A stretch of DNA of 63,443 bases from Myxococcota bacterium. Lineage in GTDB: Bacteria; Myxococcota_A; UBA796. This document shows positions 1-63,443 of the stretch, piece after piece. Made by a program: the position numbers and the translations under genes. The stretch is taken from assembly GCA_036156175.1 (NCBI GenBank), contig JAYZVA010000058.1, positions 1-63,443 on the forward strand. Reading direction: 5' to 3'. Below the pieces are notes generated by a model that saw nothing but the letters and a program-made list of their open reading frames with translations, did no database searches and was not told the origin of the DNA. How positions within the stretch are numbered: the stretch's first letter is position 1; each line of letters starts with the position of its first letter.

Positions 1-1662
1 GCCATACAGCGTCACTGAAATGAAGTCCGCAGGAAGGAATGCGGCTGTTCCCATGTAGACGACGATCTTCCCCGCATCACCTCCGGTGGTGTCATCGGTG
101 GGGATACCCAGCACCAAGTCATCCTTGCCATCGCCGTTCAAATCGCCCGCACCAAACCGGTACGTGTGCAGACCCAGATTTTCGCCATCAGCCTCACCGT
201 GAATCGTCGTCACGGCCGAATCACTGATGCCAATCGACGATCCCGGGAACAATCGCAACGAACCCGCATCCTCGCCACCGTCATCGTCGCGGGGGATGCC
301 AAATAAAAGATCCTGATGACCATCACCGTTGAAGTCGCCTGATGTGAGGACGCTACGGCCAAAATGGTCAGTCGAGCCATCGCCACGCATGGTGTCAACA
401 TGACTCTCGTTGAGTCCACCTTCGCGACCGTTGTACAGGAAAGCACGGCCTCCCTCCAGGGAGCACGGACCCAACCCAATCGACCCACTTACAGAGACCG
501 GATCACCTCGAGTTAAGTCCCACTTCTCCGGATTGATTGTGCCCGTACTGACGGGAGTTAGATTTAAGCTGCTGCAATCCAGAAGCCACGTGTGCGACGC
601 CACCAACAACTCGTCTGTGCCGTCACCGTTTGTATCCGATAAACCGCGAACAAGTGTGCCGTATCTAAAGTCTGCAGAGCTCCCACTGAAATCATCACTG
701 AGATCGCTGGCAAAACCGGTAGACGATGCCCATGTTATCGTCCCACTATAGGTCCCACAATGGCCTAAATCCCAGCTTTCGCCCATGTAGCCTGGAGCCG
801 GCCCACAACCGCTGCCGGAATCATAAATGTTCCCGGTACGTGAAGTCGAACCACTCGTAGCCGAAGAGGTTGTGTTCTGAATCTCCGTCGACGTGGTGGT
901 GTACCAAGGGTCAACCGTGATGGGATACACCGCCTCAAGGTCATCCACACGGACCATCAAGCCCGCATCCGACGGCTCCATCCACAGCTCCAACGCCCGG
1001 CCTTCCGCATCCCACGCTTCCAAGCCCGTCACGTTCCACGTGGTTCCACGGTCCGATTCGATCCACGCACGCTGCGCATCGATGCTCACGTCCACCTGGG
1101 CTGCATCGACCTTCAGTTCGAAGCCCAGAAGCTCGTCGCCATCCGGACGACCCGCGATCGTCCACCCGTGCTCCATGCCCCGGGTTCCGCCGTCGAACCA
1201 CTCGATCAGCACGCCGCGCTCGGCTTCGACCAGGTCCACGCCGCCAAAGGCTTCGTCTTTCTCGCCGGTCAGCAAGCTCTCGGCCACAGGGTTCAGCTGC
1301 CCGCCGCGGCCCCACTTGCTCAGCTGAATCGAGATGCCTTCGGGATCTTCGGAGGTGTGAAGCTGAAGGCGGTCCGGACTCACATGCGCAATGAAGTCGT
1401 GGGCGTTCAGGCGGAAGCTGCCGTCGGCCAGCTGGGCGAAGGCCCGCGGGGCCATCGTGTCGGCGATGTTCCCGCGAAGCTGGACCTTGAAGCCGCGCTC
1501 GGGGGTGAACACCGGGTCGCCCTGCTCGAGCGGCATGTTCACCGCCCGAATCTGCGCCAAGGCGTTCAGCATCCCCGAATCGCCAACCTCGGCCGTGGTG
1601 CTCGGCGTGCAGCCCGCCACCAGTGAAACCAACCCAAATGAACCCAAAACCTGTGCGCGCAT
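1..1662 (-). CDS. FG-GAP (integrin-alpha-like) repeat lipoprotein, partial (runs off the left edge; missing from the ORF track)
   Basis: Manual translation is open from ATG 1662 to position 1, with GGAGG RBS upstream. N-terminus MRAQVLGSFGLVSLVAGC carries a lipobox. Contains DDLEAVYPITVDP, then FG-GAP motifs GDFNGDGHQDLLFGIP and GDLNGDGKDDLVLGIP...DAGKIVVY. Confidence 0.88.
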   Translation of the reverse strand, partial: MRAQVLGSFGLVSLVAGCTPSTTAEVGDSGMLNALAQIRAVNMPLEQGDPVFTPERGFKVQLRGNIADTMAPRAFAQLADGSFRLNAHDFIAHVSPDRLQLHTSEDPEGISIQLSKWGRGGQLNPVAESLLTGEKDEAFGGVDLVEAERGVLIEWFDGGTRGMEHGWTIAGRPDGDELLGFELKVDAAQVDVSIDAQRAWIESDRGTTWNVTGLEAWDAEGRALELWMEPSDAGLMVRVDDLEAVYPITVDPWYTTTSTEIQNTTSSATSGSTSRTGNIYDSGSGCGPAPGYMGESWDLGHCGTYSGTITWASSTGFASDLSDDFSGSSADFRYGTLVRGLSDTNGDGTDELLVASHTWLLDCSSLNLTPVSTGTINPEKWDLTRGDPVSVSGSIGLGPCSLEGGRAFLYNGREGGLNESHVDTMRGDGSTDHFGRSVLTSGDFNGDGHQDLLFGIPRDDDGGEDAGSLRLFPGSSIGISDSAVTTIHGEADGENLGLHTYRFGAGDLNGDGKDDLVLGIPTDDTTGGDAGKIVVYMGTAAFLPADFISVTLYG

Positions 1663-1724
1663 GACCACCTCCGTCGAGCCGCGAGACGCGAGGCTACCAC
1701 AGCTTGGAGGCCCGAAAATCACAT

Positions 1725-1740
1725 TTTGATGATCATCGCA
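1725..1740. promoter_or_regulatory. CRP/FNR-like palindrome TTTGA-N6-TCGCA upstream of the FG-GAP lipoprotein
   Basis: 4/5 match in each half-site to TGTGA-N6-TCACA, with a perfect GATGATCATC core, in an AT-rich intergenic patch. Confidence 0.25.
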
Positions 1741-1770
1741 CAACGGGCGCTTGAGCGCCGCTGCCGGGCC

Positions 1771-3609
1771 CTACAGCCCCCCAAACGCCGCCCGCAGCGC
1801 GTCGGTCGCGTGGCGGCGCTGCCAGTCGATCAGCCGCACCGTGCCGTCCGGTGTGCGGTAGGTCAGCACCGTCGACGAACGGTTGCCCCGCATCAGGGCC
1901 AGACACGCCTCCAAGGGCCGCTCGGACCCCCCGGGGTGCCGCTGGATGTCGTGCCACAGCCCCGGGTTGCTGGCGGCGAGCGCCGCCGTCAGCGCGGCCA
2001 CGGGTGCTGCGTTGCCCATCGCCTCGGCCACCAAGGCCCGGTTGATCCACGCGCTGAGCCGCTGGGGCTTGTCGCCCGTCGCCTTCGTCAGGTCCACCAT
2101 CGCCGCGTCGTGCTCGCCGAGCAGGCGCCGGGCCTCGCCCCGGTACACAAAGACCGTGGGCCCCTCGTACTGCACCGTCACGATGCCCTCGGCCAAGGTG
2201 TCGAGGGACCGGTGCAGCTCGCCCCGGCCGATCTGGGCTGCCGCCAGACCGATCCACGCCCAGGTCGTGCGGGGATCGATGGCGAGCGCCGCCTCAAAGT
2301 CAGCCGAGGCCGCGTCGAAGTCGCCCATCCACACCCGAAACTCGCCCCGATAGGTGAAGACCGTCGGGTCGTTGGGGTGCACCGCGGCGAGCCGCTCGAA
2401 TTCCGCCAACACGGCATCGGGCGGGCGCACCCGCACCAGCATCTGCGTCAGCCGGGCGAGGTGGCGGGGGTAGGGCGGCACCGCATGGCGGTGCAGCCGC
2501 CCCGCGTCGTCGACCCACGTCGACAGGGCCGTTCGGTTGCCCGACAAGCGCCGCTCCGCTTGACCGATGCCCTCGATGAACGTGCGGGTCTTGCCGTTCC
2601 ACGCCGTGTCCGGATCGTCGGCGAGGTCGCGCACCTGGCTGCCCACTTCCAAAAACCGGGGGTCGATGGTGCGCCCCTTGTCGTAGACGTAGAACGCGTT
2701 GGTGATGCGCGCGATGTGGGCGGCCACGTTGTAGTCCTGGGCGCAGAACATCGCCTGCGAAGCGCTCTTCATGCCCACGCTGAACTGCCCGCGGTCGCGC
2801 TCCATGCAGGACCGAAAGGTGTGGGCGGCGTCCATGGCCAGCCACCGAACTGGGCCGTCGCCGTCGATGGCCGTGTCCAACCACGGCTGGGCTTCGTCCA
2901 GCCGCCCCTCGAGCACGGCAGATGCCCCCAACAAAAATGCCGCCTCCCGGTTGGCGGGTTCGATCTCCCGCGCCCGCTCTGCTTCGGCCTTGGCTGCAAC
3001 GGTGTCGCCCCGCCACAAGGCCATGCGACCGATGGCGGTATGGACCGTGGGGTCGCGGGGGTGCCGCGCGCGGTGCTGCGCCAGGGCCGCATCGATGCGG
3101 TCGTGGCGCCCCACGCGCGCCCAGCAGTCGAGCACCACCCACCAATCGGCGGGCTGGGCGTCCCAGGCCGCCCCAATGTCGGGGTCGGCCGCATCGGGGC
3201 GCACATGGCTGCTCAAGATGGCGCGCAGCCGCAGCAGCGGAAGGGCGTCGGGGACGTGCACCAGCGCGGCATCCACGAGTGCCATGGCCCGGCCGTTGTC
3301 GCGGGCGGCCATGAAGAACTCCACCGCCCGGCGGGCCGTGACGGCGCAGGTCGGGTCGGCCCGCACCGCGTGCTCCAGCGCAGCAGCGGCTTCGGGCTGC
3401 CGGCTCAACACGCGGGCAAGCTCAAAGCGCAACCGGGCGCCGCCCGCGGTCCGCAGAGGGCCCTCGTTCAGCCGATCGCAGAACGCCGCCAGACACCCGT
3501 GCTTGGTCAACACCCGCACCAGCACGATGATCTGCTCCGGGCTCAGGTCGCGGCCGCGCACCTCGCCCAGCAACCGATTCACGATGGCGGGGGTGGCGGG
3601 CGCGGTCAT
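1771..3609 (-). CDS. Tetratricopeptide-repeat protein
   Basis: Multiple TPR-like units (e.g. VFTYRGEFRVWMGDFDAASADFEAALAIDP; AWIGLAAAQIGRGE). ATG 3609 preferred over TTG 3618. Confidence 0.8.
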   Translation of the reverse strand: MTAPATPAIVNRLLGEVRGRDLSPEQIIVLVRVLTKHGCLAAFCDRLNEGPLRTAGGARLRFELARVLSRQPEAAAALEHAVRADPTCAVTARRAVEFFMAARDNGRAMALVDAALVHVPDALPLLRLRAILSSHVRPDAADPDIGAAWDAQPADWWVVLDCWARVGRHDRIDAALAQHRARHPRDPTVHTAIGRMALWRGDTVAAKAEAERAREIEPANREAAFLLGASAVLEGRLDEAQPWLDTAIDGDGPVRWLAMDAAHTFRSCMERDRGQFSVGMKSASQAMFCAQDYNVAAHIARITNAFYVYDKGRTIDPRFLEVGSQVRDLADDPDTAWNGKTRTFIEGIGQAERRLSGNRTALSTWVDDAGRLHRHAVPPYPRHLARLTQMLVRVRPPDAVLAEFERLAAVHPNDPTVFTYRGEFRVWMGDFDAASADFEAALAIDPRTTWAWIGLAAAQIGRGELHRSLDTLAEGIVTVQYEGPTVFVYRGEARRLLGEHDAAMVDLTKATGDKPQRLSAWINRALVAEAMGNAAPVAALTAALAASNPGLWHDIQRHPGGSERPLEACLALMRGNRSSTVLTYRTPDGTVRLIDWQRRHATDALRAAFGGL

Positions 3610-3805
3610 GGGCTGCAAACTCCGGCGAAGGTGAAGGCATTAGACCGCATCGGTCGCCAGTGAACAAGGCGGACGCAAGCCGAAGAAAACCGGGCCCGAA
3701 CCCAAACCGGTGTAAAGGCCGGTCTGCCGCGTCCGATGACGGGTCCGTCGATCGTCGGTGCACTGGTGCGTCGCGCGATCCCCGATTGCCAAACGCGGAC
3801 CACCG

Positions 3806-4381
3806 ATGCGCCAAATCCACGACACCAACCTGGTCTTTGTCCACATCCCCAAGACGGCCGGCATGGCTGTGGTCAATGCCTTTGGAATGGACCACCAGAC
3901 CTCGGACCATTCCATCGGAACCGAGAGCGACCAGCCGCTCATGAGCGACGAGTTCATCCGCTTCACGGTCCTGCGCAACCCGATCGCGCGCTTCGTCTCC
4001 GCCTACAAGTATTCGCTGTCCATGCTCCACAAGTTCCGCGGAAACACGGTTCGAGAAGACATCCTGAATCACGGGCTCGGAACCGACATCAACGGATTCT
4101 TGTCGTTCTACGACAACAACCTCGAGCGGTTGGTGTCGAACATGCACTTCATCCCCCAGTGGTATTACTACACCCAGACCAAGCCGAGCATCATGCTGCG
4201 CCAAGAGACCCTGACCACCGACATGAACATTGTCGCGCGGTTGGTCCCTCAGCACTTTGTGGGGTTGACACGGAAGAACACCTCGCCATCGAGCGGCACC
4301 GTGAACACCGCGCTCTCCGAGAAATCGCTCGCGACCGTGAAGAAGATCTACCGCAACGACTTCTTCCTGTGGAACCGGTAA
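3806..4381 (+). CDS. Sulfotransferase family 2 protein
   Basis: 5'-PSB motif FVHIPKTAG, 3'-PB motif FTVLRNPIARFVSAY, HFIPQ, and C-terminal IYRNDF. Confidence 0.85.
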   Translation: MRQIHDTNLVFVHIPKTAGMAVVNAFGMDHQTSDHSIGTESDQPLMSDEFIRFTVLRNPIARFVSAYKYSLSMLHKFRGNTVREDILNHGLGTDINGFLSFYDNNLERLVSNMHFIPQWYYYTQTKPSIMLRQETLTTDMNIVARLVPQHFVGLTRKNTSPSSGTVNTALSEKSLATVKKIYRNDFFLWNR

Positions 4382-4558
4382 GTCGCCGTCGACTGAACCC
4401 ATGATGCGCTGACCCAATCTCCGTACCGCGGAGCGAGGCGACGCTTTGGGCGTTCGAAAATTGTCCTTGAACCCACACAATCCCCGTTGGGTTTCGGTAC
4501 TTCATGCCGGTCCAGCGGGCCGCGGTGTATAACCGCAGGAGAATCGAGGAGACCGATC

Positions 4559-5803
4559 ATGAACCACACCGCATCCGCTGCGCTTCTTGCGCTGTTCGTC
4601 GCCTGCTCCGCCGATGACGGGAAAGAATCCGGCGACGCACCGACCGACCCCGGCGATGCGCCGGCCGCAACCGTCGTTCCCTGTGAAATCAGCACCGAAG
4701 CCGGCTTCACCACCGACAGCTTCGAACAAAACGGCGAAGAGCGGTGCTTGACGACCTATGTGGATCCGGACAACCCCAGCGAGGCCCTCCCCATGGTCAT
4801 GCTGCCGGACTGCTACACCGAAAACGCGCTGCAGAACCCGAACGAGGTGATGCAGCTTGCGCGACACTACAACGTGCGCACCATGGAATTGTCGTCCCCC
4901 ACGGGCGGCTGGCGCTTTCCGCTCAACAACGAGATCAACGCCGCCAACCACGGTGCTCAGTGCGACCCCGAGAGCACCCCCGAGATCGCCTACCTCGAAG
5001 CGGCGTTCGCCAAAGTCGACGAGATGGTTGAAGCGGGCACGGTCGATGCGGACAAGATCTACGTCTCCGGGTTCAGCCAAAACTCGATGTTCTCGGTGTT
5101 TGCGGCCACCTGCTTCCCCGACCGCATCCGCGGCATTAGTCAAGGCGGAAGCGGGCTGTACAGCGAAGCCGACGGCTCAAAGGCGCTGCCCAAATGCGAG
5201 GGCGCGTGCACGGCGAGCGACTTCGAGGAATACGACGACGAGTGCATCACGGAAGCCCCGTGCGATACCTGCAACTACTTTCCCGTGCTGCCCACCTCCG
5301 GCGACGACACCTTCCAGAGTTGCCTGCTGATGTACGACAACGACGACTCGGCGCACTCCACGGCGGTGCCCGGCCACACGCTGCTGACGGCCGCCGGCCA
5401 CGACGCGACCCTGCACATCTTTGCATCCAACCCCGCCCAGCGCTTGGGCGGCCACTCAATGCCCGTGCTGGATTGGGAGTGGGCCAACAGCTGTCTGGGC
5501 GTCAACGAGCCGTGCAGCAGCATGTGCGGCGAGGCGGTGGTCGCGTGCGTGAACACCTTCAAGGACACCTTTCGCGCCGAAAACGGCGGCGCCGATCCGC
5601 TGGCAGACCCCGAGACCCGCGGGCAACTCGTCAACGCGTACCACGAATGCATCCGAACGAACGCGGATCGGTGCCCCCGAGGGTGCGCCGCAACGCCCCC
5701 CATGCTGGAGAGCGTCGAGGTGCCCGCGTGCGTGTGCCTGCCGGGCCAAGCCGATTGCGACTGCACCACATCCGACATCCCCAGTTCGTGCGGCGGCATT
5801 TAA
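4559..5803 (+). CDS. Cys-rich lipoprotein with alpha/beta-hydrolase (PHB-depolymerase/esterase-like) domain
   Basis: GAGGAG RBS, lipobox LFVAC, nucleophile elbow IYVSGFSQN after VDADK, candidate His in GGHSMP, Cys-rich C-terminus. Confidence 0.65.
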   Translation: MNHTASAALLALFVACSADDGKESGDAPTDPGDAPAATVVPCEISTEAGFTTDSFEQNGEERCLTTYVDPDNPSEALPMVMLPDCYTENALQNPNEVMQLARHYNVRTMELSSPTGGWRFPLNNEINAANHGAQCDPESTPEIAYLEAAFAKVDEMVEAGTVDADKIYVSGFSQNSMFSVFAATCFPDRIRGISQGGSGLYSEADGSKALPKCEGACTASDFEEYDDECITEAPCDTCNYFPVLPTSGDDTFQSCLLMYDNDDSAHSTAVPGHTLLTAAGHDATLHIFASNPAQRLGGHSMPVLDWEWANSCLGVNEPCSSMCGEAVVACVNTFKDTFRAENGGADPLADPETRGQLVNAYHECIRTNADRCPRGCAATPPMLESVEVPACVCLPGQADCDCTTSDIPSSCGGI

Positions 5804-5830
5804 GGACGCCGCGCCGGTTACGCTGATTGC

Positions 5831-7414
5831 ATGCGCACAATCGGACTGGAGTTCATCGCGTGGATCGCGGTCTCTGTGGCGGTGCTGGGCCCCGGTCTGT
5901 GGACCGACCCCCACGCTGTCCCCGGTGGCGTGTGGACCGACGTGCACAACTCCATGTGGTCGATGCAGTTTGCGGCGGATGCCCTGACGAGCGGCGCGCT
6001 TCCGTGGCACACCGATGCGCTCAACCACCCGGCCGGCGGCACCGTGCTGCTGCCCGACCCGCTGGGGGCGCTGTTCGCCGGGTTTGCAGTGCCCGTGCTC
6101 GGCATGGCCGGTGCGTACACCGCGTGGATCGTCCTGCAGCTGGCGCTGAGCGGGTGGGCCATGCAGCACTTCGCCACCGCCTGGCTCGCGCCGCGCCTTG
6201 AGCGCCCGCGGGCGCGGCGGGCCGGATGGGTGGCCGGACTGGCCTACAGCAGCGCGCCGGTCTTGCTGGCCGGTGCGGCCTGCGGCACGACCGAAGCGGT
6301 GGCCGGTGCCCCACCGGTGCTGGCCGCGTGGGCCGCCTGGAAGGCCGCGACGGAACCCGGCGCGCGGACCGCCATCGCCGCTGGAGGCGCCTTGCTCTTG
6401 GCGGCGCTGGCCAGCTGGTACGCGGCGGTGATCGCCGCGGTCTTTGCGGCCGTGCTCGCGCTTCGCGCCGTGCCCGCCGTGGGGCTTCGAGCCCTGGGAC
6501 CGTTGGCGGCCGGGCTGGCCCTGGTGGTTCCCCTCGCGGTCTGGACCCACGGCATTCACGCCGATCCAGGCCACCTCGCCACCCGAGACCCGGCCATCCT
6601 CGACGGGATTCGGGCCACCTTCGGCGCCGCCTCGGTGCTTGGGCTCGTGTGGCCCATCGACGCGGCGACGATTGCGGTTCAAGACCCAATGGACGCGGGC
6701 CAAGGCTACCTGCACACCGGCTACCTGGGCGCGGGACTGCTCATCGCGGCGGCCGTGGGCTGCGTGCGCGAGCCCCGAGCAGCGGTGCCCTGGTTGCTCG
6801 CCGGCGCCCTCTGCGCGGCGCTGTCGGTGGGGCCCGGTCCCAATGGCACCCGACCGTACGCGCTCGTGGACCAACTGCCGGGCTTTCGCAACCTGAGCTT
6901 GGTGTGGCGGCTCGCCGGCGGCGCGAGCATTGCCGTCGCCCTGCTGGCCGCTCTGGCCACCCAGGGCACACAGCGGGCCTGCGGGGTCGTGGCCGCCGTG
7001 GTGGCCTTCCAGTGGGCGGTGCTGAGCCCAACGGCGGGGGGAATCCCCGTGACCGATGCCGAGCCGCCCGCGGTCCTCGCCGCGATCGCACGAGCCCCCG
7101 CCGGCGCCGTGGTGACCCTCCCCGCATCCGCGGCCCACGCCGATTTGTGGCTTCAGGCCCACCACCGCCAGCCCGTCACCGGCACCATCAACCGCCGCCG
7201 AAGCGCGGCCGCTGCCGACTGGGCGCTGGGCGCCGAGACCGATGACTGGGCCACCGTGCAGCGCACGGCGCAAGACGCCGGCATTCGCTACGTCTTGATG
7301 CGCCAGTCCCGTTCCCTGCGGGCATCATCCGACCGGTTCTTGGTGCAACAGGTGCAACAACACGCCGAGAAAGTTGGGGAAAGCGGCCGCTGGACAGCCT
7401 ACGCTGTGTGGTAA
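5831..7414 (+). CDS. Polytopic membrane protein, GT-C/YfhO-like glycosyltransferase
   Basis: Many hydrophobic segments, Asp in the first loop (WTDVHNSMW), NHPAG motif, TGYLG, LPGFRNL..VWR, and a C-terminal soluble domain (QAHHRQP). Confidence 0.55.
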   Translation: MRTIGLEFIAWIAVSVAVLGPGLWTDPHAVPGGVWTDVHNSMWSMQFAADALTSGALPWHTDALNHPAGGTVLLPDPLGALFAGFAVPVLGMAGAYTAWIVLQLALSGWAMQHFATAWLAPRLERPRARRAGWVAGLAYSSAPVLLAGAACGTTEAVAGAPPVLAAWAAWKAATEPGARTAIAAGGALLLAALASWYAAVIAAVFAAVLALRAVPAVGLRALGPLAAGLALVVPLAVWTHGIHADPGHLATRDPAILDGIRATFGAASVLGLVWPIDAATIAVQDPMDAGQGYLHTGYLGAGLLIAAAVGCVREPRAAVPWLLAGALCAALSVGPGPNGTRPYALVDQLPGFRNLSLVWRLAGGASIAVALLAALATQGTQRACGVVAAVVAFQWAVLSPTAGGIPVTDAEPPAVLAAIARAPAGAVVTLPASAAHADLWLQAHHRQPVTGTINRRRSAAAADWALGAETDDWATVQRTAQDAGIRYVLMRQSRSLRASSDRFLVQQVQQHAEKVGESGRWTAYAVW

Positions 7415-7445
7415 AACAAGGCCTGGGTGCGCCCGTGGAGAGTGA

Positions 7446-9578
7446 ATGCGTTCATCATTGTTGATTGCCGTCCTCGCCGTTGGCTGCGTGGAATACGACA
7501 TCACCAAGCCGGCGGCCGATGCGCCGCCCGGCACCGATGAAGACACCTACCGACCCGATCCGTCCGATGAACCCGATGGCGACTCGGGGGCCCGTCCGGA
7601 CGACACCGGCAGCCCCGTCGAAGAACCGCCACCCGACACCGATGTGCCGCCCGAACCCACCGAGTGCCCGCCGCTCGACGTGATCGACGCGGTCACCATT
7701 GACGAGGCGTGCCACAGCGAGCCGGTCACGGGCCCCATGAGCGTCGCCACCGAGTGGGCGATCACCACCTTCGCCGGGTTCCCCGAATACGACAAGGTGC
7801 TCAGCACCCCCGTTGTGGGGCAGCTGACCGATGACAACTTCGACGGCGTCATCAACGCGCTCGACACCCCCGACATCATCATCACCACGGACGACTCGGG
7901 CACCGAAGACGGCGCCCACGGCGTGCTGCGGCGGGTCGATGGGACCGGGGCAGCCGATTACCTCATCTTGAAGCGGTGGGTGGACGATGCCGGCGACCAG
8001 TACTTTCCGTACCGCTACACCACCCCGGCTTTGGGCGACATTGACGGCGACGGAACCGCCGAAATTGTGACGCTGTTTGAGATCGTGATGGGCGGCATAC
8101 CCGACGGCCCGCCCGATGGCGACGCGGGCCCACCCCCCGACGAAGACCACCCGGTCGGGCCACCGCCGCCGCCGACCCCGCCGCCGCCACCGGGCGGCGC
8201 TCCCCCGTGCCACTTGGGGGCACTGACGGTCGACGGAAGCATCGAGTGGATGAGCACCGAGACCATTGAGTGCGGCGGCCATGCACCGGCCCTCGCCGAC
8301 CTCGAGGCCGATGGAACCGTGGAAATCGCGGTGGCCAACATGGTCTTTGAGGGCGCCACCGGGGCCCTTCGGTTCAGCGGAACCGACGGAAAGGGCGGCT
8401 ACAATGCCTATCCCGAAGTGGGCTACATCACGGCGGTCAGCGACCTCGACGGCGACGGCATTCAAGAGGTTGTGGCTGGAAACACCCTGTACAGGCCCGA
8501 CGGCACGATCCGGTGTTCCCGCGACGATGCCGACACCGATGGGTTCCCGGCCGTGGCCGACTTCGATGGCGATGGTGCCGGCGACGTCGTGGTGGTGGGC
8601 AACGCCACCGCCACGGTGATGGACAACGCCTGCACGCCGCAGGCATCGTGGGCCCTGCTGGGCGCGGGCAACGGCGGTCCACCGACGGTGGCCGACTTCG
8701 ACGCCGACGGCCAGCCGGAGATCGGCGTCGCCACCGCGACCCAATACGTCGTCTACGAGCCCGACGGCACAATTGTGTGGAGCGCCGACGTCGAAGACGC
8801 CTCGTCCCACGCCACGGGCTCATCGGTGTTCGATTTTGAGGGCGACGGCCGCCCCGAGGTCGTCTACGCAGACGAAACCCGGCTGTACATCTTTGACGGC
8901 CCGACGGGAGCCGTGCGCCTCGCAGACCCCACCCACGCCTCGCGAACCCTGCACGAGTTCCCCGTGATTGTCGACGCGGACGGCGACGGTGAACCGGAGA
9001 TCATCGTGCCGAACGGCGGCGGACACCACGGCTACGAAGCCCGGGGTCTGTACGCCATCAGCAGCGGAGACGGCACGTGGCTGGGGGGCCGGAGCACCTG
9101 GAACCAGCACGCATACAACATCGTGAACATCAACGACGACCTGTCGATCCCGTCTCCCCCCGAACCCAACTGGCCCTTTCACAACAACTTTCGATCCGGG
9201 GACTTGAACCCGGTCTACGGCACCGATGCGCCCGATGCCGTGGCCTTGGCGGACCACTGCACGTTCGAATGCGGCGAAGGCTACGTGCTGCTGGGCGTGC
9301 GCATCGGAAACGAAGGCACCGCCACCTTGCGGCACGACATCGAGTTCACCATCTACCGGCGGACGACGCCCGAATGGACCGCCATCGAGGTGATCGATGT
9401 GTCGCCCCCCATCGAACCGGGGGCCACCTCGGAGCTGTTCGAAATCCGCGTGGCGGCCTCCGCCGTGGGCGCCGAAGGCATCGCCGTCGTCGTCGACGAC
9501 CGCGACGGCATCGAGGTCGTGCGCGAGTGCGACGAGACCAACAACGCGGTGATCTTGGAGACCGCCCACTGCGAGTGA
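7446..9578 (+). CDS. FG-GAP/VCBS repeat lipoprotein with CARDB-like C-terminal domain
   Basis: Lipobox LAVGC; repeated D-x-D-G-D-G-x-x-E motifs; WNQHAY...NNFR; C-terminal ECDETNN; Pro-rich insert. Confidence 0.85.
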   Translation: MRSSLLIAVLAVGCVEYDITKPAADAPPGTDEDTYRPDPSDEPDGDSGARPDDTGSPVEEPPPDTDVPPEPTECPPLDVIDAVTIDEACHSEPVTGPMSVATEWAITTFAGFPEYDKVLSTPVVGQLTDDNFDGVINALDTPDIIITTDDSGTEDGAHGVLRRVDGTGAADYLILKRWVDDAGDQYFPYRYTTPALGDIDGDGTAEIVTLFEIVMGGIPDGPPDGDAGPPPDEDHPVGPPPPPTPPPPPGGAPPCHLGALTVDGSIEWMSTETIECGGHAPALADLEADGTVEIAVANMVFEGATGALRFSGTDGKGGYNAYPEVGYITAVSDLDGDGIQEVVAGNTLYRPDGTIRCSRDDADTDGFPAVADFDGDGAGDVVVVGNATATVMDNACTPQASWALLGAGNGGPPTVADFDADGQPEIGVATATQYVVYEPDGTIVWSADVEDASSHATGSSVFDFEGDGRPEVVYADETRLYIFDGPTGAVRLADPTHASRTLHEFPVIVDADGDGEPEIIVPNGGGHHGYEARGLYAISSGDGTWLGGRSTWNQHAYNIVNINDDLSIPSPPEPNWPFHNNFRSGDLNPVYGTDAPDAVALADHCTFECGEGYVLLGVRIGNEGTATLRHDIEFTIYRRTTPEWTAIEVIDVSPPIEPGATSELFEIRVAASAVGAEGIAVVVDDRDGIEVVRECDETNNAVILETAHCE

Positions 9579-9746
9579 TCAGGATCCCGTGTCGTCGCCG
9601 CCCCCTGCGCCGGGCACGCACTCGCCGTTGGACGCCAAGATCTCGTCATCGCTGCAGGGATTGATGTCGGTGATGGTCCCAGAGTCCGTGGTCTTGGGGC
9701 GGCACCCGGTGACCATCAGCAACGCAATCACGGCGGCAAATCGCAT
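9579..9746 (-). CDS. Small lipoprotein (55 aa; below the ORF-track cutoff)
   Basis: AAGGAG RBS; MRFAAVIALLMVTGCRPKTTDSGTITDINPCSDDEILASNGECVPGAGGGDDTGS*. It has a lipobox and a Cys pair, and fills the intergenic gap. Confidence 0.7.
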   Translation of the reverse strand: MRFAAVIALLMVTGCRPKTTDSGTITDINPCSDDEILASNGECVPGAGGGDDTGS

Positions 9747-9826
9747 GGGGCTTCTCCTTGGGGTTGTCCGAATCGGTGGAAGGGCTCCACCAACGGCCCC
9801 CGACCTTGTACACTCTGCACTCCATC

Positions 9827-11059
9827 ATGACCGCTCTGCTTCACAAAATCCAGAATCTCGGTGTTCACGACGGCCTCGACTCCTTTGACATCAAGCGCGT
9901 CCGATTGCTGAATTCGCTGTGCGTGTTGGGCCTGAGCGCCTGCTTGGCGGTCGTCCCGTGGGTGTTCATCCAAGACAACCTCAACGGCCTGTGGGGCAAC
10001 CTGCTGAGTCAGGGCGCCATCGGCGGCGTCTGTTGGCTGCAGCACCGCCGCCGCTACCGGATCGCAGCGATGGTGCTGAGCCTGATTGGTCTGGTGGGCG
10101 TGCCCCTGCAGATGGTCATGTTTCCCGAGACCTGGGGCATTCACTTCTGGCTTCTGCCCCTGTCGCTGCTGCCCCAGGTCATCTTCTTCCGAGACGACCG
10201 GCGCATCGCCGTGGCCCTGGGGTGGGCCATGTTCATCGCTTTCACGGCCTGCGTCCTGCATGCCGGAGCCAAGACTTCGCAGGAAGCCCCCGAGATGGCG
10301 GCCCAAATCCTGGCGGCCATCACCTTGATGTTGATCGGCGGAGCGGTGCGCAACTCCGTGCACGAGGCGGAGCAAGAGGCCCTCGACCAAGCCGACAAGG
10401 CCGAGTCCATTCTGCGCATGACCCTGCCCCGAGCCGCCGTGGAGCAACTCAAGGGCGGGCAGCAGCCGCCGTTCGAGGTGTCGAACGACGACTGCACGGT
10501 GATGATGGCCGACATCGTGGGGTTCACCCAGATGGCCGAGACCATCCGACCCCAGGAGTTGATTCGAATTCTGGACGAGATTTTCCACGAATACGACCGG
10601 CTCGCGGAGCGCCGCGGCCTGGAGAAGATCAAGACCATGGGCGACGGCTACATGATCGCGGCGGGGGCGCCCGACCCGTATCCGGGCCACGAAGACGCCA
10701 TCGCGCGGCTTGCCCTCGACCTCGTGGCGACCACCCGCGAGCTCGGAAAACGCTTTGGTCTGCCCTTGCAAGTCCGAATCGGCATTCACTCGGGCGTGGC
10801 GTGGGGCGGGGTGATCGGCCAGACGCGCATCGCCTACGACATCTGGGGCGACACGGTGAACATGGCCGCGCGCATGGAACAACACGGCCTGCCGGGGCGA
10901 ATCCAGCTGTCGCAAGAAACCGCGGAAAGGCTCTCGGGCCGGTTCAACATCGAAGCCCGTGGCATGATTGCGGTGAAGAACAAGGGCGAAGTCCACACCT
11001 ACTTTTTGAACGGCGTCGCCGATGAACCGGCGAGTGCGCAGACCGAGGCGGCATCATGA
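9827..11059 (+). CDS. Membrane-bound class III adenylate/guanylate cyclase
   Basis: N-terminal TM helices; ADIVGFT, EKIKTMGDGYM (Lys suggests ATP specificity), YDIWGDTVNMAARME, VKNKG. Confidence 0.92.
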   Translation: MTALLHKIQNLGVHDGLDSFDIKRVRLLNSLCVLGLSACLAVVPWVFIQDNLNGLWGNLLSQGAIGGVCWLQHRRRYRIAAMVLSLIGLVGVPLQMVMFPETWGIHFWLLPLSLLPQVIFFRDDRRIAVALGWAMFIAFTACVLHAGAKTSQEAPEMAAQILAAITLMLIGGAVRNSVHEAEQEALDQADKAESILRMTLPRAAVEQLKGGQQPPFEVSNDDCTVMMADIVGFTQMAETIRPQELIRILDEIFHEYDRLAERRGLEKIKTMGDGYMIAAGAPDPYPGHEDAIARLALDLVATTRELGKRFGLPLQVRIGIHSGVAWGGVIGQTRIAYDIWGDTVNMAARMEQHGLPGRIQLSQETAERLSGRFNIEARGMIAVKNKGEVHTYFLNGVADEPASAQTEAAS

Positions 11060-11823
11060 GCATTCCTTACCGAGAGCTGCGGGTGGACCGCGACGGAAGC
11101 GTTGCCCGATTGACGATGAACCGACCGGAGAAGCGCAACGCGCTGAGCGCGCGATTGGTGGGGGAGTTGATCGCCGCGCTGCGGGACGCCAACGCCGATC
11201 GGGGAACCCGGGTGGTGGTGCTCACGGGCGCCGGCGGAAGCTTCTGTGCCGGGGCGGATCTGTCCCTGCTGAGTGGCGGCGACGACTACGATGACGGGTT
11301 CGTGAGCCCGGGTGGGTTTCCCGAGCTCAACCGAACCCTCCGTCGAATGACCACCCCGGTGATCGCGCGGGTCGAGCGCCATGCGCTCGCGGGTGGACTC
11401 GCGCTGGTCTGCAACGCCACGTTTGCCATCGCCGAAGACACCGCACGGTTCGCGGCACCCGAGATCGATCGGGGCCTGTTTCCCATGATGGTGCTCGCAT
11501 CGCTGTTTCGAACCGTGAGCCGCCGCGACGGGATGGACATCGTCCTGACTGGGCGCTCGGTGGCGGCCCCCGAAGCCGCGCGCATGGGCCTGATCAACCA
11601 ATCGGTCCCCGCCGACCGCCTCGATGAAACGGTCGATGCGCTGGCGGCGACCCTGGCCGAGAAGCCCCCGGCAGCCATGCTCTTGGGAATGCGGGCCATC
11701 CACGACCAAGAAGCCTGGGACTTCGACACCGCGCTCGACGAGCTGCAGGGCCGCTTGTTCGAGGTGCTGCAGACCGACGACGCCAAGGCGGGCATCGCGG
11801 CGTTTTTGACCAAACGCTCGTGA
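11056..11823 (+). CDS. Enoyl-CoA hydratase/isomerase family protein
   Basis: MNRPEKRNAL, FCAGADL, AGGLAL, PEIDRGLFP; ATGA overlap with the cyclase. Confidence 0.92.
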   Translation: MSIPYRELRVDRDGSVARLTMNRPEKRNALSARLVGELIAALRDANADRGTRVVVLTGAGGSFCAGADLSLLSGGDDYDDGFVSPGGFPELNRTLRRMTTPVIARVERHALAGGLALVCNATFAIAEDTARFAAPEIDRGLFPMMVLASLFRTVSRRDGMDIVLTGRSVAAPEAARMGLINQSVPADRLDETVDALAATLAEKPPAAMLLGMRAIHDQEAWDFDTALDELQGRLFEVLQTDDAKAGIAAFLTKRS

Positions 11824-11839
11824 ACCACCGGTCGGGCAA

Positions 11840-12751
11840 CTACCGACGCTTGGTTCGCTTCTTCTTGCCCCGCCGTTGTTTTCGTTCCGATTGGCTGTGA
11901 ACCGGAAACGCCGAGGAAGCTCCGGGCGGCGGTCGCGCACCGGGCGATTCACTGGGCGCCGCCCCGTCTTCGGCGGCGGGTTCCGCGGGAGGCTCGACCG
12001 GCGGCGGGGCGGGCGCCACCGGCGGTGGGGGGTCGGGCACCGCAAGCGGCGCGGAATCCACCCGACGCTCCGCGGGCGGGGCAGGGACGCAGTCGAGCAG
12101 GGGACCCAGGTTGCGGATGCCGCGGCGAATGCGCCGCACCCGATTGCGGACGGCCGCCGTCTCCGCTGTGGGATCGCGCAGCAGCGGAGACGGCAGAATG
12201 GAGGCGAGGGCCGCCGATTGAGCCGCGGTCAGTTGAGCGGCGTCCCGGTCAAAGTGGTGCCGAGCCGCGGCTTGGACCCCGTACACTCCGGGCCCAAATT
12301 CCACGATGTTGAGGTACACCTCCACGATGCGCTGCTTGGACCACGCCGCCTCCAGCACATGAACCAGGCCCACCTCGAGCCCTTTGCGCATCACGCTGCG
12401 ACCGGGCCACAAGTACAAGTTCTTCACCGTCTGCATCGAAATCGTGCTGGCGCCGCGCAGCCGACCGGCATCGCGGTATTCCTCCACCACGTCGCCGACC
12501 GCCGACCAGTCAACGCCGTTGTGCTCGCAGAATCGGTTGTCCTCGGCCGCGATCACCGCCCGGGCAAGGTGGGGGCTCATCTCGGTGAGGGGCACCCAGG
12601 TTTTCGCAACGCCGTGGCCCTGAGTCGCGCGAATCACCATGAGCGGTGTCAGCGGCACGGGAACCACGGCAAACACCGCAATGTGCGCCGCCAACGCCAC
12701 GAGCAGGCCCAGCAGCAGTCGCACCAGCCCGCGCCGAAGCCGCCCGATCAC
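11840..12751 (-). CDS. mtgA: Monofunctional peptidoglycan transglycosylase
   Basis: GT51 motifs AAEDNRFCEHNG, RGASTISMQTVKNL, RKGLE, YLNIVEFG. GTG 12751 is coupled to the upstream stop. Confidence 0.92.
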   Translation of the reverse strand: MIGRLRRGLVRLLLGLLVALAAHIAVFAVVPVPLTPLMVIRATQGHGVAKTWVPLTEMSPHLARAVIAAEDNRFCEHNGVDWSAVGDVVEEYRDAGRLRGASTISMQTVKNLYLWPGRSVMRKGLEVGLVHVLEAAWSKQRIVEVYLNIVEFGPGVYGVQAAARHHFDRDAAQLTAAQSAALASILPSPLLRDPTAETAAVRNRVRRIRRGIRNLGPLLDCVPAPPAERRVDSAPLAVPDPPPPVAPAPPPVEPPAEPAAEDGAAPSESPGARPPPGASSAFPVHSQSERKQRRGKKKRTKRR

Positions 12752-15045
12752 CGCCGTCTGACCGCCACGCCAACGCTCAAGGCAATGACGAACCACGAAC
12801 CCAAGGCCACAACGCCGTTGTACCGGCCGTGGTGGGCATCGCCGATCCATTGCCGCCGACTCAGACGGGGATTTTCGGGCGGGCGGATGGTTCGCAGCAA
12901 CTCTTTGGGGTCATCCGATGGCTTGCCTTTGAAGGAAAACACCAGGGCGTGCACCCCGTTTTCCCGCACCACCGTCGGATCGCTGTCGACGCTGCGCAGC
13001 TCCGCTTCCATCAGCGATGCGTCCTGGGTCAAGAACAGATCCGGCCGCAGCATCACGCTCTTGAATCCGAGCCCCGACAAGGTGGGCGCCACCGAGTCGG
13101 GCTGCTCGCTCAGCAGCAGATCTTGCAGCCAAAAGTTCAAGTGCTGGCGCATGCGATGGGGCTTGCTGTGCACGCAGTCCTCGGCGATGGCCCGTCCGTG
13201 ACTGAGTTGATCGAGGCACGAGAAGTTGGCCATCCACCGTTCGTGGTTCACCCCGCGGTTCTCGACCACGGGCAGCAGCTCCAGCACGGGACCCGTGGCG
13301 TCATCCAGCTGTGCGGGGCCCGCGATGTACCGAAACTCTTGTCGGTAGGGCGTGCCGATCCGCATGAAGGCCTCGGCGACCACGACGCCCAGAATCAGAA
13401 TGCCCCGCCACCCCCACCGCGGCGCCATGTGGGTGGCCACCCGGGCGGCCACGACCCCGCCGCACAGCGACCACAGCCACGCCCAGCGGACCGGGAATCG
13501 AAGAAACCCGGCCACCGGACCGGTGACCCAAGACAAGTTCGCGGGAACCAAAATCAGGTTGTGACTGGCAGCAAACTGCGGAATCATCGATGCCACAACC
13601 GCCCCAAACCCGGACCACATCAACGCCCGCCAACGGCCCTTGGGCAGCACCTTTGTCCCGAGGACCACCAGACCCAGCATCCAACCAAAGACGATGGGCG
13701 CCATCGAGTGCTCGGCCCGATCGATCTCGGGCGTGGCCGCCAACAGACCGGACATGTGGGCGCTCATGGGGTTGAGGGGCTCGAGTTCTTCCCGAGAGGG
13801 GGCCGTGCCCTGCATGTAGTACAGGACATAGGCGACCATGAAGACCGCGGCGCCGATCATCAGCTCTTTGGGGCGCTGCTTCGACTGCAGCAACAGCGCC
13901 GCAGCCATTGCCAGCGCAATGACGCCAACGTAGGCGGTGGTCAACCAGCACAGTACAAAGAGGATCAATGCGGCGATCGACTGCCGGCGCGTCCCCGATT
14001 CCCCGCTGGCTCGCCACAAACACGCGCCAAACCACGGCAGCCACGGGTTGAACACCTGGTAGACGTGGCCCTCGAGCAAGCTCGTAGCGGCCATGCCGCA
14101 GAACCCGTAGCCGAACCCGGCCAACATGGTCCACGGCTGCTTGGCGCCCACCGCCTTGGCGAAATGCGTGGCAGACCAGGCGTTCACCGCAACCCCCACG
14201 ATGCCGATCAACCCGAAGATCTTGCCCGTGCCCAGACTCTGGAGCGCGATGGCGATCGGCACCAAGAGGTAGGAATCCAGACGACTGATGTCCCCACCGA
14301 GCGGCCACGCGGTGAACGAGTCAACGGTCCCGAGCAGCCGGTTGGCAGCACCGATCACCCAAAGGGTGCCCGGGGTGTCGAAGTGGCGGCCCACCACAAG
14401 GTCGTCGTTGGATAGCGCCGATGGCCACGTCCAGGCCACCGCCAACCCGAGCCATACGAGCAACCAGATTGGTTCGGGCATCCGAAATTCGATGGCCCGG
14501 CCCTCGCGCTCGAGGCGACCAAGCACGATGATCAAGCTGACGATCAGAATCCACAACGCCCCACCGCCCAGGAACATCGCCTCCTGAATCGCCATGCTCT
14601 CTTGGCTGACCGGGGACGACGAGCGCTGCACTCGGCCGTCTTCCGTCACCAGCCACGAGTGGCGCTGGTCCCCGTTGTGCAAGACCACCAGGTCATCAAA
14701 TCGTGGCCCATTGCCGACCCGGATTTCGACCGGGAGCAACCGGCCGTGCGGCACCGGGAAGGTGGCCGAGTACACGCCCACTTCGGTCAAGTTCAGCCGC
14801 CGCGTACGTTGTTCGCCGCCGGTGGTGATGGTGATGGTCGGTGCGCCATTGGTCGACCAGACCGCTAACTCGACAAACCAGACCCCCTCGTCGCGCCCCT
14901 CGGTCGGCGCTTGCCACAGCCGCTCGCCGGGCGCGCCGTGGTGCTCGGACGCCGCGCGGTCCGGCGGCGGCACCGACCCCTGGGCGGCTGCAGTGGGGAC
15001 CACCGCAGTCAGCCAGAGGCTCAACATGATCAACAACCAACGCAT
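12748..15045 (-). CDS. Polytopic membrane protein, GT-C/YfhO-like, with N-terminal exported domain
   Basis: Signal peptide and small beta-rich domain, then TWP...HFDTPGTLW first-loop motif, many TM helices, RFPVRW, QLSHGRAI. Confidence 0.55.
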   Translation of the reverse strand: MRWLLIMLSLWLTAVVPTAAAQGSVPPPDRAASEHHGAPGERLWQAPTEGRDEGVWFVELAVWSTNGAPTITITTGGEQRTRRLNLTEVGVYSATFPVPHGRLLPVEIRVGNGPRFDDLVVLHNGDQRHSWLVTEDGRVQRSSSPVSQESMAIQEAMFLGGGALWILIVSLIIVLGRLEREGRAIEFRMPEPIWLLVWLGLAVAWTWPSALSNDDLVVGRHFDTPGTLWVIGAANRLLGTVDSFTAWPLGGDISRLDSYLLVPIAIALQSLGTGKIFGLIGIVGVAVNAWSATHFAKAVGAKQPWTMLAGFGYGFCGMAATSLLEGHVYQVFNPWLPWFGACLWRASGESGTRRQSIAALILFVLCWLTTAYVGVIALAMAAALLLQSKQRPKELMIGAAVFMVAYVLYYMQGTAPSREELEPLNPMSAHMSGLLAATPEIDRAEHSMAPIVFGWMLGLVVLGTKVLPKGRWRALMWSGFGAVVASMIPQFAASHNLILVPANLSWVTGPVAGFLRFPVRWAWLWSLCGGVVAARVATHMAPRWGWRGILILGVVVAEAFMRIGTPYRQEFRYIAGPAQLDDATGPVLELLPVVENRGVNHERWMANFSCLDQLSHGRAIAEDCVHSKPHRMRQHLNFWLQDLLLSEQPDSVAPTLSGLGFKSVMLRPDLFLTQDASLMEAELRSVDSDPTVVRENGVHALVFSFKGKPSDDPKELLRTIRPPENPRLSRRQWIGDAHHGRYNGVVALGSWFVIALSVGVAVRRR

Positions 15046-15110
15046 CGGACCCATACTCCCACAAGACGAGCGGTATCCCGGTGGCGAAGTCTCCTGGGTT
15101 GTGACCGACC

Positions 15111-17063
15111 CTACTTTGAGGCTTCTTGTTCGCCGCGGTCGACGACCCCGCCAAACACCAAACGGCGGTTCTGCCGGCCACTTGTGAGGTCCGAACCGTG
15201 CTCATCGGGCAGGGCCGTGAGGTTCACCTCGGGGGCCTCCAAGATTTCGGCTTCCTCCATCATCTGCGTCGCCAGTTTGCGCGCGGTGGCATCCGAGTTC
15301 CGCTTGATGGACTTGAACAACCCGTCCACCTGCACCCGGCTGCGCTCCAGCCAGTACTGGGCGCGCAGCGACGTCGACTTCTCGCCGCGGTCCCGGTCGG
15401 ACTGGGCGCGGGCCGCGGTCAATGCCATCACGGCGAGCTCCGTGCCGATGTCCACCAACCGAGCGAGGGTCAGCTGCTTCATCTCGAGCTTCGGGCCGTT
15501 CAAGAGCATCGCGTGGAACAGCGTCCGAGCGAGCTTGCGGGAGCGGCTCTCAATCCACCGCATGTGGTCGGCCAGGTCGTCGTCGAACTGGCTGAACGAC
15601 GTGAACAGGCCACCAATCCAGAGCATCGGGTACCAGCGCGCGTAGAAGACGGCGCAGGTGGCGAGGCTCTTGAGCTTCTCGCCGATGCTGCTCTTCGGGC
15701 TGAGGAGCGGCTTGGCCATGCCCAAGTGCTTGTCGAGGGACTCCCGCGCCAAGAACAAGTGCATCACGTCCGTCGTTCCTTCGACGATGCGGTTGATGCG
15801 CGCGTCGCGGAACGCCCGCTCGATCGGCACCGGCACTTCGCCACGAGCTTCAAGGGACGAGGCGGTTTCGTAGCCCCGACCGCCCTTGAACTGCAGGCCC
15901 AAATCGACCAGGTCCCAGCCAAGCTCCGTGTTGTACATCTTGGCCGCCGCCGCTTCCATCCGGATGTCGGTGTCGCCGCGATCGGATGTCGCCGCGCAGA
16001 AGTCGGCCAGCGCCTGCATCGCGTACTGACCGCCGCCCATCTGCGCCAGCTTGTCGCATCCCGCCTCGTGGTCGCCAATGTTCCGGCCCCACTGATGGCG
16101 GGTCTTGCCCCACGACGCCAGGTGATCGGTCAGCGCCCCCACCGCGCCCGCGGTGATGGCGGGGATGCCCAGACGCCCATCGTTGAGGGTGGTCAGCGCC
16201 AACCGCAGGCCCTTTCCTTCGCCCCAGATGATGTTCTCGGACGGCACCTTCACGTTTGTGAACCGAATCAAGCCGTTTTCGATCGCCCGAAGCCCCATGA
16301 AGCGGCACCGGTGCATGACCTCGATGCCCGGCGTGTCGCGCTCCACAATGAAGGCCGTGATCTGCTTGATCTCGCGGCCGTTCTTTTGAATGGGTGGGGT
16401 CGCCGCCATGACCACGTACAGGTCCGCAATCACGCCGTTGGTGCACCACAGCTTCTCGCCGTTGATCACCCAGTGCTTGCCGTCTTCGGTGGGGGTTGCG
16501 GTCGTGCTCATCTGCGCCGGGTCCGAGCCCACCGAGGGTTCCGTGAGGCCAAACGCCGAGACGGCACCGGCCGCCACCATGGGCAGAAACTTCTCTTTCT
16601 GCTCCTTGGTTCCGAACAACTTCAGGGGTTGCGGCACCCCGATCGATTGGTGCGCGCTCAGCGTGGCCACGGTCGAGCCGCAGTACTTCGCGACCACCGA
16701 GAGCAGGCGCATGTAGTTGGTCTGACTCAGGCCGAGCCCGCCATACTCGGTCGGGATCTTGATTCCAAACAGCCCCAGGTCGGCCAGTCCGCGCAACACG
16801 GACGCGGGAATTTCCCCGGTTGCATCGATTTCTTCCCCATCGATGTTGTCCACGCACCACGCATCGACTTTGGCGCACCACTCGTCGCCAATGGCCTTGT
16901 CTTCCGGGGTTTGCTCGGGGAAGGGGTAGCACATGGCCACGTCCAGATCGCCCATGAACATCGACGCCATGAAGGACTTGGATTTCCAATCGGCCTCGCG
17001 GCTCTCTTCGGCGACCGCGATGGACTTGTCTTCCTCTTGATTCCGGTTTTTGTTTTCGATCAT
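15111..17063 (-). CDS. Acyl-CoA dehydrogenase (long, ACAD9/VLCAD-like)
   Basis: IPTEYGGLGL, AFGLTEPSVGSD, NGEKLWCTNG, GGRGY, RINRIVEGT. GGAGG RBS before ATG 17063. Confidence 0.93.
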   Translation of the reverse strand: MIENKNRNQEEDKSIAVAEESREADWKSKSFMASMFMGDLDVAMCYPFPEQTPEDKAIGDEWCAKVDAWCVDNIDGEEIDATGEIPASVLRGLADLGLFGIKIPTEYGGLGLSQTNYMRLLSVVAKYCGSTVATLSAHQSIGVPQPLKLFGTKEQKEKFLPMVAAGAVSAFGLTEPSVGSDPAQMSTTATPTEDGKHWVINGEKLWCTNGVIADLYVVMAATPPIQKNGREIKQITAFIVERDTPGIEVMHRCRFMGLRAIENGLIRFTNVKVPSENIIWGEGKGLRLALTTLNDGRLGIPAITAGAVGALTDHLASWGKTRHQWGRNIGDHEAGCDKLAQMGGGQYAMQALADFCAATSDRGDTDIRMEAAAAKMYNTELGWDLVDLGLQFKGGRGYETASSLEARGEVPVPIERAFRDARINRIVEGTTDVMHLFLARESLDKHLGMAKPLLSPKSSIGEKLKSLATCAVFYARWYPMLWIGGLFTSFSQFDDDLADHMRWIESRSRKLARTLFHAMLLNGPKLEMKQLTLARLVDIGTELAVMALTAARAQSDRDRGEKSTSLRAQYWLERSRVQVDGLFKSIKRNSDATARKLATQMMEEAEILEAPEVNLTALPDEHGSDLTSGRQNRRLVFGGVVDRGEQEASK

Positions 17064-17082
17064 GACGGGTTCCCCTCCAAAA

Positions 17083-17102
17083 ATGAATGAATACTCATTC
17101 AG
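17083..17102. promoter_or_regulatory. TetR-family (Bacillus FadR-type) operator ATGAATGAATACTCATTCAG
   Basis: Perfect inverted repeat TGAATGA-N4-TCATTCA, 20 nt upstream of the acyl-CoA dehydrogenase start. Confidence 0.75.
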
Positions 17103-17260
17103 TGTACCGAAAAGATCCCGCTTCTGCTCGCAAAAAGCATGTAGCGAACCCATCAAGCCGCGCACTGCGGAGCCCCTGCGGGCAAACTGATCGCGATCAA
17201 CCTCGGTCTCCGGCGGTCCACCGCATTGGCGCGCGGGCACACATCGGGTGATGCATCGGC

Positions 17261-17965
17261 ATGGGTGCTCCATCCAAGCGTCGGGCGCGAATCGCCCTCT
17301 TGTTCAGCATCGTCATGACCGTGGCGGTCTATGCCCTGCCGTTCGGAACGGTGGTGGCCTACCCCCTGGTGTTGCTGTCCACGCTGGCGCACGAACTCGG
17401 TCACGGCATCGCCGCAATGATGGTTGGGTGCTCCTTCGAGGAGTTCGTCCTGTACAGCGACGGTTCGGGGGCGGCGCTCACGTCGGGCAATCCCGGGCGC
17501 CTGGCCCGGGCTTTCATCAGCGCAGGCGGCCTGATCGGGCCCGCCGTGGCGGCCGCCGGATGTTTCATCGCAGGGCGCAGCGGGCGGGCGGCCCGCTCGG
17601 CACTGGTGACCGTCGGGATCCTCTTGGGCGTGGCCATGGTCGCGCTGATCCGGAACGCGTTTGGGTGGTTCTTTGTGGCCGGAGTGGCGGCGATCTGCCT
17701 GTACAGCGGCACCCGGGCCCGCAGCGACACCGCGCAGCTGATCGTGCTGTTTGTGGGCATCCAGCTCGCCCTCAGCGTCTTCTCCCGCTCCGACTACCTC
17801 TTCACCAATGTGGCCGTCACCGCCACGGGTACGGGCCCGTCCGATGTGGCGCGGATCGCCGACGCCCTGTTCCTGCCGTACTGGGTGTGGGGGATCGCGT
17901 GCGGGGGGTTTAGCGCATGGGTCTTGTGGCGCGGACTTCAAACCTTCTTCCGCGACACAGCGTGA
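17261..17965 (+). CDS. M50B-family membrane metallopeptidase
   Basis: HELGH zinc motif, AGGLIGP, downstream PSD, hydrophobic throughout. Confidence 0.85.
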   Translation: MGAPSKRRARIALLFSIVMTVAVYALPFGTVVAYPLVLLSTLAHELGHGIAAMMVGCSFEEFVLYSDGSGAALTSGNPGRLARAFISAGGLIGPAVAAAGCFIAGRSGRAARSALVTVGILLGVAMVALIRNAFGWFFVAGVAAICLYSGTRARSDTAQLIVLFVGIQLALSVFSRSDYLFTNVAVTATGTGPSDVARIADALFLPYWVWGIACGGFSAWVLWRGLQTFFRDTA

Positions 17966-17988
17966 GTTCATTGCGGTATGAATGAACC

Positions 17989-19716
17989 GTGACCGGTCTT
18001 TCTGCCCTGACTTGGATTGTCGTTGGTGCCGCCGCGGTGGGGCTCGTGGGCACCCGATTGTCCCGGCCGGTCCGCTCCAGCGGCGGGGCGGTGGCCAACG
18101 ACGCCGTGGATGCGCTGTGGATGCTCGGGTTGAGCATTGCGGGCGTCCTGGCCGCCGACGCGATCCACACGACGGCCAACCCGGCCTGGTACCCCGTCGG
18201 CCAAGACTGGCGCGAGTTTGTGGTGCTGGCGCTCGACATCCAATCGGGCGGGCGGTACCACCCGGTGCCCCAGCGGTATCCATTCTATCCATGGGTGGCG
18301 GTCCAACTGGCCGAGGCCACAAACAGCGCCGTGCACATCGCACTGATGCAGGTCAACATCATCGCCGCGGGGCTGCTGCCCGCCGCGGTGTTTCGGTTGG
18401 GCACCGCGATTGGGCCCCGCCCCTTGGCGGTCGCCGGGGGCTGGCTGGCGTTGTTTGTACCCACCGTCGGCTGCATCGTCGGCCCGCCGACCGACTACTT
18501 GTTCCATGGGCTCATCCACGTGGGCGCCATGAGTGCCGGGGTTCGCGCCCTTCGCTTCGGACGGGTTCACCACTGGCTGGGCTTTGGCGGCGCCCTCGCG
18601 CTGCTCATGGCCACGTCGATGAAGAGCTTGGTGTTCTTGCTGGTGGCGGCCCCGCTCGTGGGCGCGGCGCTGCTGTGGACGGCGCGGGCGCGGCCGCTCG
18701 GCGCCGCCATCAACGCAGCGGTGTGGCTGGCCCCAATGGTGCTGATCTGGCAGATCTACGCCGGCATCCCGCGGTGGGTCACCGAAGCCTACAGCCTTGA
18801 GTACAACGTCTACCGAACCCAGGTGGTGGTCGCGCGAGCCCATGGGCGCACGGCACCGTTGCCCACCGACCTCGGGTGGCACCCGTCCGATGAGAAGCGG
18901 CGCGGCTACTGGGGGGTGGGCCGACCGGGCGCATGGTCCAACCTCGACAAAGCCCTCACGTTCTTGTCCCGCGGACCCCAGCACAACCTCCCCCAGTCGG
19001 TTCGCTGGCAAGGCGCAACCGAAGGCATCGCAACCGCGCTGCACGTCCCATCGCCGGCGTGGCTCGGCCTCGGCCTCCTCGGATGCGTGGCGCCCATGCG
19101 GCGCCGACGGCGCGACACGCACCTCGGGCCCCTGTTGGCAACCGCCTGGCTGGGGGGCATCACCGTGGCCCACTTCATGGGGGTCATGGCCACGCACTAC
19201 ATCCCCCGGTACGCCTTGGTCCTGCTGATCACCGGACCCCTCTTGCTGCTGCTTGGGGCGGTGCCGTGGCGCAACACCGCCTGGCTGTGGGCGGTGCCGG
19301 CGGCGGCGGTGACGGCCACGTGGACGGCATCGAGCGCACCGGGCTGGCGTGCCGTTCATGCGAGTGCAGAGGCGCAAGCGATGGCGCTGAACCCGCACGA
19401 GGATTTCTGGGCCGTGCGCAACTCGTTGACCGCCGCCGACCGCGTCGTGGACCTGACCGGGAACCGCATCTTGACCGACCTGTGGCCTGCGGCACGCATC
19501 AACGCCGTTCCCGATGAAGAAACCCACGTGTCGATCCCGCCCCAGCTGAATGGGCGACGGATCCTTGTGATGCCCGGTGCCCTCAACTTGGGCGATCCGG
19601 TTCGTCGGTGGGTCGGCGCCGATGCCGAGCGACTCCGGGAGCTCCGACCCTACGTCTTCGAAGACACAAAGCCGGGCCGAAACCTTACGCTGACGCTTTC
19701 TGGGTTAGGCTCTTGA
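17989..19716 (+). CDS. Polytopic membrane protein, GT-C (ArnT/PMT-like) candidate
   Basis: First-loop GQDWREF, RYPFYPW, many TM segments, PRY motif before a soluble C-terminal domain; directly precedes a GT2. Confidence 0.5.
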   Translation: MTGLSALTWIVVGAAAVGLVGTRLSRPVRSSGGAVANDAVDALWMLGLSIAGVLAADAIHTTANPAWYPVGQDWREFVVLALDIQSGGRYHPVPQRYPFYPWVAVQLAEATNSAVHIALMQVNIIAAGLLPAAVFRLGTAIGPRPLAVAGGWLALFVPTVGCIVGPPTDYLFHGLIHVGAMSAGVRALRFGRVHHWLGFGGALALLMATSMKSLVFLLVAAPLVGAALLWTARARPLGAAINAAVWLAPMVLIWQIYAGIPRWVTEAYSLEYNVYRTQVVVARAHGRTAPLPTDLGWHPSDEKRRGYWGVGRPGAWSNLDKALTFLSRGPQHNLPQSVRWQGATEGIATALHVPSPAWLGLGLLGCVAPMRRRRRDTHLGPLLATAWLGGITVAHFMGVMATHYIPRYALVLLITGPLLLLLGAVPWRNTAWLWAVPAAAVTATWTASSAPGWRAVHASAEAQAMALNPHEDFWAVRNSLTAADRVVDLTGNRILTDLWPAARINAVPDEETHVSIPPQLNGRRILVMPGALNLGDPVRRWVGADAERLRELRPYVFEDTKPGRNLTLTLSGLGS

Positions 19717-19718
19717 TT

Positions 19719-20390
19719 ATGTCCGTGGCCATCGTCATTCCCGCCTACAACACCCAATCCTCGCTGACCCGGGTCTTGTCGGAGATTCCCGAATCCCTCC
19801 ACGAGGGCGTGGTGGTCGTCGACGACGGGTCGGACCGACCGATCGAAGCCCCCGGGTTTCGCGTCATCCGTCACGACCAGAACCGCGGGTACGGCGCCGC
19901 CCAAAAGACCGGATACGACGCCGCGCTTGCCGCAGGCGCATCGCGCGTTCTGCTCCTTCACGGAGACGGCCAGTACGCCACCAACGACGTGCTCGGCTTG
20001 AACGACGTCTTGGCCGCCTGCGATGCCGCCATCGGGAGCCGCTTCCTCAACATGGCGGGCGACCAAATTCCACTGTGGCGCCGGGCGGGAAACCGCACCT
20101 TGACCTTCATGGCCAACCTCCGATTTGGAACCCACGTCTCCGAGCTGCACTCGGGCGCCCGCGGGTTTCGGGCCGAGGTCCTCCGCGACCTCGACTACCA
20201 CCGATTCAGCGACGACTACATCTTCGACCACCAAGTCCTGGCCAGCCTGCTCGACCGGGGCATCACCATCGGCGAGCGGAAGGTCAAGTGCGCGTACGAC
20301 GACACCGTTCAATCCATCGGGATCGGTCCGAGCATTCGGTACGCCATGGGTGTTGTGCGCACGATCGTCCGGCCGCCTCCGCAGTCCTGA
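19719..20390 (+). CDS. GT2 glycosyltransferase (polyprenol-phosphate glycosyltransferase-like)
   Basis: VIPAYN, VVDDGSD, NRGYGAAQKTG, HGDGQY, GSRF, SGARGF. Confidence 0.9.
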   Translation: MSVAIVIPAYNTQSSLTRVLSEIPESLHEGVVVVDDGSDRPIEAPGFRVIRHDQNRGYGAAQKTGYDAALAAGASRVLLLHGDGQYATNDVLGLNDVLAACDAAIGSRFLNMAGDQIPLWRRAGNRTLTFMANLRFGTHVSELHSGARGFRAEVLRDLDYHRFSDDYIFDHQVLASLLDRGITIGERKVKCAYDDTVQSIGIGPSIRYAMGVVRTIVRPPPQS

Positions 20391-20399
20391 CCACCGCCC

Positions 20400-21356
20400 T
20401 CAGTGCACGGACGCGCCGAAAAGCGCGGGCTCCCACAGGTCTCGGTGCGCGCGATACCACTCCACGGTGCGACGGATGCCGTCCTCCATCTCCACCCGTG
20501 GCGCCCAATCGAGGGCCGCCCGAGTGCCCATGTCGTTGAGCGCGTAGCGGGAATCCTGCCCCTGCCGATCGGGGCCAAAGGCCAACCCGGGGGCGTCCAA
20601 GAGGGCGGCGATGGCCCCGGCCGTGCGGCGATTCTCGCGGTGTTGCTGCCCAGCGAAGTGCCACGTCGCTTGATCCTGCCACCGATTGAGCCCGGCGATG
20701 ATGCCGCGGGCGAAGTCCTCCACGAACAACCAATCGCGAATCGCCGTCCCTTCGCCATGGACGGGAAGCGGACGACCGTGCAGCGCCGACAGAATCCAGC
20801 AAGGGATCGCTTTCTCCGGGTGCTGGCGCGGTCCGTAGTTGTTGGTGCAGCGCACAATGGCTGCGGGGTAGCCGTGGGTGTGCCGCCAAGCATGCACGAG
20901 CCCTTCCGCACCGACCTTGGAGGCCGCATAGGCGTTGCCGGGACGCATGGGAGACTCGGGATCGAATGCCACGCCGTGCGGCGCTTGCCCGAACACCTCG
21001 TCGGTCGAGATGTGAATGAATCGGTCCACCCCCGCTCGGCACGCCGAGTCAAGCATGACCCGGGTTCCGACCACGTTGGTCTGCAGAAACGCATCGGGGC
21101 CGGTGAGCGACCGGGCCACGTGGCTCTCGGCGGCCATGTGGACCACGGCGTCGATGCCGTCCATCGCTCGGCGAACGGCGTGCTCATCGCACACATCGCC
21201 GTGAATGAAGGTGTGGGGAACGCCGTCCAGAAAAGCCCGATTGCCGGCATAGGTGAGCTTGTCAAAGACCACCACATCGCGGCCCGTTTCCGCCAAACTG
21301 CGGACGAGTTGCGAGCCCATAAAGCCCGCGCCGCCGGTGACCAAAATGCGACTCAT
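20400..21356 (-). CDS. rfbB: dTDP-glucose 4,6-dehydratase
   Basis: TGGAGFMGS, DKLTYAGN, AAESHV, STDEVFG, YAASK, NNYGPRQHPEK, RDWLFVED. Confidence 0.9.
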   Translation of the reverse strand: MSRILVTGGAGFMGSQLVRSLAETGRDVVVFDKLTYAGNRAFLDGVPHTFIHGDVCDEHAVRRAMDGIDAVVHMAAESHVARSLTGPDAFLQTNVVGTRVMLDSACRAGVDRFIHISTDEVFGQAPHGVAFDPESPMRPGNAYAASKVGAEGLVHAWRHTHGYPAAIVRCTNNYGPRQHPEKAIPCWILSALHGRPLPVHGEGTAIRDWLFVEDFARGIIAGLNRWQDQATWHFAGQQHRENRRTAGAIAALLDAPGLAFGPDRQGQDSRYALNDMGTRAALDWAPRVEMEDGIRRTVEWYRAHRDLWEPALFGASVH

Positions 21357-21456
21357 GCCGGTGTCCCCTCCTGCTCACGACTGTCATAGGGCATCTCGCA
21401 CTCCGCGTCACGGGATACCTCCCGACCGACCGGCGTTGCGACGCGCCCCATGCAAC

Positions 21457-22854
21457 TCAGCCTTCGCGCAGGTTGCTCACCAACTGGGCAATCGTGTCGC
21501 CCGCGTTCCCAAACAACATCCGCGAGTTGTCGTGGAAGAACAGGGGGTTGGCCACACCGGCGTACCCCGCGCCCATTCCGCGCTTGAAGATCACCACCGT
21601 TCCCGACTTCCATGCCTCCAGCACCGGCATGCCGTAGATCGGGCTGGCGGTGTCGGTCTGGGCCCCGGGGTTGACGATGTCGTTGGCGCCGATCACGAGC
21701 ACCACATCGGTCGCGGGGAAATCGTCGTTGATTTCTTCCATCTCCAGCACGATGTCGTAGGGAACACCCGCTTCGGCCAACAGCACGTTCATGTGACCCG
21801 GGAGGCGGCCGGCAACCGGATGAATCGCATACCGGACGTCGATGTCTTTGCCGCGAAGGATCCGCGTCAAGTCGTTGACCATGTGCTGCGCCCGCGCCAC
21901 GGCCATGCCGTATCCGGGCACAATGATGACGCGCTTGGCTTGAAGCAGGGCGTTGGCGCAGCCGGACACGTCGATCTCGGTCACCTCGCCCTGGGCCCCG
22001 GCTGCAGCCGGTGCGGGGGCATCGCCCGAGTCGGTTCCAAAGCCGCCGAAGACCACGTTCCAGATGCTGCGGTTCATCGCTTCGCACATGATGTACGACA
22101 AGATCGCGCCCGATGACCCCACCAACGCGCCCGTGATGATCAACGCGTTGTTGTTGAGCATGAACCCGGAGGCCGCTGCCGCCCACCCGGAGTAGCTGTT
22201 CAGCAACGAGACCACGACGGGCATGTCCGCGCCGCCGATGGCCATCACCAAGTGGATGCCCATCAGACACGTGATCGCCGTCATGATGTAGAGGAGCTGC
22301 AACCCGTACTCGAGGTCCGCGCTCAAAAAGGGCACGGCGAGCCCGATGGTCGCCAAGAGCATGGCCAGGTTGATGAAGTGACGTCCCGGCAGAAGCAGCG
22401 GTGTTCCCGACATCGAGCCGCGAAGCTTGGCCCATGCAATGACCGAACCGGTGAAGGTGATGGCCCCAATGGCGACCCCCAACCAGACTTCGATGTCGTG
22501 CACCGCGCCCGCATCGGGGTGCGCCATGTAGGTGGAAATGCCCACCAACACCGCAGCCAACCCAACGAAGCTGTGGAGAATGGCGACCAACTGGGGCATT
22601 CCAGTCATCACGACCCGCGCGGCCATGACGGCACCAATGACCCCACCAATGGCGACGGACCCGATCAACACGGTGTTGATTTCGAGCCCCTTGGTCAGGA
22701 ATGTGGCCCCAATGGCAATGACCATTCCGATGATTCCGTACACGTTTCCGCGGCGGGCCGTTTCCTGGGTCGACAGTCCGCCCAAGGACATGATGAACAG
22801 CACGCCGGCAATGAGGTACGGAACGGCGAGTTGATTTTCAGACAAAGCAATCAT
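21457..22854 (-). CDS. pntB: NAD(P) transhydrogenase beta subunit
   Basis: GGADMPVVVSLLNSYSG, PGYGMAVA, IHPVAGRLPGHMNVLLAEA, GANDIVNP. Confidence 0.97.
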   Translation of the reverse strand: MIALSENQLAVPYLIAGVLFIMSLGGLSTQETARRGNVYGIIGMVIAIGATFLTKGLEINTVLIGSVAIGGVIGAVMAARVVMTGMPQLVAILHSFVGLAAVLVGISTYMAHPDAGAVHDIEVWLGVAIGAITFTGSVIAWAKLRGSMSGTPLLLPGRHFINLAMLLATIGLAVPFLSADLEYGLQLLYIMTAITCLMGIHLVMAIGGADMPVVVSLLNSYSGWAAAASGFMLNNNALIITGALVGSSGAILSYIMCEAMNRSIWNVVFGGFGTDSGDAPAPAAAGAQGEVTEIDVSGCANALLQAKRVIIVPGYGMAVARAQHMVNDLTRILRGKDIDVRYAIHPVAGRLPGHMNVLLAEAGVPYDIVLEMEEINDDFPATDVVLVIGANDIVNPGAQTDTASPIYGMPVLEAWKSGTVVIFKRGMGAGYAGVANPLFFHDNSRMLFGNAGDTIAQLVSNLREG

Positions 22855-22866
22855 TGGATCCGACCC

Positions 22867-24447
22867 TTACTTCCGAAACATGGCGAGCATGCGTTGGGTG
22901 ACCAAGAAGCCCCCCGCGATGTTGATGCTGGCGACCAAGATGGCGACGGCGCCCAAAATTTGAGCCACCTGGCTGGCTTCGGCGTTTCCGGCCTGCAGCA
23001 TGCCGCCCACGATGATGATGCCCGAGATGGCATTGGTCACGCTCATCAGCGGTGTGTGCAGCGCCGCTGTGACGTTCCACACCACTTGAAAGCCCACAAA
23101 ACACGCCAACACAAAGACGGTGAGTTGCTGCACAAACAGGCTCATGTCCTCGTTCAGCCCCACATACACCGCCAGCGCGCCGACCACGGCCATGATGACC
23201 GACGGCAAGCGACTCGGTCCCGTTTCTTCGGGTTCAACCACCGGAGCGGGTGGCGGCGGAGCGGCCGGCACCTCATCGGTGGGCGGTGGGGCCACCGCCT
23301 TCTCGGGATCGGGCGGTGGTGGCCATGTGACGACGCCATCGCGCAGAACCAACGACTTTCGAACCACTTCGTCTTCCAAGTCGATGGCGCATTCGCCTTC
23401 GGTGGTCATGTCCGAGAGGAGGTTCACCAGGTTGGTCCCGAACAACTGGCTGGATTGGGTGGCCAGTCGGCTCGTGAGGTCGGTGTACCCGAGGATGGTC
23501 ACGCCCTTGACTTCGACGGCGCGGTCCGGCTGCGTGTAGCCGCAGTTGCCGCCTTGTTCCGCCGCGAGGTCCACCACGATGGACCCCCGCTTCATCGAAT
23601 CGACCATCTCTTTGGTGATCAGCACCGGGGCTTTTTTGCCGGGAATCAGCGCCGTGGTGATGATGATGTCGACTTCTTTGGCTTGTTCGGCGAACAGGGC
23701 CATCTCTGCATCGATGAACTCCTTGGACATGGTCTTGGCGTACCCGCCTGCCGTCTCGCCGGACTCGTCGGCCGGGAACTCCAGCTCGAGGAACCGAGCC
23801 CCCAAGCTCTCGACTTGCTCTTTGGCGGCGAGGCGAACATCGAAGGCCCGCACTTCGGCACCCAAGCCGCGGGCGGCGGCAATGGCCGCCAGGCCGGCGA
23901 CCCCCGCTCCAATCACCATGACCTGCGCCGGCCGCGTCCGGCCGGCCGCCGTGATCTGTCCGGAGAAGAACGAACCAAAGTGATTCGCCGCTTCGATCAC
24001 CGCCCGGTAGCCCGCAATGTTGGCCATCGATGACAGGACGTCCATTTTCTGAGCGCGGCTGATCCGCGGGATCTGGTCGAGGGCGATGACCGTTGCCTTG
24101 CGGGCGGCCAACCGTTCGATCATCGGCCCGTTGGTGGCGGGCTGAATCATCGAGATGAGCCACCCGCCTTCCCGGAGCCGTTCGCACTCGTCGCTGCCGT
24201 CGGCGGGGTCAACCCCTGGCCCGCGAACCTTCAACACGATGTCGGACTGCGCCCACAAATCGGCAACCGCCGACACCACCTCGGCACCGGCTTCGGCGTA
24301 GGCGTCGTCGCTCAGCTTCGCCCCTTCGCCTGCACCGGACTGGACCGAGACGTCAAAGCCCAGCTTGATCAACTTGCCCACGGTGTCGGGGGTCGCTGCG
24401 ACCCGACGCTCTCCGGGGTGCACTTCTGTAGGGATTCCTACCCGCAT
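22867..24447 (-). CDS. pntA: NAD(P) transhydrogenase alpha subunit
   Basis: [49 protein letters not shown]. Confidence 0.97.
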
Positions 24448-24536
24448 TTCAGCCTCCAGCGCGTGTTTCTATCACGTGCGAGGGCTTCGATCCCGGATCG
24501 AGTGAAGGCTTTTCAAACAAATCCCGCGGGTCGCCC

Positions 24537-26063
24537 TCATTTATTGGGGCCAAACTCCGAATCCGGGACCGCCGAAGGCATGACCAAGTGGACGCCCTCG
24601 AAGCGCTGGCCGTCGTCTTTGTGGTGCCACTCGGCGGTGTCGGGATCCATCGTGTAATCGACAGCGTACTTCCGCCATTCGCGCGCAATGTGCGGAATGG
24701 CCTCCAAAAGCACCCGAAACTCGCCCTCCGACGTCGCGGGTGAGAACGAACACCGCACCCACCCGGGCTTCGCGGCCACGTCGCCGCCATCGAGGGAGCA
24801 CCGAATGGCTTCGGACTCGGATTGATCGATTCCCAGCAGGTCGTGCCCGTAGGTGCCCGCGCACATGCACCCTCCACGGACTTGGATGCCGTACAGGTCG
24901 TTGAGCAGCCGAACCGCCAGATTGTGGTGCAGGCGACCGCCGTCGAGGATGACGCTGACAATCCCGATGCGGGGGGCCTCCAAGTCGCCCAGAATCCGCA
25001 CCCGATCGTTGTTGCGCCATTCATCGATGGCCCGCCGCACAAAATGGTGCTCCACCGCTTCGATCCGTTCCAGACCGATCATCGCCTTCAGGTCGAAGGC
25101 CAACCCCGCCCGAATGACTTGAACGATGGGGGGTGTGCCCCCCTCTTCCCGATGCTCGACATCGTCGAGGTATTTGTACGCCCATGGGCTCGTGTACAGC
25201 ACCGTGCCGCCGCCCGGCTCCGCCGGCACTTCGGTCCGGAACAGCGCCTTGTTGGCCGCCAACACACCGGGGGTCTGGGGTCCACCCACAAACTTGTGCA
25301 CCGAGATGAACACCGCGTCTTTGCGGCATTCGTCATCGGGGTCGGGATGCATGTCGATCTCCACATAGGGCGCGGCCGCCGCGTAATCGAAAAACGCGAA
25401 CCCGCCGTGTGCATGCATCACCCGGGCCAGCTCGTCGGGATCGGCGAGGATTCCCGTGACGTTCGAGGCGGCCGAGAACGTCCCGATCTTGAGGGGTCGA
25501 TCCCGATGCTCCGGCTTGGAGAGCACTTTGTCGATCTCACGCCAGTCGATCCGCCCCTGCTTGTCGTAGCCGATGTACTCGGTGATGCCGATGGTCTCTT
25601 GCCACGGAAGGTCGTTGGAGTGGTGCTCCATTCGGCTCCGAATGACCACCGGGCGGGCGTCGTCCGGAACCTCCACTTGGCCGCGGAGCGTGTCGGGGAT
25701 CCGCAGCCCCATGCATGCAATCAGCTTGTTGATGGCGCCGGTCGCCCCCGATCCACTGAACACGACGGCGTCCGATGGACCGGCGTTCAGCGCGTCGCGC
25801 ACCTTCTCGTGCGCCTCGCGGTACAGCGTGGTCATCAAGGAACCTGTGTAGCTGGCCTCCGTGTGGGTGTTGGCCATGTAGGGCAGCACCGAGCTTCGAA
25901 TCAGATCTTCAATCGGGGCAAAGGGCAGCCCGCTGGCGGTCTGGTCAAAATACCGCTTCCGTCGCATGCCGCCGGGGGTTGGGATGGATGCCGTGCGGCC
26001 GATGATTCCATCCCGCACCCACGTCAGCACCGGGTCGGTTCGCACATCGAGGGTTTGTGCCAT
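24537..26063 (-). CDS. Class V PLP-dependent aminotransferase / cysteine desulfurase-like protein
   Basis: YFDQTASG, EHHSNDLPW, SNVTG, SVHKF (PLP Lys), EGGTP, RGGCMCA. GGAGG RBS before ATG 26063. Confidence 0.88.
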   Translation of the reverse strand: MAQTLDVRTDPVLTWVRDGIIGRTASIPTPGGMRRKRYFDQTASGLPFAPIEDLIRSSVLPYMANTHTEASYTGSLMTTLYREAHEKVRDALNAGPSDAVVFSGSGATGAINKLIACMGLRIPDTLRGQVEVPDDARPVVIRSRMEHHSNDLPWQETIGITEYIGYDKQGRIDWREIDKVLSKPEHRDRPLKIGTFSAASNVTGILADPDELARVMHAHGGFAFFDYAAAAPYVEIDMHPDPDDECRKDAVFISVHKFVGGPQTPGVLAANKALFRTEVPAEPGGGTVLYTSPWAYKYLDDVEHREEGGTPPIVQVIRAGLAFDLKAMIGLERIEAVEHHFVRRAIDEWRNNDRVRILGDLEAPRIGIVSVILDGGRLHHNLAVRLLNDLYGIQVRGGCMCAGTYGHDLLGIDQSESEAIRCSLDGGDVAAKPGWVRCSFSPATSEGEFRVLLEAIPHIAREWRKYAVDYTMDPDTAEWHHKDDGQRFEGVHLVMPSAVPDSEFGPNK

Positions 26064-26155
26064 GGGGACCTCCGCTCTCGAAATCATAGCCCCACACCAT
26101 CGGTTTGGGGGACCAGAGCTGCAGGTTTTTCCGCAAGGCCTCGCCAGCGGCAGCC

Positions 26156-27394
26156 TCACGACTTCTTGAGGATGTACCGCATGAGGTCCTCTCGAGAGTG
26201 AAACGCTTCGTGATTGCTGTTCCGAAGCCCCTTGTAATCGTTGTAGTAGGGGTAGCTCGACCGACTGCGGTCCGTCGGAAGTTCGGTGAACGTTCCATCG
26301 GGTCCACGCTCCGAACGAAACATCTCTCCCTTCTTGGTCTTGGTGAACTGCCAATCGTTGAACGCGTCGGTCTGGCCCGCCTCTTCGCGCGCCACATCCA
26401 GGGCAAACTCTCCCGAGAAAAACGCCGCGTAATCCGACCCCGGCGCAATTTTTTGCCAGTTGGACATGCGGGTCGCTTCGGGGAACGTGCTCGCCACCCA
26501 GTCCTGGGTGGACCGCTTGTCGCCGTTCGCATCCTCCAAGCCCAGGTCATGCGTGTTGCAGGCACTGAACATCATGGAATCGACCTGCGAAAACGCCTTC
26601 GGAAACACCGCAGACAACGCCTCGAGGTCGCGCACATCAAGCGTATCGCCTGTGGTCACGTTGTCGTCGTACTCGTGATTGGGAAACTCCCCGAACACGT
26701 AGGAAGTGTTCGAGTAGTGGTGGCCGGACAACACAAACGACGAGATCTCAAACTCGCCCATCTCGGCGCGATTCAGCACGCTGATCAGCTGCAGCATTTC
26801 ATTCGCGGCGCCCCCGCCAGAGTGCATCACCTTGGCGGCGCCTTCCGAGTCCGTCATCAGCGCGTGCACCACGGCGCTTGCGCGGGACGGCGGCACCCCA
26901 ATGTGACCCAACGCCGTGAGCCAGTCGGACCGCACCCGCTCGGCGGTGCCCGCCTTGAGGGTGCCCTTTTCTTTCCACGTGCCCTCTTCCAGGACGTGCG
27001 AGTCGTTCACCCCCAGCGTCAACACCCGGCCGTCCATCCGAACCTGACCGTGTTCCAGCGCCGGGTCGTCGTACCACCAGGTCATGGTGGACGCCATTTG
27101 CTCCCCAAAGGCGTACTGGTCGGTGCGGTGCCCATCGGCAAACGGGTCGGAGATGGGGATCATGCTCTTCTTCCCGAGGCCCAGTTGATCGGCTTTCTGG
27201 AGCGCCGCGAGCGTCTCGGGAATCTCGTCGTTGTGGTGCGTCACGCTGTTCTGCGTCAGGTAGATCATCACCTGCTCTTTCTGCATTTCTTCGACGGCCG
27301 CGGCGTTGCTCGTGGAATCCGACCCGGCGGAACTGGACGACGACCCGGATGTCGACCGGTCTGTTCCATTTCTTCGACGGGAATAATCGGACAC
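26156..27394 (-). CDS. Hypothetical protein with Ser/Thr-rich N-terminal leader and possible caspase-like His/Cys dyad
   Basis: AGGAGGAG RBS before GTG 27394; normal GC-rich codon usage; motifs FVLSGHH and MMFSACNT; no Sec signal. Confidence 0.7.
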   Translation of the reverse strand: MSDYSRRRNGTDRSTSGSSSSSAGSDSTSNAAAVEEMQKEQVMIYLTQNSVTHHNDEIPETLAALQKADQLGLGKKSMIPISDPFADGHRTDQYAFGEQMASTMTWWYDDPALEHGQVRMDGRVLTLGVNDSHVLEEGTWKEKGTLKAGTAERVRSDWLTALGHIGVPPSRASAVVHALMTDSEGAAKVMHSGGGAANEMLQLISVLNRAEMGEFEISSFVLSGHHYSNTSYVFGEFPNHEYDDNVTTGDTLDVRDLEALSAVFPKAFSQVDSMMFSACNTHDLGLEDANGDKRSTQDWVASTFPEATRMSNWQKIAPGSDYAAFFSGEFALDVAREEAGQTDAFNDWQFTKTKKGEMFRSERGPDGTFTELPTDRSRSSYPYYNDYKGLRNSNHEAFHSREDLMRYILKKS

Positions 27395-27413
27395 AGCGCA
27401 CTCCTCCTGCGCG

Positions 27414-27446
27414 ATCGTATACGCCCCGGTCCAATCGTGTACCCCC
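27414..27446 (-). promoter_or_regulatory. Putative alternative (ECF-like) sigma promoter, copy A
   Basis: GGGGGTACACGATTGGACCGGGGCGTATACGAT; 22/33 ungapped identity to 40601-40633; ends 19 nt before the start codon. Confidence 0.55.
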
Positions 27447-27543
27447 GAGCCGAAAATATTTCGAAAACAAGGGGACCACAATCGCCCAAGATGGCTTAAA
27501 CCGACCTCAGCACTGGTTCACCGCGAACCGCTGGAGGGGACGC

Positions 27544-28725
27544 ATGGAAGCAACGGACCAAACCGGGAAAATCATTTGGACAAACGCCATCTTTTTGGCG
27601 ATTACACCTTTTCTTGCAGTGGCGGCCGGCGCCTGGTACTTCGCCACCCAAACCTTCTCGTGGACCCCCATCATCGCCGCCGTCGCCCTGTACTTCGTGG
27701 CGGGCATGAGCATCACGGTCGCGTATCACCGACTGTTCAGCCATCGGACGTACAAAGCGAGCCCCATCCTGCGGGCCATCTTCGCCGTCACGGGCGCTTC
27801 GGCGTGGCAGAACAGCATCATCGAGTGGGCGTCCGACCACCGGCGGCACCACCTGTACGTCGACACCGACGATGATCCCTACAACGCGCACCGGGGTTTT
27901 TGGTACTCCCACATCTTCTGGATCTGCATCCGCGGCCGCCACGACGGCGACCTGAGCAACGTCAAAGACCTGTTCGACGACCCGATTTGTGCGTGGCAGC
28001 ACCGCCACTACTGGTCCATCTCCATCGCGTTCAACGTCCTCGTGCCCGTGCTGTTGGGCTGGCTGACGGGAGACGTCCTCAGCATGGTGATCTGGGCGGG
28101 CCTGATCCGGGTGGTCGTCGTTCACCACACCACGTTCCTGATCAACTCGTCCGCCCACATGTTCGGCACGCAACCGTACTCCGACCACAACACCGCCCGC
28201 GACTCGTGGTGGCTGGCGTTCCTGACCCACGGCGAGGGCTACCACAACTACCACCATGCCTTCGAGAAGGACTACCGAAACGGCCGCAGCTGGTACGACT
28301 GGGACCCGTCGAAGTGGCTGATCGCCGCGTTTGCAAAGGTGGGGCTGGCCCAAGACCTCCGTCGTGTGCCCGACGACATGGTGCTTCGGCGTCGCTTCGA
28401 GGAAGGGCGGTCGCGCTTCGTCGACGATCTTGAATCCTGGGGCAAGAAGTGGGACGCCTGGAAAGAGGAAGTCCGTGCCGGTGCCCAAGACGCCCTCGGC
28501 GAGCACCTGCTCCACGCCGAAGAGCGCATCGATGCGGCCCTCAAGGACCTGCGGAAGAAGCGCGCGGCGTGGCAAAAAGCGGTGCGGGACAACCAGTCGA
28601 AGGCGACCATCCGGTCCATGAAGAAAGCCTGCCGCTCTGCCCAACGGAGCATCTCCAGCGCGATGGCCGAGTGGGAGGCCATGATGGGCCAGTATGCCCA
28701 GTCCATGACTCCCCAAGCGGCATAG
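27544..28725 (+). CDS. Delta-9-type fatty acid (acyl-CoA) desaturase
   Basis: Three His boxes HRLFSH, HRRHH, HNYHH; DPSKW; C-terminal coiled-coil extension. Confidence 0.93.
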   Translation: MEATDQTGKIIWTNAIFLAITPFLAVAAGAWYFATQTFSWTPIIAAVALYFVAGMSITVAYHRLFSHRTYKASPILRAIFAVTGASAWQNSIIEWASDHRRHHLYVDTDDDPYNAHRGFWYSHIFWICIRGRHDGDLSNVKDLFDDPICAWQHRHYWSISIAFNVLVPVLLGWLTGDVLSMVIWAGLIRVVVVHHTTFLINSSAHMFGTQPYSDHNTARDSWWLAFLTHGEGYHNYHHAFEKDYRNGRSWYDWDPSKWLIAAFAKVGLAQDLRRVPDDMVLRRRFEEGRSRFVDDLESWGKKWDAWKEEVRAGAQDALGEHLLHAEERIDAALKDLRKKRAAWQKAVRDNQSKATIRSMKKACRSAQRSISSAMAEWEAMMGQYAQSMTPQAA

Positions 28726-28726
28726 C

Positions 28727-29419
28727 ATGCCCGCCCCCACCCTCGAAGCCGCCGCCACCGAGTTCGACCGGTGGGCCGATGCTGGGCGCGCGGAATCGAT
28801 GGCGGAGGGCCACGGCGGCGTGACCCGACAGACGCTCGACCGGTGGGCCTTGAGCACCGATGACACCGTGCTCGATGTGGGGTGCGGCAACGGCTGGGCC
28901 GTGCGCGAGATGTTGGCTCGAGGCGCCGGTCGAGGGATTGGCGTCGACGTGGCTCCGAAGATGGTTGCGCTCGCCCATGCCGCGAGGGCGGCCGACGAGC
29001 CCTCCGCGTTTCATGTGGCTCCCGCCGACGATCTGCCCATCGCCGACAGAGCCGTGACCCGCATCTTGAACATCGAGAGCATCTATTACTACCCCGACCC
29101 CGCTGCGGCGGTGCGTGAGTGGGCGCGCGTCAGCGCTCCCGACGGACGATTGGCCGTGCTCGTCGACCTGTACGCCGAGAATCCCGCGACCCACTGCTGG
29201 ATCGACGCGCTCGACGTCGCGGTTCACCTGTTGAGCGCCGACGACCTGACCACCATGCTGGCCCGTGCCGGTTGGCGCGACGTGTGGACCGAGCAAATCG
29301 TGGACCCCCGACCCATCACCCCGGAATCCAAGTTCACGGTGAGCAAGTATTGGCCCAGCTACACGGCGTACTTGGAGTACCGGCGGACCGGTGCGCTGGT
29401 CGTGCACGGCACGCGATAG
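28727..29419 (+). CDS. Class I SAM-dependent methyltransferase
   Basis: VLDVGCGNGW, GVDVAPKM, ESIYYYPDP. Confidence 0.88.
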   Translation: MPAPTLEAAATEFDRWADAGRAESMAEGHGGVTRQTLDRWALSTDDTVLDVGCGNGWAVREMLARGAGRGIGVDVAPKMVALAHAARAADEPSAFHVAPADDLPIADRAVTRILNIESIYYYPDPAAAVREWARVSAPDGRLAVLVDLYAENPATHCWIDALDVAVHLLSADDLTTMLARAGWRDVWTEQIVDPRPITPESKFTVSKYWPSYTAYLEYRRTGALVVHGTR

Positions 29420-29425
29420 GTCGGA

Positions 29426-30940
29426 TCACCGGCGGACCAGCAGCGCGTACCAACCGCGCTCCGGTCGGGGCACCTCCGGTGCGTCACCCCGAGCCAGCGC
29501 CAAGTCGCCGTCTCCCACGACCCACTCCACGCGCCAGTCGGGGCTCTCGAGCAGCCGAATGGTCCGCCCCCCATCCTCGCCTTTCGCGCCCACGCTGTTG
29601 ATCATGATGGCGTCGAGGTCGTCGGGAATGGGTCCGGCCCAGATCGGCCCGACGGCGCGGGCGCGCAGCCCCGCCCGCAAGACCACATCGCGGCTGGAGA
29701 AATCGGCCCCCACAACCCCGCTCGGGGGCGCGTTGGACGCCAGCATTTGGGCCGCCAACGCCGCCGCCTCGGAACCCTCGAGGAAGTAGGGAGGCTCGTG
29801 GCCAAGGGGGGTCAAGTGGACCTCGGCCAACACGGCTGCCAACGCAACGGCCATCCAGCGGCCGGACGCCAGCGAAGCCACGCCCGCAGCCATCAGCGCG
29901 ATGAGGCCCGGAAACACGAACAGGTAGTTGGACGCGGCGCCGGCTTGGTCCTTGGCCATGGGTGCCACGGCCACGACAAAGAGCGGCGTTGCCACCAGCA
30001 CAATGATGGTCCAAAACGAGGCGTTCCGCTCCAACCTCAGTCCGCTCCACACCACACTCAGAACGCCCGTGAAGCCGATGGCGCCCACCACAATGCCGGC
30101 GGCGCCCACGAGGCCTCCGGGCATGGACGCCACCAACGACACCACATCGTCGATGGCGGGTTGCCCGGGCACCACCCCCGATTCCACGGCCGCCAGAGCA
30201 AACCGACGAAACTCGGTGGGCACCGAAGCGGGGCCAAAAAGCGACAACAAATCCCAGGTTGACCAAGTGCCGTACCACGGCCCGAACAACTGCTCGTGGC
30301 CCGACAATCCCCGCAAAGAGCTGCGCAACACGGCGTGGGGAAAGACCGCCACGGCCGCGCTCAACGCCGCGCGACGCCACCCCTGACCCGCCATCCAGAT
30401 GACGCCCGCGGTCATGACGGGAAGCAAAATTCCTTCCGGTCGGGCCATGGGTGCAGCCGCCGCCAGCAGCACGACCGCAATCGACCCCTTTTGCTGCTGA
30501 ACCGCGGCCACCGACGCGGCAAGGAAGGCCGTGGTGATGATCGCGCCAAGGGGCCGGGCATCGAGCACGGGAGCGTGGGTCAAGAACGTGGGCATGAGCA
30601 CGTACACCGCGACCGCAATCCGCCCCGCATGCCGCCCCCCCAACAGGGTGGACAGGCGGTGAAGCGGCCACGCGAGTGCACCCCAAAGGCCCAAGTTCAG
30701 CAACCGCGCGCCGGCCGTGTCGTACCCCAGCGCGACCGCGGGCACATTGAGCAACGACCACAACGGAGGCCAGAAGTTGGGATCCCCCACCTCCGTGGGC
30801 GATCCGAGCCACGATGCGCTCAGACGCAGCATCTCCATGCCGTCGGGACTTCGCAGGGCTGAACCACCGAAAAGCAGGAATAGAACCAAGGAAATGGCGG
30901 TCAACGCCGCCCGTTCCTCCACCACGGAGAGTCGAGTCAT
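29426..30940 (-). CDS. Polytopic membrane protein, GT-C (ArnT-like) candidate
   Basis: First-loop SPDGMEM, FWPPLWS, ARPEG motif, many TM segments, soluble C-terminal domain. Confidence 0.55.
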   Translation of the reverse strand: MTRLSVVEERAALTAISLVLFLLFGGSALRSPDGMEMLRLSASWLGSPTEVGDPNFWPPLWSLLNVPAVALGYDTAGARLLNLGLWGALAWPLHRLSTLLGGRHAGRIAVAVYVLMPTFLTHAPVLDARPLGAIITTAFLAASVAAVQQQKGSIAVVLLAAAAPMARPEGILLPVMTAGVIWMAGQGWRRAALSAAVAVFPHAVLRSSLRGLSGHEQLFGPWYGTWSTWDLLSLFGPASVPTEFRRFALAAVESGVVPGQPAIDDVVSLVASMPGGLVGAAGIVVGAIGFTGVLSVVWSGLRLERNASFWTIIVLVATPLFVVAVAPMAKDQAGAASNYLFVFPGLIALMAAGVASLASGRWMAVALAAVLAEVHLTPLGHEPPYFLEGSEAAALAAQMLASNAPPSGVVGADFSSRDVVLRAGLRARAVGPIWAGPIPDDLDAIMINSVGAKGEDGGRTIRLLESPDWRVEWVVGDGDLALARGDAPEVPRPERGWYALLVRR

Positions 30941-31000
30941 TTCACTTCATAGCCACTGGAACCATCGACGGCACTGCATCCCATGGGTAGTATTCTATAG

Positions 31001-31852
31001 ATGATTTCGCGCCTCACCATGTCCTCGGTCCTCGCGGTGGTCGCCGCAGCCGTCGGATCCTTCTGGAGCGACCATCGCCAACGAACCACCCGCGCAGCGG
31101 CCGTGAGCGACTGGGTGAGCAGCCACGCCCGTTGGCGAGACGACCCAAGCGCGCCCGAGCCGTGGCGCTGGCGGGCCCCTTCCACCGAAAACCGCCTCGA
31201 CCGTTGGGGCAAAGTGGCGCCCAGAACCATCTTGATGGCGGGTGCGGGCCAAGAAGTTTGGGCAGTCAACGAAGCCGCGGGCGTGGGGCGGGATGCCGTT
31301 CCCACCGAGGCGATCCCGTTGATCAGCATCTCCACCGCCGGATTCCTTGGCGTCGCCTTGCCCATGGAACCCGAACACTTTGACATGCTGTCGACGGGCA
31401 TCGTCGCCGGGCTCGACCCGTGGCGAACCATCATGGTTCAGCGGTGCGGCGGCTGCGCGCCGTATGCGCGCGCGTTTCCGTCCCCGGATGTCCCGGTGCT
31501 TGTCGCCGAACACGGGGTCGACGCCCAAGGCGCCACCGGGGTGAACATCGACGTGGAACGCCGGCGGCGGAGCGCCGTCCCGTTCAACAATGCCGGCCGC
31601 CCCTTGACGGAAATGGTGATTCAAGTCCGAAATGGCGCGCTGCCCACATCGGCCAACTGGGCCACGGCCGGACTGGCGGGAATGGCCGCGCTGGAGCTGG
31701 CCGCCCAACGACGGACCGACCTGACCGAGACCTTCCAGCAGTTGGGCCGCTCCGGTCCGTCCCGGACGGACCGAATCGCGGGCCTGTGGGCCGCCCACCT
31801 CATGGGCGCGACCAACGACCCCTACCTCGATGCAATCCGGGCGCTGATGTGA
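31001..31852 (+). CDS. Hypothetical protein with N-terminal hydrophobic anchor
   Basis: Only plausible ORF filling the gap; its stop overlaps the GTG start of the next gene. Confidence 0.55.
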   Translation: MISRLTMSSVLAVVAAAVGSFWSDHRQRTTRAAAVSDWVSSHARWRDDPSAPEPWRWRAPSTENRLDRWGKVAPRTILMAGAGQEVWAVNEAAGVGRDAVPTEAIPLISISTAGFLGVALPMEPEHFDMLSTGIVAGLDPWRTIMVQRCGGCAPYARAFPSPDVPVLVAEHGVDAQGATGVNIDVERRRRSAVPFNNAGRPLTEMVIQVRNGALPTSANWATAGLAGMAALELAAQRRTDLTETFQQLGRSGPSRTDRIAGLWAAHLMGATNDPYLDAIRALM

Positions 31853-33384
31853 CGGTACACACCCTGCTGATTCATGCGCCCAAGGTCAACGACCGCTTCG
31901 GTCCGTTGGGCGACGCCATGTCCATCAACTACTTGGCGGTGGGGCTTCCGGCATTGGGCGGAGCCATCGAAGCGACCGGTCGGAGCGTGGAGATCCTTCA
32001 CCTCGGCGTCCAACGGCTCGCCGAACCCGGATTCGACCTCGAGCAGGAGGTTCGACGCCTCAAGCCCACCATTGTTGGATTCTCCCTGCACTGGCACCCC
32101 CAGACGTGGGACACCGTGGAGGCGGTGCGGGCGGTCCGACGCGGTTCGCCCGACACCTTCATCGTGCTGGGCGGGTTCACGGCCAGCGCCATGCACCGCG
32201 AGATCTTGGAGACCACTCCCGAGGTCAACGGCGTGATTCGCGGAGACGGCGAGGTGGCACTGGTGGCCTTGGCGGATGCCTTGGACGCCGATGCGCCGCT
32301 CGCGTCCGTGCCGAACCTGACCTTCCGCTCCACCGCCGGCATCCACGAGAACGCCGTGTCGTCGTTGTCCACGGCGAACAGCATCTCGGGGCTGGACTAC
32401 GAACGCTTCGACCTCATCCGCCACCACCGACGGTACATCAACGAGTTCTGCGGCGCGTTCTACATCCCGCATCGGCGCCCCCAAGCCGCCCTCATGAAGG
32501 TGGGCCAGCGTCTGTTCGGCGGCGCCGGCGGGCGCACCATGATCCTTCCTGCAGGCCGCGGGTGTTCCGTCACCTGCGGCTGGTGCGGCGGCGGCCGCCT
32601 GAGCCACAAAAAGTTTCACGGTCGAAAGAACTGGATTCAGGTCAGCCCGGGCCGCACCGCGGCGCTCATCGCCCGTTCCGTGGAGCTGGGATTCGATGAG
32701 GTGCAGGCCTGCTTCGACCCCACCCCCACCGACCCGCGACACTGGATTGAGGTCGCCCAGCGGGTGAAGGCGTCGGGCGTTCGCACCAAGATGTACTTCG
32801 AGTCCTACGCGATCCCCGAGCCGGAACTCGTCGACGCCCTGGTGGATTCATTCGACTCGGTGCTGATCTCGATGTCTCCCGAGAGTCCCGAAGAAGCCGT
32901 GCGGCGCCGGTTTCGCCCCATGCACTTCAGCAACGATGAGTTGGTCGAAGCCGTGCGGATGTGCGCCACCAAGGGCGCAAACGTCATGCTTTGCTTCGGG
33001 CAAGGACTGCCCGGCGAAGGCGTCAACACGCCCGCCGCGGCCACCAAACTGGTGAAACGCTGCCGAAAGGCCGCCCGCGGCGTGCGCCTGCAGTGCCGGT
33101 CGTTCGCGATCGAGATGGAGCCGGGCAGCCCGTGGGCCCTCAAACCCGAAGCCTACGACATCGAGTTGAGCCGACGGACCTTCACCGACTACGTCGAGGC
33201 GCACCGTCCCGATGCGCCCGCTGACCTGGGCTACCGGGTCAAAGGAGCCGACGATCGGTTCGCCCTCGAGATCCGCGAGGCCGCCTGCAAAGAAATGTGC
33301 CCGTTGCCTCCTTCCCCTCGACTGGGCCACCTGACCTGCAAAGCACTCGGTGCTTTTTCGCCTTCGACCGGCTGTTCGGGGTAG
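31849..33384 (+). CDS. B12-binding radical SAM protein
   Basis: Cobalamin-binding region (VGFSLHWH, VLGGFTAS, RGDGE) followed by GRGCSVTCGWC (CxxxCxxC). GTG 31849 is coupled to the upstream stop. Confidence 0.88.
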   Translation: MTVHTLLIHAPKVNDRFGPLGDAMSINYLAVGLPALGGAIEATGRSVEILHLGVQRLAEPGFDLEQEVRRLKPTIVGFSLHWHPQTWDTVEAVRAVRRGSPDTFIVLGGFTASAMHREILETTPEVNGVIRGDGEVALVALADALDADAPLASVPNLTFRSTAGIHENAVSSLSTANSISGLDYERFDLIRHHRRYINEFCGAFYIPHRRPQAALMKVGQRLFGGAGGRTMILPAGRGCSVTCGWCGGGRLSHKKFHGRKNWIQVSPGRTAALIARSVELGFDEVQACFDPTPTDPRHWIEVAQRVKASGVRTKMYFESYAIPEPELVDALVDSFDSVLISMSPESPEEAVRRRFRPMHFSNDELVEAVRMCATKGANVMLCFGQGLPGEGVNTPAAATKLVKRCRKAARGVRLQCRSFAIEMEPGSPWALKPEAYDIELSRRTFTDYVEAHRPDAPADLGYRVKGADDRFALEIREAACKEMCPLPPSPRLGHLTCKALGAFSPSTGCSG

Positions 33385-33393
33385 GGTACCCGT

Positions 33394-34986
33394 ATGCAGT
33401 CTCCAGCCAGAATGGCGGGGCTCCCACCGGACCGCCCGCCCCGCATCTTGTTCTGCCGCACACCGCGGTACATGTGGCCGATTCTGTCCGAAGCCGACAA
33501 CTTCCTGATTCCGCTCGGCTACTTGTGCCTGGCGGCCGCGCTCCGCGAGTCCATGCCCGATGTCGAGATCAAGCTGATCGACTGCCCGGTGCAGCGCCTG
33601 GGCTGGGGATCCTTGGAAGCGCTGATGCGCGAGTGGCAGCCCGACATGGTCTGCGCCGGGGACGAAGCGATCTACGTCCACGAGAGCGCCAAACTGTTCC
33701 GCACCGCGAAGCGGGCCAATCCTGAGTGCATCACCGTCGGTGGGGGGTTCACGCTCCCGCACGTGCCCGAGTGGGCGTTGGGTCCGGGCAGCTGCGACTA
33801 CCTGGTGTTTGGCGAAGGCGAGATCACCTTCACCGAGCTGGTGAAGACCCTCCGTTACGGGGGGGACCTCAGCACCGTAGCGGGACTTCGCTACCTCGAC
33901 ACCGACGGTACGGTGAAAGACACCGGCTTCCGGCCCCTGATCCGGAACCTCGACGACCTGCCGCTTCCCGCCTACGACCTGATGCCGCGCATCAGCCACC
34001 GAAAAGGCGCGAGCTTGTTTCAGAACAGCTTCAACATCGAGAAGGGTCGGGGGTGCATCGACACCTGCAGCTTCTGCGCCATCTGGACCCAGATGGGAAG
34101 CTGGAAAGACGGCAAGCCGCGGCCCCGCTACCGCGCGAAGTCGCCCGAACGCGTGGTGCGCGAGATGGAGATCCTCCACCGCCAGTACGGCTACCACAAC
34201 TTCATGTTCGTGGACGGAACGTTCAACATCGACCCAACCTGGAACGACGACTGGGCCGACCGGGTGATCGCCAAGAACTGGGACGACATTGCGTGGTACG
34301 GCTTCTTCCGGGCGGACTCGTACGAGCGGGAACACAAGATGGGCGTCTTCAAGAAGCTCGTCCAGACCGGGCTGCACTGGTACTTGGTGGGAGTCGAACG
34401 CGAGACCGCTGAAGATTACGAGTTCTTGAGCAAGCACAACTACGATACGCAGTCCATGCACGCCATGTTTGAGAGCCTCCGCATCGACTACCCGGAGGTG
34501 GTGCGCCACGCGACGTTCATCATCGGGTTGCCCGACGACACCCGGGAAAAACTGGACCGCCTCTTCGACTACGCCGTCAGCCTGCGCCCCGACTTCATCG
34601 CCTTTCAGACCATCAGCCCCGAGCCCGGCACGCCGCTTTGGAACCAAGCGATCGGCGAAGGGTGGCTGGAGGACAAGGGGATGGACGAACTCAAAGAGTT
34701 CTACTGGTGGCAGCCGGTCATGAAGACCAATCACCTGTCGATGCAAGAGATGCTGGAAGTGGCCAACACCATGAACCGAAACGTCTTCTCCAGCTACGTG
34801 CGGTGGGACACGGTGCGGTCCCTGGTCAGCCGATCCCGCGCCCGACGGGGCTACTACCAGTTCATGGTCGCGGTCGGAGCCAAGACGATGGCCCAGCACA
34901 TGTTCGATTCCATGCGCGGCAAGACGTCGTTCTCACACCTCAATGTCATCAAAGACATGGTGAAGCCTCACTGGTACGACCTCTGA
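33394..34986 (+). CDS. B12-binding radical SAM protein (class B methyltransferase/BchE-HpnJ-like superfamily)
   Basis: PLGYLCLAA, VGGG, GEGEITF, LDDLPLPAYDL, GRGCIDTCSFC, FIIGLPDDT, PEPGTPLW. Confidence 0.92.
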   Translation: MQSPARMAGLPPDRPPRILFCRTPRYMWPILSEADNFLIPLGYLCLAAALRESMPDVEIKLIDCPVQRLGWGSLEALMREWQPDMVCAGDEAIYVHESAKLFRTAKRANPECITVGGGFTLPHVPEWALGPGSCDYLVFGEGEITFTELVKTLRYGGDLSTVAGLRYLDTDGTVKDTGFRPLIRNLDDLPLPAYDLMPRISHRKGASLFQNSFNIEKGRGCIDTCSFCAIWTQMGSWKDGKPRPRYRAKSPERVVREMEILHRQYGYHNFMFVDGTFNIDPTWNDDWADRVIAKNWDDIAWYGFFRADSYEREHKMGVFKKLVQTGLHWYLVGVERETAEDYEFLSKHNYDTQSMHAMFESLRIDYPEVVRHATFIIGLPDDTREKLDRLFDYAVSLRPDFIAFQTISPEPGTPLWNQAIGEGWLEDKGMDELKEFYWWQPVMKTNHLSMQEMLEVANTMNRNVFSSYVRWDTVRSLVSRSRARRGYYQFMVAVGAKTMAQHMFDSMRGKTSFSHLNVIKDMVKPHWYDL

Positions 34987-36665
34987 GTCACGGTGGTGCC
35001 GGCAGGCACATTTGCGTGCTCCACCGGGTCTCCATTCACCGGTGTGATGCGCACCCAATCGGCGACCGGATGCCCCGCCAAGCCCAGATGAAGCGATGAC
35101 CCCGAGTTGGAGAAGGTGGTGCCGGGGAGCATCCACGTCTCGCGCGCGAGCCCATTGACCGACCACTCCACCGTGGCTCCCAAGTCGGCCGCACCCATCT
35201 CGGGAAAATCCACGACTACCCCGGGGCCACAGCCGCCTTCTGAAGCATAGATGCGAATCACCTGATGGCGATTCGCCAACAGTCCGGAGGTCGCCAAGTC
35301 GGGCAGCCCATCTCGATTGAAGTCTGCCACCACGACGGCTCGAGTCACGCCCATCGCATCGAACCCGAGCATCGATGAGAACTCGGTAAACGCGTCGCCA
35401 TCGTTCATCCACAGCGCATTGGGCTGAGCCGGCAGGTCATCGATGTCCGCCACCACTTCGTGATCCACCAGGTCGGACCAATCGCCTTCCATGCCCACCA
35501 ACACCGGCCCGAAGGTCGACACCAAGTCCGAGTGACCGTCCATGTTGAGATCGATGAATGAGGTTCCCCATCCCGTGACCCGCTCGGGGCCCACCGCAAT
35601 GCCCCGAGCCAGTGCCGACTCGTAGTACCGTCCGTCGCCCATTCCCATCAGCAGTTCCGGCGAGCCAAAGTTGGTCACGTGCACATCGGGCACACCGTCG
35701 CCATCGACGTCACCCACCGCGCCGCCCATGCCGAACTTGGCACCATCGCACTGGCAGTCATCCGCAGTCGTGAAGGTTCCGCCCTCGTTGACCATCAGCT
35801 CGCTGGCGTGAATGAACGCGCCAAAGTCGTTGATGACCAACAGGTCCAAGTCCCCGTCGTCATCGGCGTCGTAAGGGATCCCCTGAAACGAGGCCGCGAC
35901 TGGATTTCCGGGCACGGTTCCCGGAGAGAACACACCGGCGTCGTTCCAATAAAACCCGTTCGGGTCGGCCTCAAACGTGCCCGCCATCAGCTCCGGAAGC
36001 GAAGTGGAGTGCGCATCGACGTGGCGGGCCACAAACAAGTCCAGATCGCCATCGGCATCGGCATCAAACAGGGCCGCGCTCTGACTCTCAAAGGAGGAAT
36101 TCACGAGCTCTGTTGACTCGAACCGTCCTTCGCCGCGATTGATGTACACCCGGTCGGGGGTTCCGGTGCTGGTCAAGAGCACCAGGTCGACCCGACCATC
36201 GCCGTCGACATCGCCCGTGGTCAGCCCGTTGCCCATCGGGAGCGGTCCCCCATCGAACTCGATCGTGGAATCGGGTGCAAAGGACCCGCCGTCGTTCACC
36301 AGGACATGGGTCTGGGCCCACGCGCCGGCCGGCACCAGATCGGGCCAGCCATCGTCGTTGACATCCAGCACGGCCAGCCCCCACCCGCAGGAGCCCAACA
36401 CAAACGGTGCGGGCGGCGACCCCATGGGATGGATCTGGGTCGATGTGAATTCCGACACCAACCGCAGGCCGGGCGCGGCGCACTCGGGCGCGGACGGCTC
36501 TCCGGGGATTGCGGTACCCGTGTCATCCGCCGGCCCGGTATCGGATGGCGTGGCATCCGATGGGTCATCGATCGCCGACGCTCCGGTGTCGATGCCCGGT
36601 TCGGCGATCGGGTCGGGGCTGCCCGACGATGTGCACGCAATCGCCAAGAAAAGAAACGCCGTCAC
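34968..36665 (-). CDS. CRTAC1/ASPIC-UnbV family FG-GAP lipoprotein
   Basis: GTG 36665, lipobox LAIAC; DxDGDG repeats; C-terminal ASPIC-like LHLGL. Confidence 0.85.
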   Translation of the reverse strand: MTAFLFLAIACTSSGSPDPIAEPGIDTGASAIDDPSDATPSDTGPADDTGTAIPGEPSAPECAAPGLRLVSEFTSTQIHPMGSPPAPFVLGSCGWGLAVLDVNDDGWPDLVPAGAWAQTHVLVNDGGSFAPDSTIEFDGGPLPMGNGLTTGDVDGDGRVDLVLLTSTGTPDRVYINRGEGRFESTELVNSSFESQSAALFDADADGDLDLFVARHVDAHSTSLPELMAGTFEADPNGFYWNDAGVFSPGTVPGNPVAASFQGIPYDADDDGDLDLLVINDFGAFIHASELMVNEGGTFTTADDCQCDGAKFGMGGAVGDVDGDGVPDVHVTNFGSPELLMGMGDGRYYESALARGIAVGPERVTGWGTSFIDLNMDGHSDLVSTFGPVLVGMEGDWSDLVDHEVVADIDDLPAQPNALWMNDGDAFTEFSSMLGFDAMGVTRAVVVADFNRDGLPDLATSGLLANRHQVIRIYASEGGCGPGVVVDFPEMGAADLGATVEWSVNGLARETWMLPGTTFSNSGSSLHLGLAGHPVADWVRITPVNGDPVEHANVPAGTTVTQRSYQ

Positions 36666-37714
36666 TCTTCCCTCCCCGCCGCGCTGTTGTCCAGCTCTTC
36701 CACCACATCGCTGGACAGGAACACGTTGGCCCATGCCGCAAACATCACGCCCGAGATGCCCAGCGAGAGCAGATGAACAATGCGAAGGGACACCACAAAT
36801 GTGCCCGCGTCCACCACCGAGACACCGCCGGCACCCACCATGCTGCCGATGACGGCCACCTCGAAGGTTCCGAGCCCACCGGGCAAGAACATGCCCACCA
36901 AGATCGCCAAGCTGCCGGTTCCTTGCGACAGCATCAACCCAGCAAGGTGAGCCTCGACGTTCAGTGCCACGCACAACAGGATCATTGACACCACCTGGAA
37001 GCCCTGAATGCACACGCTCCATCCAAACACGCGAAGCCATGCGGTCCACGGCGCTCCACCGACCGACACCAAGGCATCCGCAAAGAGCCGCAACGAGCCC
37101 CCCACCGAGCCCAGGGAATCCGTCGCAGCGATGACGCCCTTACCGAGCCGCATCATCCAGGCCGGTCGGGTCGATACGGCACCGAGCCCCACACCAACCA
37201 ACACCAAGATGACGCCGCCTCCAGCGACCACTTGACCCACCACACCATCGACGGTCACAAAGGGAAAAGCCGCGAGCGCAAAGCAGGCTGCGGAAGCCAG
37301 GCCGACAAAGCGCGCGTGCACAGACGCGGCAAACGCCACGCTCATGGGGATGCCGTATCGTTGACGCAATGCAGCCACGGCGGCGACCTCACCCACTGGA
37401 CCGGGGAGCATCAGCGAAAACACGCTGCCCGAGAAAAACAAGGAGCCCACCGTGAACCCCTTCATCTCGCGGGTGTGTTCCGCGGGGGCAATCGCCAGAA
37501 ATCGATGACCGACCAAGATGTTGGCAAACACGAACATGCCCACGGCGGCCGCCAGCCACCCCGGTCGAATCGCCTTGAAGATTGGCCACGGATCCACATC
37601 GGTCGTGAATCGGATGACCCCCACCCCGATGGCCAACGCCAAGATCAAGCCGACCCCCGTCGCGCCCAGCACCCGGCGCATGACCGCCGAGCGAGACAAT
37701 TGCGCCGCGCTCAC
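36662..37714 (-). CDS. Lysylphosphatidylglycerol-synthase TM / UPF0104 flippase-like membrane protein
   Basis: LPGPVGE and LPGGLGTFE motifs, many TM helices. GTG 37714 is coupled to the upstream stop (alternative ATG 37681). Confidence 0.8.
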   Translation of the reverse strand: MSAAQLSRSAVMRRVLGATGVGLILALAIGVGVIRFTTDVDPWPIFKAIRPGWLAAAVGMFVFANILVGHRFLAIAPAEHTREMKGFTVGSLFFSGSVFSLMLPGPVGEVAAVAALRQRYGIPMSVAFAASVHARFVGLASAACFALAAFPFVTVDGVVGQVVAGGGVILVLVGVGLGAVSTRPAWMMRLGKGVIAATDSLGSVGGSLRLFADALVSVGGAPWTAWLRVFGWSVCIQGFQVVSMILLCVALNVEAHLAGLMLSQGTGSLAILVGMFLPGGLGTFEVAVIGSMVGAGGVSVVDAGTFVVSLRIVHLLSLGISGVMFAAWANVFLSSDVVEELDNSAAGREE

Positions 37715-38142
37715 GACTCCTCCCGGAGGGACACAGGAACTCCCGCGCCGGACAACACCTTGACCACTCCCGAGACCACAAACCGCGGCATCCAGCCTTT
37801 CTTGATCAGCGCGATGTCGGAGAGCGAGCCCGTTTGCACCAACTCTCGGCACAGCCTCAACGACTCCCCCGGACCCGGGGGGCCATGGCCCACAAAGTCC
37901 AAGACCAACGAAATCGAACCACCCCACCGCTCGCTGAGGGCGCGCACGGCGGCAACCGCCGCTCGCCGGTGCTCCTCATCGGGGGTGGACGAAGCCATGA
38001 TGCGGAGGATCCGGTTGCCATCGCGGAGACCGACGTCCCGCCCGATGCGGAACACCTCGCCGTGTTCGGCATCCGCGTCGGTCCACTGCAGCTGGGGGGG
38101 CCACTCGGCTTCCATTGGGGGCCTCGGGTCAGCCGCGCGCAC
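37711..38142 (-). CDS. Hypothetical protein (STAS/SEC14-like), paralog of 38129-38689
   Basis: Shares LxWxxxDAExGxxFRIG and the E[RH]WG...D pattern with its upstream neighbour; overlaps both flanking genes. Confidence 0.6.
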   Translation of the reverse strand: MRAADPRPPMEAEWPPQLQWTDADAEHGEVFRIGRDVGLRDGNRILRIMASSTPDEEHRRAAVAAVRALSERWGGSISLVLDFVGHGPPGPGESLRLCRELVQTGSLSDIALIKKGWMPRFVVSGVVKVLSGAGVPVSLREES

Positions 38143-38689
38143 GCCTCAGCACACGGGTGAACAACTGGCCGAAGGCGCCTTCGCCCAACCGCCGCTTGAC
38201 GACCAGTGCGGACGACAGCGGCACCAGCGTGAACCCCGCACGACCCACGGAGGTGTCCATGGCGTCGAGGCGAGCATCGAGCGCCGCCCGTCCATTGATG
38301 GCTTCGAAGGGCATGTCGCCGGCGCAGAACATGCGGCAGACGAAGCGTCCAAGCACTTGCGTGAACGAGTTGTGCATCAGCATGAAGGACTGGTCCACGC
38401 TGCCGTTGCTCCAGGCCGCACGGCTCCACTCGAACAAAAACTGCGCTGCCGGCGGCTTCTTGACGTCCGGGTCAATCACAAACACGACGGGGGCACCCCA
38501 GTGCTCGGCAAGCTCATGAAAGGCCTCCACCGCGGGAGTGAGGTAGTCCAGGTTGGGCGAGTGTTTTGCTGCGAGTCGCACAACCCGCTGGCCTTTTCGC
38601 TCGCGGTAGTAGACGTCTTTGGGACCGATCCGAAACAGGGGGCCTTCTTCTGCGTCCTTGTTGATCCATTCCAACTCGTATTTCGCCAT
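38129..38689 (-). CDS. Hypothetical protein (STAS/SEC14-like)
   Basis: GAGGTG RBS before ATG 38689; alpha/beta pattern VVFVID...FTQVLGRFV...PFEA. Confidence 0.65.
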   Translation of the reverse strand: MAKYELEWINKDAEEGPLFRIGPKDVYYRERKGQRVVRLAAKHSPNLDYLTPAVEAFHELAEHWGAPVVFVIDPDVKKPPAAQFLFEWSRAAWSNGSVDQSFMLMHNSFTQVLGRFVCRMFCAGDMPFEAINGRAALDARLDAMDTSVGRAGFTLVPLSSALVVKRRLGEGAFGQLFTRVLRRARG

Positions 38690-38756
38690 GCTCACCTCTT
38701 GTCCGACCACACCACTCGTGGCACTGTACTGCTCAGCATAACCGAAGAGGCTTCCA

Positions 38757-39425
38757 TTGATCGTTTTCATTGCACTATTGTCGGCGACCTTGGGCGGATG
38801 CAGAGAGGCGTGCCGGGACGGATACGGGCGGGCAGCCGACAACCTTTGCTACCCGCTGGCGGACCGGCCGTGCGGCGAAGGGTACGCACGGTCCGATGAC
38901 GGCGACTGCGTCCCGATCGGCAGCGCCAGCGCGCCAGTCGGCGACACCGATGCCGATGCCGACGCCGACGCCGATGCCGATGCCGACGCCGATGCCGATG
39001 CCGATGCCGATGCCGACGCGGGCGCTCCCACTGGTCCCACCGGGTTCCAGGGCCGGATTGATGTCGATTCGGGACTCGAAATGGACGCCGGGCTGTCGTT
39101 CATCGTCAACGCCTGGACACCCGATCAAGTCGACCCCGCAACGGGGTGGCCCACCGCATCGAGCCCGTTTCAAACCCACACCTTCAACGTGGTTGAGGGT
39201 GGAATCACCCTGAACTATACGTTTCCCCTCAACGACGTGCCCGACGCCGGAGTCGACCTGCGCGTCACTGCAGAAGTCGTCGGAAGCGGCCCGCAATGGG
39301 ACAACGCACTGCCGGCCATCGTCCCGACGGACCCCGATGACGTCCTCGCGTTTTTACCCGGAGACTGGCGGAGCGACGTCGACTTCACGATCGCCATCGG
39401 AGCATCCGACACCGGCGCGCGGTGA
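38757..39425 (+). CDS. Putative lipoprotein with Cys-rich N-terminus and (DA)12 acidic linker
   Basis: TTG start, lipobox TLGGC, two C-x-x-G-Y-x-R units, Asp-Ala linker, beta-rich C-terminal domain. Confidence 0.65.
   Translation: MIVFIALLSATLGGCREACRDGYGRAADNLCYPLADRPCGEGYARSDDGDCVPIGSASAPVGDTDADADADADADADADADADADADAGAPTGPTGFQGRIDVDSGLEMDAGLSFIVNAWTPDQVDPATGWPTASSPFQTHTFNVVEGGITLNYTFPLNDVPDAGVDLRVTAEVVGSGPQWDNALPAIVPTDPDDVLAFLPGDWRSDVDFTIAIGASDTGAR
38949..39020 (+). repeat. Hexanucleotide tandem repeat (GAYGCS)12 encoding (Asp-Ala)12
   Basis: Directly visible GATGCC/GACGCC array. Confidence 0.95.
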
Positions 39426-39427
39426 AC

Positions 39428-40537
39428 TCACCAGGTTGGCTGGTCGATCCGCCGAACCACCGCATTCTCCGTGTCGGCGAAGACCACGTCTCCATCGGGG
39501 GCGTAAACGACATCCCTTGGACTCCGGAGGCTGGCGCCCTCGCTCGCTTCGGTATCGCCATCAAACCCGGTCGCTCCCCGACCCGCAATCGTATCAATGG
39601 TGCCATCGGGAAAGACCGCGCGCAGCGCGTCGTTGCCCGTGTCCGCGATGATCATCCGACCCGCCGAGTTGAACGCGAATCCATACGGCCCCGCCAACTG
39701 CGCATCTTCCGGAGGGCCGCCGTCGCCGAGGTAGCCGCGCACATCGGTCGCGCCCACCACATTCGTGATTGTGCCGGTGGCCGTGTCAACGGAGGCGATC
39801 CGATGCCGCCCCGAATCGGCCACATACAACACGCCCTCGTGAAGCAGCAGCTTCTGGGGTGAGTCGAGCCGGTTGCCGTCGTCTTCGCCATCGGCAGCAA
39901 TCGGAAAGCCTTCCTCGTCTGCACCCGCCACGGTGATCACCCGATCATCCGCAGTGATGGCGCGAATCATGTTGCTGCCCGAGTCTGCGACGTAGATTGT
40001 TCCATCGTTGGCGACGGCAATCCCCGAAAGCGCATCAAACTCGGCCTCATCGGCGGTCACCTCGTCTTCGTTGAAGCCGTCCGTGATCGCCTGAACGCCC
40101 GCCAGGATGGTCAACTCGCCGGCCGCCAAATCAACCACGCCCACCTGGTGGCCCTGGCCTTCCACAAAATACAGCAGGTCATCGGGTCCCACCACCATGT
40201 CCGAGACCGTGAAGAGCGGACTGTTCAGAGCTGGACCCGTCTGGGCGTATGTGTTGGACACCTTGCCCACCACCGTGGTCAAGATTTCGCCATCCATGCG
40301 GCGGATCAAGTAGTTGCGGGAGTCGTTGATCAACAGGCGATCGTCGGCGTCCCATGCCAAGGCGTTCGGGTAGTTGAGGTCCGTGTCCAGCGCGGTCTGG
40401 TTTTGATGGTTGTACCCCTGGTCGCCCGTACCCGCGATGGTGCAGATGATCGCCTCGCCGTCGCAACGGGCCGTTTCTTCTTTGGGCTCCACGCAGCCCA
40501 TCATCGCCAAGCACACCCAAGGTTTCCATCCGTTCAT
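39428..40537 (-). CDS. NHL-repeat lipoprotein
   Basis: GGAGG RBS, lipobox MMGC; repeats IYVADSGSNMIR, LYVADSGRHRI, IADTGNDALR, GYLGDGGP. Confidence 0.88.
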   Translation of the reverse strand: MNGWKPWVCLAMMGCVEPKEETARCDGEAIICTIAGTGDQGYNHQNQTALDTDLNYPNALAWDADDRLLINDSRNYLIRRMDGEILTTVVGKVSNTYAQTGPALNSPLFTVSDMVVGPDDLLYFVEGQGHQVGVVDLAAGELTILAGVQAITDGFNEDEVTADEAEFDALSGIAVANDGTIYVADSGSNMIRAITADDRVITVAGADEEGFPIAADGEDDGNRLDSPQKLLLHEGVLYVADSGRHRIASVDTATGTITNVVGATDVRGYLGDGGPPEDAQLAGPYGFAFNSAGRMIIADTGNDALRAVFPDGTIDTIAGRGATGFDGDTEASEGASLRSPRDVVYAPDGDVVFADTENAVVRRIDQPTW

Positions 40538-40600
40538 GATCGGCCTCCGTCGGGCAATGCTAACCGGGATTGGCAGAAATGAACCTCGCTTTGGCGGTTT

Positions 40601-40633
40601 GGGGGTGACTTTTTGGAACGCGGTGTCTACGTT
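40601..40633 (+). promoter_or_regulatory. Putative alternative (ECF-like) sigma promoter, copy B
   Basis: GGGGGTGACTTTTTGGAACGCGGTGTCTACGTT; 22/33 ungapped identity to the reverse complement of 27414-27446; ends 15 nt before the ATG. Confidence 0.55.
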
Positions 40634-40648
40634 AGGAAAGGAGCCTTC

Positions 40649-42313
40649 ATGTCCGAACGCAGCCGCCGCACATCCACCCAGCAAACCACGAGCACGGAGA
40701 CGGGTTCGGCGGTCGCGACCGTGGGCGGAGCCTCCAACTCGCAACTCGCCGAGTCCACCCGCACGGCGGAAGGCACGGCGGCGGGACTCGCCAACTACCA
40801 GGCGGCACTCGGTCAGTGGTTGGGGGGAGAGCTGTACGGTGCGGTGGCCGGGCACCTGACCCTCGAGGCCATGTCGGGTCACGCCAACTCCGCGCTCATG
40901 AGCGCCCTGAAGGCACTGTCGAGCGGCTTGGAAAACATGGAACCGTCGGCCGAGTCAAAAGCCCTTCAAGAGCTGGCCAAGTCCCTTCAAGACGAATTCA
41001 AGACCGCCGCCGGCGACTGGCTGGAACAAAACGGCGCGGGCTTCTGCGCCGATTTGGCCGACTGGGTCGATGCCAACCCGATCCTGATCGTGACCGCCGC
41101 CATGCTGGCTGCCGCCGGTGCTTATCTGGCGAACGCGTCCATTCCAGAGTTGAGCCACGCGTTCAACATGGGCGAGTTCAAGGCCGAGTTGGGCGCCAAG
41201 CTGGGCCGCCTTCGCGACATCTCGCTTGAGCAGGTGTCCCTCGAGCTGAGTCACGCCACCGCCCCCCTTGTGGCGTCGGTCAAGGTCTCTCCGGGCGGCG
41301 AGCAGGTCAAAACCGAGGTGGGCGCATCGCTGGGCAGCGCCGAGCGCCGCGTGTACACCTCCGGGGAGTTCGTCGGCGACAACCTGAACGTCCTCAACGT
41401 GGGCGGTGTGTTGACCGCTGGAAACACCGCCGTCACCGCCGAGCACAACGCCAACATGAGCGACGGCGGGCGGCAGACCACCACCGTCAACATCGAGACC
41501 AAAGACGGCAACATCACGCGAACAAACAACATCGCGTACGACTCGAACACCGATGTGCTGACGGTCAAGAACATCCTCAGCCAAGTCGACGGCAAGAACT
41601 CCACCACCATCGAATCCGTCGGCTCGTCCAATGGCAACACATCCGAGACCGTGTCGCTCGCCCGCGACTTGGGCGGGGGACTCAGCGGCACGATGTCGCT
41701 GACCGAAGCGGCGCGGCGAATGGGGGTCGGCTCTTCCTACGAGTTGTCGACCGAACAAAAAGCGTCCTTGGGACTCAACTACGACTCGAGCGACCTGGAT
41801 GCGGCCATGTCGTTCAACTCGTCCACGAGTGGAAACACCAGCGCATCGGGGAGCGTGGACTACACCCGGCCCAGCGGCTGGCAAATGGGGGCCGACGCGG
41901 CGGTCACGTTTGGTCAGAAAGACACCCTGGAAGCCGGGGCTTACTTTGGATTCCGAAACCCCAATGAGTTCCAGACCTACATGGGGAAATACCGGTTCAA
42001 GGACGATGTCTCCCAGTCCCACGACCTCGACCTCATGGTCGAAGAACGGTTCGGCCCCATCTACACCCGTCTGCAGCAGAACGTTGCCGTGGGCCTGACG
42101 GGGACCAGCTGGACCACAACGGCCCAAGGCGCCTACTTCTTCAACGACAACTTTGCCCTCATCGGCGGCGCCCAGTACAGCGGCAACAACGCCGGTGACG
42201 AGTCAATTGCGCCCCAGATCGGCGCACAAGTCTATGGGGTGCCGCTGGTCGTGACCCACGACTTCGACACCAAGACGACGACGGTTGGGTTCACCTTCAA
42301 GTTTGGCCGCTGA
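40649..42313 (+). CDS. Hypothetical protein: Ser/Thr leader, helical region with hydrophobic segment, long beta-strand-rich C-terminus
   Basis: AAGGAG RBS; no Sec signal; ends TTTVGFTFKFGR, resembling a beta-barrel terminal strand. Confidence 0.75.
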   Translation: MSERSRRTSTQQTTSTETGSAVATVGGASNSQLAESTRTAEGTAAGLANYQAALGQWLGGELYGAVAGHLTLEAMSGHANSALMSALKALSSGLENMEPSAESKALQELAKSLQDEFKTAAGDWLEQNGAGFCADLADWVDANPILIVTAAMLAAAGAYLANASIPELSHAFNMGEFKAELGAKLGRLRDISLEQVSLELSHATAPLVASVKVSPGGEQVKTEVGASLGSAERRVYTSGEFVGDNLNVLNVGGVLTAGNTAVTAEHNANMSDGGRQTTTVNIETKDGNITRTNNIAYDSNTDVLTVKNILSQVDGKNSTTIESVGSSNGNTSETVSLARDLGGGLSGTMSLTEAARRMGVGSSYELSTEQKASLGLNYDSSDLDAAMSFNSSTSGNTSASGSVDYTRPSGWQMGADAAVTFGQKDTLEAGAYFGFRNPNEFQTYMGKYRFKDDVSQSHDLDLMVEERFGPIYTRLQQNVAVGLTGTSWTTTAQGAYFFNDNFALIGGAQYSGNNAGDESIAPQIGAQVYGVPLVVTHDFDTKTTTVGFTFKFGR

Positions 42314-42331
42314 ACCTCGCCGAACGGTCGT

Positions 42332-43828
42332 TCAGTCGTCTTGGGTCAGGTCGCTGTGCTCTTCCGCCTTGGTGTCATCGTTGCGGGTGGCCTGAAGGTC
42401 GGCCAAGTACGCCGCGTTGACATCCCCGGTGATGTACTGGCCCGAGAACACCGAGTCTTCGTAGGAAACAATGTCGGGGTTTCCCTCCCGCGCCGATGAA
42501 ATCAAGTCATCGAGTTCCTGGTAGATCAGCCAGTCGGCACCGATTGCCGACTCGATTTGTTTGACCGTTCGGCCGTGGGCAATCAGCTCCGGTGCGGCCG
42601 GCATGTCAATGCCGTACACGTTGGGGTAGCGAACGGGCGGTGCGGCCGACGCAAAGGACACGGTCTTCGCACCGGCATCTCGCGCCATGCGGATGATTTC
42701 GCTGCAGGTTGTTCCCCGAACAATGGAGTCGTCCACCAACAACACGTTCTTGTCGCGGAATTCGAGCGAAATGGGGTTCAACTTCTGGCGAACCGACTTC
42801 TTTCGCACGGCCTGGCCGGGCATGATGAAGGTCCGGCCGATGTACCGATTCTTGATGAAGCCTTCCCGCAGCTTGACGCCCAGGTGGTATGCGACCTGCA
42901 GCGCGGCCGTTCGGCTGGTATCGGGGACCGGGATCACCACATCGATGCCGTGGTTCGGACGCTGCGCCAGGATGTTGCGCGCCAAATGGTCGCCCATCCG
43001 CAGGCGGCTCTTGTACACCGAGATGCCGTCCACAATCGAGTCGGGTCGGGCGAGGTAGACAAACTCAAACAAGCAGGGACTGTGGGGCCGCTCGACGCCC
43101 AGCACCCGGGCATGGACGGTTCGGGACCGCGAATCGAACAGCACCGCTTCACCGGGCCGCACATTGGCTTCCACGCTGAACCCGGCGGACTCCAGCGCCA
43201 CCGACTCGGACGCGACCATGAACTCGCGGCCGTGGTCCGTCTCGCGATACCCGTAGCACAGGGGTCGAATGCCGTACTCATCTCGAAACGCAATCAAGCC
43301 GAATCCCGGGATCATGGCCACGGCTGCATAGGCGCCCTTGCACCGCCGATGAACTCCCTCGATGGCCGAAAAAATGTTCTCGGGCTTCAAAGAGGCGACG
43401 TCTTGTTTTCCCAGTTCGTGGGCAAAAACATTGAGCAAGATTTCCGAGTCAGAGCGGGTGTTGAGGTGCCGCCGATCGAGGTCAAACAACGCTTGTTTGA
43501 CGGCATCGGCGTTGGTCAGGTTTCCGTTGTGCCCCAAGGCGATGCCGTAGGGTGAGTTGACGTACAGCGGTTGGGCTTCGTGCGAGCTGGCGGTTCCCGC
43601 CGTGGGGTAGCGCACGTGACCGATGCCGGTGTTGCCGATCATTTCGCGCATGTGGCGCGTGCGAAAGACGTCTTTGACGAGTCCATTTCCCTTCCGCAGA
43701 AAGACCCGACTGCCGGCCGTGGTGGCAATTCCGGCCGCATCTTGACCCCGGTGTTGGAGCACCGTGAGGGCGTCGTAAATCCGCGTATTGACGGACTCTG
43801 TGCCGGCGATGCCCACGATGCCGCACAT
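42332..43828 (-). CDS. purF: Amidophosphoribosyltransferase
   Basis: MCGIVG N-terminal Cys, [40 protein letters not shown]. Confidence 0.97.
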
Positions 43829-43917
43829 AACCACACTCCTGGTGACGGGGAGACTGCAGTACCTTGCCCCAACGGTTTGCACAACCCCCGCGCTCGGATG
43901 AGGCAGAGATTCCACAT

Positions 43918-45027
43918 TCACCGCGCCGAGCGTTGCCCGCCGAGGCGCTGGGTGGTGACCAAACTCAGCGCGGGATCCACCCCCGAGATCGCACCGAGGG
44001 TCTGCTCGGTTCGGTCACCAAGCACCGTGTATCGGGCCCATCCGAGCCCCACTGCACGAACAATGGCGTAGCCCGTCTCCCGATCGAGGGTCGCGCAGGT
44101 GCCCAACGAGAACGTCTCGTGACACCCGCCCTCGATCTCCATCCAAGTGAAGTCGATGGCGCCCATGGACTCGAACTGGGTGTCCTGACCGCGCTGATCT
44201 TCGGTGGCGCCCATGAACAGGACCGGGCCGTGGACGGCCAACTCGCCATCGGCCCCGAACCACGAGCGCCGAAGCGTGCCGGCCATCGGCATGGTGGCCA
44301 CCACCCGCGGGTCGCCAAGCTCGGCTCCGAACATCGCGGTCTCCTGGGCCGTGCACGGGTTGTCCCCGGATGCACACATCTCGGCCACGTTCTCCGGATC
44401 GTATGCCGCGCCCAAGACGGCCCACGTCGTGTAGGCCCCGCGACTGTGACCGGACATCATCACCCGTTCCGTGTTGATCCGACCGGCCAGGGGATGTTCA
44501 TCGTCCAGACCTTCGACGGCATCCAACGCTGCTCGTATGTCGAGGGGGCGATGGGCATAGTGGGCGTTCGACAGCGGGTCTTGGTGGTCCACGAGGGTGT
44601 TGTCGGCGTGGTTTGGGGTCACCGTGACCCAACCGTGAGACGCCATATGCCGGTTCATGAAGGCCGTGGCCTCGCCGAAGCTCCGGTCGCCGTGGGAGAA
44701 CGTGTGGAGCGGATAGCCGTCGACGTGCACCGGTGGGGCCGGCTCGGCGCCCGCAATGCTCAACGGGTCGACGCCGAAGGTGTAGGCGGCGGGGTTGCCC
44801 GTGGTCTCGTTCGTTGGGTACCACAGGTTGATCCGCACGGTCCGGTCCACCACCCCTTCACCGGGGGTGTAGGTCACCTCCCACGACTCAAACCCAACCG
44901 AAAACGGTCCGGGTTCGGTCAGCGACCACGACAGGGGGTCCATTGCCTCGCCCCCGGTGTCGATGACCGGCTCGAGGGACGAACCCGAACACCCAAGCCA
45001 GCCCACCGCAGCGAACAACAGCCTCAC
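43918..45027 (-). CDS. Alpha/beta hydrolase lipoprotein (PAF-AH/dienelactone-hydrolase-like)
   Basis: GTG 45027, lipobox WLGC; LWYP, FSHG, HRPLDI, GHSRG nucleophile, GCHETF. Confidence 0.82.
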
Positions 45028-45905
45028 GGATCCACGTAGAAGAAGGCGGGCTTGGCCTTGAATTCCAACACGACCGAAATGCCCTGACACTGACCCGATT
45101 CATCGGGCCACAAGTCCGCTCGGGTTCGCAGCAGATCGCTGATCAGGTCGCCGATGTCGATGTCGCTTCGACCGTCGACAAAGTCGATGATTTCATTGAT
45201 GTAGAGGCCGCCGGCGATGTAGCCCGTGTGGTGACCGTCCACGCCTTGATTGAACCGGAGGGTGGAACCGTTCAGCGTGAAGTACAGGGCGATGTCGAAG
45301 ATGTTGAAGGGCAGCCCCACCTCCAACGGGGAAGCAATGAGCGTCCCGCCCTCCAGCGACTGCCCTTCCGTTCGGCTCTGGGGCAAATCCAGGTTGCGGT
45401 CGAAGGTCTGGCCCGCTTCGATGATGCGATCGGTTCCGACCGTGGGCTCGCCCAGCCCCCGGAGCAGGTTGACGTTGACGCACGAATCGTCCTCCGGATC
45501 GTCGATGTCTTCCATCTCCAGCATGATGAGAATTTCACCCCGGTTGATGAGATCCTGAATGTAGACCTCGATCGCGGCGCCTTCGGTGAGCTCAAGGATG
45601 GGGATCATGGTTCCAAAGCTGTTGTCGACGCCGCCGTTTCCTTCCGGATCGGTGTAGTCGTCGACGCCGCACCCAAGGGTGCTGTCATCCAGGTCCGCTC
45701 CCCAGCTGACCTCGTTGTTTTCGACCCGCGCGAAGCGCATCTCCGTGATGATGGCCACCTGCGTCTTCTCGGGTTCGTCGCACGCCGCCTCTTCGAACGC
45801 CGCTGCAGCGCTGTCGGACGACGAGTCTGTGCATCCCATTGCGCCGAGCAAGAGTCCCATGGCGACCCGTGCGCCGAATCTACGTTTCGATTTCAGACAG
45901 ACCAT
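45024..45905 (-). CDS. Hypothetical lipoprotein
   Basis: Lipobox AMGC; GxDLD...CG..D..DPEGNGGVDN motif; part of the DUF1592/DUF1552 operon. Confidence 0.7.
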   Translation of the reverse strand: MVCLKSKRRFGARVAMGLLLGAMGCTDSSSDSAAAAFEEAACDEPEKTQVAIITEMRFARVENNEVSWGADLDDSTLGCGVDDYTDPEGNGGVDNSFGTMIPILELTEGAAIEVYIQDLINRGEILIMLEMEDIDDPEDDSCVNVNLLRGLGEPTVGTDRIIEAGQTFDRNLDLPQSRTEGQSLEGGTLIASPLEVGLPFNIFDIALYFTLNGSTLRFNQGVDGHHTGYIAGGLYINEIIDFVDGRSDIDIGDLISDLLRTRADLWPDESGQCQGISVVLEFKAKPAFFYVDP

Positions 45906-47211
45906 CGCTGACCTCTCCCTTGTCGATGCCGAACGTCGGGGCGCTGATGCCCATGGCCCGCACTGCCGAGAGCATGACATGGCTGGTGTTGGCCGCGGTG
46001 TATGAGCGGTGGTGGTATCCCTGCCGAATGGCGCCGCATGCGCCGCCGGCAAGCACGATCGGCATGTCCTCAAACGAGTGGGTCTGACCGCGGCTGGTCT
46101 CGGAGGTGGCAAGAAGAAGCATGTGGTCGAGCAGCGTCTCGTCGCCTTCGGGAATCAAGCTCAGTTGCTCCACCAAGTACGCCAGCTCACCCATGATGAA
46201 CGTGGTGACCATGTTCACCTCGGGTTGGTCTCCCGGTTCATCGTGCGTGAGGCTGTGGTGGCCCATGGAGGCATCGGGGAAGAGCTTGTTGTTCAACGGG
46301 TCCGAGAACCAATGGCTGAACACGCGCGTCTGATCGCAGGCCACCGCCATCACCAGCAGGTCGGCCATGGCCCGGTTGATGTCTCGGATGGGGTGCCGGC
46401 CATCCACCTCGGGGTACACCAACTCCGGCGCCGCAGGACGGAGGCAAGACGCCAGGTTTGGTGGGTCTTCTTGCAACCGCGCCAGCCGAAGTTCGAGCTC
46501 GCGCACGCCCGTGAAGTGCTGGTCGAGCCGCGCCCGGTCGGCCGCGCCCACCCGGGCATCGAGCCGCTGAATGTCGCCCATCACGGCGTCCAGGACGCTG
46601 CGACGCAGCGCCAGCTCTGGATCGACGATCCCCTCTTCACCGGGTTCGCGGAACGACGCGCCAAAGATGCGCTCGTAGAAGGCGTGCGGCGAGAGTTCGG
46701 GCGGATTCTTGTTGTTGGGGCCGTTGTACGAGTTCCCGTCCGTCCCCGGCAGCACCCCCGTCTCCAGCGACCGATAAATGGTGTCCCCGCCGATGTAGCT
46801 GGCGATCAGCTGGTCGATGCTCGGCAGCGCGAAAGTTCCGTCCTCGCGACCGTCCTCGTACGACAACAGGTTGCTGCCCGTCAGAATCCCCGCTGACCCC
46901 GACGTGTGGGGGAAGATGTTGTCGGTGTGGATGCTCATCCCGCTGACCACGGTGATCAGGTCCTTGACGTTTGCCAACGGTGCCAGCTGCTCCGACAAGG
47001 CCCAGTCGGTCCCCTCTCCGGTTGGGGTCCAGTGTTCGGGAAGGTTGCCATTGCCCCAGAAAAACAAGCCGAAGCGAAGCGGCAACCCGCCCCCGGCCGC
47101 ATAGGCCGTGCCGCTCGTGTTGAACATTGCTTCGAGCGGGGGAAGGCCCACGCTGACGGCTGCGCCGCCCAGGATTCCTCGAAGCACCGTGCGTCGGGTG
47201 ATGGGTTTCAT
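45880..47211 (-). CDS. DUF1552 domain protein (Tat-like signal)
   Basis: ITRRTVLRG...LPPLEAM, SIDQLIA, SVLDAV, ACDQTRV, HSLTH, ETLLDH. Confidence 0.9.
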   Translation of the reverse strand: MKPITRRTVLRGILGGAAVSVGLPPLEAMFNTSGTAYAAGGGLPLRFGLFFWGNGNLPEHWTPTGEGTDWALSEQLAPLANVKDLITVVSGMSIHTDNIFPHTSGSAGILTGSNLLSYEDGREDGTFALPSIDQLIASYIGGDTIYRSLETGVLPGTDGNSYNGPNNKNPPELSPHAFYERIFGASFREPGEEGIVDPELALRRSVLDAVMGDIQRLDARVGAADRARLDQHFTGVRELELRLARLQEDPPNLASCLRPAAPELVYPEVDGRHPIRDINRAMADLLVMAVACDQTRVFSHWFSDPLNNKLFPDASMGHHSLTHDEPGDQPEVNMVTTFIMGELAYLVEQLSLIPEGDETLLDHMLLLATSETSRGQTHSFEDMPIVLAGGACGAIRQGYHHRSYTAANTSHVMLSAVRAMGISAPTFGIDKGEVSDGLSEIET

Positions 47212-48797
47212 TCCACTTCTCCGGCGAGTCGGAAGGCATCGCTCATGACCAAGTCCATGAGCAGAAATCGAAGCCGATGGTCCATGAAGGTGAAGCCCTC
47301 CGCCAAGTAATCCACGGCGGCTTCCTCGCCGTCGGTGACCGAACGACCCGAGGCATACCCCAACGCTGTCCGCACCAAGCACGGACCCAAGCGCTCGTGG
47401 GACGCCACGCGGTCGGCAAGACCCCATGCGTCGGCAAAGTCGTGCCCGTCCAGCTGCCCGCTCGGGTCAATCACGGCGCCTTCTTCCATGGTTCGGTAGT
47501 GACCGAGCCCGTCAAACTGTTCGAACCCAAGCCCGATCGGGTCCATCATCGTGTGGCACGACGAACAATACGGATCCTCCAAGTGCACAGCGACGCGCTC
47601 GCGCAGCGTCGCCGCCGACGCGCTCGGCTCCGGAATCGACGTGTCCACGTCCGAGGGGGGCGGTGGAATGTATTGGCAGAGCAGCACCTCTCGAACGAAT
47701 CGTCCGCGCAGCGTCGCCGACGAGTTGACCGCGTGGGACTGCAGCGCAAGAAAGCTCACCTGACCCAAGAACCCACGGCGGTCGTCGCTGCCGTCAAGAA
47801 CGGCCTCGCCGAAGCCCTCGCGGGCCGGCGCACGAACGCTGTAGATGCTCGCCAGCTTGCGGTCGAGGAAGGTCCGGGTGGTCGTGAACAAGTCCCGGTA
47901 ATCCCCGTCGCTGTCCACCACGTTGTCGACCACGCCCAACAAGGTTTCCTCCCGCGCCGAAGACCCCACTTCTGGGCTCATGTGGGTGAACACGGTCGGG
48001 TCTTTGGTCAGGTCATCGAGCTCGTACAGCCCCCATGTGTCGGTGAAGAACGCGCGGATTCCGTCCTCGAATCGGGGGTCTTCGAGCATGCGCTCGGCCT
48101 GCACCATGAGCCCGGCGTCATCGAGCAACTCGCCCGCCTCCGCGGCATCGAGCAACTCATCATCGGGAATGCTGTTCCAGAGCAAGAACGACAAGCGGGT
48201 CGCCATTTCGTAGTCGTTGAACTGTTCGCCATCGCCCAGCTCCACGCGGAACAAAAAGTTCGGCGACTGGAGGACAGCCGCCACCGCGTACCGCAGCCCG
48301 GCGTCGAAATCGTCGAGCACGGTCGCCGCTTGGGCGGCCACTGCGAGCAGCGTGTCGAGCTCCGCCGACTCCAGCGGCCGACGCCATGCCCGGCGCCCAA
48401 ATGCGGCGAGGGTTTCTTCGGCGCAGGCTTCATCGACCACGCCGGACGGCGTGCACGGGACCAGCTCGCCGCGAAGGACCTCGTTCTCGAACACCTGCTC
48501 CGCCAATCCAAAGGCGGCCGATTCGTACTGCTCGACGCCGCGAGGGGAGATGGTGGTCAGCGACGCACCGATGGCCTGAAGACCATCCGTGGCTTCATCG
48601 GGCTCCAGGTTGGACGGCAGGACCAAGCCGTCGCCCAGCAATTCTCGAATGGCGTTGTCGTATTGGGACCGGGTCAACCGGCGGAGCGTGGGGGACGGAA
48701 GCGTCACCTCGGGTGCGACGCGGTCCAGGGTCGCATCCACCTCTTCAGCATCGAGGGGCTTCTCGCAGCCCATCAGTGCCGCCACCATTAGCGCCAT
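47208..48797 (-). CDS. DUF1587/1595/1592/1588/1585 domain lipoprotein with CxxCH
   Basis: LRRLTRSQY, AWRRPL, LQSPNFLFRVE, RLSFLLWNSIPD, CSSCHTMMDPIGLGFEQFD; lipobox LMGC. Confidence 0.9.
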   Translation of the reverse strand: MALMVAALMGCEKPLDAEEVDATLDRVAPEVTLPSPTLRRLTRSQYDNAIRELLGDGLVLPSNLEPDEATDGLQAIGASLTTISPRGVEQYESAAFGLAEQVFENEVLRGELVPCTPSGVVDEACAEETLAAFGRRAWRRPLESAELDTLLAVAAQAATVLDDFDAGLRYAVAAVLQSPNFLFRVELGDGEQFNDYEMATRLSFLLWNSIPDDELLDAAEAGELLDDAGLMVQAERMLEDPRFEDGIRAFFTDTWGLYELDDLTKDPTVFTHMSPEVGSSAREETLLGVVDNVVDSDGDYRDLFTTTRTFLDRKLASIYSVRAPAREGFGEAVLDGSDDRRGFLGQVSFLALQSHAVNSSATLRGRFVREVLLCQYIPPPPSDVDTSIPEPSASAATLRERVAVHLEDPYCSSCHTMMDPIGLGFEQFDGLGHYRTMEEGAVIDPSGQLDGHDFADAWGLADRVASHERLGPCLVRTALGYASGRSVTDGEEAAVDYLAEGFTFMDHRLRFLLMDLVMSDAFRLAGEVE

Positions 48798-48880
48798 CAC
48801 GCGATTCAATCGGAACTCCGTTGCCCGCTCATGGTACCGCAAATGCCGCCGGCTGGGGGGTCCATCTGCCCGCACGCCGT

Positions 48881-49327
48881 TCACGGCTCGGGTTCGCCCG
48901 ACCACATCCGTCCCGACCACATTCGCCCCACCATGCGAACATCACCGAACAACGACCACAATGGGTAGGTGAAGGTCGCGGGTCGGTTGCGCTCCACCGC
49001 AAAATGACCCACCCAAGCGCACCCGTATGCGACCGCAATTCCCGCACCGACCCAGGGGCTGCCAATGACCAGCACCGCCGCGATCGCGAGCGCTTCGCCG
49101 ACCGCTCGCCGTCTCGCTTCGATCGAGCGCGCCAAAAACGCGACCACGGCGGCCCCGATCACGCAAGCGCCCATCCGTACCGGGTGCGCGACCAGGGAAG
49201 CCACAACGGTGCCCCCAAACACCGTTGTTCCCACAAAATGCAGGTGGCGCGATGCCGGTCGGCGATGCTCGCCCAGATAATGGGGCCAGAAGTCCGAAAA
49301 CGATGCGAGACGTTGCCCTTCGCTCAT
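48881..49327 (-). CDS. DUF962 (Mpo1-like) membrane protein
   Basis: FWPHYLGEH...LHFVG, AWVGHFAVERNRPATF. Confidence 0.88.
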   Translation of the reverse strand: MSEGQRLASFSDFWPHYLGEHRRPASRHLHFVGTTVFGGTVVASLVAHPVRMGACVIGAAVVAFLARSIEARRRAVGEALAIAAVLVIGSPWVGAGIAVAYGCAWVGHFAVERNRPATFTYPLWSLFGDVRMVGRMWSGRMWSGEPEP

Positions 49328-49746
49328 GAGCCGGGGACCCCACCGTCGGCCCGATTTGGGCGGCGATCGTGGGTGACCAAGACCGGAACCGCGCACGTTC
49401 GAACCACCGTCTCCGCGACGCTTCCCAAGATGACCCGCTCCAGCCCGGTCTTGCCGTGGGTTCCCATGACCACCAAGTCGTGCTCGCCGTCCACGGCGAG
49501 GCGATTGATGCACGCGGCCGGCTCGCCGGACTCAAACACCACCTCGACGCCGACCGAGCTGGGCACCTCTGCAGCGACCGCTCGGTGAACCCCTTCCGGA
49601 TGCTCGTCGCCGGGAAACGGCGACGTGTCGACGTGCAGAATGGTCAGCCGAGCCCCCACCCGCATGGCGATGGCTGCGGCAAGACGCAACGCCTCAACGG
49701 CGGGTTCCGACAAGTCCATGGGAACCAAGATCCGGGTGAACAACAT
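49324..49746 (-). CDS. Universal stress protein
   Basis: ILVPMDLS, DLVVMGTHGKTG, LGSVAETVVR..PVL. Confidence 0.92.
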   Translation of the reverse strand: MLFTRILVPMDLSEPAVEALRLAAAIAMRVGARLTILHVDTSPFPGDEHPEGVHRAVAAEVPSSVGVEVVFESGEPAACINRLAVDGEHDLVVMGTHGKTGLERVILGSVAETVVRTCAVPVLVTHDRRPNRADGGVPGS

Positions 49747-49895
49747 CACCCGAGTAGACCACAATTGAAAACCCCCCGCGACTCGAAAACCGCGAGGGGT
49801 CGGCTGTTACCCGAGCCGAGCTTGTATCCCGCCGCGCCGCTGCCGGGTAGTCCCCGCCAGTGGACCCCGGGCGTCCCGGAGCGTACACTCGTGTC

Positions 49896-50441
49896 ATGAC
49901 GGGACGCATGGCCATCGGTTGGATGCTCTGGAGCGGATGCGCCAAACCGGACGAATCCACCGCTCCCGGCGACTCCGGCGCGGCCATTGAACCCGCCGTG
50001 GAAGGCCCGTGCGGATCCGCACCCATCGCGCTCGAAGCGGGCACGGGGGAGGACGCCTTTCAGCCGCTCACCGATGGCGACCCGATTGAAGTCATTCACG
50101 GCGCGCAGGATGGTCATCACATCCTGGGAAGCCTGCGCCTCCGCAACACCGATGAGATCGCCACAATTCACTACTGGATCGAGCACCCCGCCGAGGACCG
50201 GGTGGTCTCAGACCAAGTCTACCGCACGCAGCTGGTGCCGATCGCGGGTGCCGACGGGTGCAGCTTTGAGTCCGTGGGGATGTTCGCCTACCTCGGCCGA
50301 ATCGACCCCGACTCCGCCGCGTTCCTCGACGAAGAAGTGGTCGTCCACATGGACGTGGAAGACGCCGCAGGCCGCTCCGCAACGGCGGCGGTCACGGTCA
50401 TTCCCTACCTGACAGTAGTGGAGCGCGACCCCGTACGGTGA
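49896..50441 (+). CDS. Hypothetical lipoprotein
   Basis: Lipobox WSGC; GTGE..F.PL.DGD...IHGAQDGHH motif. Confidence 0.7.
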   Translation: MTGRMAIGWMLWSGCAKPDESTAPGDSGAAIEPAVEGPCGSAPIALEAGTGEDAFQPLTDGDPIEVIHGAQDGHHILGSLRLRNTDEIATIHYWIEHPAEDRVVSDQVYRTQLVPIAGADGCSFESVGMFAYLGRIDPDSAAFLDEEVVVHMDVEDAAGRSATAAVTVIPYLTVVERDPVR

Positions 50442-51981
50442 CCGTCTGCCGCGGTTCGATTGGGCCCTCGATTTCGATGCGATCCCCGCCCAATGCGACG
50501 CGAATGGCCGTCACTGCGGTGTCGCTGCCCAGGCCGAAGTGGAGCGGCACGCGCGCCGTGGATTGGTAGCCGCGACCCACGCGCGCCCAGTGGGTTTGAA
50601 TCCCGGAGTCCGATTCCACCTCAACCCGCGCGCCGATGGGGGCATCGACGCGAATCCAGTTGGCCGCGGTGCAGCCATCGGACAAAAAGACCAGCGTGCG
50701 GTCGGACACCTGCGTCACGATGAGGTCCTCGATTCCGTCCGCGTTCATGTCGGTGGCCACAACCGCCCGAAACGACCCCATGACATCGAGCCCAAGCGCG
50801 GGCGCGACGTCCTCAAACTGGCCATCGGAATGAACCATCACCCGCAGCGGCTCATCGAAGGCGGCCGGTCGGCCGTCCGGCAAGTCGGTCTGTCCGGGAT
50901 TGAATCGATCGCCCTGCGCCAGCAAGAGATCGGTCTGGCCATCGTTTTGGAGGTCGAAGAACACCGCCCCCCATCCGGCCGCCAGCGAAACGCCTTCGCG
51001 CACCCCACTGGCGTCGGATCGATCCACCCAGCCCGAATCGATCCGGCTGAACAACGTGTTGAGGGGCGCACCGGTGACGAACAGCTCGGGCCGACCATCG
51101 CCATCCAAATCGGCGATGTCCACCCCCTTGGCGCTGGCCGAAACCTCGCAGAAGCAGTCCCCGCCGCCGTCTACAAACCGGTCCCCTTCGTTGAGGAGCA
51201 GTGTGCTCGGACCCACCGTCGCCCCGTGGTCATGAACCACGTACAGGTCGATGTCGCCATCGTCATCCTCGTCGAAGCTGACCGCATCGAAGCCGTGACG
51301 CAACCCCACGGCTTCCGGGACCCAGTCGTCCATCACCACGGGTCCCGAGTCGGACAAGTCAACCATCCGGTCGTTGGTGACCACCCCTTGACCGAACGGC
51401 GAAGCCGTGCGCACCGCCAGCGCCTCCAAGCCGCCGTCGCCATCGAAGTCGGCCACCGCCCAATCGTGCACCACCGACGCGGATTCGCCGTCGTCGAGGG
51501 CGGGCAATGGCGTGAGCGATGGATTCAAGTCGTTGTCAAAGGACACCCACGACGGATTGGGTCCCGCCATCAACAGATCCAGTGCCCCGTTGCCGCTGAC
51601 GTCCACGAAGACCGGTGCGCGCCCCGGACCCAAGATGCCGAGGTAGTCCACGAACCCGCGCTCTTGGCCCCGATAGATGTGCGAACTTCCGTTGGTCATT
51701 CGCGCGACGATGAGGTCCAGCCAGCCGTCGCCGTTGGCGTCCGCCACGGCCAGGGAAGGGCCATCCTCGTGCCCGCCCGGCGCGGCGGGATCGAACCACT
51801 CGGTGTCGATGCCAAGCTCGAGCCCCTGTTCGCGGTAGCGCACCGAATCGCGGGGGTCGTCGCAAGCCATCACCGAGCCGAGTTCCACCCCAAAGGCCGG
51901 TGGCGGGGGAATCGCTTCGGGCTCGACATCGGCGTAGTCGGCCGGAATGCAGGCCATCCAGAACAGAAACAATGCGCCCAT
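50398..51981 (-). CDS. CRTAC1/ASPIC-UnbV family FG-GAP lipoprotein
   Basis: Lipobox-like WMAC; DxDGDG repeats; C-terminal IGARV...GYQS...LHFGLG. Confidence 0.88.
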   Translation of the reverse strand: MGALFLFWMACIPADYADVEPEAIPPPPAFGVELGSVMACDDPRDSVRYREQGLELGIDTEWFDPAAPGGHEDGPSLAVADANGDGWLDLIVARMTNGSSHIYRGQERGFVDYLGILGPGRAPVFVDVSGNGALDLLMAGPNPSWVSFDNDLNPSLTPLPALDDGESASVVHDWAVADFDGDGGLEALAVRTASPFGQGVVTNDRMVDLSDSGPVVMDDWVPEAVGLRHGFDAVSFDEDDDGDIDLYVVHDHGATVGPSTLLLNEGDRFVDGGGDCFCEVSASAKGVDIADLDGDGRPELFVTGAPLNTLFSRIDSGWVDRSDASGVREGVSLAAGWGAVFFDLQNDGQTDLLLAQGDRFNPGQTDLPDGRPAAFDEPLRVMVHSDGQFEDVAPALGLDVMGSFRAVVATDMNADGIEDLIVTQVSDRTLVFLSDGCTAANWIRVDAPIGARVEVESDSGIQTHWARVGRGYQSTARVPLHFGLGSDTAVTAIRVALGGDRIEIEGPIEPRQTVTVRGRAPLLSGRE

Positions 51982-52017
51982 GCCCTCAGCCTACATCAGC
52001 CGTGGGCGCGCGGGGCA

Positions 52018-53322
52018 CTAAACGAGTCCGTCGGTGTATCGAAGCTCGCCGTGAAGCACGGTGGCGACCACCTTGCCCTTGAACACATGGCCCAAGAATG
52101 CGCTGTTGGTGGACTTGCCGGCCATTGCGTCCTCGGTCACTGTCCACTCGCGGGCCGGGTCCACCACCGTGAGGTGCACTGGGGCATCGGCCCCGATCGT
52201 CCCCAACCGACCGGCCAAGCCAAGCAGTCGAGCGGGCCCCGATGTCATCAGTTCCACCGCCCGGGTGTCGCTGATGGTGCCGTCGTGAACAAACGACATC
52301 AGCGCAGCAAACGCGGTCTCCAGTCCGATGACACCAAACGGCGCATCGGCGAACCCCTTGGCTTTTTCATCGGCGGCATGGGGCGCGTGATCGGTGGCGA
52401 CGGCATCCACCGTTCCGTCCGCAAGCGCGTCCACCAGCACCCGGCGGTCGTATTCCGAGCGCAAGGGTGGGTTCATTTTTGTGTTCGGATCGCCCGATGC
52501 GCACGCGTCGTACGTCAAGAGCAGGTGATGCGGACTCACCTCGCAGGTCACCGGAAGTCCCTCGGCCTTCGCCGCGCGAATGGCCGCCATCGACCGAGCC
52601 GTCGAGGTGTGGAGCACATGGTAGCGCGCCCCGGTCTCGCGGGTCAGCTCGATGTCCCGCTCGACGATGACGCCCTCTGCATCGCTGGACTGGCCGCGAA
52701 CGCCCAGCGCGACGCTCACCGGAGAGTCTGTCATGGGCGCGTGCTGCGTCATGCGGATGTCTTCGGCGTGTTGCATGAAGAGCAGGTCGTGCTCCGCACA
52801 CTGCTGCAGGCTGCCCCGCATCACGTCGTCGTCGAGCACAGGAAAGCCGTCGTCGGTGATCGCGACGGCACCGGCTGCCTTGAGGGACCCGTGGTCGGTG
52901 AGTTCTTTGCCGTCGAGGTTCTTGGTCGATGCCGCCGCAACCAGCAGGTCGATCCCGCGGACCCGACGGGACTCCTCGGCCTCGAAGGCGACCTGGTCGG
53001 GCGTGTCGAGCCGCGGCTGGGTGTTGGGCATGACCACTGCCGTGCAGATGCCGCCCGCCAGCGCCGCGGCCGACCCGCTTTCGATGGTTTCTTTGTACTC
53101 GAAACCGGGTTGGCGAAAGTGCACTTGAATGTCGACCAGACCGGGCATGGCCCACAGTCCCGTGCCGTCCACATGGGTGGCGTTGCTGGGCACCGAGGCC
53201 GGGTTTTGTTCCACACCATCGGGGGTCACCAGCAAATCGGTGACCGCATCAATGCCGGCTTCTGGATCGATCAACCGAACGCCCTTGAAAAACGAGGGGG
53301 TCGGTCCACTGGTGCTGCTCAT
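52018..53322 (-). CDS. pyrC: Dihydroorotase (long, multifunctional-complex type)
   Basis: PGLVDIQVHFRQPG, MPNTQP, TDDG, HAED, CEVSPHHL, KMNPPLR, ATDHAPH, APFGVIGLET. Confidence 0.9.
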   Translation of the reverse strand: MSSTSGPTPSFFKGVRLIDPEAGIDAVTDLLVTPDGVEQNPASVPSNATHVDGTGLWAMPGLVDIQVHFRQPGFEYKETIESGSAAALAGGICTAVVMPNTQPRLDTPDQVAFEAEESRRVRGIDLLVAAASTKNLDGKELTDHGSLKAAGAVAITDDGFPVLDDDVMRGSLQQCAEHDLLFMQHAEDIRMTQHAPMTDSPVSVALGVRGQSSDAEGVIVERDIELTRETGARYHVLHTSTARSMAAIRAAKAEGLPVTCEVSPHHLLLTYDACASGDPNTKMNPPLRSEYDRRVLVDALADGTVDAVATDHAPHAADEKAKGFADAPFGVIGLETAFAALMSFVHDGTISDTRAVELMTSGPARLLGLAGRLGTIGADAPVHLTVVDPAREWTVTEDAMAGKSTNSAFLGHVFKGKVVATVLHGELRYTDGLV

Positions 53323-53500
53323 TGCCCTGTCTCCTCCGCGCATGACGCGCGCGAATGCTGCCTTCCGTGGGCCGAACCTAACGCGCGACGCTGCGGACTG
53401 CCTGCGGGGAACGTCGGCGGGCGCCGGACGAACGCAATGCCTTGCCGCGCCGACTGCACCGCGGTTACCCGATCCCCAGCAATCCTGCATCGGAGGGCCC

Positions 53501-55918
53501 ATGATTCTCGTCTTGACCGTGAGCGCATTCGCCGCCGGGCCGGGGTACCAACACCCCCCCGATGCCATCGGGGCCATCCTCGATGCGAGCAGCCCACCCG
53601 CGGTGTCGGTGTCCCCGGACCGAACGTGGATGTTGGAACTCGAGCGTCCCAATCTCCGTCCCTTGGCCGAGCTGGCGGAGCCCTCGGTGAAGGTGGCCGG
53701 CATTCAGATCAACCCCGAGACCAATGGACCCGCCCGCGAGTACGCCTACCGCGGCATCGAGCTGCGCGACATGGCATCGGCCAAGCGGGCCCAGCGCGTC
53801 CGGATCGACCTGCCCGAGGGTGCACGCGTCCGAAACGTCGACTGGAACGACGAGGGCACCGCGTTCAGCTTCACCCTGACGCAGGACAACGGCATCGAGT
53901 TGTGGCACGCAGAGGTGCCCTCAGGAGCAGTCAAGCGATTGACCGGCCCCGTACTGAACGCCGCCTACGGTTCGCCTTGCGACTGGCTCCCGAACGACCG
54001 CGGGTTGATCTGCAAGCGGGTTCCTGCCGACCGGGGCACTGCACCCGAAGAGAGTCGGGTTCCCTCGGGACCCATCATCGACGAGAACTTGGGGCGAAAA
54101 GCACCGGCCCGCACCTACAGCAATCTGCTCAAGAATCCCCACGATGAGGCCCTCTTCGAGCACTACCTGCAGAGCGAACTGGTGCACGTTGGCCTGGACG
54201 GCCGCATCGAGCTGCTGCGATCGGCCGACATTGTGGATGAAGCCACGCCCTCCCCGGACGGCGAGTGGCTCTTGGTCGAGACCTTGCACCGCCCGTGGAG
54301 CTACCACGTCTCCGCAAGCCGCTTTCCCAAGACCATCTCCGTCTCTCGCATCGCAGACCCGAGCCAAGTCATCCCCATCGAGGATCTCTCGCTGGCCGAC
54401 GACATTCCCATTGCGCGCGGATCGGTGCGGGTCGGAAAGCGCTCGGTGTCCTGGCGAGCCGATCAACCGGCCACCCTGTACGCCATTGAAGCACTCGACG
54501 GCGGAGACGCGGCCGCCGAAGCGCCCAAGCGGGACCGGGTGAGCTTGCTGGCGGCACCGTTTGATGGGGCGTTTGCCCCGCTGTGGGAGTCCGAGCTTCG
54601 CATGAGCAGCGTGATGTGGGGGAGCAGCGACCTGGCAATGGCCTGGACCTGGCGATGGAACGATCGACTGCTCCGGACGTGGCGGCTGGACCCCAGCGGG
54701 TCTCGGGACCCGACCTTGATGCACGCCCGCTCGTTCCAAGACAACTACGCCGATCCGGGCACTCCGTTGACCCGTCCCGGACCCCATGGCTGGGGCGTGA
54801 TTCACCAAGTGGATGGCGGCATCTTGATGTCGGGCCGCGGGATTCGACCCGATGGCGTCCGCCCATTCTTGGATTTGATGGACCTCGAGACCGGCGAGAC
54901 GCGCACCCTGTGGAAGGCCGGCGATGACCACCACGAAACGCTGACAGCGGTCATCAATGGCGAGGCCACCGAGTTCATCACCCGACGCCAGAGCCCCGAT
55001 GAGCCCCCCAACTACCACCGCCGGACCGCCGGATCGCAGCGAACGGTGAAGCTGACCGACTTCAAAGACTGGGCGCCCCAGTTCGCTTCGGTCAACAAAG
55101 AAGTGGTCACCTACACCCGCGCCGACGGCGTCGAACTCCAAGCGCGGGTGTACACGCCGCCGGGATGGCGTCCATCGAAAGGCCCGCTCCCGACCGTATT
55201 CTGGGCGTACCCCAACGAGTTCAAATCAAAGAAAGACGCGGGCCAGAAGACCAAGTCGGAGAACCTGTTCAGTCGACCCTCCACCCACAGCCCGTTGTGG
55301 TTTTGCCTGCAAGGGTACGCGGTGGTCGACGATCCGACGCTGCCGATCGTCGGCGAGGGCGACACCGAGCCCAACGACAACTTCGTGGAGCAGTTGGTGT
55401 CGGGGGCGGAGGCCGCTGTGAAGATGGCCGTGGAACGGGGGGTGGCGGACCCGAATCGCTTGCTCATCGGGGGGCACAGTTATGGCGCGTTCATGACGGC
55501 CAACCTGCTGGCCCACACCGATCTCTTTCGCGCCGGAATCGCCCGCTCGGGCGCGTACAACCGCAGCTTGACGCCGTTTGGCTTCCAGTCGGAGCAGCGC
55601 ACGTACTGGGACGCGCTCGACACCTACATCGAAATGTCGCCCTTCACCCACGCCAATCGCATCGATGAGCCGATTCTGCTGATTCACGGCGCCGTCGATC
55701 CCAACCCGGGGACCTACCCGGTCCAATCCGAGCGGCTGTTCGAGGCCATCAAGGGCAATGGGGGAACCGTGCGGTGGGTGGTGCTGCCGTTGGAAGAGCA
55801 CGGCTACCGAGCTCGGGAATCCATCGGCCACATGCTGTGGGAACAGTTTCAGTGGGCCGACACCTACGTGCGAAATGCCGGTGACCGCCCAGTCCCATCC
55901 ACCGCCGACGCCCCATGA
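53501..55918 (+). CDS. S9 prolyl-oligopeptidase-family peptidase (glutamyl endopeptidase-like)
   Basis: GGAGG RBS; WAYPNEF, GGHSYGAFMTANLL, SGAYNRSLTPFGFQ, LIHGAVD, EEHGY. Confidence 0.92.
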   Translation: MILVLTVSAFAAGPGYQHPPDAIGAILDASSPPAVSVSPDRTWMLELERPNLRPLAELAEPSVKVAGIQINPETNGPAREYAYRGIELRDMASAKRAQRVRIDLPEGARVRNVDWNDEGTAFSFTLTQDNGIELWHAEVPSGAVKRLTGPVLNAAYGSPCDWLPNDRGLICKRVPADRGTAPEESRVPSGPIIDENLGRKAPARTYSNLLKNPHDEALFEHYLQSELVHVGLDGRIELLRSADIVDEATPSPDGEWLLVETLHRPWSYHVSASRFPKTISVSRIADPSQVIPIEDLSLADDIPIARGSVRVGKRSVSWRADQPATLYAIEALDGGDAAAEAPKRDRVSLLAAPFDGAFAPLWESELRMSSVMWGSSDLAMAWTWRWNDRLLRTWRLDPSGSRDPTLMHARSFQDNYADPGTPLTRPGPHGWGVIHQVDGGILMSGRGIRPDGVRPFLDLMDLETGETRTLWKAGDDHHETLTAVINGEATEFITRRQSPDEPPNYHRRTAGSQRTVKLTDFKDWAPQFASVNKEVVTYTRADGVELQARVYTPPGWRPSKGPLPTVFWAYPNEFKSKKDAGQKTKSENLFSRPSTHSPLWFCLQGYAVVDDPTLPIVGEGDTEPNDNFVEQLVSGAEAAVKMAVERGVADPNRLLIGGHSYGAFMTANLLAHTDLFRAGIARSGAYNRSLTPFGFQSEQRTYWDALDTYIEMSPFTHANRIDEPILLIHGAVDPNPGTYPVQSERLFEAIKGNGGTVRWVVLPLEEHGYRARESIGHMLWEQFQWADTYVRNAGDRPVPSTADAP

Positions 55919-55932
55919 CGCACCCCGGACCG

Positions 55933-55965
55933 CAGCCCGCGCGAATCAACGGTCCGCGCGGGCTG
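55933..55965. terminator. GC-rich hairpin between the convergent S9 peptidase and tRNA-Pro
   Basis: 11-bp perfect stem CAGCCCGCGCG / CGCGCGGGCTG with an 11-nt loop; no U-tract. Confidence 0.5.
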
Positions 55966-55975
55966 GGCGGGTGAA

Positions 55976-56055
<80 letters not shown>

Positions 56056-56088
56056 TCGTCGTTCGATTATTTTCCCGGACGCCGGGCG

Positions 56089-56730
56089 TCAAGCTTGCTG
56101 GAGCGCCCGGATCGCCGCCGTCCGATCCTCGGCATTGAACACGCCCGAACCGCTCACCAAGACGTGCGCACCGGCGGACGTGAACTCGGCGGCGTTGTGA
56201 ACCTTGACGCCACCGTCGACCTGAATGAGCGTGTCCAACCCCAGGGCGTCGATGCGGGAGCGGATGCGCTCGATTTTTGGGAAGACCCGCTGGATCAGCG
56301 ACTGACCACCGAATCCGGGATTGACGCTCATGACCAACACCAAGTCCAACTCCTCGAGCACGTAATCGAGCACCGACTCGGGGGTGTGGGGGTTGAGGGC
56401 CACACCGGCCTTGGCACCGGTCTGCTTGATCGCTTGGATTGAGCGGTCGAGGTGGCGGCTGGCTTCGGCGTGCACGCTGATCAAATCGGCGCCCGCCGCG
56501 GCAAAGTCGGCCACGTAGTTGTCCGGGTCCTCGATCATGAGGTGGCAGTCCATGAGCTTGTCGGTGTGCGGCCGAATGGCCTTCACCACCAGGGGCCCAA
56601 TGGTGATGTTGGGCACAAAGCGCCCGTCCATCACGTCCACGTGAATCCACTCGGCAGCGCGAACGCTGTCGATCTCTTCGCCGAGCCGAGAAAAGTCGGC
56701 ACTCAGGATGGACGGAGCGACAATGGCCAT
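56089..56730 (-). CDS. rpe: Ribulose-phosphate 3-epimerase
   Basis: APSILSADF, HVDVMDGRFVPN, MSVNPGFGGQ, VDGG. Confidence 0.97.
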   Translation of the reverse strand: MAIVAPSILSADFSRLGEEIDSVRAAEWIHVDVMDGRFVPNITIGPLVVKAIRPHTDKLMDCHLMIEDPDNYVADFAAAGADLISVHAEASRHLDRSIQAIKQTGAKAGVALNPHTPESVLDYVLEELDLVLVMSVNPGFGGQSLIQRVFPKIERIRSRIDALGLDTLIQVDGGVKVHNAAEFTSAGAHVLVSGSGVFNAEDRTAAIRALQQA

Positions 56731-57654
56731 TCAGGTCTCCTCGCCGAGCAGTGCACCGGCAGCGATGCGTCCCCCATTAACCACATCGCGGCCGGACTGA
56801 GCGCGTTTCCCGGGCAACTGGATCGTGACCAACTCCACCGCCCCGTCACCGGTTGCCACGCACAACCGCTTGCCGGCTTCAATGACGCAGCCCGGGGTGC
56901 CCGTTCCATCCACCCGGCGGGTCTCGTGCACCTTCAATCGCTGGCCGCCCAGCGTGGTCCAGGCGGACGGCCATGGGTTGAACCCTCGGACGAGGTTGTG
57001 AATCGTCTGCGCGTCCGCAGACCAGTCGATCCGGGCCATGGCGCGATCGATCAGGGGCGCAAGGGTGTGAGCGGCATGATCCTGCGGGGAGGGCTCGATT
57101 GCATCCAACTCCGCCAAGGTCTGGACAGCGAGCCGGGCGCCCATCACCGACAGCCGATCGTGGACAGAGCCGGCGGTTTCGTTGGGCCCGATCGGCGTCC
57201 GGTCCACCAGCAATACGTCCCCGGTATCCAACCCCTCCGCCATGTTCATGGTGCACACGCCGGTCTCGGATTCGCCCCGCACAATGGCCCAGTTCAGCGG
57301 GGCGGCACCCCGGTACTTCGGCAGGATGCTGGCGTGCACATTGATGCACCCGTGGGTGGGGGCATTCAGGAGTGCGGGAATCAAGATGCGCCCGTAGGCC
57401 ACCACCACCGCGACGTCTGCATTGCAGCCCGTCATCCATTCCACAAAGGGACCGCGGCGCACCGCCTTCGGCTGCCGAGTGGGCAACCCCAGCTCGCGGG
57501 CGCGCTCGATGGTGGGCGGACTCACCATGCGTTGACCCCGGCCCTTGGGACGGTCGGGTTGCGCAACCACGCACAGGATCTCGTGGCCCGCCTCGACCAG
57601 GGCGTTCAACGTGGGCACCGCAAACTCGGGCGTTCCCATGAAAACGACGCGCAT
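56731..57654 (-). CDS. fmt: Methionyl-tRNA formyltransferase
   Basis: FMGTPEFA, QPDRPKGRG, NVHASILPKYRGAAP, GLDTGD. Confidence 0.97.
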   Translation of the reverse strand: MRVVFMGTPEFAVPTLNALVEAGHEILCVVAQPDRPKGRGQRMVSPPTIERARELGLPTRQPKAVRRGPFVEWMTGCNADVAVVVAYGRILIPALLNAPTHGCINVHASILPKYRGAAPLNWAIVRGESETGVCTMNMAEGLDTGDVLLVDRTPIGPNETAGSVHDRLSVMGARLAVQTLAELDAIEPSPQDHAAHTLAPLIDRAMARIDWSADAQTIHNLVRGFNPWPSAWTTLGGQRLKVHETRRVDGTGTPGCVIEAGKRLCVATGDGAVELVTIQLPGKRAQSGRDVVNGGRIAAGALLGEET

Positions 57655-57656
57655 GA

Positions 57657-58184
57657 CTACCCTTGACTGCGCAGCGCTTTCTTTCGGCGCGCCAAGTATC
57701 GGCTGCGTTTCATGCGGCTCGAGTGATGGAGCAGCGTGATGCCCTCCAGGTGATCCATCTCGTGTTGGACCACCACCGCTGGAAACTCCTCGAACCAGCC
57801 CCGCTGGACATCCCCGGCCACGTCTTGCCACTGCACGTGGATGCGGTGGGCCCGGTCCACCATCAGGTCGTATTCGGGGATGCTCAGGCAAGACTCATCC
57901 CAACGGATCCGCTCGTCGCTCTGCTCGACGATCACCGGATTGATCATCGCGATCCACTCGTCGCGATCGTCTTCATCGATGTCGCCTTTGAGGTTCGCCA
58001 CCAAGATGCGGCGACTGTCCCCAACCTGTGGGGCCGCCAAACCCACGCCGGGAGCGGCGTACATGGTCTCCGCCATGTTGGAAACAAACGCCTCCAAATC
58101 GGCGTTGAACTCATCCTCCGTGACCGCACGGGCCCGCTTGGCGAGCACAGGATGGGGCTCGGTCAAGATGGGAAGAATTGCCAA
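57657..58184 (-). CDS. def: Peptide deformylase
   Basis: GVGLAAPQ, ESCLS, QHEMDHLEG; GGAGG RBS before TTG. Confidence 0.96.
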   Translation of the reverse strand: MAILPILTEPHPVLAKRARAVTEDEFNADLEAFVSNMAETMYAAPGVGLAAPQVGDSRRILVANLKGDIDEDDRDEWIAMINPVIVEQSDERIRWDESCLSIPEYDLMVDRAHRIHVQWQDVAGDVQRGWFEEFPAVVVQHEMDHLEGITLLHHSSRMKRSRYLARRKKALRSQG

Positions 58185-58246
58185 GACTCACCTCCGGATG
58201 GAATACATACCTCGTCTTGGGATATGACACACGGGAGGGGGTACTC

Positions 58247-59503
58247 ATGGCTTTTGGAAAAATACCGCGGTTTTCGCCATCGTTTTCGCCATCGGAAGCA
58301 TGGATTTGCACCAAACACCTGCTGGGAATGGCCGGTGATGAGGACTTGGTCACCGAGTTCGAGCAGTCGTTTGCACGCTTCATCGGCGCGAAACACGGGG
58401 TCATGGTTCCGTCTGCGCGGTACGGGCTGTACCTGATCCTCGAGGGACTCGGAATCGGCGAAGGCGACGAAGTGATCGTTCCGGGGATCACGTACTTCGC
58501 CATCCCCGCCATGATCGAGCTGATTGGCGCCAAGCCGGTCTTCGCCGACATCGGCCTCAACACCCACGTGATCGACGTGGACGAGTTCGAAGCCGCGATC
58601 ACCGAGAACACCAAGGCGGTGATTCCCACGCACCTGTTCGGCACCCCGTGCGACATGGATGCCATCAACGCCATCGCGAAGAAGCACAACATTGAGGTCA
58701 TCGAGGACTGCGCGCAGTCCACGGGGGCCCGCTACAAGGGGCGGCGAGTGGGCGCGATCGGGGACCATGCGTACTACACCTTCGGCCTCACGAAGAACAT
58801 CACCACGCTCTCCGGCGCCATGGTCACCACCGACAACGACGAGGTCGCGGCGCACCTCCGACGCACCATCGACAAGAGCGGACCCGCCAGCATCAAGAAG
58901 GCAGCAAAAGAAGCGGCCACCGGCGCCGCCATGTTTCTGGCCACTCACCCATTGATTTATTGGTGGACGGTCCACCCGGCGATCGTCATGGGCAACGCCT
59001 TGGGCAAAGACCCCATCCACGAGCGCTTTGGCGAAGAGGAGCGCACCTACACGGAGGTGCCATCGTCCTACGTCGACAGCGCGCAGGCGCGGAACATCCA
59101 AGCCGCGGTCGGCCTGAAGCAATTGCAGCGAATCGAAGCGCTGAACGGTTCCCGTATGCGGAACGGCCGGGCCCTCGACCAAGGCCTCGCCCACGTCAAC
59201 GGTCTGGACGTCCCCGCCTACCCGGATGGCGCAGAGCCCATCTACATGAGCTTCGTGGTGCACCACCCCAACCGAGACGCATTGATGGCCGAGCTGCGGA
59301 CCCACGGCGTGGACACCACCACCGGGTACATGAGCGACCTGAGCGACCATCCGTTGTTTGCCGAGCACAAGCGACCGTGCCCCAACGCCACCAAGGCGAT
59401 GCGCGAACTGCTGCACATTCCAGTGCACCCCAACCTGACCCAAAAGCAGGTTCGGCACCTGATCGAGTCGGTTCGCTCCGCAACCATGGCCACTTTGGGG
59501 TAG
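58247..59503 (+). CDS. DegT/DnrJ/EryC1/StrS family PLP-dependent aminotransferase
   Basis: GDEVIVP, GAKPVFAD, THLFG, IEDCAQS, FGLTKN (PLP Lys), IPVHPNL. Confidence 0.92.
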   Translation: MAFGKIPRFSPSFSPSEAWICTKHLLGMAGDEDLVTEFEQSFARFIGAKHGVMVPSARYGLYLILEGLGIGEGDEVIVPGITYFAIPAMIELIGAKPVFADIGLNTHVIDVDEFEAAITENTKAVIPTHLFGTPCDMDAINAIAKKHNIEVIEDCAQSTGARYKGRRVGAIGDHAYYTFGLTKNITTLSGAMVTTDNDEVAAHLRRTIDKSGPASIKKAAKEAATGAAMFLATHPLIYWWTVHPAIVMGNALGKDPIHERFGEEERTYTEVPSSYVDSAQARNIQAAVGLKQLQRIEALNGSRMRNGRALDQGLAHVNGLDVPAYPDGAEPIYMSFVVHHPNRDALMAELRTHGVDTTTGYMSDLSDHPLFAEHKRPCPNATKAMRELLHIPVHPNLTQKQVRHLIESVRSATMATLG

Positions 59504-59513
59504 ACTCCGGGTT

Positions 59514-60704
59514 GTGAACCTTCGTTTCTCTGCCGAAAACTACAAACGCATCGCGCTCGGGGCTCTGACGCGAAAGGTGCCGGTGTATGCCCATTTCGGC
59601 ATCACCCATCGGTGCAACCTGACCTGCAAGATGTGCGGGATTTGGCGGTATGGAAACAAGAAAGAAGAGCTCTCCATCGATGAGATCGGGCGGATCGCGG
59701 CACGCATGCGCCGACTGGGCGTGGTCCAATGCTCGATTGGGGGCGGCGAGCCGTTCGCGCACGATGAGGTCGAGGAAGCCGCCAAGCAGTTTGTCGACCA
59801 AGGCATCAACACCCGGTTGCTGACGAACGGGATTGGCGTGGGCAAGGACCGACTCGACAAGGCCATGGACTACGGGGTCAAGAACTTCTCCATCTCGCTC
59901 GACTCGCTCTACCCAGAGCGCTTCGACTACATCTGCGAGAAGGAGGGGTCGTGGGACGAAGCGGTGACATCGATCACCCACATCGGCCAGCGCCTCGCTG
60001 GGGTGGCGGGCGCCATGCCCACCATCAACTGCGTCGTGAGCAACCTCAACCTCGAAGAGTTGCCCGACATGGTGCGCTTTGCCAAGGACGTCGGGTTCGC
60101 GATCAGCTTTCTGCCCATCGAGCTGCTCGAGAACAAAACCGACGGCGTGCGAAACTGGGAAGCCCGCTTCATCCGGTACCGCCCCGAAATGGGCTTGCAC
60201 ACCAACGACTCCGCCAAAGCCATCCACGACCGGGTCGACCGCGCCTACGAGCAACTCATCCAGATGAAGCAAGACGGATGGCCGATTCTGAACTCGAGTC
60301 CGTATCTGAAATCCAGCCAGCAGTACCTCAAGACCGGCCGCTTTCCCCAAGAGGGATGCGACGCCGGACGGCTGTACTTTTCGATTGCGCCGAACGGTCA
60401 GTTCACCATCTGCCACCGCACCGTCCAACAACACATTCATTTCCTGGACGACGGCTTCGAAGATTACTTCCATTCGGCCGTCTACGAGCGGGCCCGGATG
60501 CTTGAGGCCGGCAGCTGCGAGGGCTGCATGCGCGCCTGCTGGATCGACACCTCGCACATGTTTCGGACCCTCGCGGGATTCGTGGAGACCGCCAAGCTCA
60601 CCCTGAGCTCGCGGCCCAGCGAAGTCGCCGACATCCAACAAGCCATGTCCTGGGCGCGCCGCGACGGCGCCCCCATCGTGCCCGAGGCCGTCACCGCGAA
60701 GTGA
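59514..60704 (+). CDS. Radical SAM protein with SPASM/twitch-like C-terminal cysteines
   Basis: CNLTCKMC, GGGEP, TNG, SISLDS; CDAG...NGQFTIC; CEGCMRAC. Confidence 0.9.
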   Translation: MNLRFSAENYKRIALGALTRKVPVYAHFGITHRCNLTCKMCGIWRYGNKKEELSIDEIGRIAARMRRLGVVQCSIGGGEPFAHDEVEEAAKQFVDQGINTRLLTNGIGVGKDRLDKAMDYGVKNFSISLDSLYPERFDYICEKEGSWDEAVTSITHIGQRLAGVAGAMPTINCVVSNLNLEELPDMVRFAKDVGFAISFLPIELLENKTDGVRNWEARFIRYRPEMGLHTNDSAKAIHDRVDRAYEQLIQMKQDGWPILNSSPYLKSSQQYLKTGRFPQEGCDAGRLYFSIAPNGQFTICHRTVQQHIHFLDDGFEDYFHSAVYERARMLEAGSCEGCMRACWIDTSHMFRTLAGFVETAKLTLSSRPSEVADIQQAMSWARRDGAPIVPEAVTAK

Positions 60705-60776
60705 ATGGCGGGGTGCACAGACCCCGCGGAGACGCTACGCTCAGATACACTTGACGAGCCAAGGGAACTTCGCACC

Positions 60777-61496
60777 GTGCTGACCCACGTCAGAGCCATC
60801 TACCGACGCGAACTGTCGAGCTACTTCGACTCACCGCTGGCCTACATCGTGATCCCGATGTTCCTCATTCTCGTGGGCGGGTTCTCCCTGTTCTTTCAAG
60901 ACCTGCTCGGCGGCGGCATCGCCACGATGCGGCCCGTGTTCTTCTGGGCCAGTGTGTTCATGTTGATGCTCATTCCAGCAGTCACCATGCGGTTGTTTGC
61001 CGAGGAACACCGAACGGGAAGCATCGAGTTGTTGGTCACGATGCCGGTCAGCGAAGCATCGGTGGTCCTTGGCAAGTTCCTGGCGGCATTCTCGTTGGTG
61101 TGCGTCGCAATCGCCCTCACGCTGACGTATCCGCTGACCTTGGCGTTGCTCTCCGACATGGATCCGGGTCCGGTCGTGGGCGGCTACATCGGTTTGTTCG
61201 GGCTGGGCGCAGCGTTCACCGCGATTGGAACCGCCGCCAGCGTGGGCACGCGGAACCAAATTGTGGCATTTCTGCTCGCATTGGCCGTCTCATTGGTTCC
61301 CTTCGCCAGTGGGTTTGCGCTCGGCCAAGTGCCCGCGGGCCTGCTGCCGCTCGTCCAATTTTTGTCGTTTGAAGCCCACTTCAACAACCTTGCACGGGGT
61401 GTCATCGACACCCGAGACCTCGTGTTCTACGGGTCCACAGTGGGCCTGTTCCTCCACCTCGCGGTGTTTGGACTGGAGCGGAGGCGACTTCAGTGA
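60777..61496 (+). CDS. ABC transporter permease, GldF-like
   Basis: RRELSSYFDSPLAY, PAVTMRLFAEEHRTGSIELLVTMP, LGKFLA, RGVIDTRD. Confidence 0.9.
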   Translation: MLTHVRAIYRRELSSYFDSPLAYIVIPMFLILVGGFSLFFQDLLGGGIATMRPVFFWASVFMLMLIPAVTMRLFAEEHRTGSIELLVTMPVSEASVVLGKFLAAFSLVCVAIALTLTYPLTLALLSDMDPGPVVGGYIGLFGLGAAFTAIGTAASVGTRNQIVAFLLALAVSLVPFASGFALGQVPAGLLPLVQFLSFEAHFNNLARGVIDTRDLVFYGSTVGLFLHLAVFGLERRRLQ

Positions 61497-63298
61497 GGAG
61501 CATTCGCACGCACCTGCTCTTCAACGCGCGCCTTCAGGTGGTGTTGGTCCTGGTTGTCATCGTGGCGCTGAACGTGTGGTCCAGCCATCGGTTTGCACGG
61601 CTGGACCTGACTCGGGGCAACGTGCACAGCCTGGCGACCACCACAAAGCGACTGGTGAGTGACCTCGATAAGCCGCTTGTGGCCAAGGTGTACTTCACCG
61701 CGGGCCTGCAAGCGCCCTACAACAATCATGAACAAACCGTCCTTGATGTGCTCAACGAGCTCTCGGCCTATGCGCAGGGACGCATGCGCATCGAGCTCAT
61801 CGATCCGACGGGTGATGCCGAGGCGATTGCGGCGGCTCGTCAGTTTGGAATCGCACCGATCGACTACCGGTACCGCACCGATGGCTTGAGCGAACTTCGC
61901 AAAGTCATGATGGGCGTCGCGCTGATCTACGGCGACCGCCAGGCCTCGATCCCCGCCATTACTCAGCTGGAGACCGTCGAGTACGATGTCGCAAAGGCGC
62001 TGAGGGAACTCACATCCGACGAACCGAAGAAGGTGATCGGCTACACAGTCGGAAACGGCGAGCCGAACCTCGGCACCGCCCGAGGACCGCTGGAAACCCT
62101 TCGAAACACGCTCACCGAACGCTATTCCTTTGTGCCGGTCGAAGTGGGTGGGGCGGTCGGCGTTCCCGACGAAGTGGATGCACTGTGGGTGGTCGGACCG
62201 CAACGACAGCTTTCGGACCGGGCGGTCTACCACCTCGACCAGTTCTTGATGCGGGGCGGAAGTCTGGGGCTGTTCGTGACGAACGTTCGGGGCGACATTC
62301 GGTCGGGTGCGCCGCGCGCAGTCCGCCACGGAATGGACGATTGGATGGCGTCTCTTGGCGTCACCGTGCGCCGCGACACGATCATCGATCGAAAGCGCAA
62401 CGGAGTGGTCCGCATGCCGGTCCGTCAGGGTCGCTATGTGATTCAGATGCCCGTCAACTTTGCCCTGATTCCCCGGGTGTCTGAACTGGCAAGCGATCAC
62501 CCGGTTGTGGGTTCGATTCATTCGCTGCTGTTTCCGTACGCCAGCTCCATCGATGTGAGCGATACCGCGAGTGCCACCGCCACCATTCTGGCCCGCACAT
62601 CCCTGTCTGCAACCCGAATGGAGAACATCCCCAGCGTGGCGCCGAAGGCGTTCAGCCAAACCTTCGAAAACGAGGAGACCGGAGGTGACTGGCCGGTGAT
62701 GGTCTCCATGGTGGGCGCGTTCGAGAGTCACTTTGCTGCCGCCGGAATTCCCGCTCCGGACCGGCCCGGCATCGACACCTCCGAAGACGACCCGTCCGCG
62801 CACTTGACGGAGAGCGAACCGGCGCGATTGGTGGTCACCGGATCGTCGGACTTCGTGGCCAACAACGTCCCGTTGATGGTCAACCTGGCCGACTGGATGG
62901 TGCAAGACAGCACGCTCATTGAGATCCGGTCCAAGACGCTTGCACCGCCGCCCCTCGACCCGCTGACGGACGAACAAGCCACAATCATTCGCCTCGCCAA
63001 CCTGTTTGGCGGCGCGCTGATCATCTTGGTGCTCGGACTGGCGCGTCGAGCCTTCCGCGCGCCACCGCCAAAGATCCGAACGCCGGCCGATGACGTCTTG
63101 GACTTGGCGGCGAAGAAACGCCGGCCGTTCGACGACGAAATCGACGATCGGCCCACGATGCAGCGGGCGGAGCCCGAGCCGGAGCCCGAGCCAGTACCCG
63201 AGCCCGAGCCCGAGCCAGAACCCGAGCCCGAGCCCCAGCCCGAGCCCGATCCCGAGCCCGAGCCCGAGCACGAACCCGAATCCGATCCCGAACCCTAA
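61493..63298 (+). CDS. GldG-family ABC auxiliary protein (3' end possibly chimeric)
   Basis: RLDLTRG..HSL, EYDVA, GNGEP, LDQFLMRGG, NLADWM...IRSK, C-terminal TM, then an EP-repeat tail. Confidence 0.85.
   Translation: MRSIRTHLLFNARLQVVLVLVVIVALNVWSSHRFARLDLTRGNVHSLATTTKRLVSDLDKPLVAKVYFTAGLQAPYNNHEQTVLDVLNELSAYAQGRMRIELIDPTGDAEAIAAARQFGIAPIDYRYRTDGLSELRKVMMGVALIYGDRQASIPAITQLETVEYDVAKALRELTSDEPKKVIGYTVGNGEPNLGTARGPLETLRNTLTERYSFVPVEVGGAVGVPDEVDALWVVGPQRQLSDRAVYHLDQFLMRGGSLGLFVTNVRGDIRSGAPRAVRHGMDDWMASLGVTVRRDTIIDRKRNGVVRMPVRQGRYVIQMPVNFALIPRVSELASDHPVVGSIHSLLFPYASSIDVSDTASATATILARTSLSATRMENIPSVAPKAFSQTFENEETGGDWPVMVSMVGAFESHFAAAGIPAPDRPGIDTSEDDPSAHLTESEPARLVVTGSSDFVANNVPLMVNLADWMVQDSTLIEIRSKTLAPPPLDPLTDEQATIIRLANLFGGALIILVLGLARRAFRAPPPKIRTPADDVLDLAAKKRRPFDDEIDDRPTMQRAEPEPEPEPVPEPEPEPEPEPEPQPEPDPEPEPEHEPESDPEP
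63170..63295 (+). repeat. Degenerate (GAGCCC)n hexamer array encoding a Glu-Pro tail
   Basis: About 21 units directly visible. Confidence 0.9.
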
Positions 63299-63353
63299 CC
63301 CTAACCCTAGCCCTAACCCTAACCCCAGCCCCAACCCCAACCCCAGCCCTCAG
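63293..63353 (+). repeat. Telomere-like C-rich array (CCCTAA/CCCTAG/CCCCAA/CCCCAG)
   Basis: Ten hexamers, four of them exact CCCTAA (TTAGGG on the minus strand), ending in CAG. Confidence 0.9.
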
Positions 63354-63407
63354 CAGGAGCGCGGGCGCGAGGCGCTGCGCCAGAAGAAGATCGCCACCAC
63401 GGCGCTC

Positions 63408-63443
63408 GGGCTAGGGCTAGGGCTAGGGCTAGGGCTAGGGCTA
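63408..63443 (+). repeat. Telomere-like G-rich array (GGGCTA)6 running to the window end
   Basis: Six perfect copies, in opposite orientation to 63293-63353. Confidence 0.92.

Follow-up and report, generated by a model that had tools for sequence, protein, structure and literature searches.

The question raised by this locus is whether two genes with unrelated bodies belong to one system, as a shared upstream sequence and a shared N-terminal leader would imply. The window (the whole stretch of DNA that was analysed, 63,443 nucleotides) comes from the genome of a marine myxobacterium (3.88 Mb, 92% complete), called here the host genome. A first-pass annotation had proposed that both genes encode cargo of an export or injection machine under a common regulator, and the two genes, the two upstream 33-mers and the two leaders were all found where it had placed them. 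Gene A (26156..27394, minus strand; 412 residues, GTG start) encodes the leader followed by a predicted clan CD cysteine peptidase (caspase/legumain/CHAT/clostripain fold), and gene B (40649..42313, plus strand; 554 residues) encodes the leader, a helical domain (residues 44-136), a hydrophobic helix (144-161) and a beta-meander (168-548). Based on the analysis reported here, both products would be cargo of an extracellular contractile injection system (eCIS), encoded at dispersed sites, bearing a loading signal that can be recognised in the sequence, and co-regulated within this genus; a probability of roughly 0.65 is assigned to this reading.

The leaders of genes A and B

Residues 1-38 of gene A (27281..27394, minus strand) form a leader that is kept in homologues, consisting of a head, a Ser/Thr spacer and an SN-x-A box at 29-32, and the corresponding residues of gene B (40649..40762, plus strand) carry the SN box at 29-30, with Asn30 kept by 90% or more of the 30 sequences in the alignment. 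For this pair the match is as the first-pass annotation described it; across families, however, Glu35 and the exact 29-30 register vary, and what homologues retain is a head of the form M[SP][DES][YH]..R/Q together with the SN/GN-box Asn. Also, the absence of a Sec core was borne out, being both N-termini polar and disordered, with pLDDT below 50 for residues 1-34 of gene A (AlphaFold) and 1-47 of gene B (predicted model). The first 35 residues of gene A correspond to the 1.6th hydropathy percentile among the proteins of the host genome, whose gene starts come from a simple purpose-made gene caller. RNA contigs from four seawater metatranscriptomes (two studies) match pieces of gene A within 26270-27286, ten of the eleven pieces being at least 95% alike; none of them extends to the upstream motif, and such contigs do not establish transcription or its start.

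A portable module across the order

When a leader model was built from homologues of genes A and B alone (74 sequences), three further genes of the host genome came out at ranks 2, 4 and 6 of 3320, corresponding to an EF-hand protein (C104), a PG-binding and SLT protein whose body is a lytic transglycosylase (C78) and a protein with an M23-like peptidase body (C36). The dispersed gene set with a common leader that had been postulated is thus present, with five genes on four contigs other than the eCIS contig, inside housekeeping neighbourhoods.

At the level of the order, a leader profile of 42 positions (A4: M[PS]x[YH]..., polar spacer, [GS]N-x-A box; the alignment leaves out L043, L123 and L179) matches in 89 of 154 genomes (E<=0.01). 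From about 165 matches, 46 were cut out as a held-out set, and all 46 lie at N-termini, beginning at most 15 codons from a start codon. The 65 leader proteins comprise 40 body families and the 46 held-out ones comprise 30, 24 of these without a training member; the PG-binding proteins L051-L056, found with a PG-binding query, are not counted as independent. A hydrophobic core is present in none of the 46 held-out proteins versus 42% of host-genome proteins, a difference that arises partly by construction. Cell-wall binding or cutting families are matched by 11 of the 46 held-out bodies and 24 have no Pfam match, so the label 'toxin' fits a minority. Moreover, the body families are spread patchily between close relatives. 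The YkuD_2 L,D-transpeptidases of three genomes (G012, G014, G015) carry the leader, whereas the YkuD_2 protein of the host genome starts like a lipoprotein and is without it, which suggests at the sequence level a swap in which the leader takes the place of a Sec signal.

Predicted products of the two genes

A PDB sequence search with A1 and A2 gave no significant match, and Atlas feature searches yielded no named family at >=0.9. Gene A has 73 homologues and no Pfam match. Its AlphaFold model (pLDDT 86, pTM 0.87) finds legumain, SAVED-CHAT and clostripain as best Foldseek matches (E 2e-4 to 1e-3), and in VIA the top ranks are clan CD enzymes with Z of 8-10, being 10.1 for SAVED-CHAT, with an rmsd of 4.0 over 173 aligned residues. 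Gene A is thus predicted from its model to encode a clan CD (caspase-hemoglobinase fold) cysteine protease. Two residues, His225 of an SGHH motif (26720..26722, minus strand) and Cys279 of an ACN motif (26558..26560, minus strand), are the same in all 37 sequences of the alignment. In the model, SGH225 follows strand 216-223 and AC279 follows strand 273-277, which locates the His and the Cys after successive core strands, and by analogy with the clan CD fold both residues are likely the catalytic pair. The predicted fold and the invariant His...Cys pair liken gene A to SAVED-CHAT (PDB code: 8tl0), clostripain C11 and legumain, although the identity to clan CD peptidases is about 10%, the rmsd about 4, and gene A lacks a Pfam match. 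A comparison with the T6SS tube cargo Tce1/Tce2 (9qpe_G) gives a Z of 6.8 and an rmsd of 3.6 over 155 aligned residues, values that common arrangements also reach; these proteins are putative cysteine proteases carried in the tube lumen and offer a precedent (PMC13323088).

For gene B (41 homologues), no Pfam match was obtained. The model is of low confidence (pLDDT 59, pTM 0.34), with Foldseek matches to VDAC, porins, LptD and FimD at TM 0.2-0.36 and Atlas structure rows at TM 0.46-0.54. As modelled, the long beta-meander resembles a membrane beta-barrel. The protein has no N-terminal Sec signal, being the leader polar and the sole hydrophobic helix internal (144-161).

An eCIS in the host genome and its proposed link to the leader

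Among the eCIS, T6SS, T3SS and Tad loci that the first-pass annotation had considered, a complete eCIS with an AAA+ loader is present in the host genome (C161:13477-36196), comprising the AAA ATPase, a DUF4157 protein, Pvc16, two sheaths, two tubes, a hub, gp25 and baseplate J. The AAA+ ATPase is present in all but one of the 16 family genomes, at 68-96%, and no TssC match indicative of a T6SS sheath was found in the host genome (92% complete).

The suspected relation between the leader and DUF4157, a marker of eCIS, was recovered in part. Three of the 46 held-out leader proteins exceed the cut-off for this domain, versus two matches in about 3375 genes of the host genome; a distant gene A homologue (L186) is fused to DUF4157, and 5 of 11 DUF4157 ORF heads in the family show GN/SN boxes before the domain (by eye). 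The A and B proteins themselves are devoid of DUF4157, and the long DUF4157 protein of the host genome, together with three genus orthologues, has a Gly-Arg/His/Ala box without the Asn.

Leader matches are found in 86 of the 137 order genomes with Pvc16_N versus 3 of the 17 without it (Fisher p 5e-4, kin not being independent), and two of these three hold tube genes; 51 of the 137 eCIS-positive genomes show no leader match. Because nearly all genomes of the order (137 of 154) have an eCIS, the co-occurrence rests on 17 genomes, some of them small or incomplete. No leader genes were found inside or beside eCIS loci; a weak match near pvc16 in one genome (G126) corresponds to a wrong frame.

Type III signals are polar, disordered N-termini too, and the leader could be the export signal of another Sec-independent route, such as flagellar type III or a Tad/pilus-linked killing machine, the eCIS merely co-occurring. 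The unlinked position of the leader genes would agree with this, as would the single FlhA in the flagellar cluster and the nine PF00437 matches of the host genome. However, the enrichment of DUF4157 and its fusion point to eCIS, a second FlhA/SctV for an injectisome was not found in the host genome, nor was FliP with its profile, and the upstream motif described below does not fit the FliA-type consensus. Moreover, we know of no such two-part consensus for type III signals. Another route is for these reasons unlikely.

A promoter-like element kept within the genus

The 33-mers upstream of genes A and B are, as annotated, 22/33 identical and located 19 nt (gene A) and 15 nt (gene B) upstream of the start codons, and the strong ribosome-binding sites claimed behind them correspond to RBS-like purine runs between motif and start (27401..27408, minus strand; 40638..40643, plus strand). 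The gene A element (27414..27446, minus strand) has a -35-like block at 27439-27446, an extended -10 GCGTA and the -10 TACGAT at 27414-27419, and the gene B element (40601..40633, plus strand) has a -35-like GTGACT, 17 nt, an extended -10 GTGTC and the -10 TACGTT at 40628-40633. When every position of the 3.88 Mb genome was scored against both 33-mers, the two window sites reached 55 (by construction) and the next best 42, and hence a third copy of the full 33-mer is absent. Orthologue sites keep the ends only (GGT/GTG near the -35 and G-T-G-Y-N-TAnnnT) and not the central TTGGA.CG.GG, so that part of the 22/33 identity is chance.

In the conserved part, a TAnnnT -10 follows a -35-like block at a distance of about 17-18 nt. 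In the 21 motif sites picked by motif discovery, which represent five families in six related genomes, the core is TAnnnT in 19 and TAnnnC in 2. G-T-G-n-n stands ahead of TAnnnT in 15 of the 21 versus 7 of 476 background sites, the housekeeping TG-n in none versus 78 of 476, and a G at -14 in none versus 255 of 476 bulk promoter sites of the genome. Sigma-70 extended -10 promoters are of the housekeeping TGn-TAnnnT form or of an RpoS type with C at -13; the motif shares with them the TAnnnT hexamer and a -35-like block 16-18 nt upstream but, unlike housekeeping promoters, shows G-T-G-Y-C at -17..-13 and never a G at -14. Judged by its letters, the element would be a sigma-70 group 1/2-type -10 with a non-housekeeping extension, kept only within the genus. 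A sigma-54 reading was rejected, since it is not kept in orthologues.

In leave-one-family-out promoter models, the held-out genes of the host genome rank 1 (gene B), 5, 21 (gene A), 61 and 1294 of 3254, the last position being that of the SLT family (sites TTGGCA-17-TAnnnT), for which the motif fails when the family is left out of training. Within the genus, four of eight held-out leader genes score in the top 1% and four fail; outside it, where the element is lost, the best scores at A-family genes are <=3.2. The co-regulated regulon of the first-pass annotation is therefore retained in part, as the five genes of the host genome and their ranks, which are better than chance, speak for it, whereas the motif is far narrower than the leader.

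The host genome has 11 sigma-70 region 2 matches. Three sigma genes, C111, C41 and C23, are candidates for the factor concerned: judged by eye, they retain the residues for -10 melting but depart from RpoD at the region 3.0 His. None of the top 60 motif sites lies upstream of them. Neither the eCIS operon head nor the region preceding the ATPase gene yielded a convincing site, and upstream of the long DUF4157 gene the motif scores only 7.0, outside the usual distance. The best match on the eCIS contig was discarded, being the sheath gene's own first codons. All 5 genus genomes have a TTGTC(T/G)-16-TACAAT element within pvc16, and in the four with the sheath start in the locus it stands 190-192 nt upstream of that start. 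The element shares with the leader-gene motif the G-17/C-13 context, seen in 19 of 873 background sites, and scores 9.5, a value reached by 15 of 873. Of all windows of pvc16, the one that holds it is the best for invariant rare codons; a housekeeping promoter could account for it.

An element of this kind before the sheath gene, the -13 C recalling RpoS-type promoters and the frequent cell-wall enzymes among leader proteins would also suit a set that serves the producer itself, either through a stationary-phase or lysis programme, with cell-wall hydrolases that lack a signal, a protease and a pore opening the cell so that eCIS particles are freed, or through a cytoplasmic CIS directed at the cell that made it, and the leader is a tag for timing, localisation or turnover. 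Nonetheless, 40 bodies distributed patchily between close relatives look like an arsenal and not a fixed lysis cassette, and DUF4157 fusions are typical of cargo, which makes such a programme rather improbable. Far less credible is that low complexity produced the leader as an artefact and that the promoter match reflects an ordinary promoter together with chance. The spacer is of low complexity, a few Ser-rich wrong-frame matches occur, conservation of the 33-mer is lost in its middle part, and among 1.84 billion representatives no more than 6 proteins reached E<=0.001 with the leader profile, which is too short for such a search; but the N-terminal placement of all cut-out matches and the held-out ranks largely refute this explanation, and the 15/21 versus 7/476 context also opposes it. 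Finally, the ECF-sigma promoter of the first-pass annotation can be practically dismissed because, although ECF promoters combine a GGAAC-type -35 with a GTC/CGT-type -10, GTC/CGT triplets occur in both window sites and three of the 11 region 2 matches are ECF-sized genes, orthologues keep TAnnnT (19 of 21 sites) and not the GGAAC of site B, and the SLT sites have the group 1/2 layout.

Comparison with known eCIS cargo

Loading requires N-terminal sequences and an AAA+ ATPase in PVC (PMC9054023) and in AlgoCIS (10.64898/2026.05.27.728243). Pnf/Pdp1 of PVC (N50, with Pvc15; PMC9054023), Afp18 (NT20; 10.1101/2023.11.13.566157) and Cgo1/Cgo2 of AlgoCIS (NTD, with Alg15; 10.64898/2026.05.27.728243) have a polar, disordered, non-Sec N-terminus of 20-50 residues, as observed here, and heads of the type MP-x-Y or MP-Y, a Pvc15-like AAA+ ATPase and an optional DUF4157 are common to these systems and ours. 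However, the available portions of these reports describe either no conserved consensus or likeness only between cargo pairs of one system, whereas here a two-part consensus extends across 40 body families of an order, its genes are scattered, and loading would follow by analogy.

Also, eCIS signals are described as hydrophilic with an aromatic residue among the first eight (PMC11297309). The eCIS-associated toxins (EATs) and DUF4157/PF13699 proteins of that work resemble the leader set in their hydrophilic first 35 residues, in the aromatic residue within the first eight in many members, in toxin-like bodies and, for some members, in an association with DUF4157. Known eCIS toxins lie mostly within 10 genes of the operon, partly an effect of how the set was constructed (PMC11297309). 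Genes A and B, in contrast to EATs and DUF4157 proteins, are without DUF4157 and on a contig other than that of the eCIS, and therefore distance-based predictors would likely miss both. Two marine Myxococcota MAGs are reported to transcribe their tube gene more than any other (PMC11937823).

Proposed mechanism and implications

By analogy with PVC, Afp and AlgoCIS, the cargo would be synthesised in the cytoplasm as proteins lacking a Sec signal. Its disordered leader, with the head M[PS]x[YH], a Ser/Thr/Gln/Arg spacer of about 15-30 residues and a [GS]N-x-A box opening a short helix, would be recognised by the Pvc15-like AAA+ ATPase, possibly via the stand-alone DUF4157 protein encoded beside it, and the protein would be threaded into the tube and then injected into prey. 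There, the gene A product would serve as a clan CD protease with a His/Cys pair, the gene B product as a membrane-inserting barrel and other leader proteins as cell-wall hydrolases. Within the genus, genes A, B and their fellows would likely be expressed in concert, under a sigma-70-type promoter distinct from the housekeeping one.

A wider reading, which we put forward tentatively, is that predation throughout an order of uncultured Myxococcota relies chiefly on one conserved eCIS, supplied from all over the genome with a swappable arsenal of at least 40 families that are addressed through the two-part leader, itself read by the AAA+ loader or by the stand-alone DUF4157 adaptor next to it. 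One alternative sigma factor would then drive cargo and sheath-tube genes in the genus, and the cargo would include a new caspase-fold protease and a signal-less barrel inserted into prey.

DUF4157 proteins have a GN-x-A box, and for this reason the leader motif may already be known. Among the open-access papers and preprint texts listed in literature searches, no description of the leader was found. Cargo choice by eCIS particles is described as poorly understood. If the proposal is true, a signal-bearing leader that can be found with a 42-position profile would make this choice testable (which residues, which receptor), and eCIS payloads far from the operon could be listed from sequence. For marine Myxococcota, it would provide the first candidate arsenal, including new antibacterial enzyme families.

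Proteins A and B and their leader

The two genes, two leaders, and two upstream 33-mers described in the first-pass annotation are all present as stated when checked against the sequence of the genome assembly G000 (3.88 Mb, GC 63%, completeness 92%). Gene A (26156-27394, minus strand) and gene B (40649-42313, plus strand) adjoin genes of metabolic or envelope function, and a Pfam search gave no match for either protein. The predicted model of A (pLDDT 86) shows residues 1-34 disordered and has clan CD peptidases as its top structural matches, SGH225 and AC279 being invariant among the homologues. For B, a low-confidence model presents a helical domain, a single internal hydrophobic helix, and a long β-meander perhaps like that of membrane barrels.

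We found 73 homologues of A (labeled Myxococcota at source) and 41 of B, most of them with an M[SP][DES][YH] start followed by a Ser/Thr/Gln/Arg spacer and an SN or GN box around residue 30. The remotest ones (P0067-P0070, P0108, P0112, L184, and L186) carry DPL repeats in place of this box and may represent a second class of leader, used in other lineages.

Also in the window are a tandem pair of B12-binding radical SAM genes (31849-34986, plus strand), a DUF1552 (HXXSHH) gene paired with one that carries DUF1587/1595/1592/1588/1585 (45880-48920, minus strand), a combination common in Myxococcota and Planctomycetes, and a stretch at 58328-63298 (plus strand) where DegT aminotransferase and radical SAM genes precede those for an ABC-2 permease and an ABC auxiliary protein of GldG-like type.

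Export routes in the genome

G000 encodes a complete extracellular contractile injection system (eCIS) on contig C161 (13477-36196; L035 and L036), whose last gene carries a YukD-like ubiquitin-fold domain. The eCIS ATPase is present in 15/16 family genomes, tube genes in all 16, and a Pvc16_N match in 142 of the 182 class genomes. A stand-alone short DUF4157 gene immediately precedes the AAA+ ATPase gene in 10 of the 12 loci checked in relatives, and its product could be a loading adaptor. As for other routes, G000 has nine PF00437 ATPases and a single FlhA, and TssC and FliP were sought in it and not found; that the leader is a signal for another export route is unlikely.

Distribution of the leader

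A scoring model trained on 74 A/B homologues and applied to the 3320 called genes of G000 ranked A first and B third, together with an EF-hand protein (C104:2122, second; match under cut-off), a lytic transglycosylase with PG-binding and SLT domains (C78:23141, fourth), and an M23-like peptidase (C36:709, sixth; match under cut-off), the fifth rank being a Ser-Ala repeat frame. A profile including these five leader genes, run on 188,789 candidate N-termini, gave no further match above 12 bits. In genus relatives, the profile found leader-bearing YkuD_2 L,D-transpeptidases in three genomes, the G000 YkuD_2 having a lipoprotein-like start instead; other bodies in these relatives are zincin-like and C39-like (weak matches). 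A 525-aa orphan of G000 (L040, C189:1339-2916, minus strand), oriented divergently to a cluster of kinase-like and FHA-like genes, has a longer leader that closes with a canonical LQ...GNQAV box, but no leader-profile score and no promoter motif upstream. Identical duplicate loci in the genome G013 (C1 = C97, C29 = C51) are probably an assembly or binning duplication.

Across the order, a 52-row profile matched 89 of 154 genomes. Among 46 held-out proteins, the strongest of about 165 matches and all outside training, Pfam assigned cell-wall binding or cutting domains to 11, EF-hands to six, DUF4157 to three, and a calpain domain to one, with no match for 24. All 46 matches start no more than 15 codons away from a start codon, and together with 19 training proteins they fall into 40 body families, 24 of them lacking a training member. 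The leader is a real, portable module, and there is very little chance that leader and motif are artefacts. A self-lysis programme formed by the leader genes is improbable. A second leader-bearing caspase-fold family (SGH...SAC; L008, L009, L010, and relatives) occurs widely across the order, and one of its members has a weak CHAT match.

A genus-level promoter-like motif

When 21 upstream regions (five families, six genus genomes) were aligned de novo, they yielded G-T-G-Y-C/N followed by TAnnnT, 6-23 nt upstream of the start. A -35-like block, which differs by family (GTGACT, TGTACA, or TTGGCA), lies 16-18 nt upstream of TAnnnT. Bulk G000 promoters have the form TG-n-TAnnnT, seen in 5.2% of the 689 non-divergent upstream regions versus 0.4% for the opposite strand. 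GTGnn stands before the hexamer in 15/21 leader sites versus 7/476 background sites, whereas G at -14 occurs in 0/21 versus 255/476. With each family left out in turn, the G000 member ranked, out of 3254, 1 for B, 21 for A, and 5, 61, and 1294 for the others. Against 1777 operon-leading genes, four of eight genus leader genes unused in training scored in the top 1% and four below it. Outside the genus, the leader is kept and motif scores are at most 3.2; in genus g2, the element is a housekeeping-type TGn-TATAAT. The TAnnnT layout, the GTGnn and -14 contrasts, and the low scores outside the genus point to a genus-level promoter class of sigma-70 type. The dispersed set with a common leader proposed in the first-pass annotation stands, and its ECF promoter falls, being ruled against by the TAnnnT core and the -35-like block at 16-18 nt.

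G000 has 11 sigma-70 factor genes, and the group-2-like ones on C111, C41, and C23 would be candidates for this motif. Those on C41 and C23 are unusual paralogs, and three others (C26, C151, and C216) are FliA-like.

Relation of the leader genes to eCIS

The leader is matched in 86 of 137 order genomes with Pvc16_N versus 3 of 17 without, these kin not being independent. Close A homologues (E<1e-60) occur in 15 class genomes, all inside the order, with Pvc16_N in 14 and tube genes in the remaining one. DUF4157 on three of the 46 held-out leader proteins is a further link to the eCIS, as is its fusion to L186, a distant A homologue with a DPL-type head. In the family, 5/11 DUF4157 heads have a GN/SN box and a sixth an MPSY-RR head; that of G000 has no such box.

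The leader-gene motif was sought at the head of the eCIS operon and not found. A promoter-like element, TTGTC(T/G)-16-TACAAT, lies in the 3' part of pvc16 (C161, about 19231-19264, plus strand; L269-L273), 190-192 nt before the sheath start. It is kept in 5/5 genus genomes, where the Thr codons that it covers are rare ones (relative use 0.045 and 0.068), and no other four-codon window of the gene scores as high (13.2 bits versus 6.8 for the next region). Its G..HC context is found in 15/21 leader sites versus 19/873 background sites. The element and its context moderately suggest that sheath and tube would be co-regulated with the leader genes.

Loading in PVC and AlgoCIS needs a disordered N-terminal sequence and an AAA+ ATPase, DUF4157 being dispensable (PMC9054023, 10.64898/2026.05.27.728243). 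In the available text of these reports, no loading-signal consensus was found, and the same holds for that on Afp18 (10.1101/2023.11.13.566157, PMC11297309). The present leader agrees in properties with the PVC and AlgoCIS signals as described there, whereas its consensus is a feature of its own. Unlike usual eCIS cargo, A and B have no linkage to the eCIS operon, and partly for this reason their membership is kept at likely. Finally, because the leader matches those signal properties and adds a consensus, A and B are likely dispersed eCIS cargo (probability about 0.65), putative members whose leader appears to work as known loading signals do.
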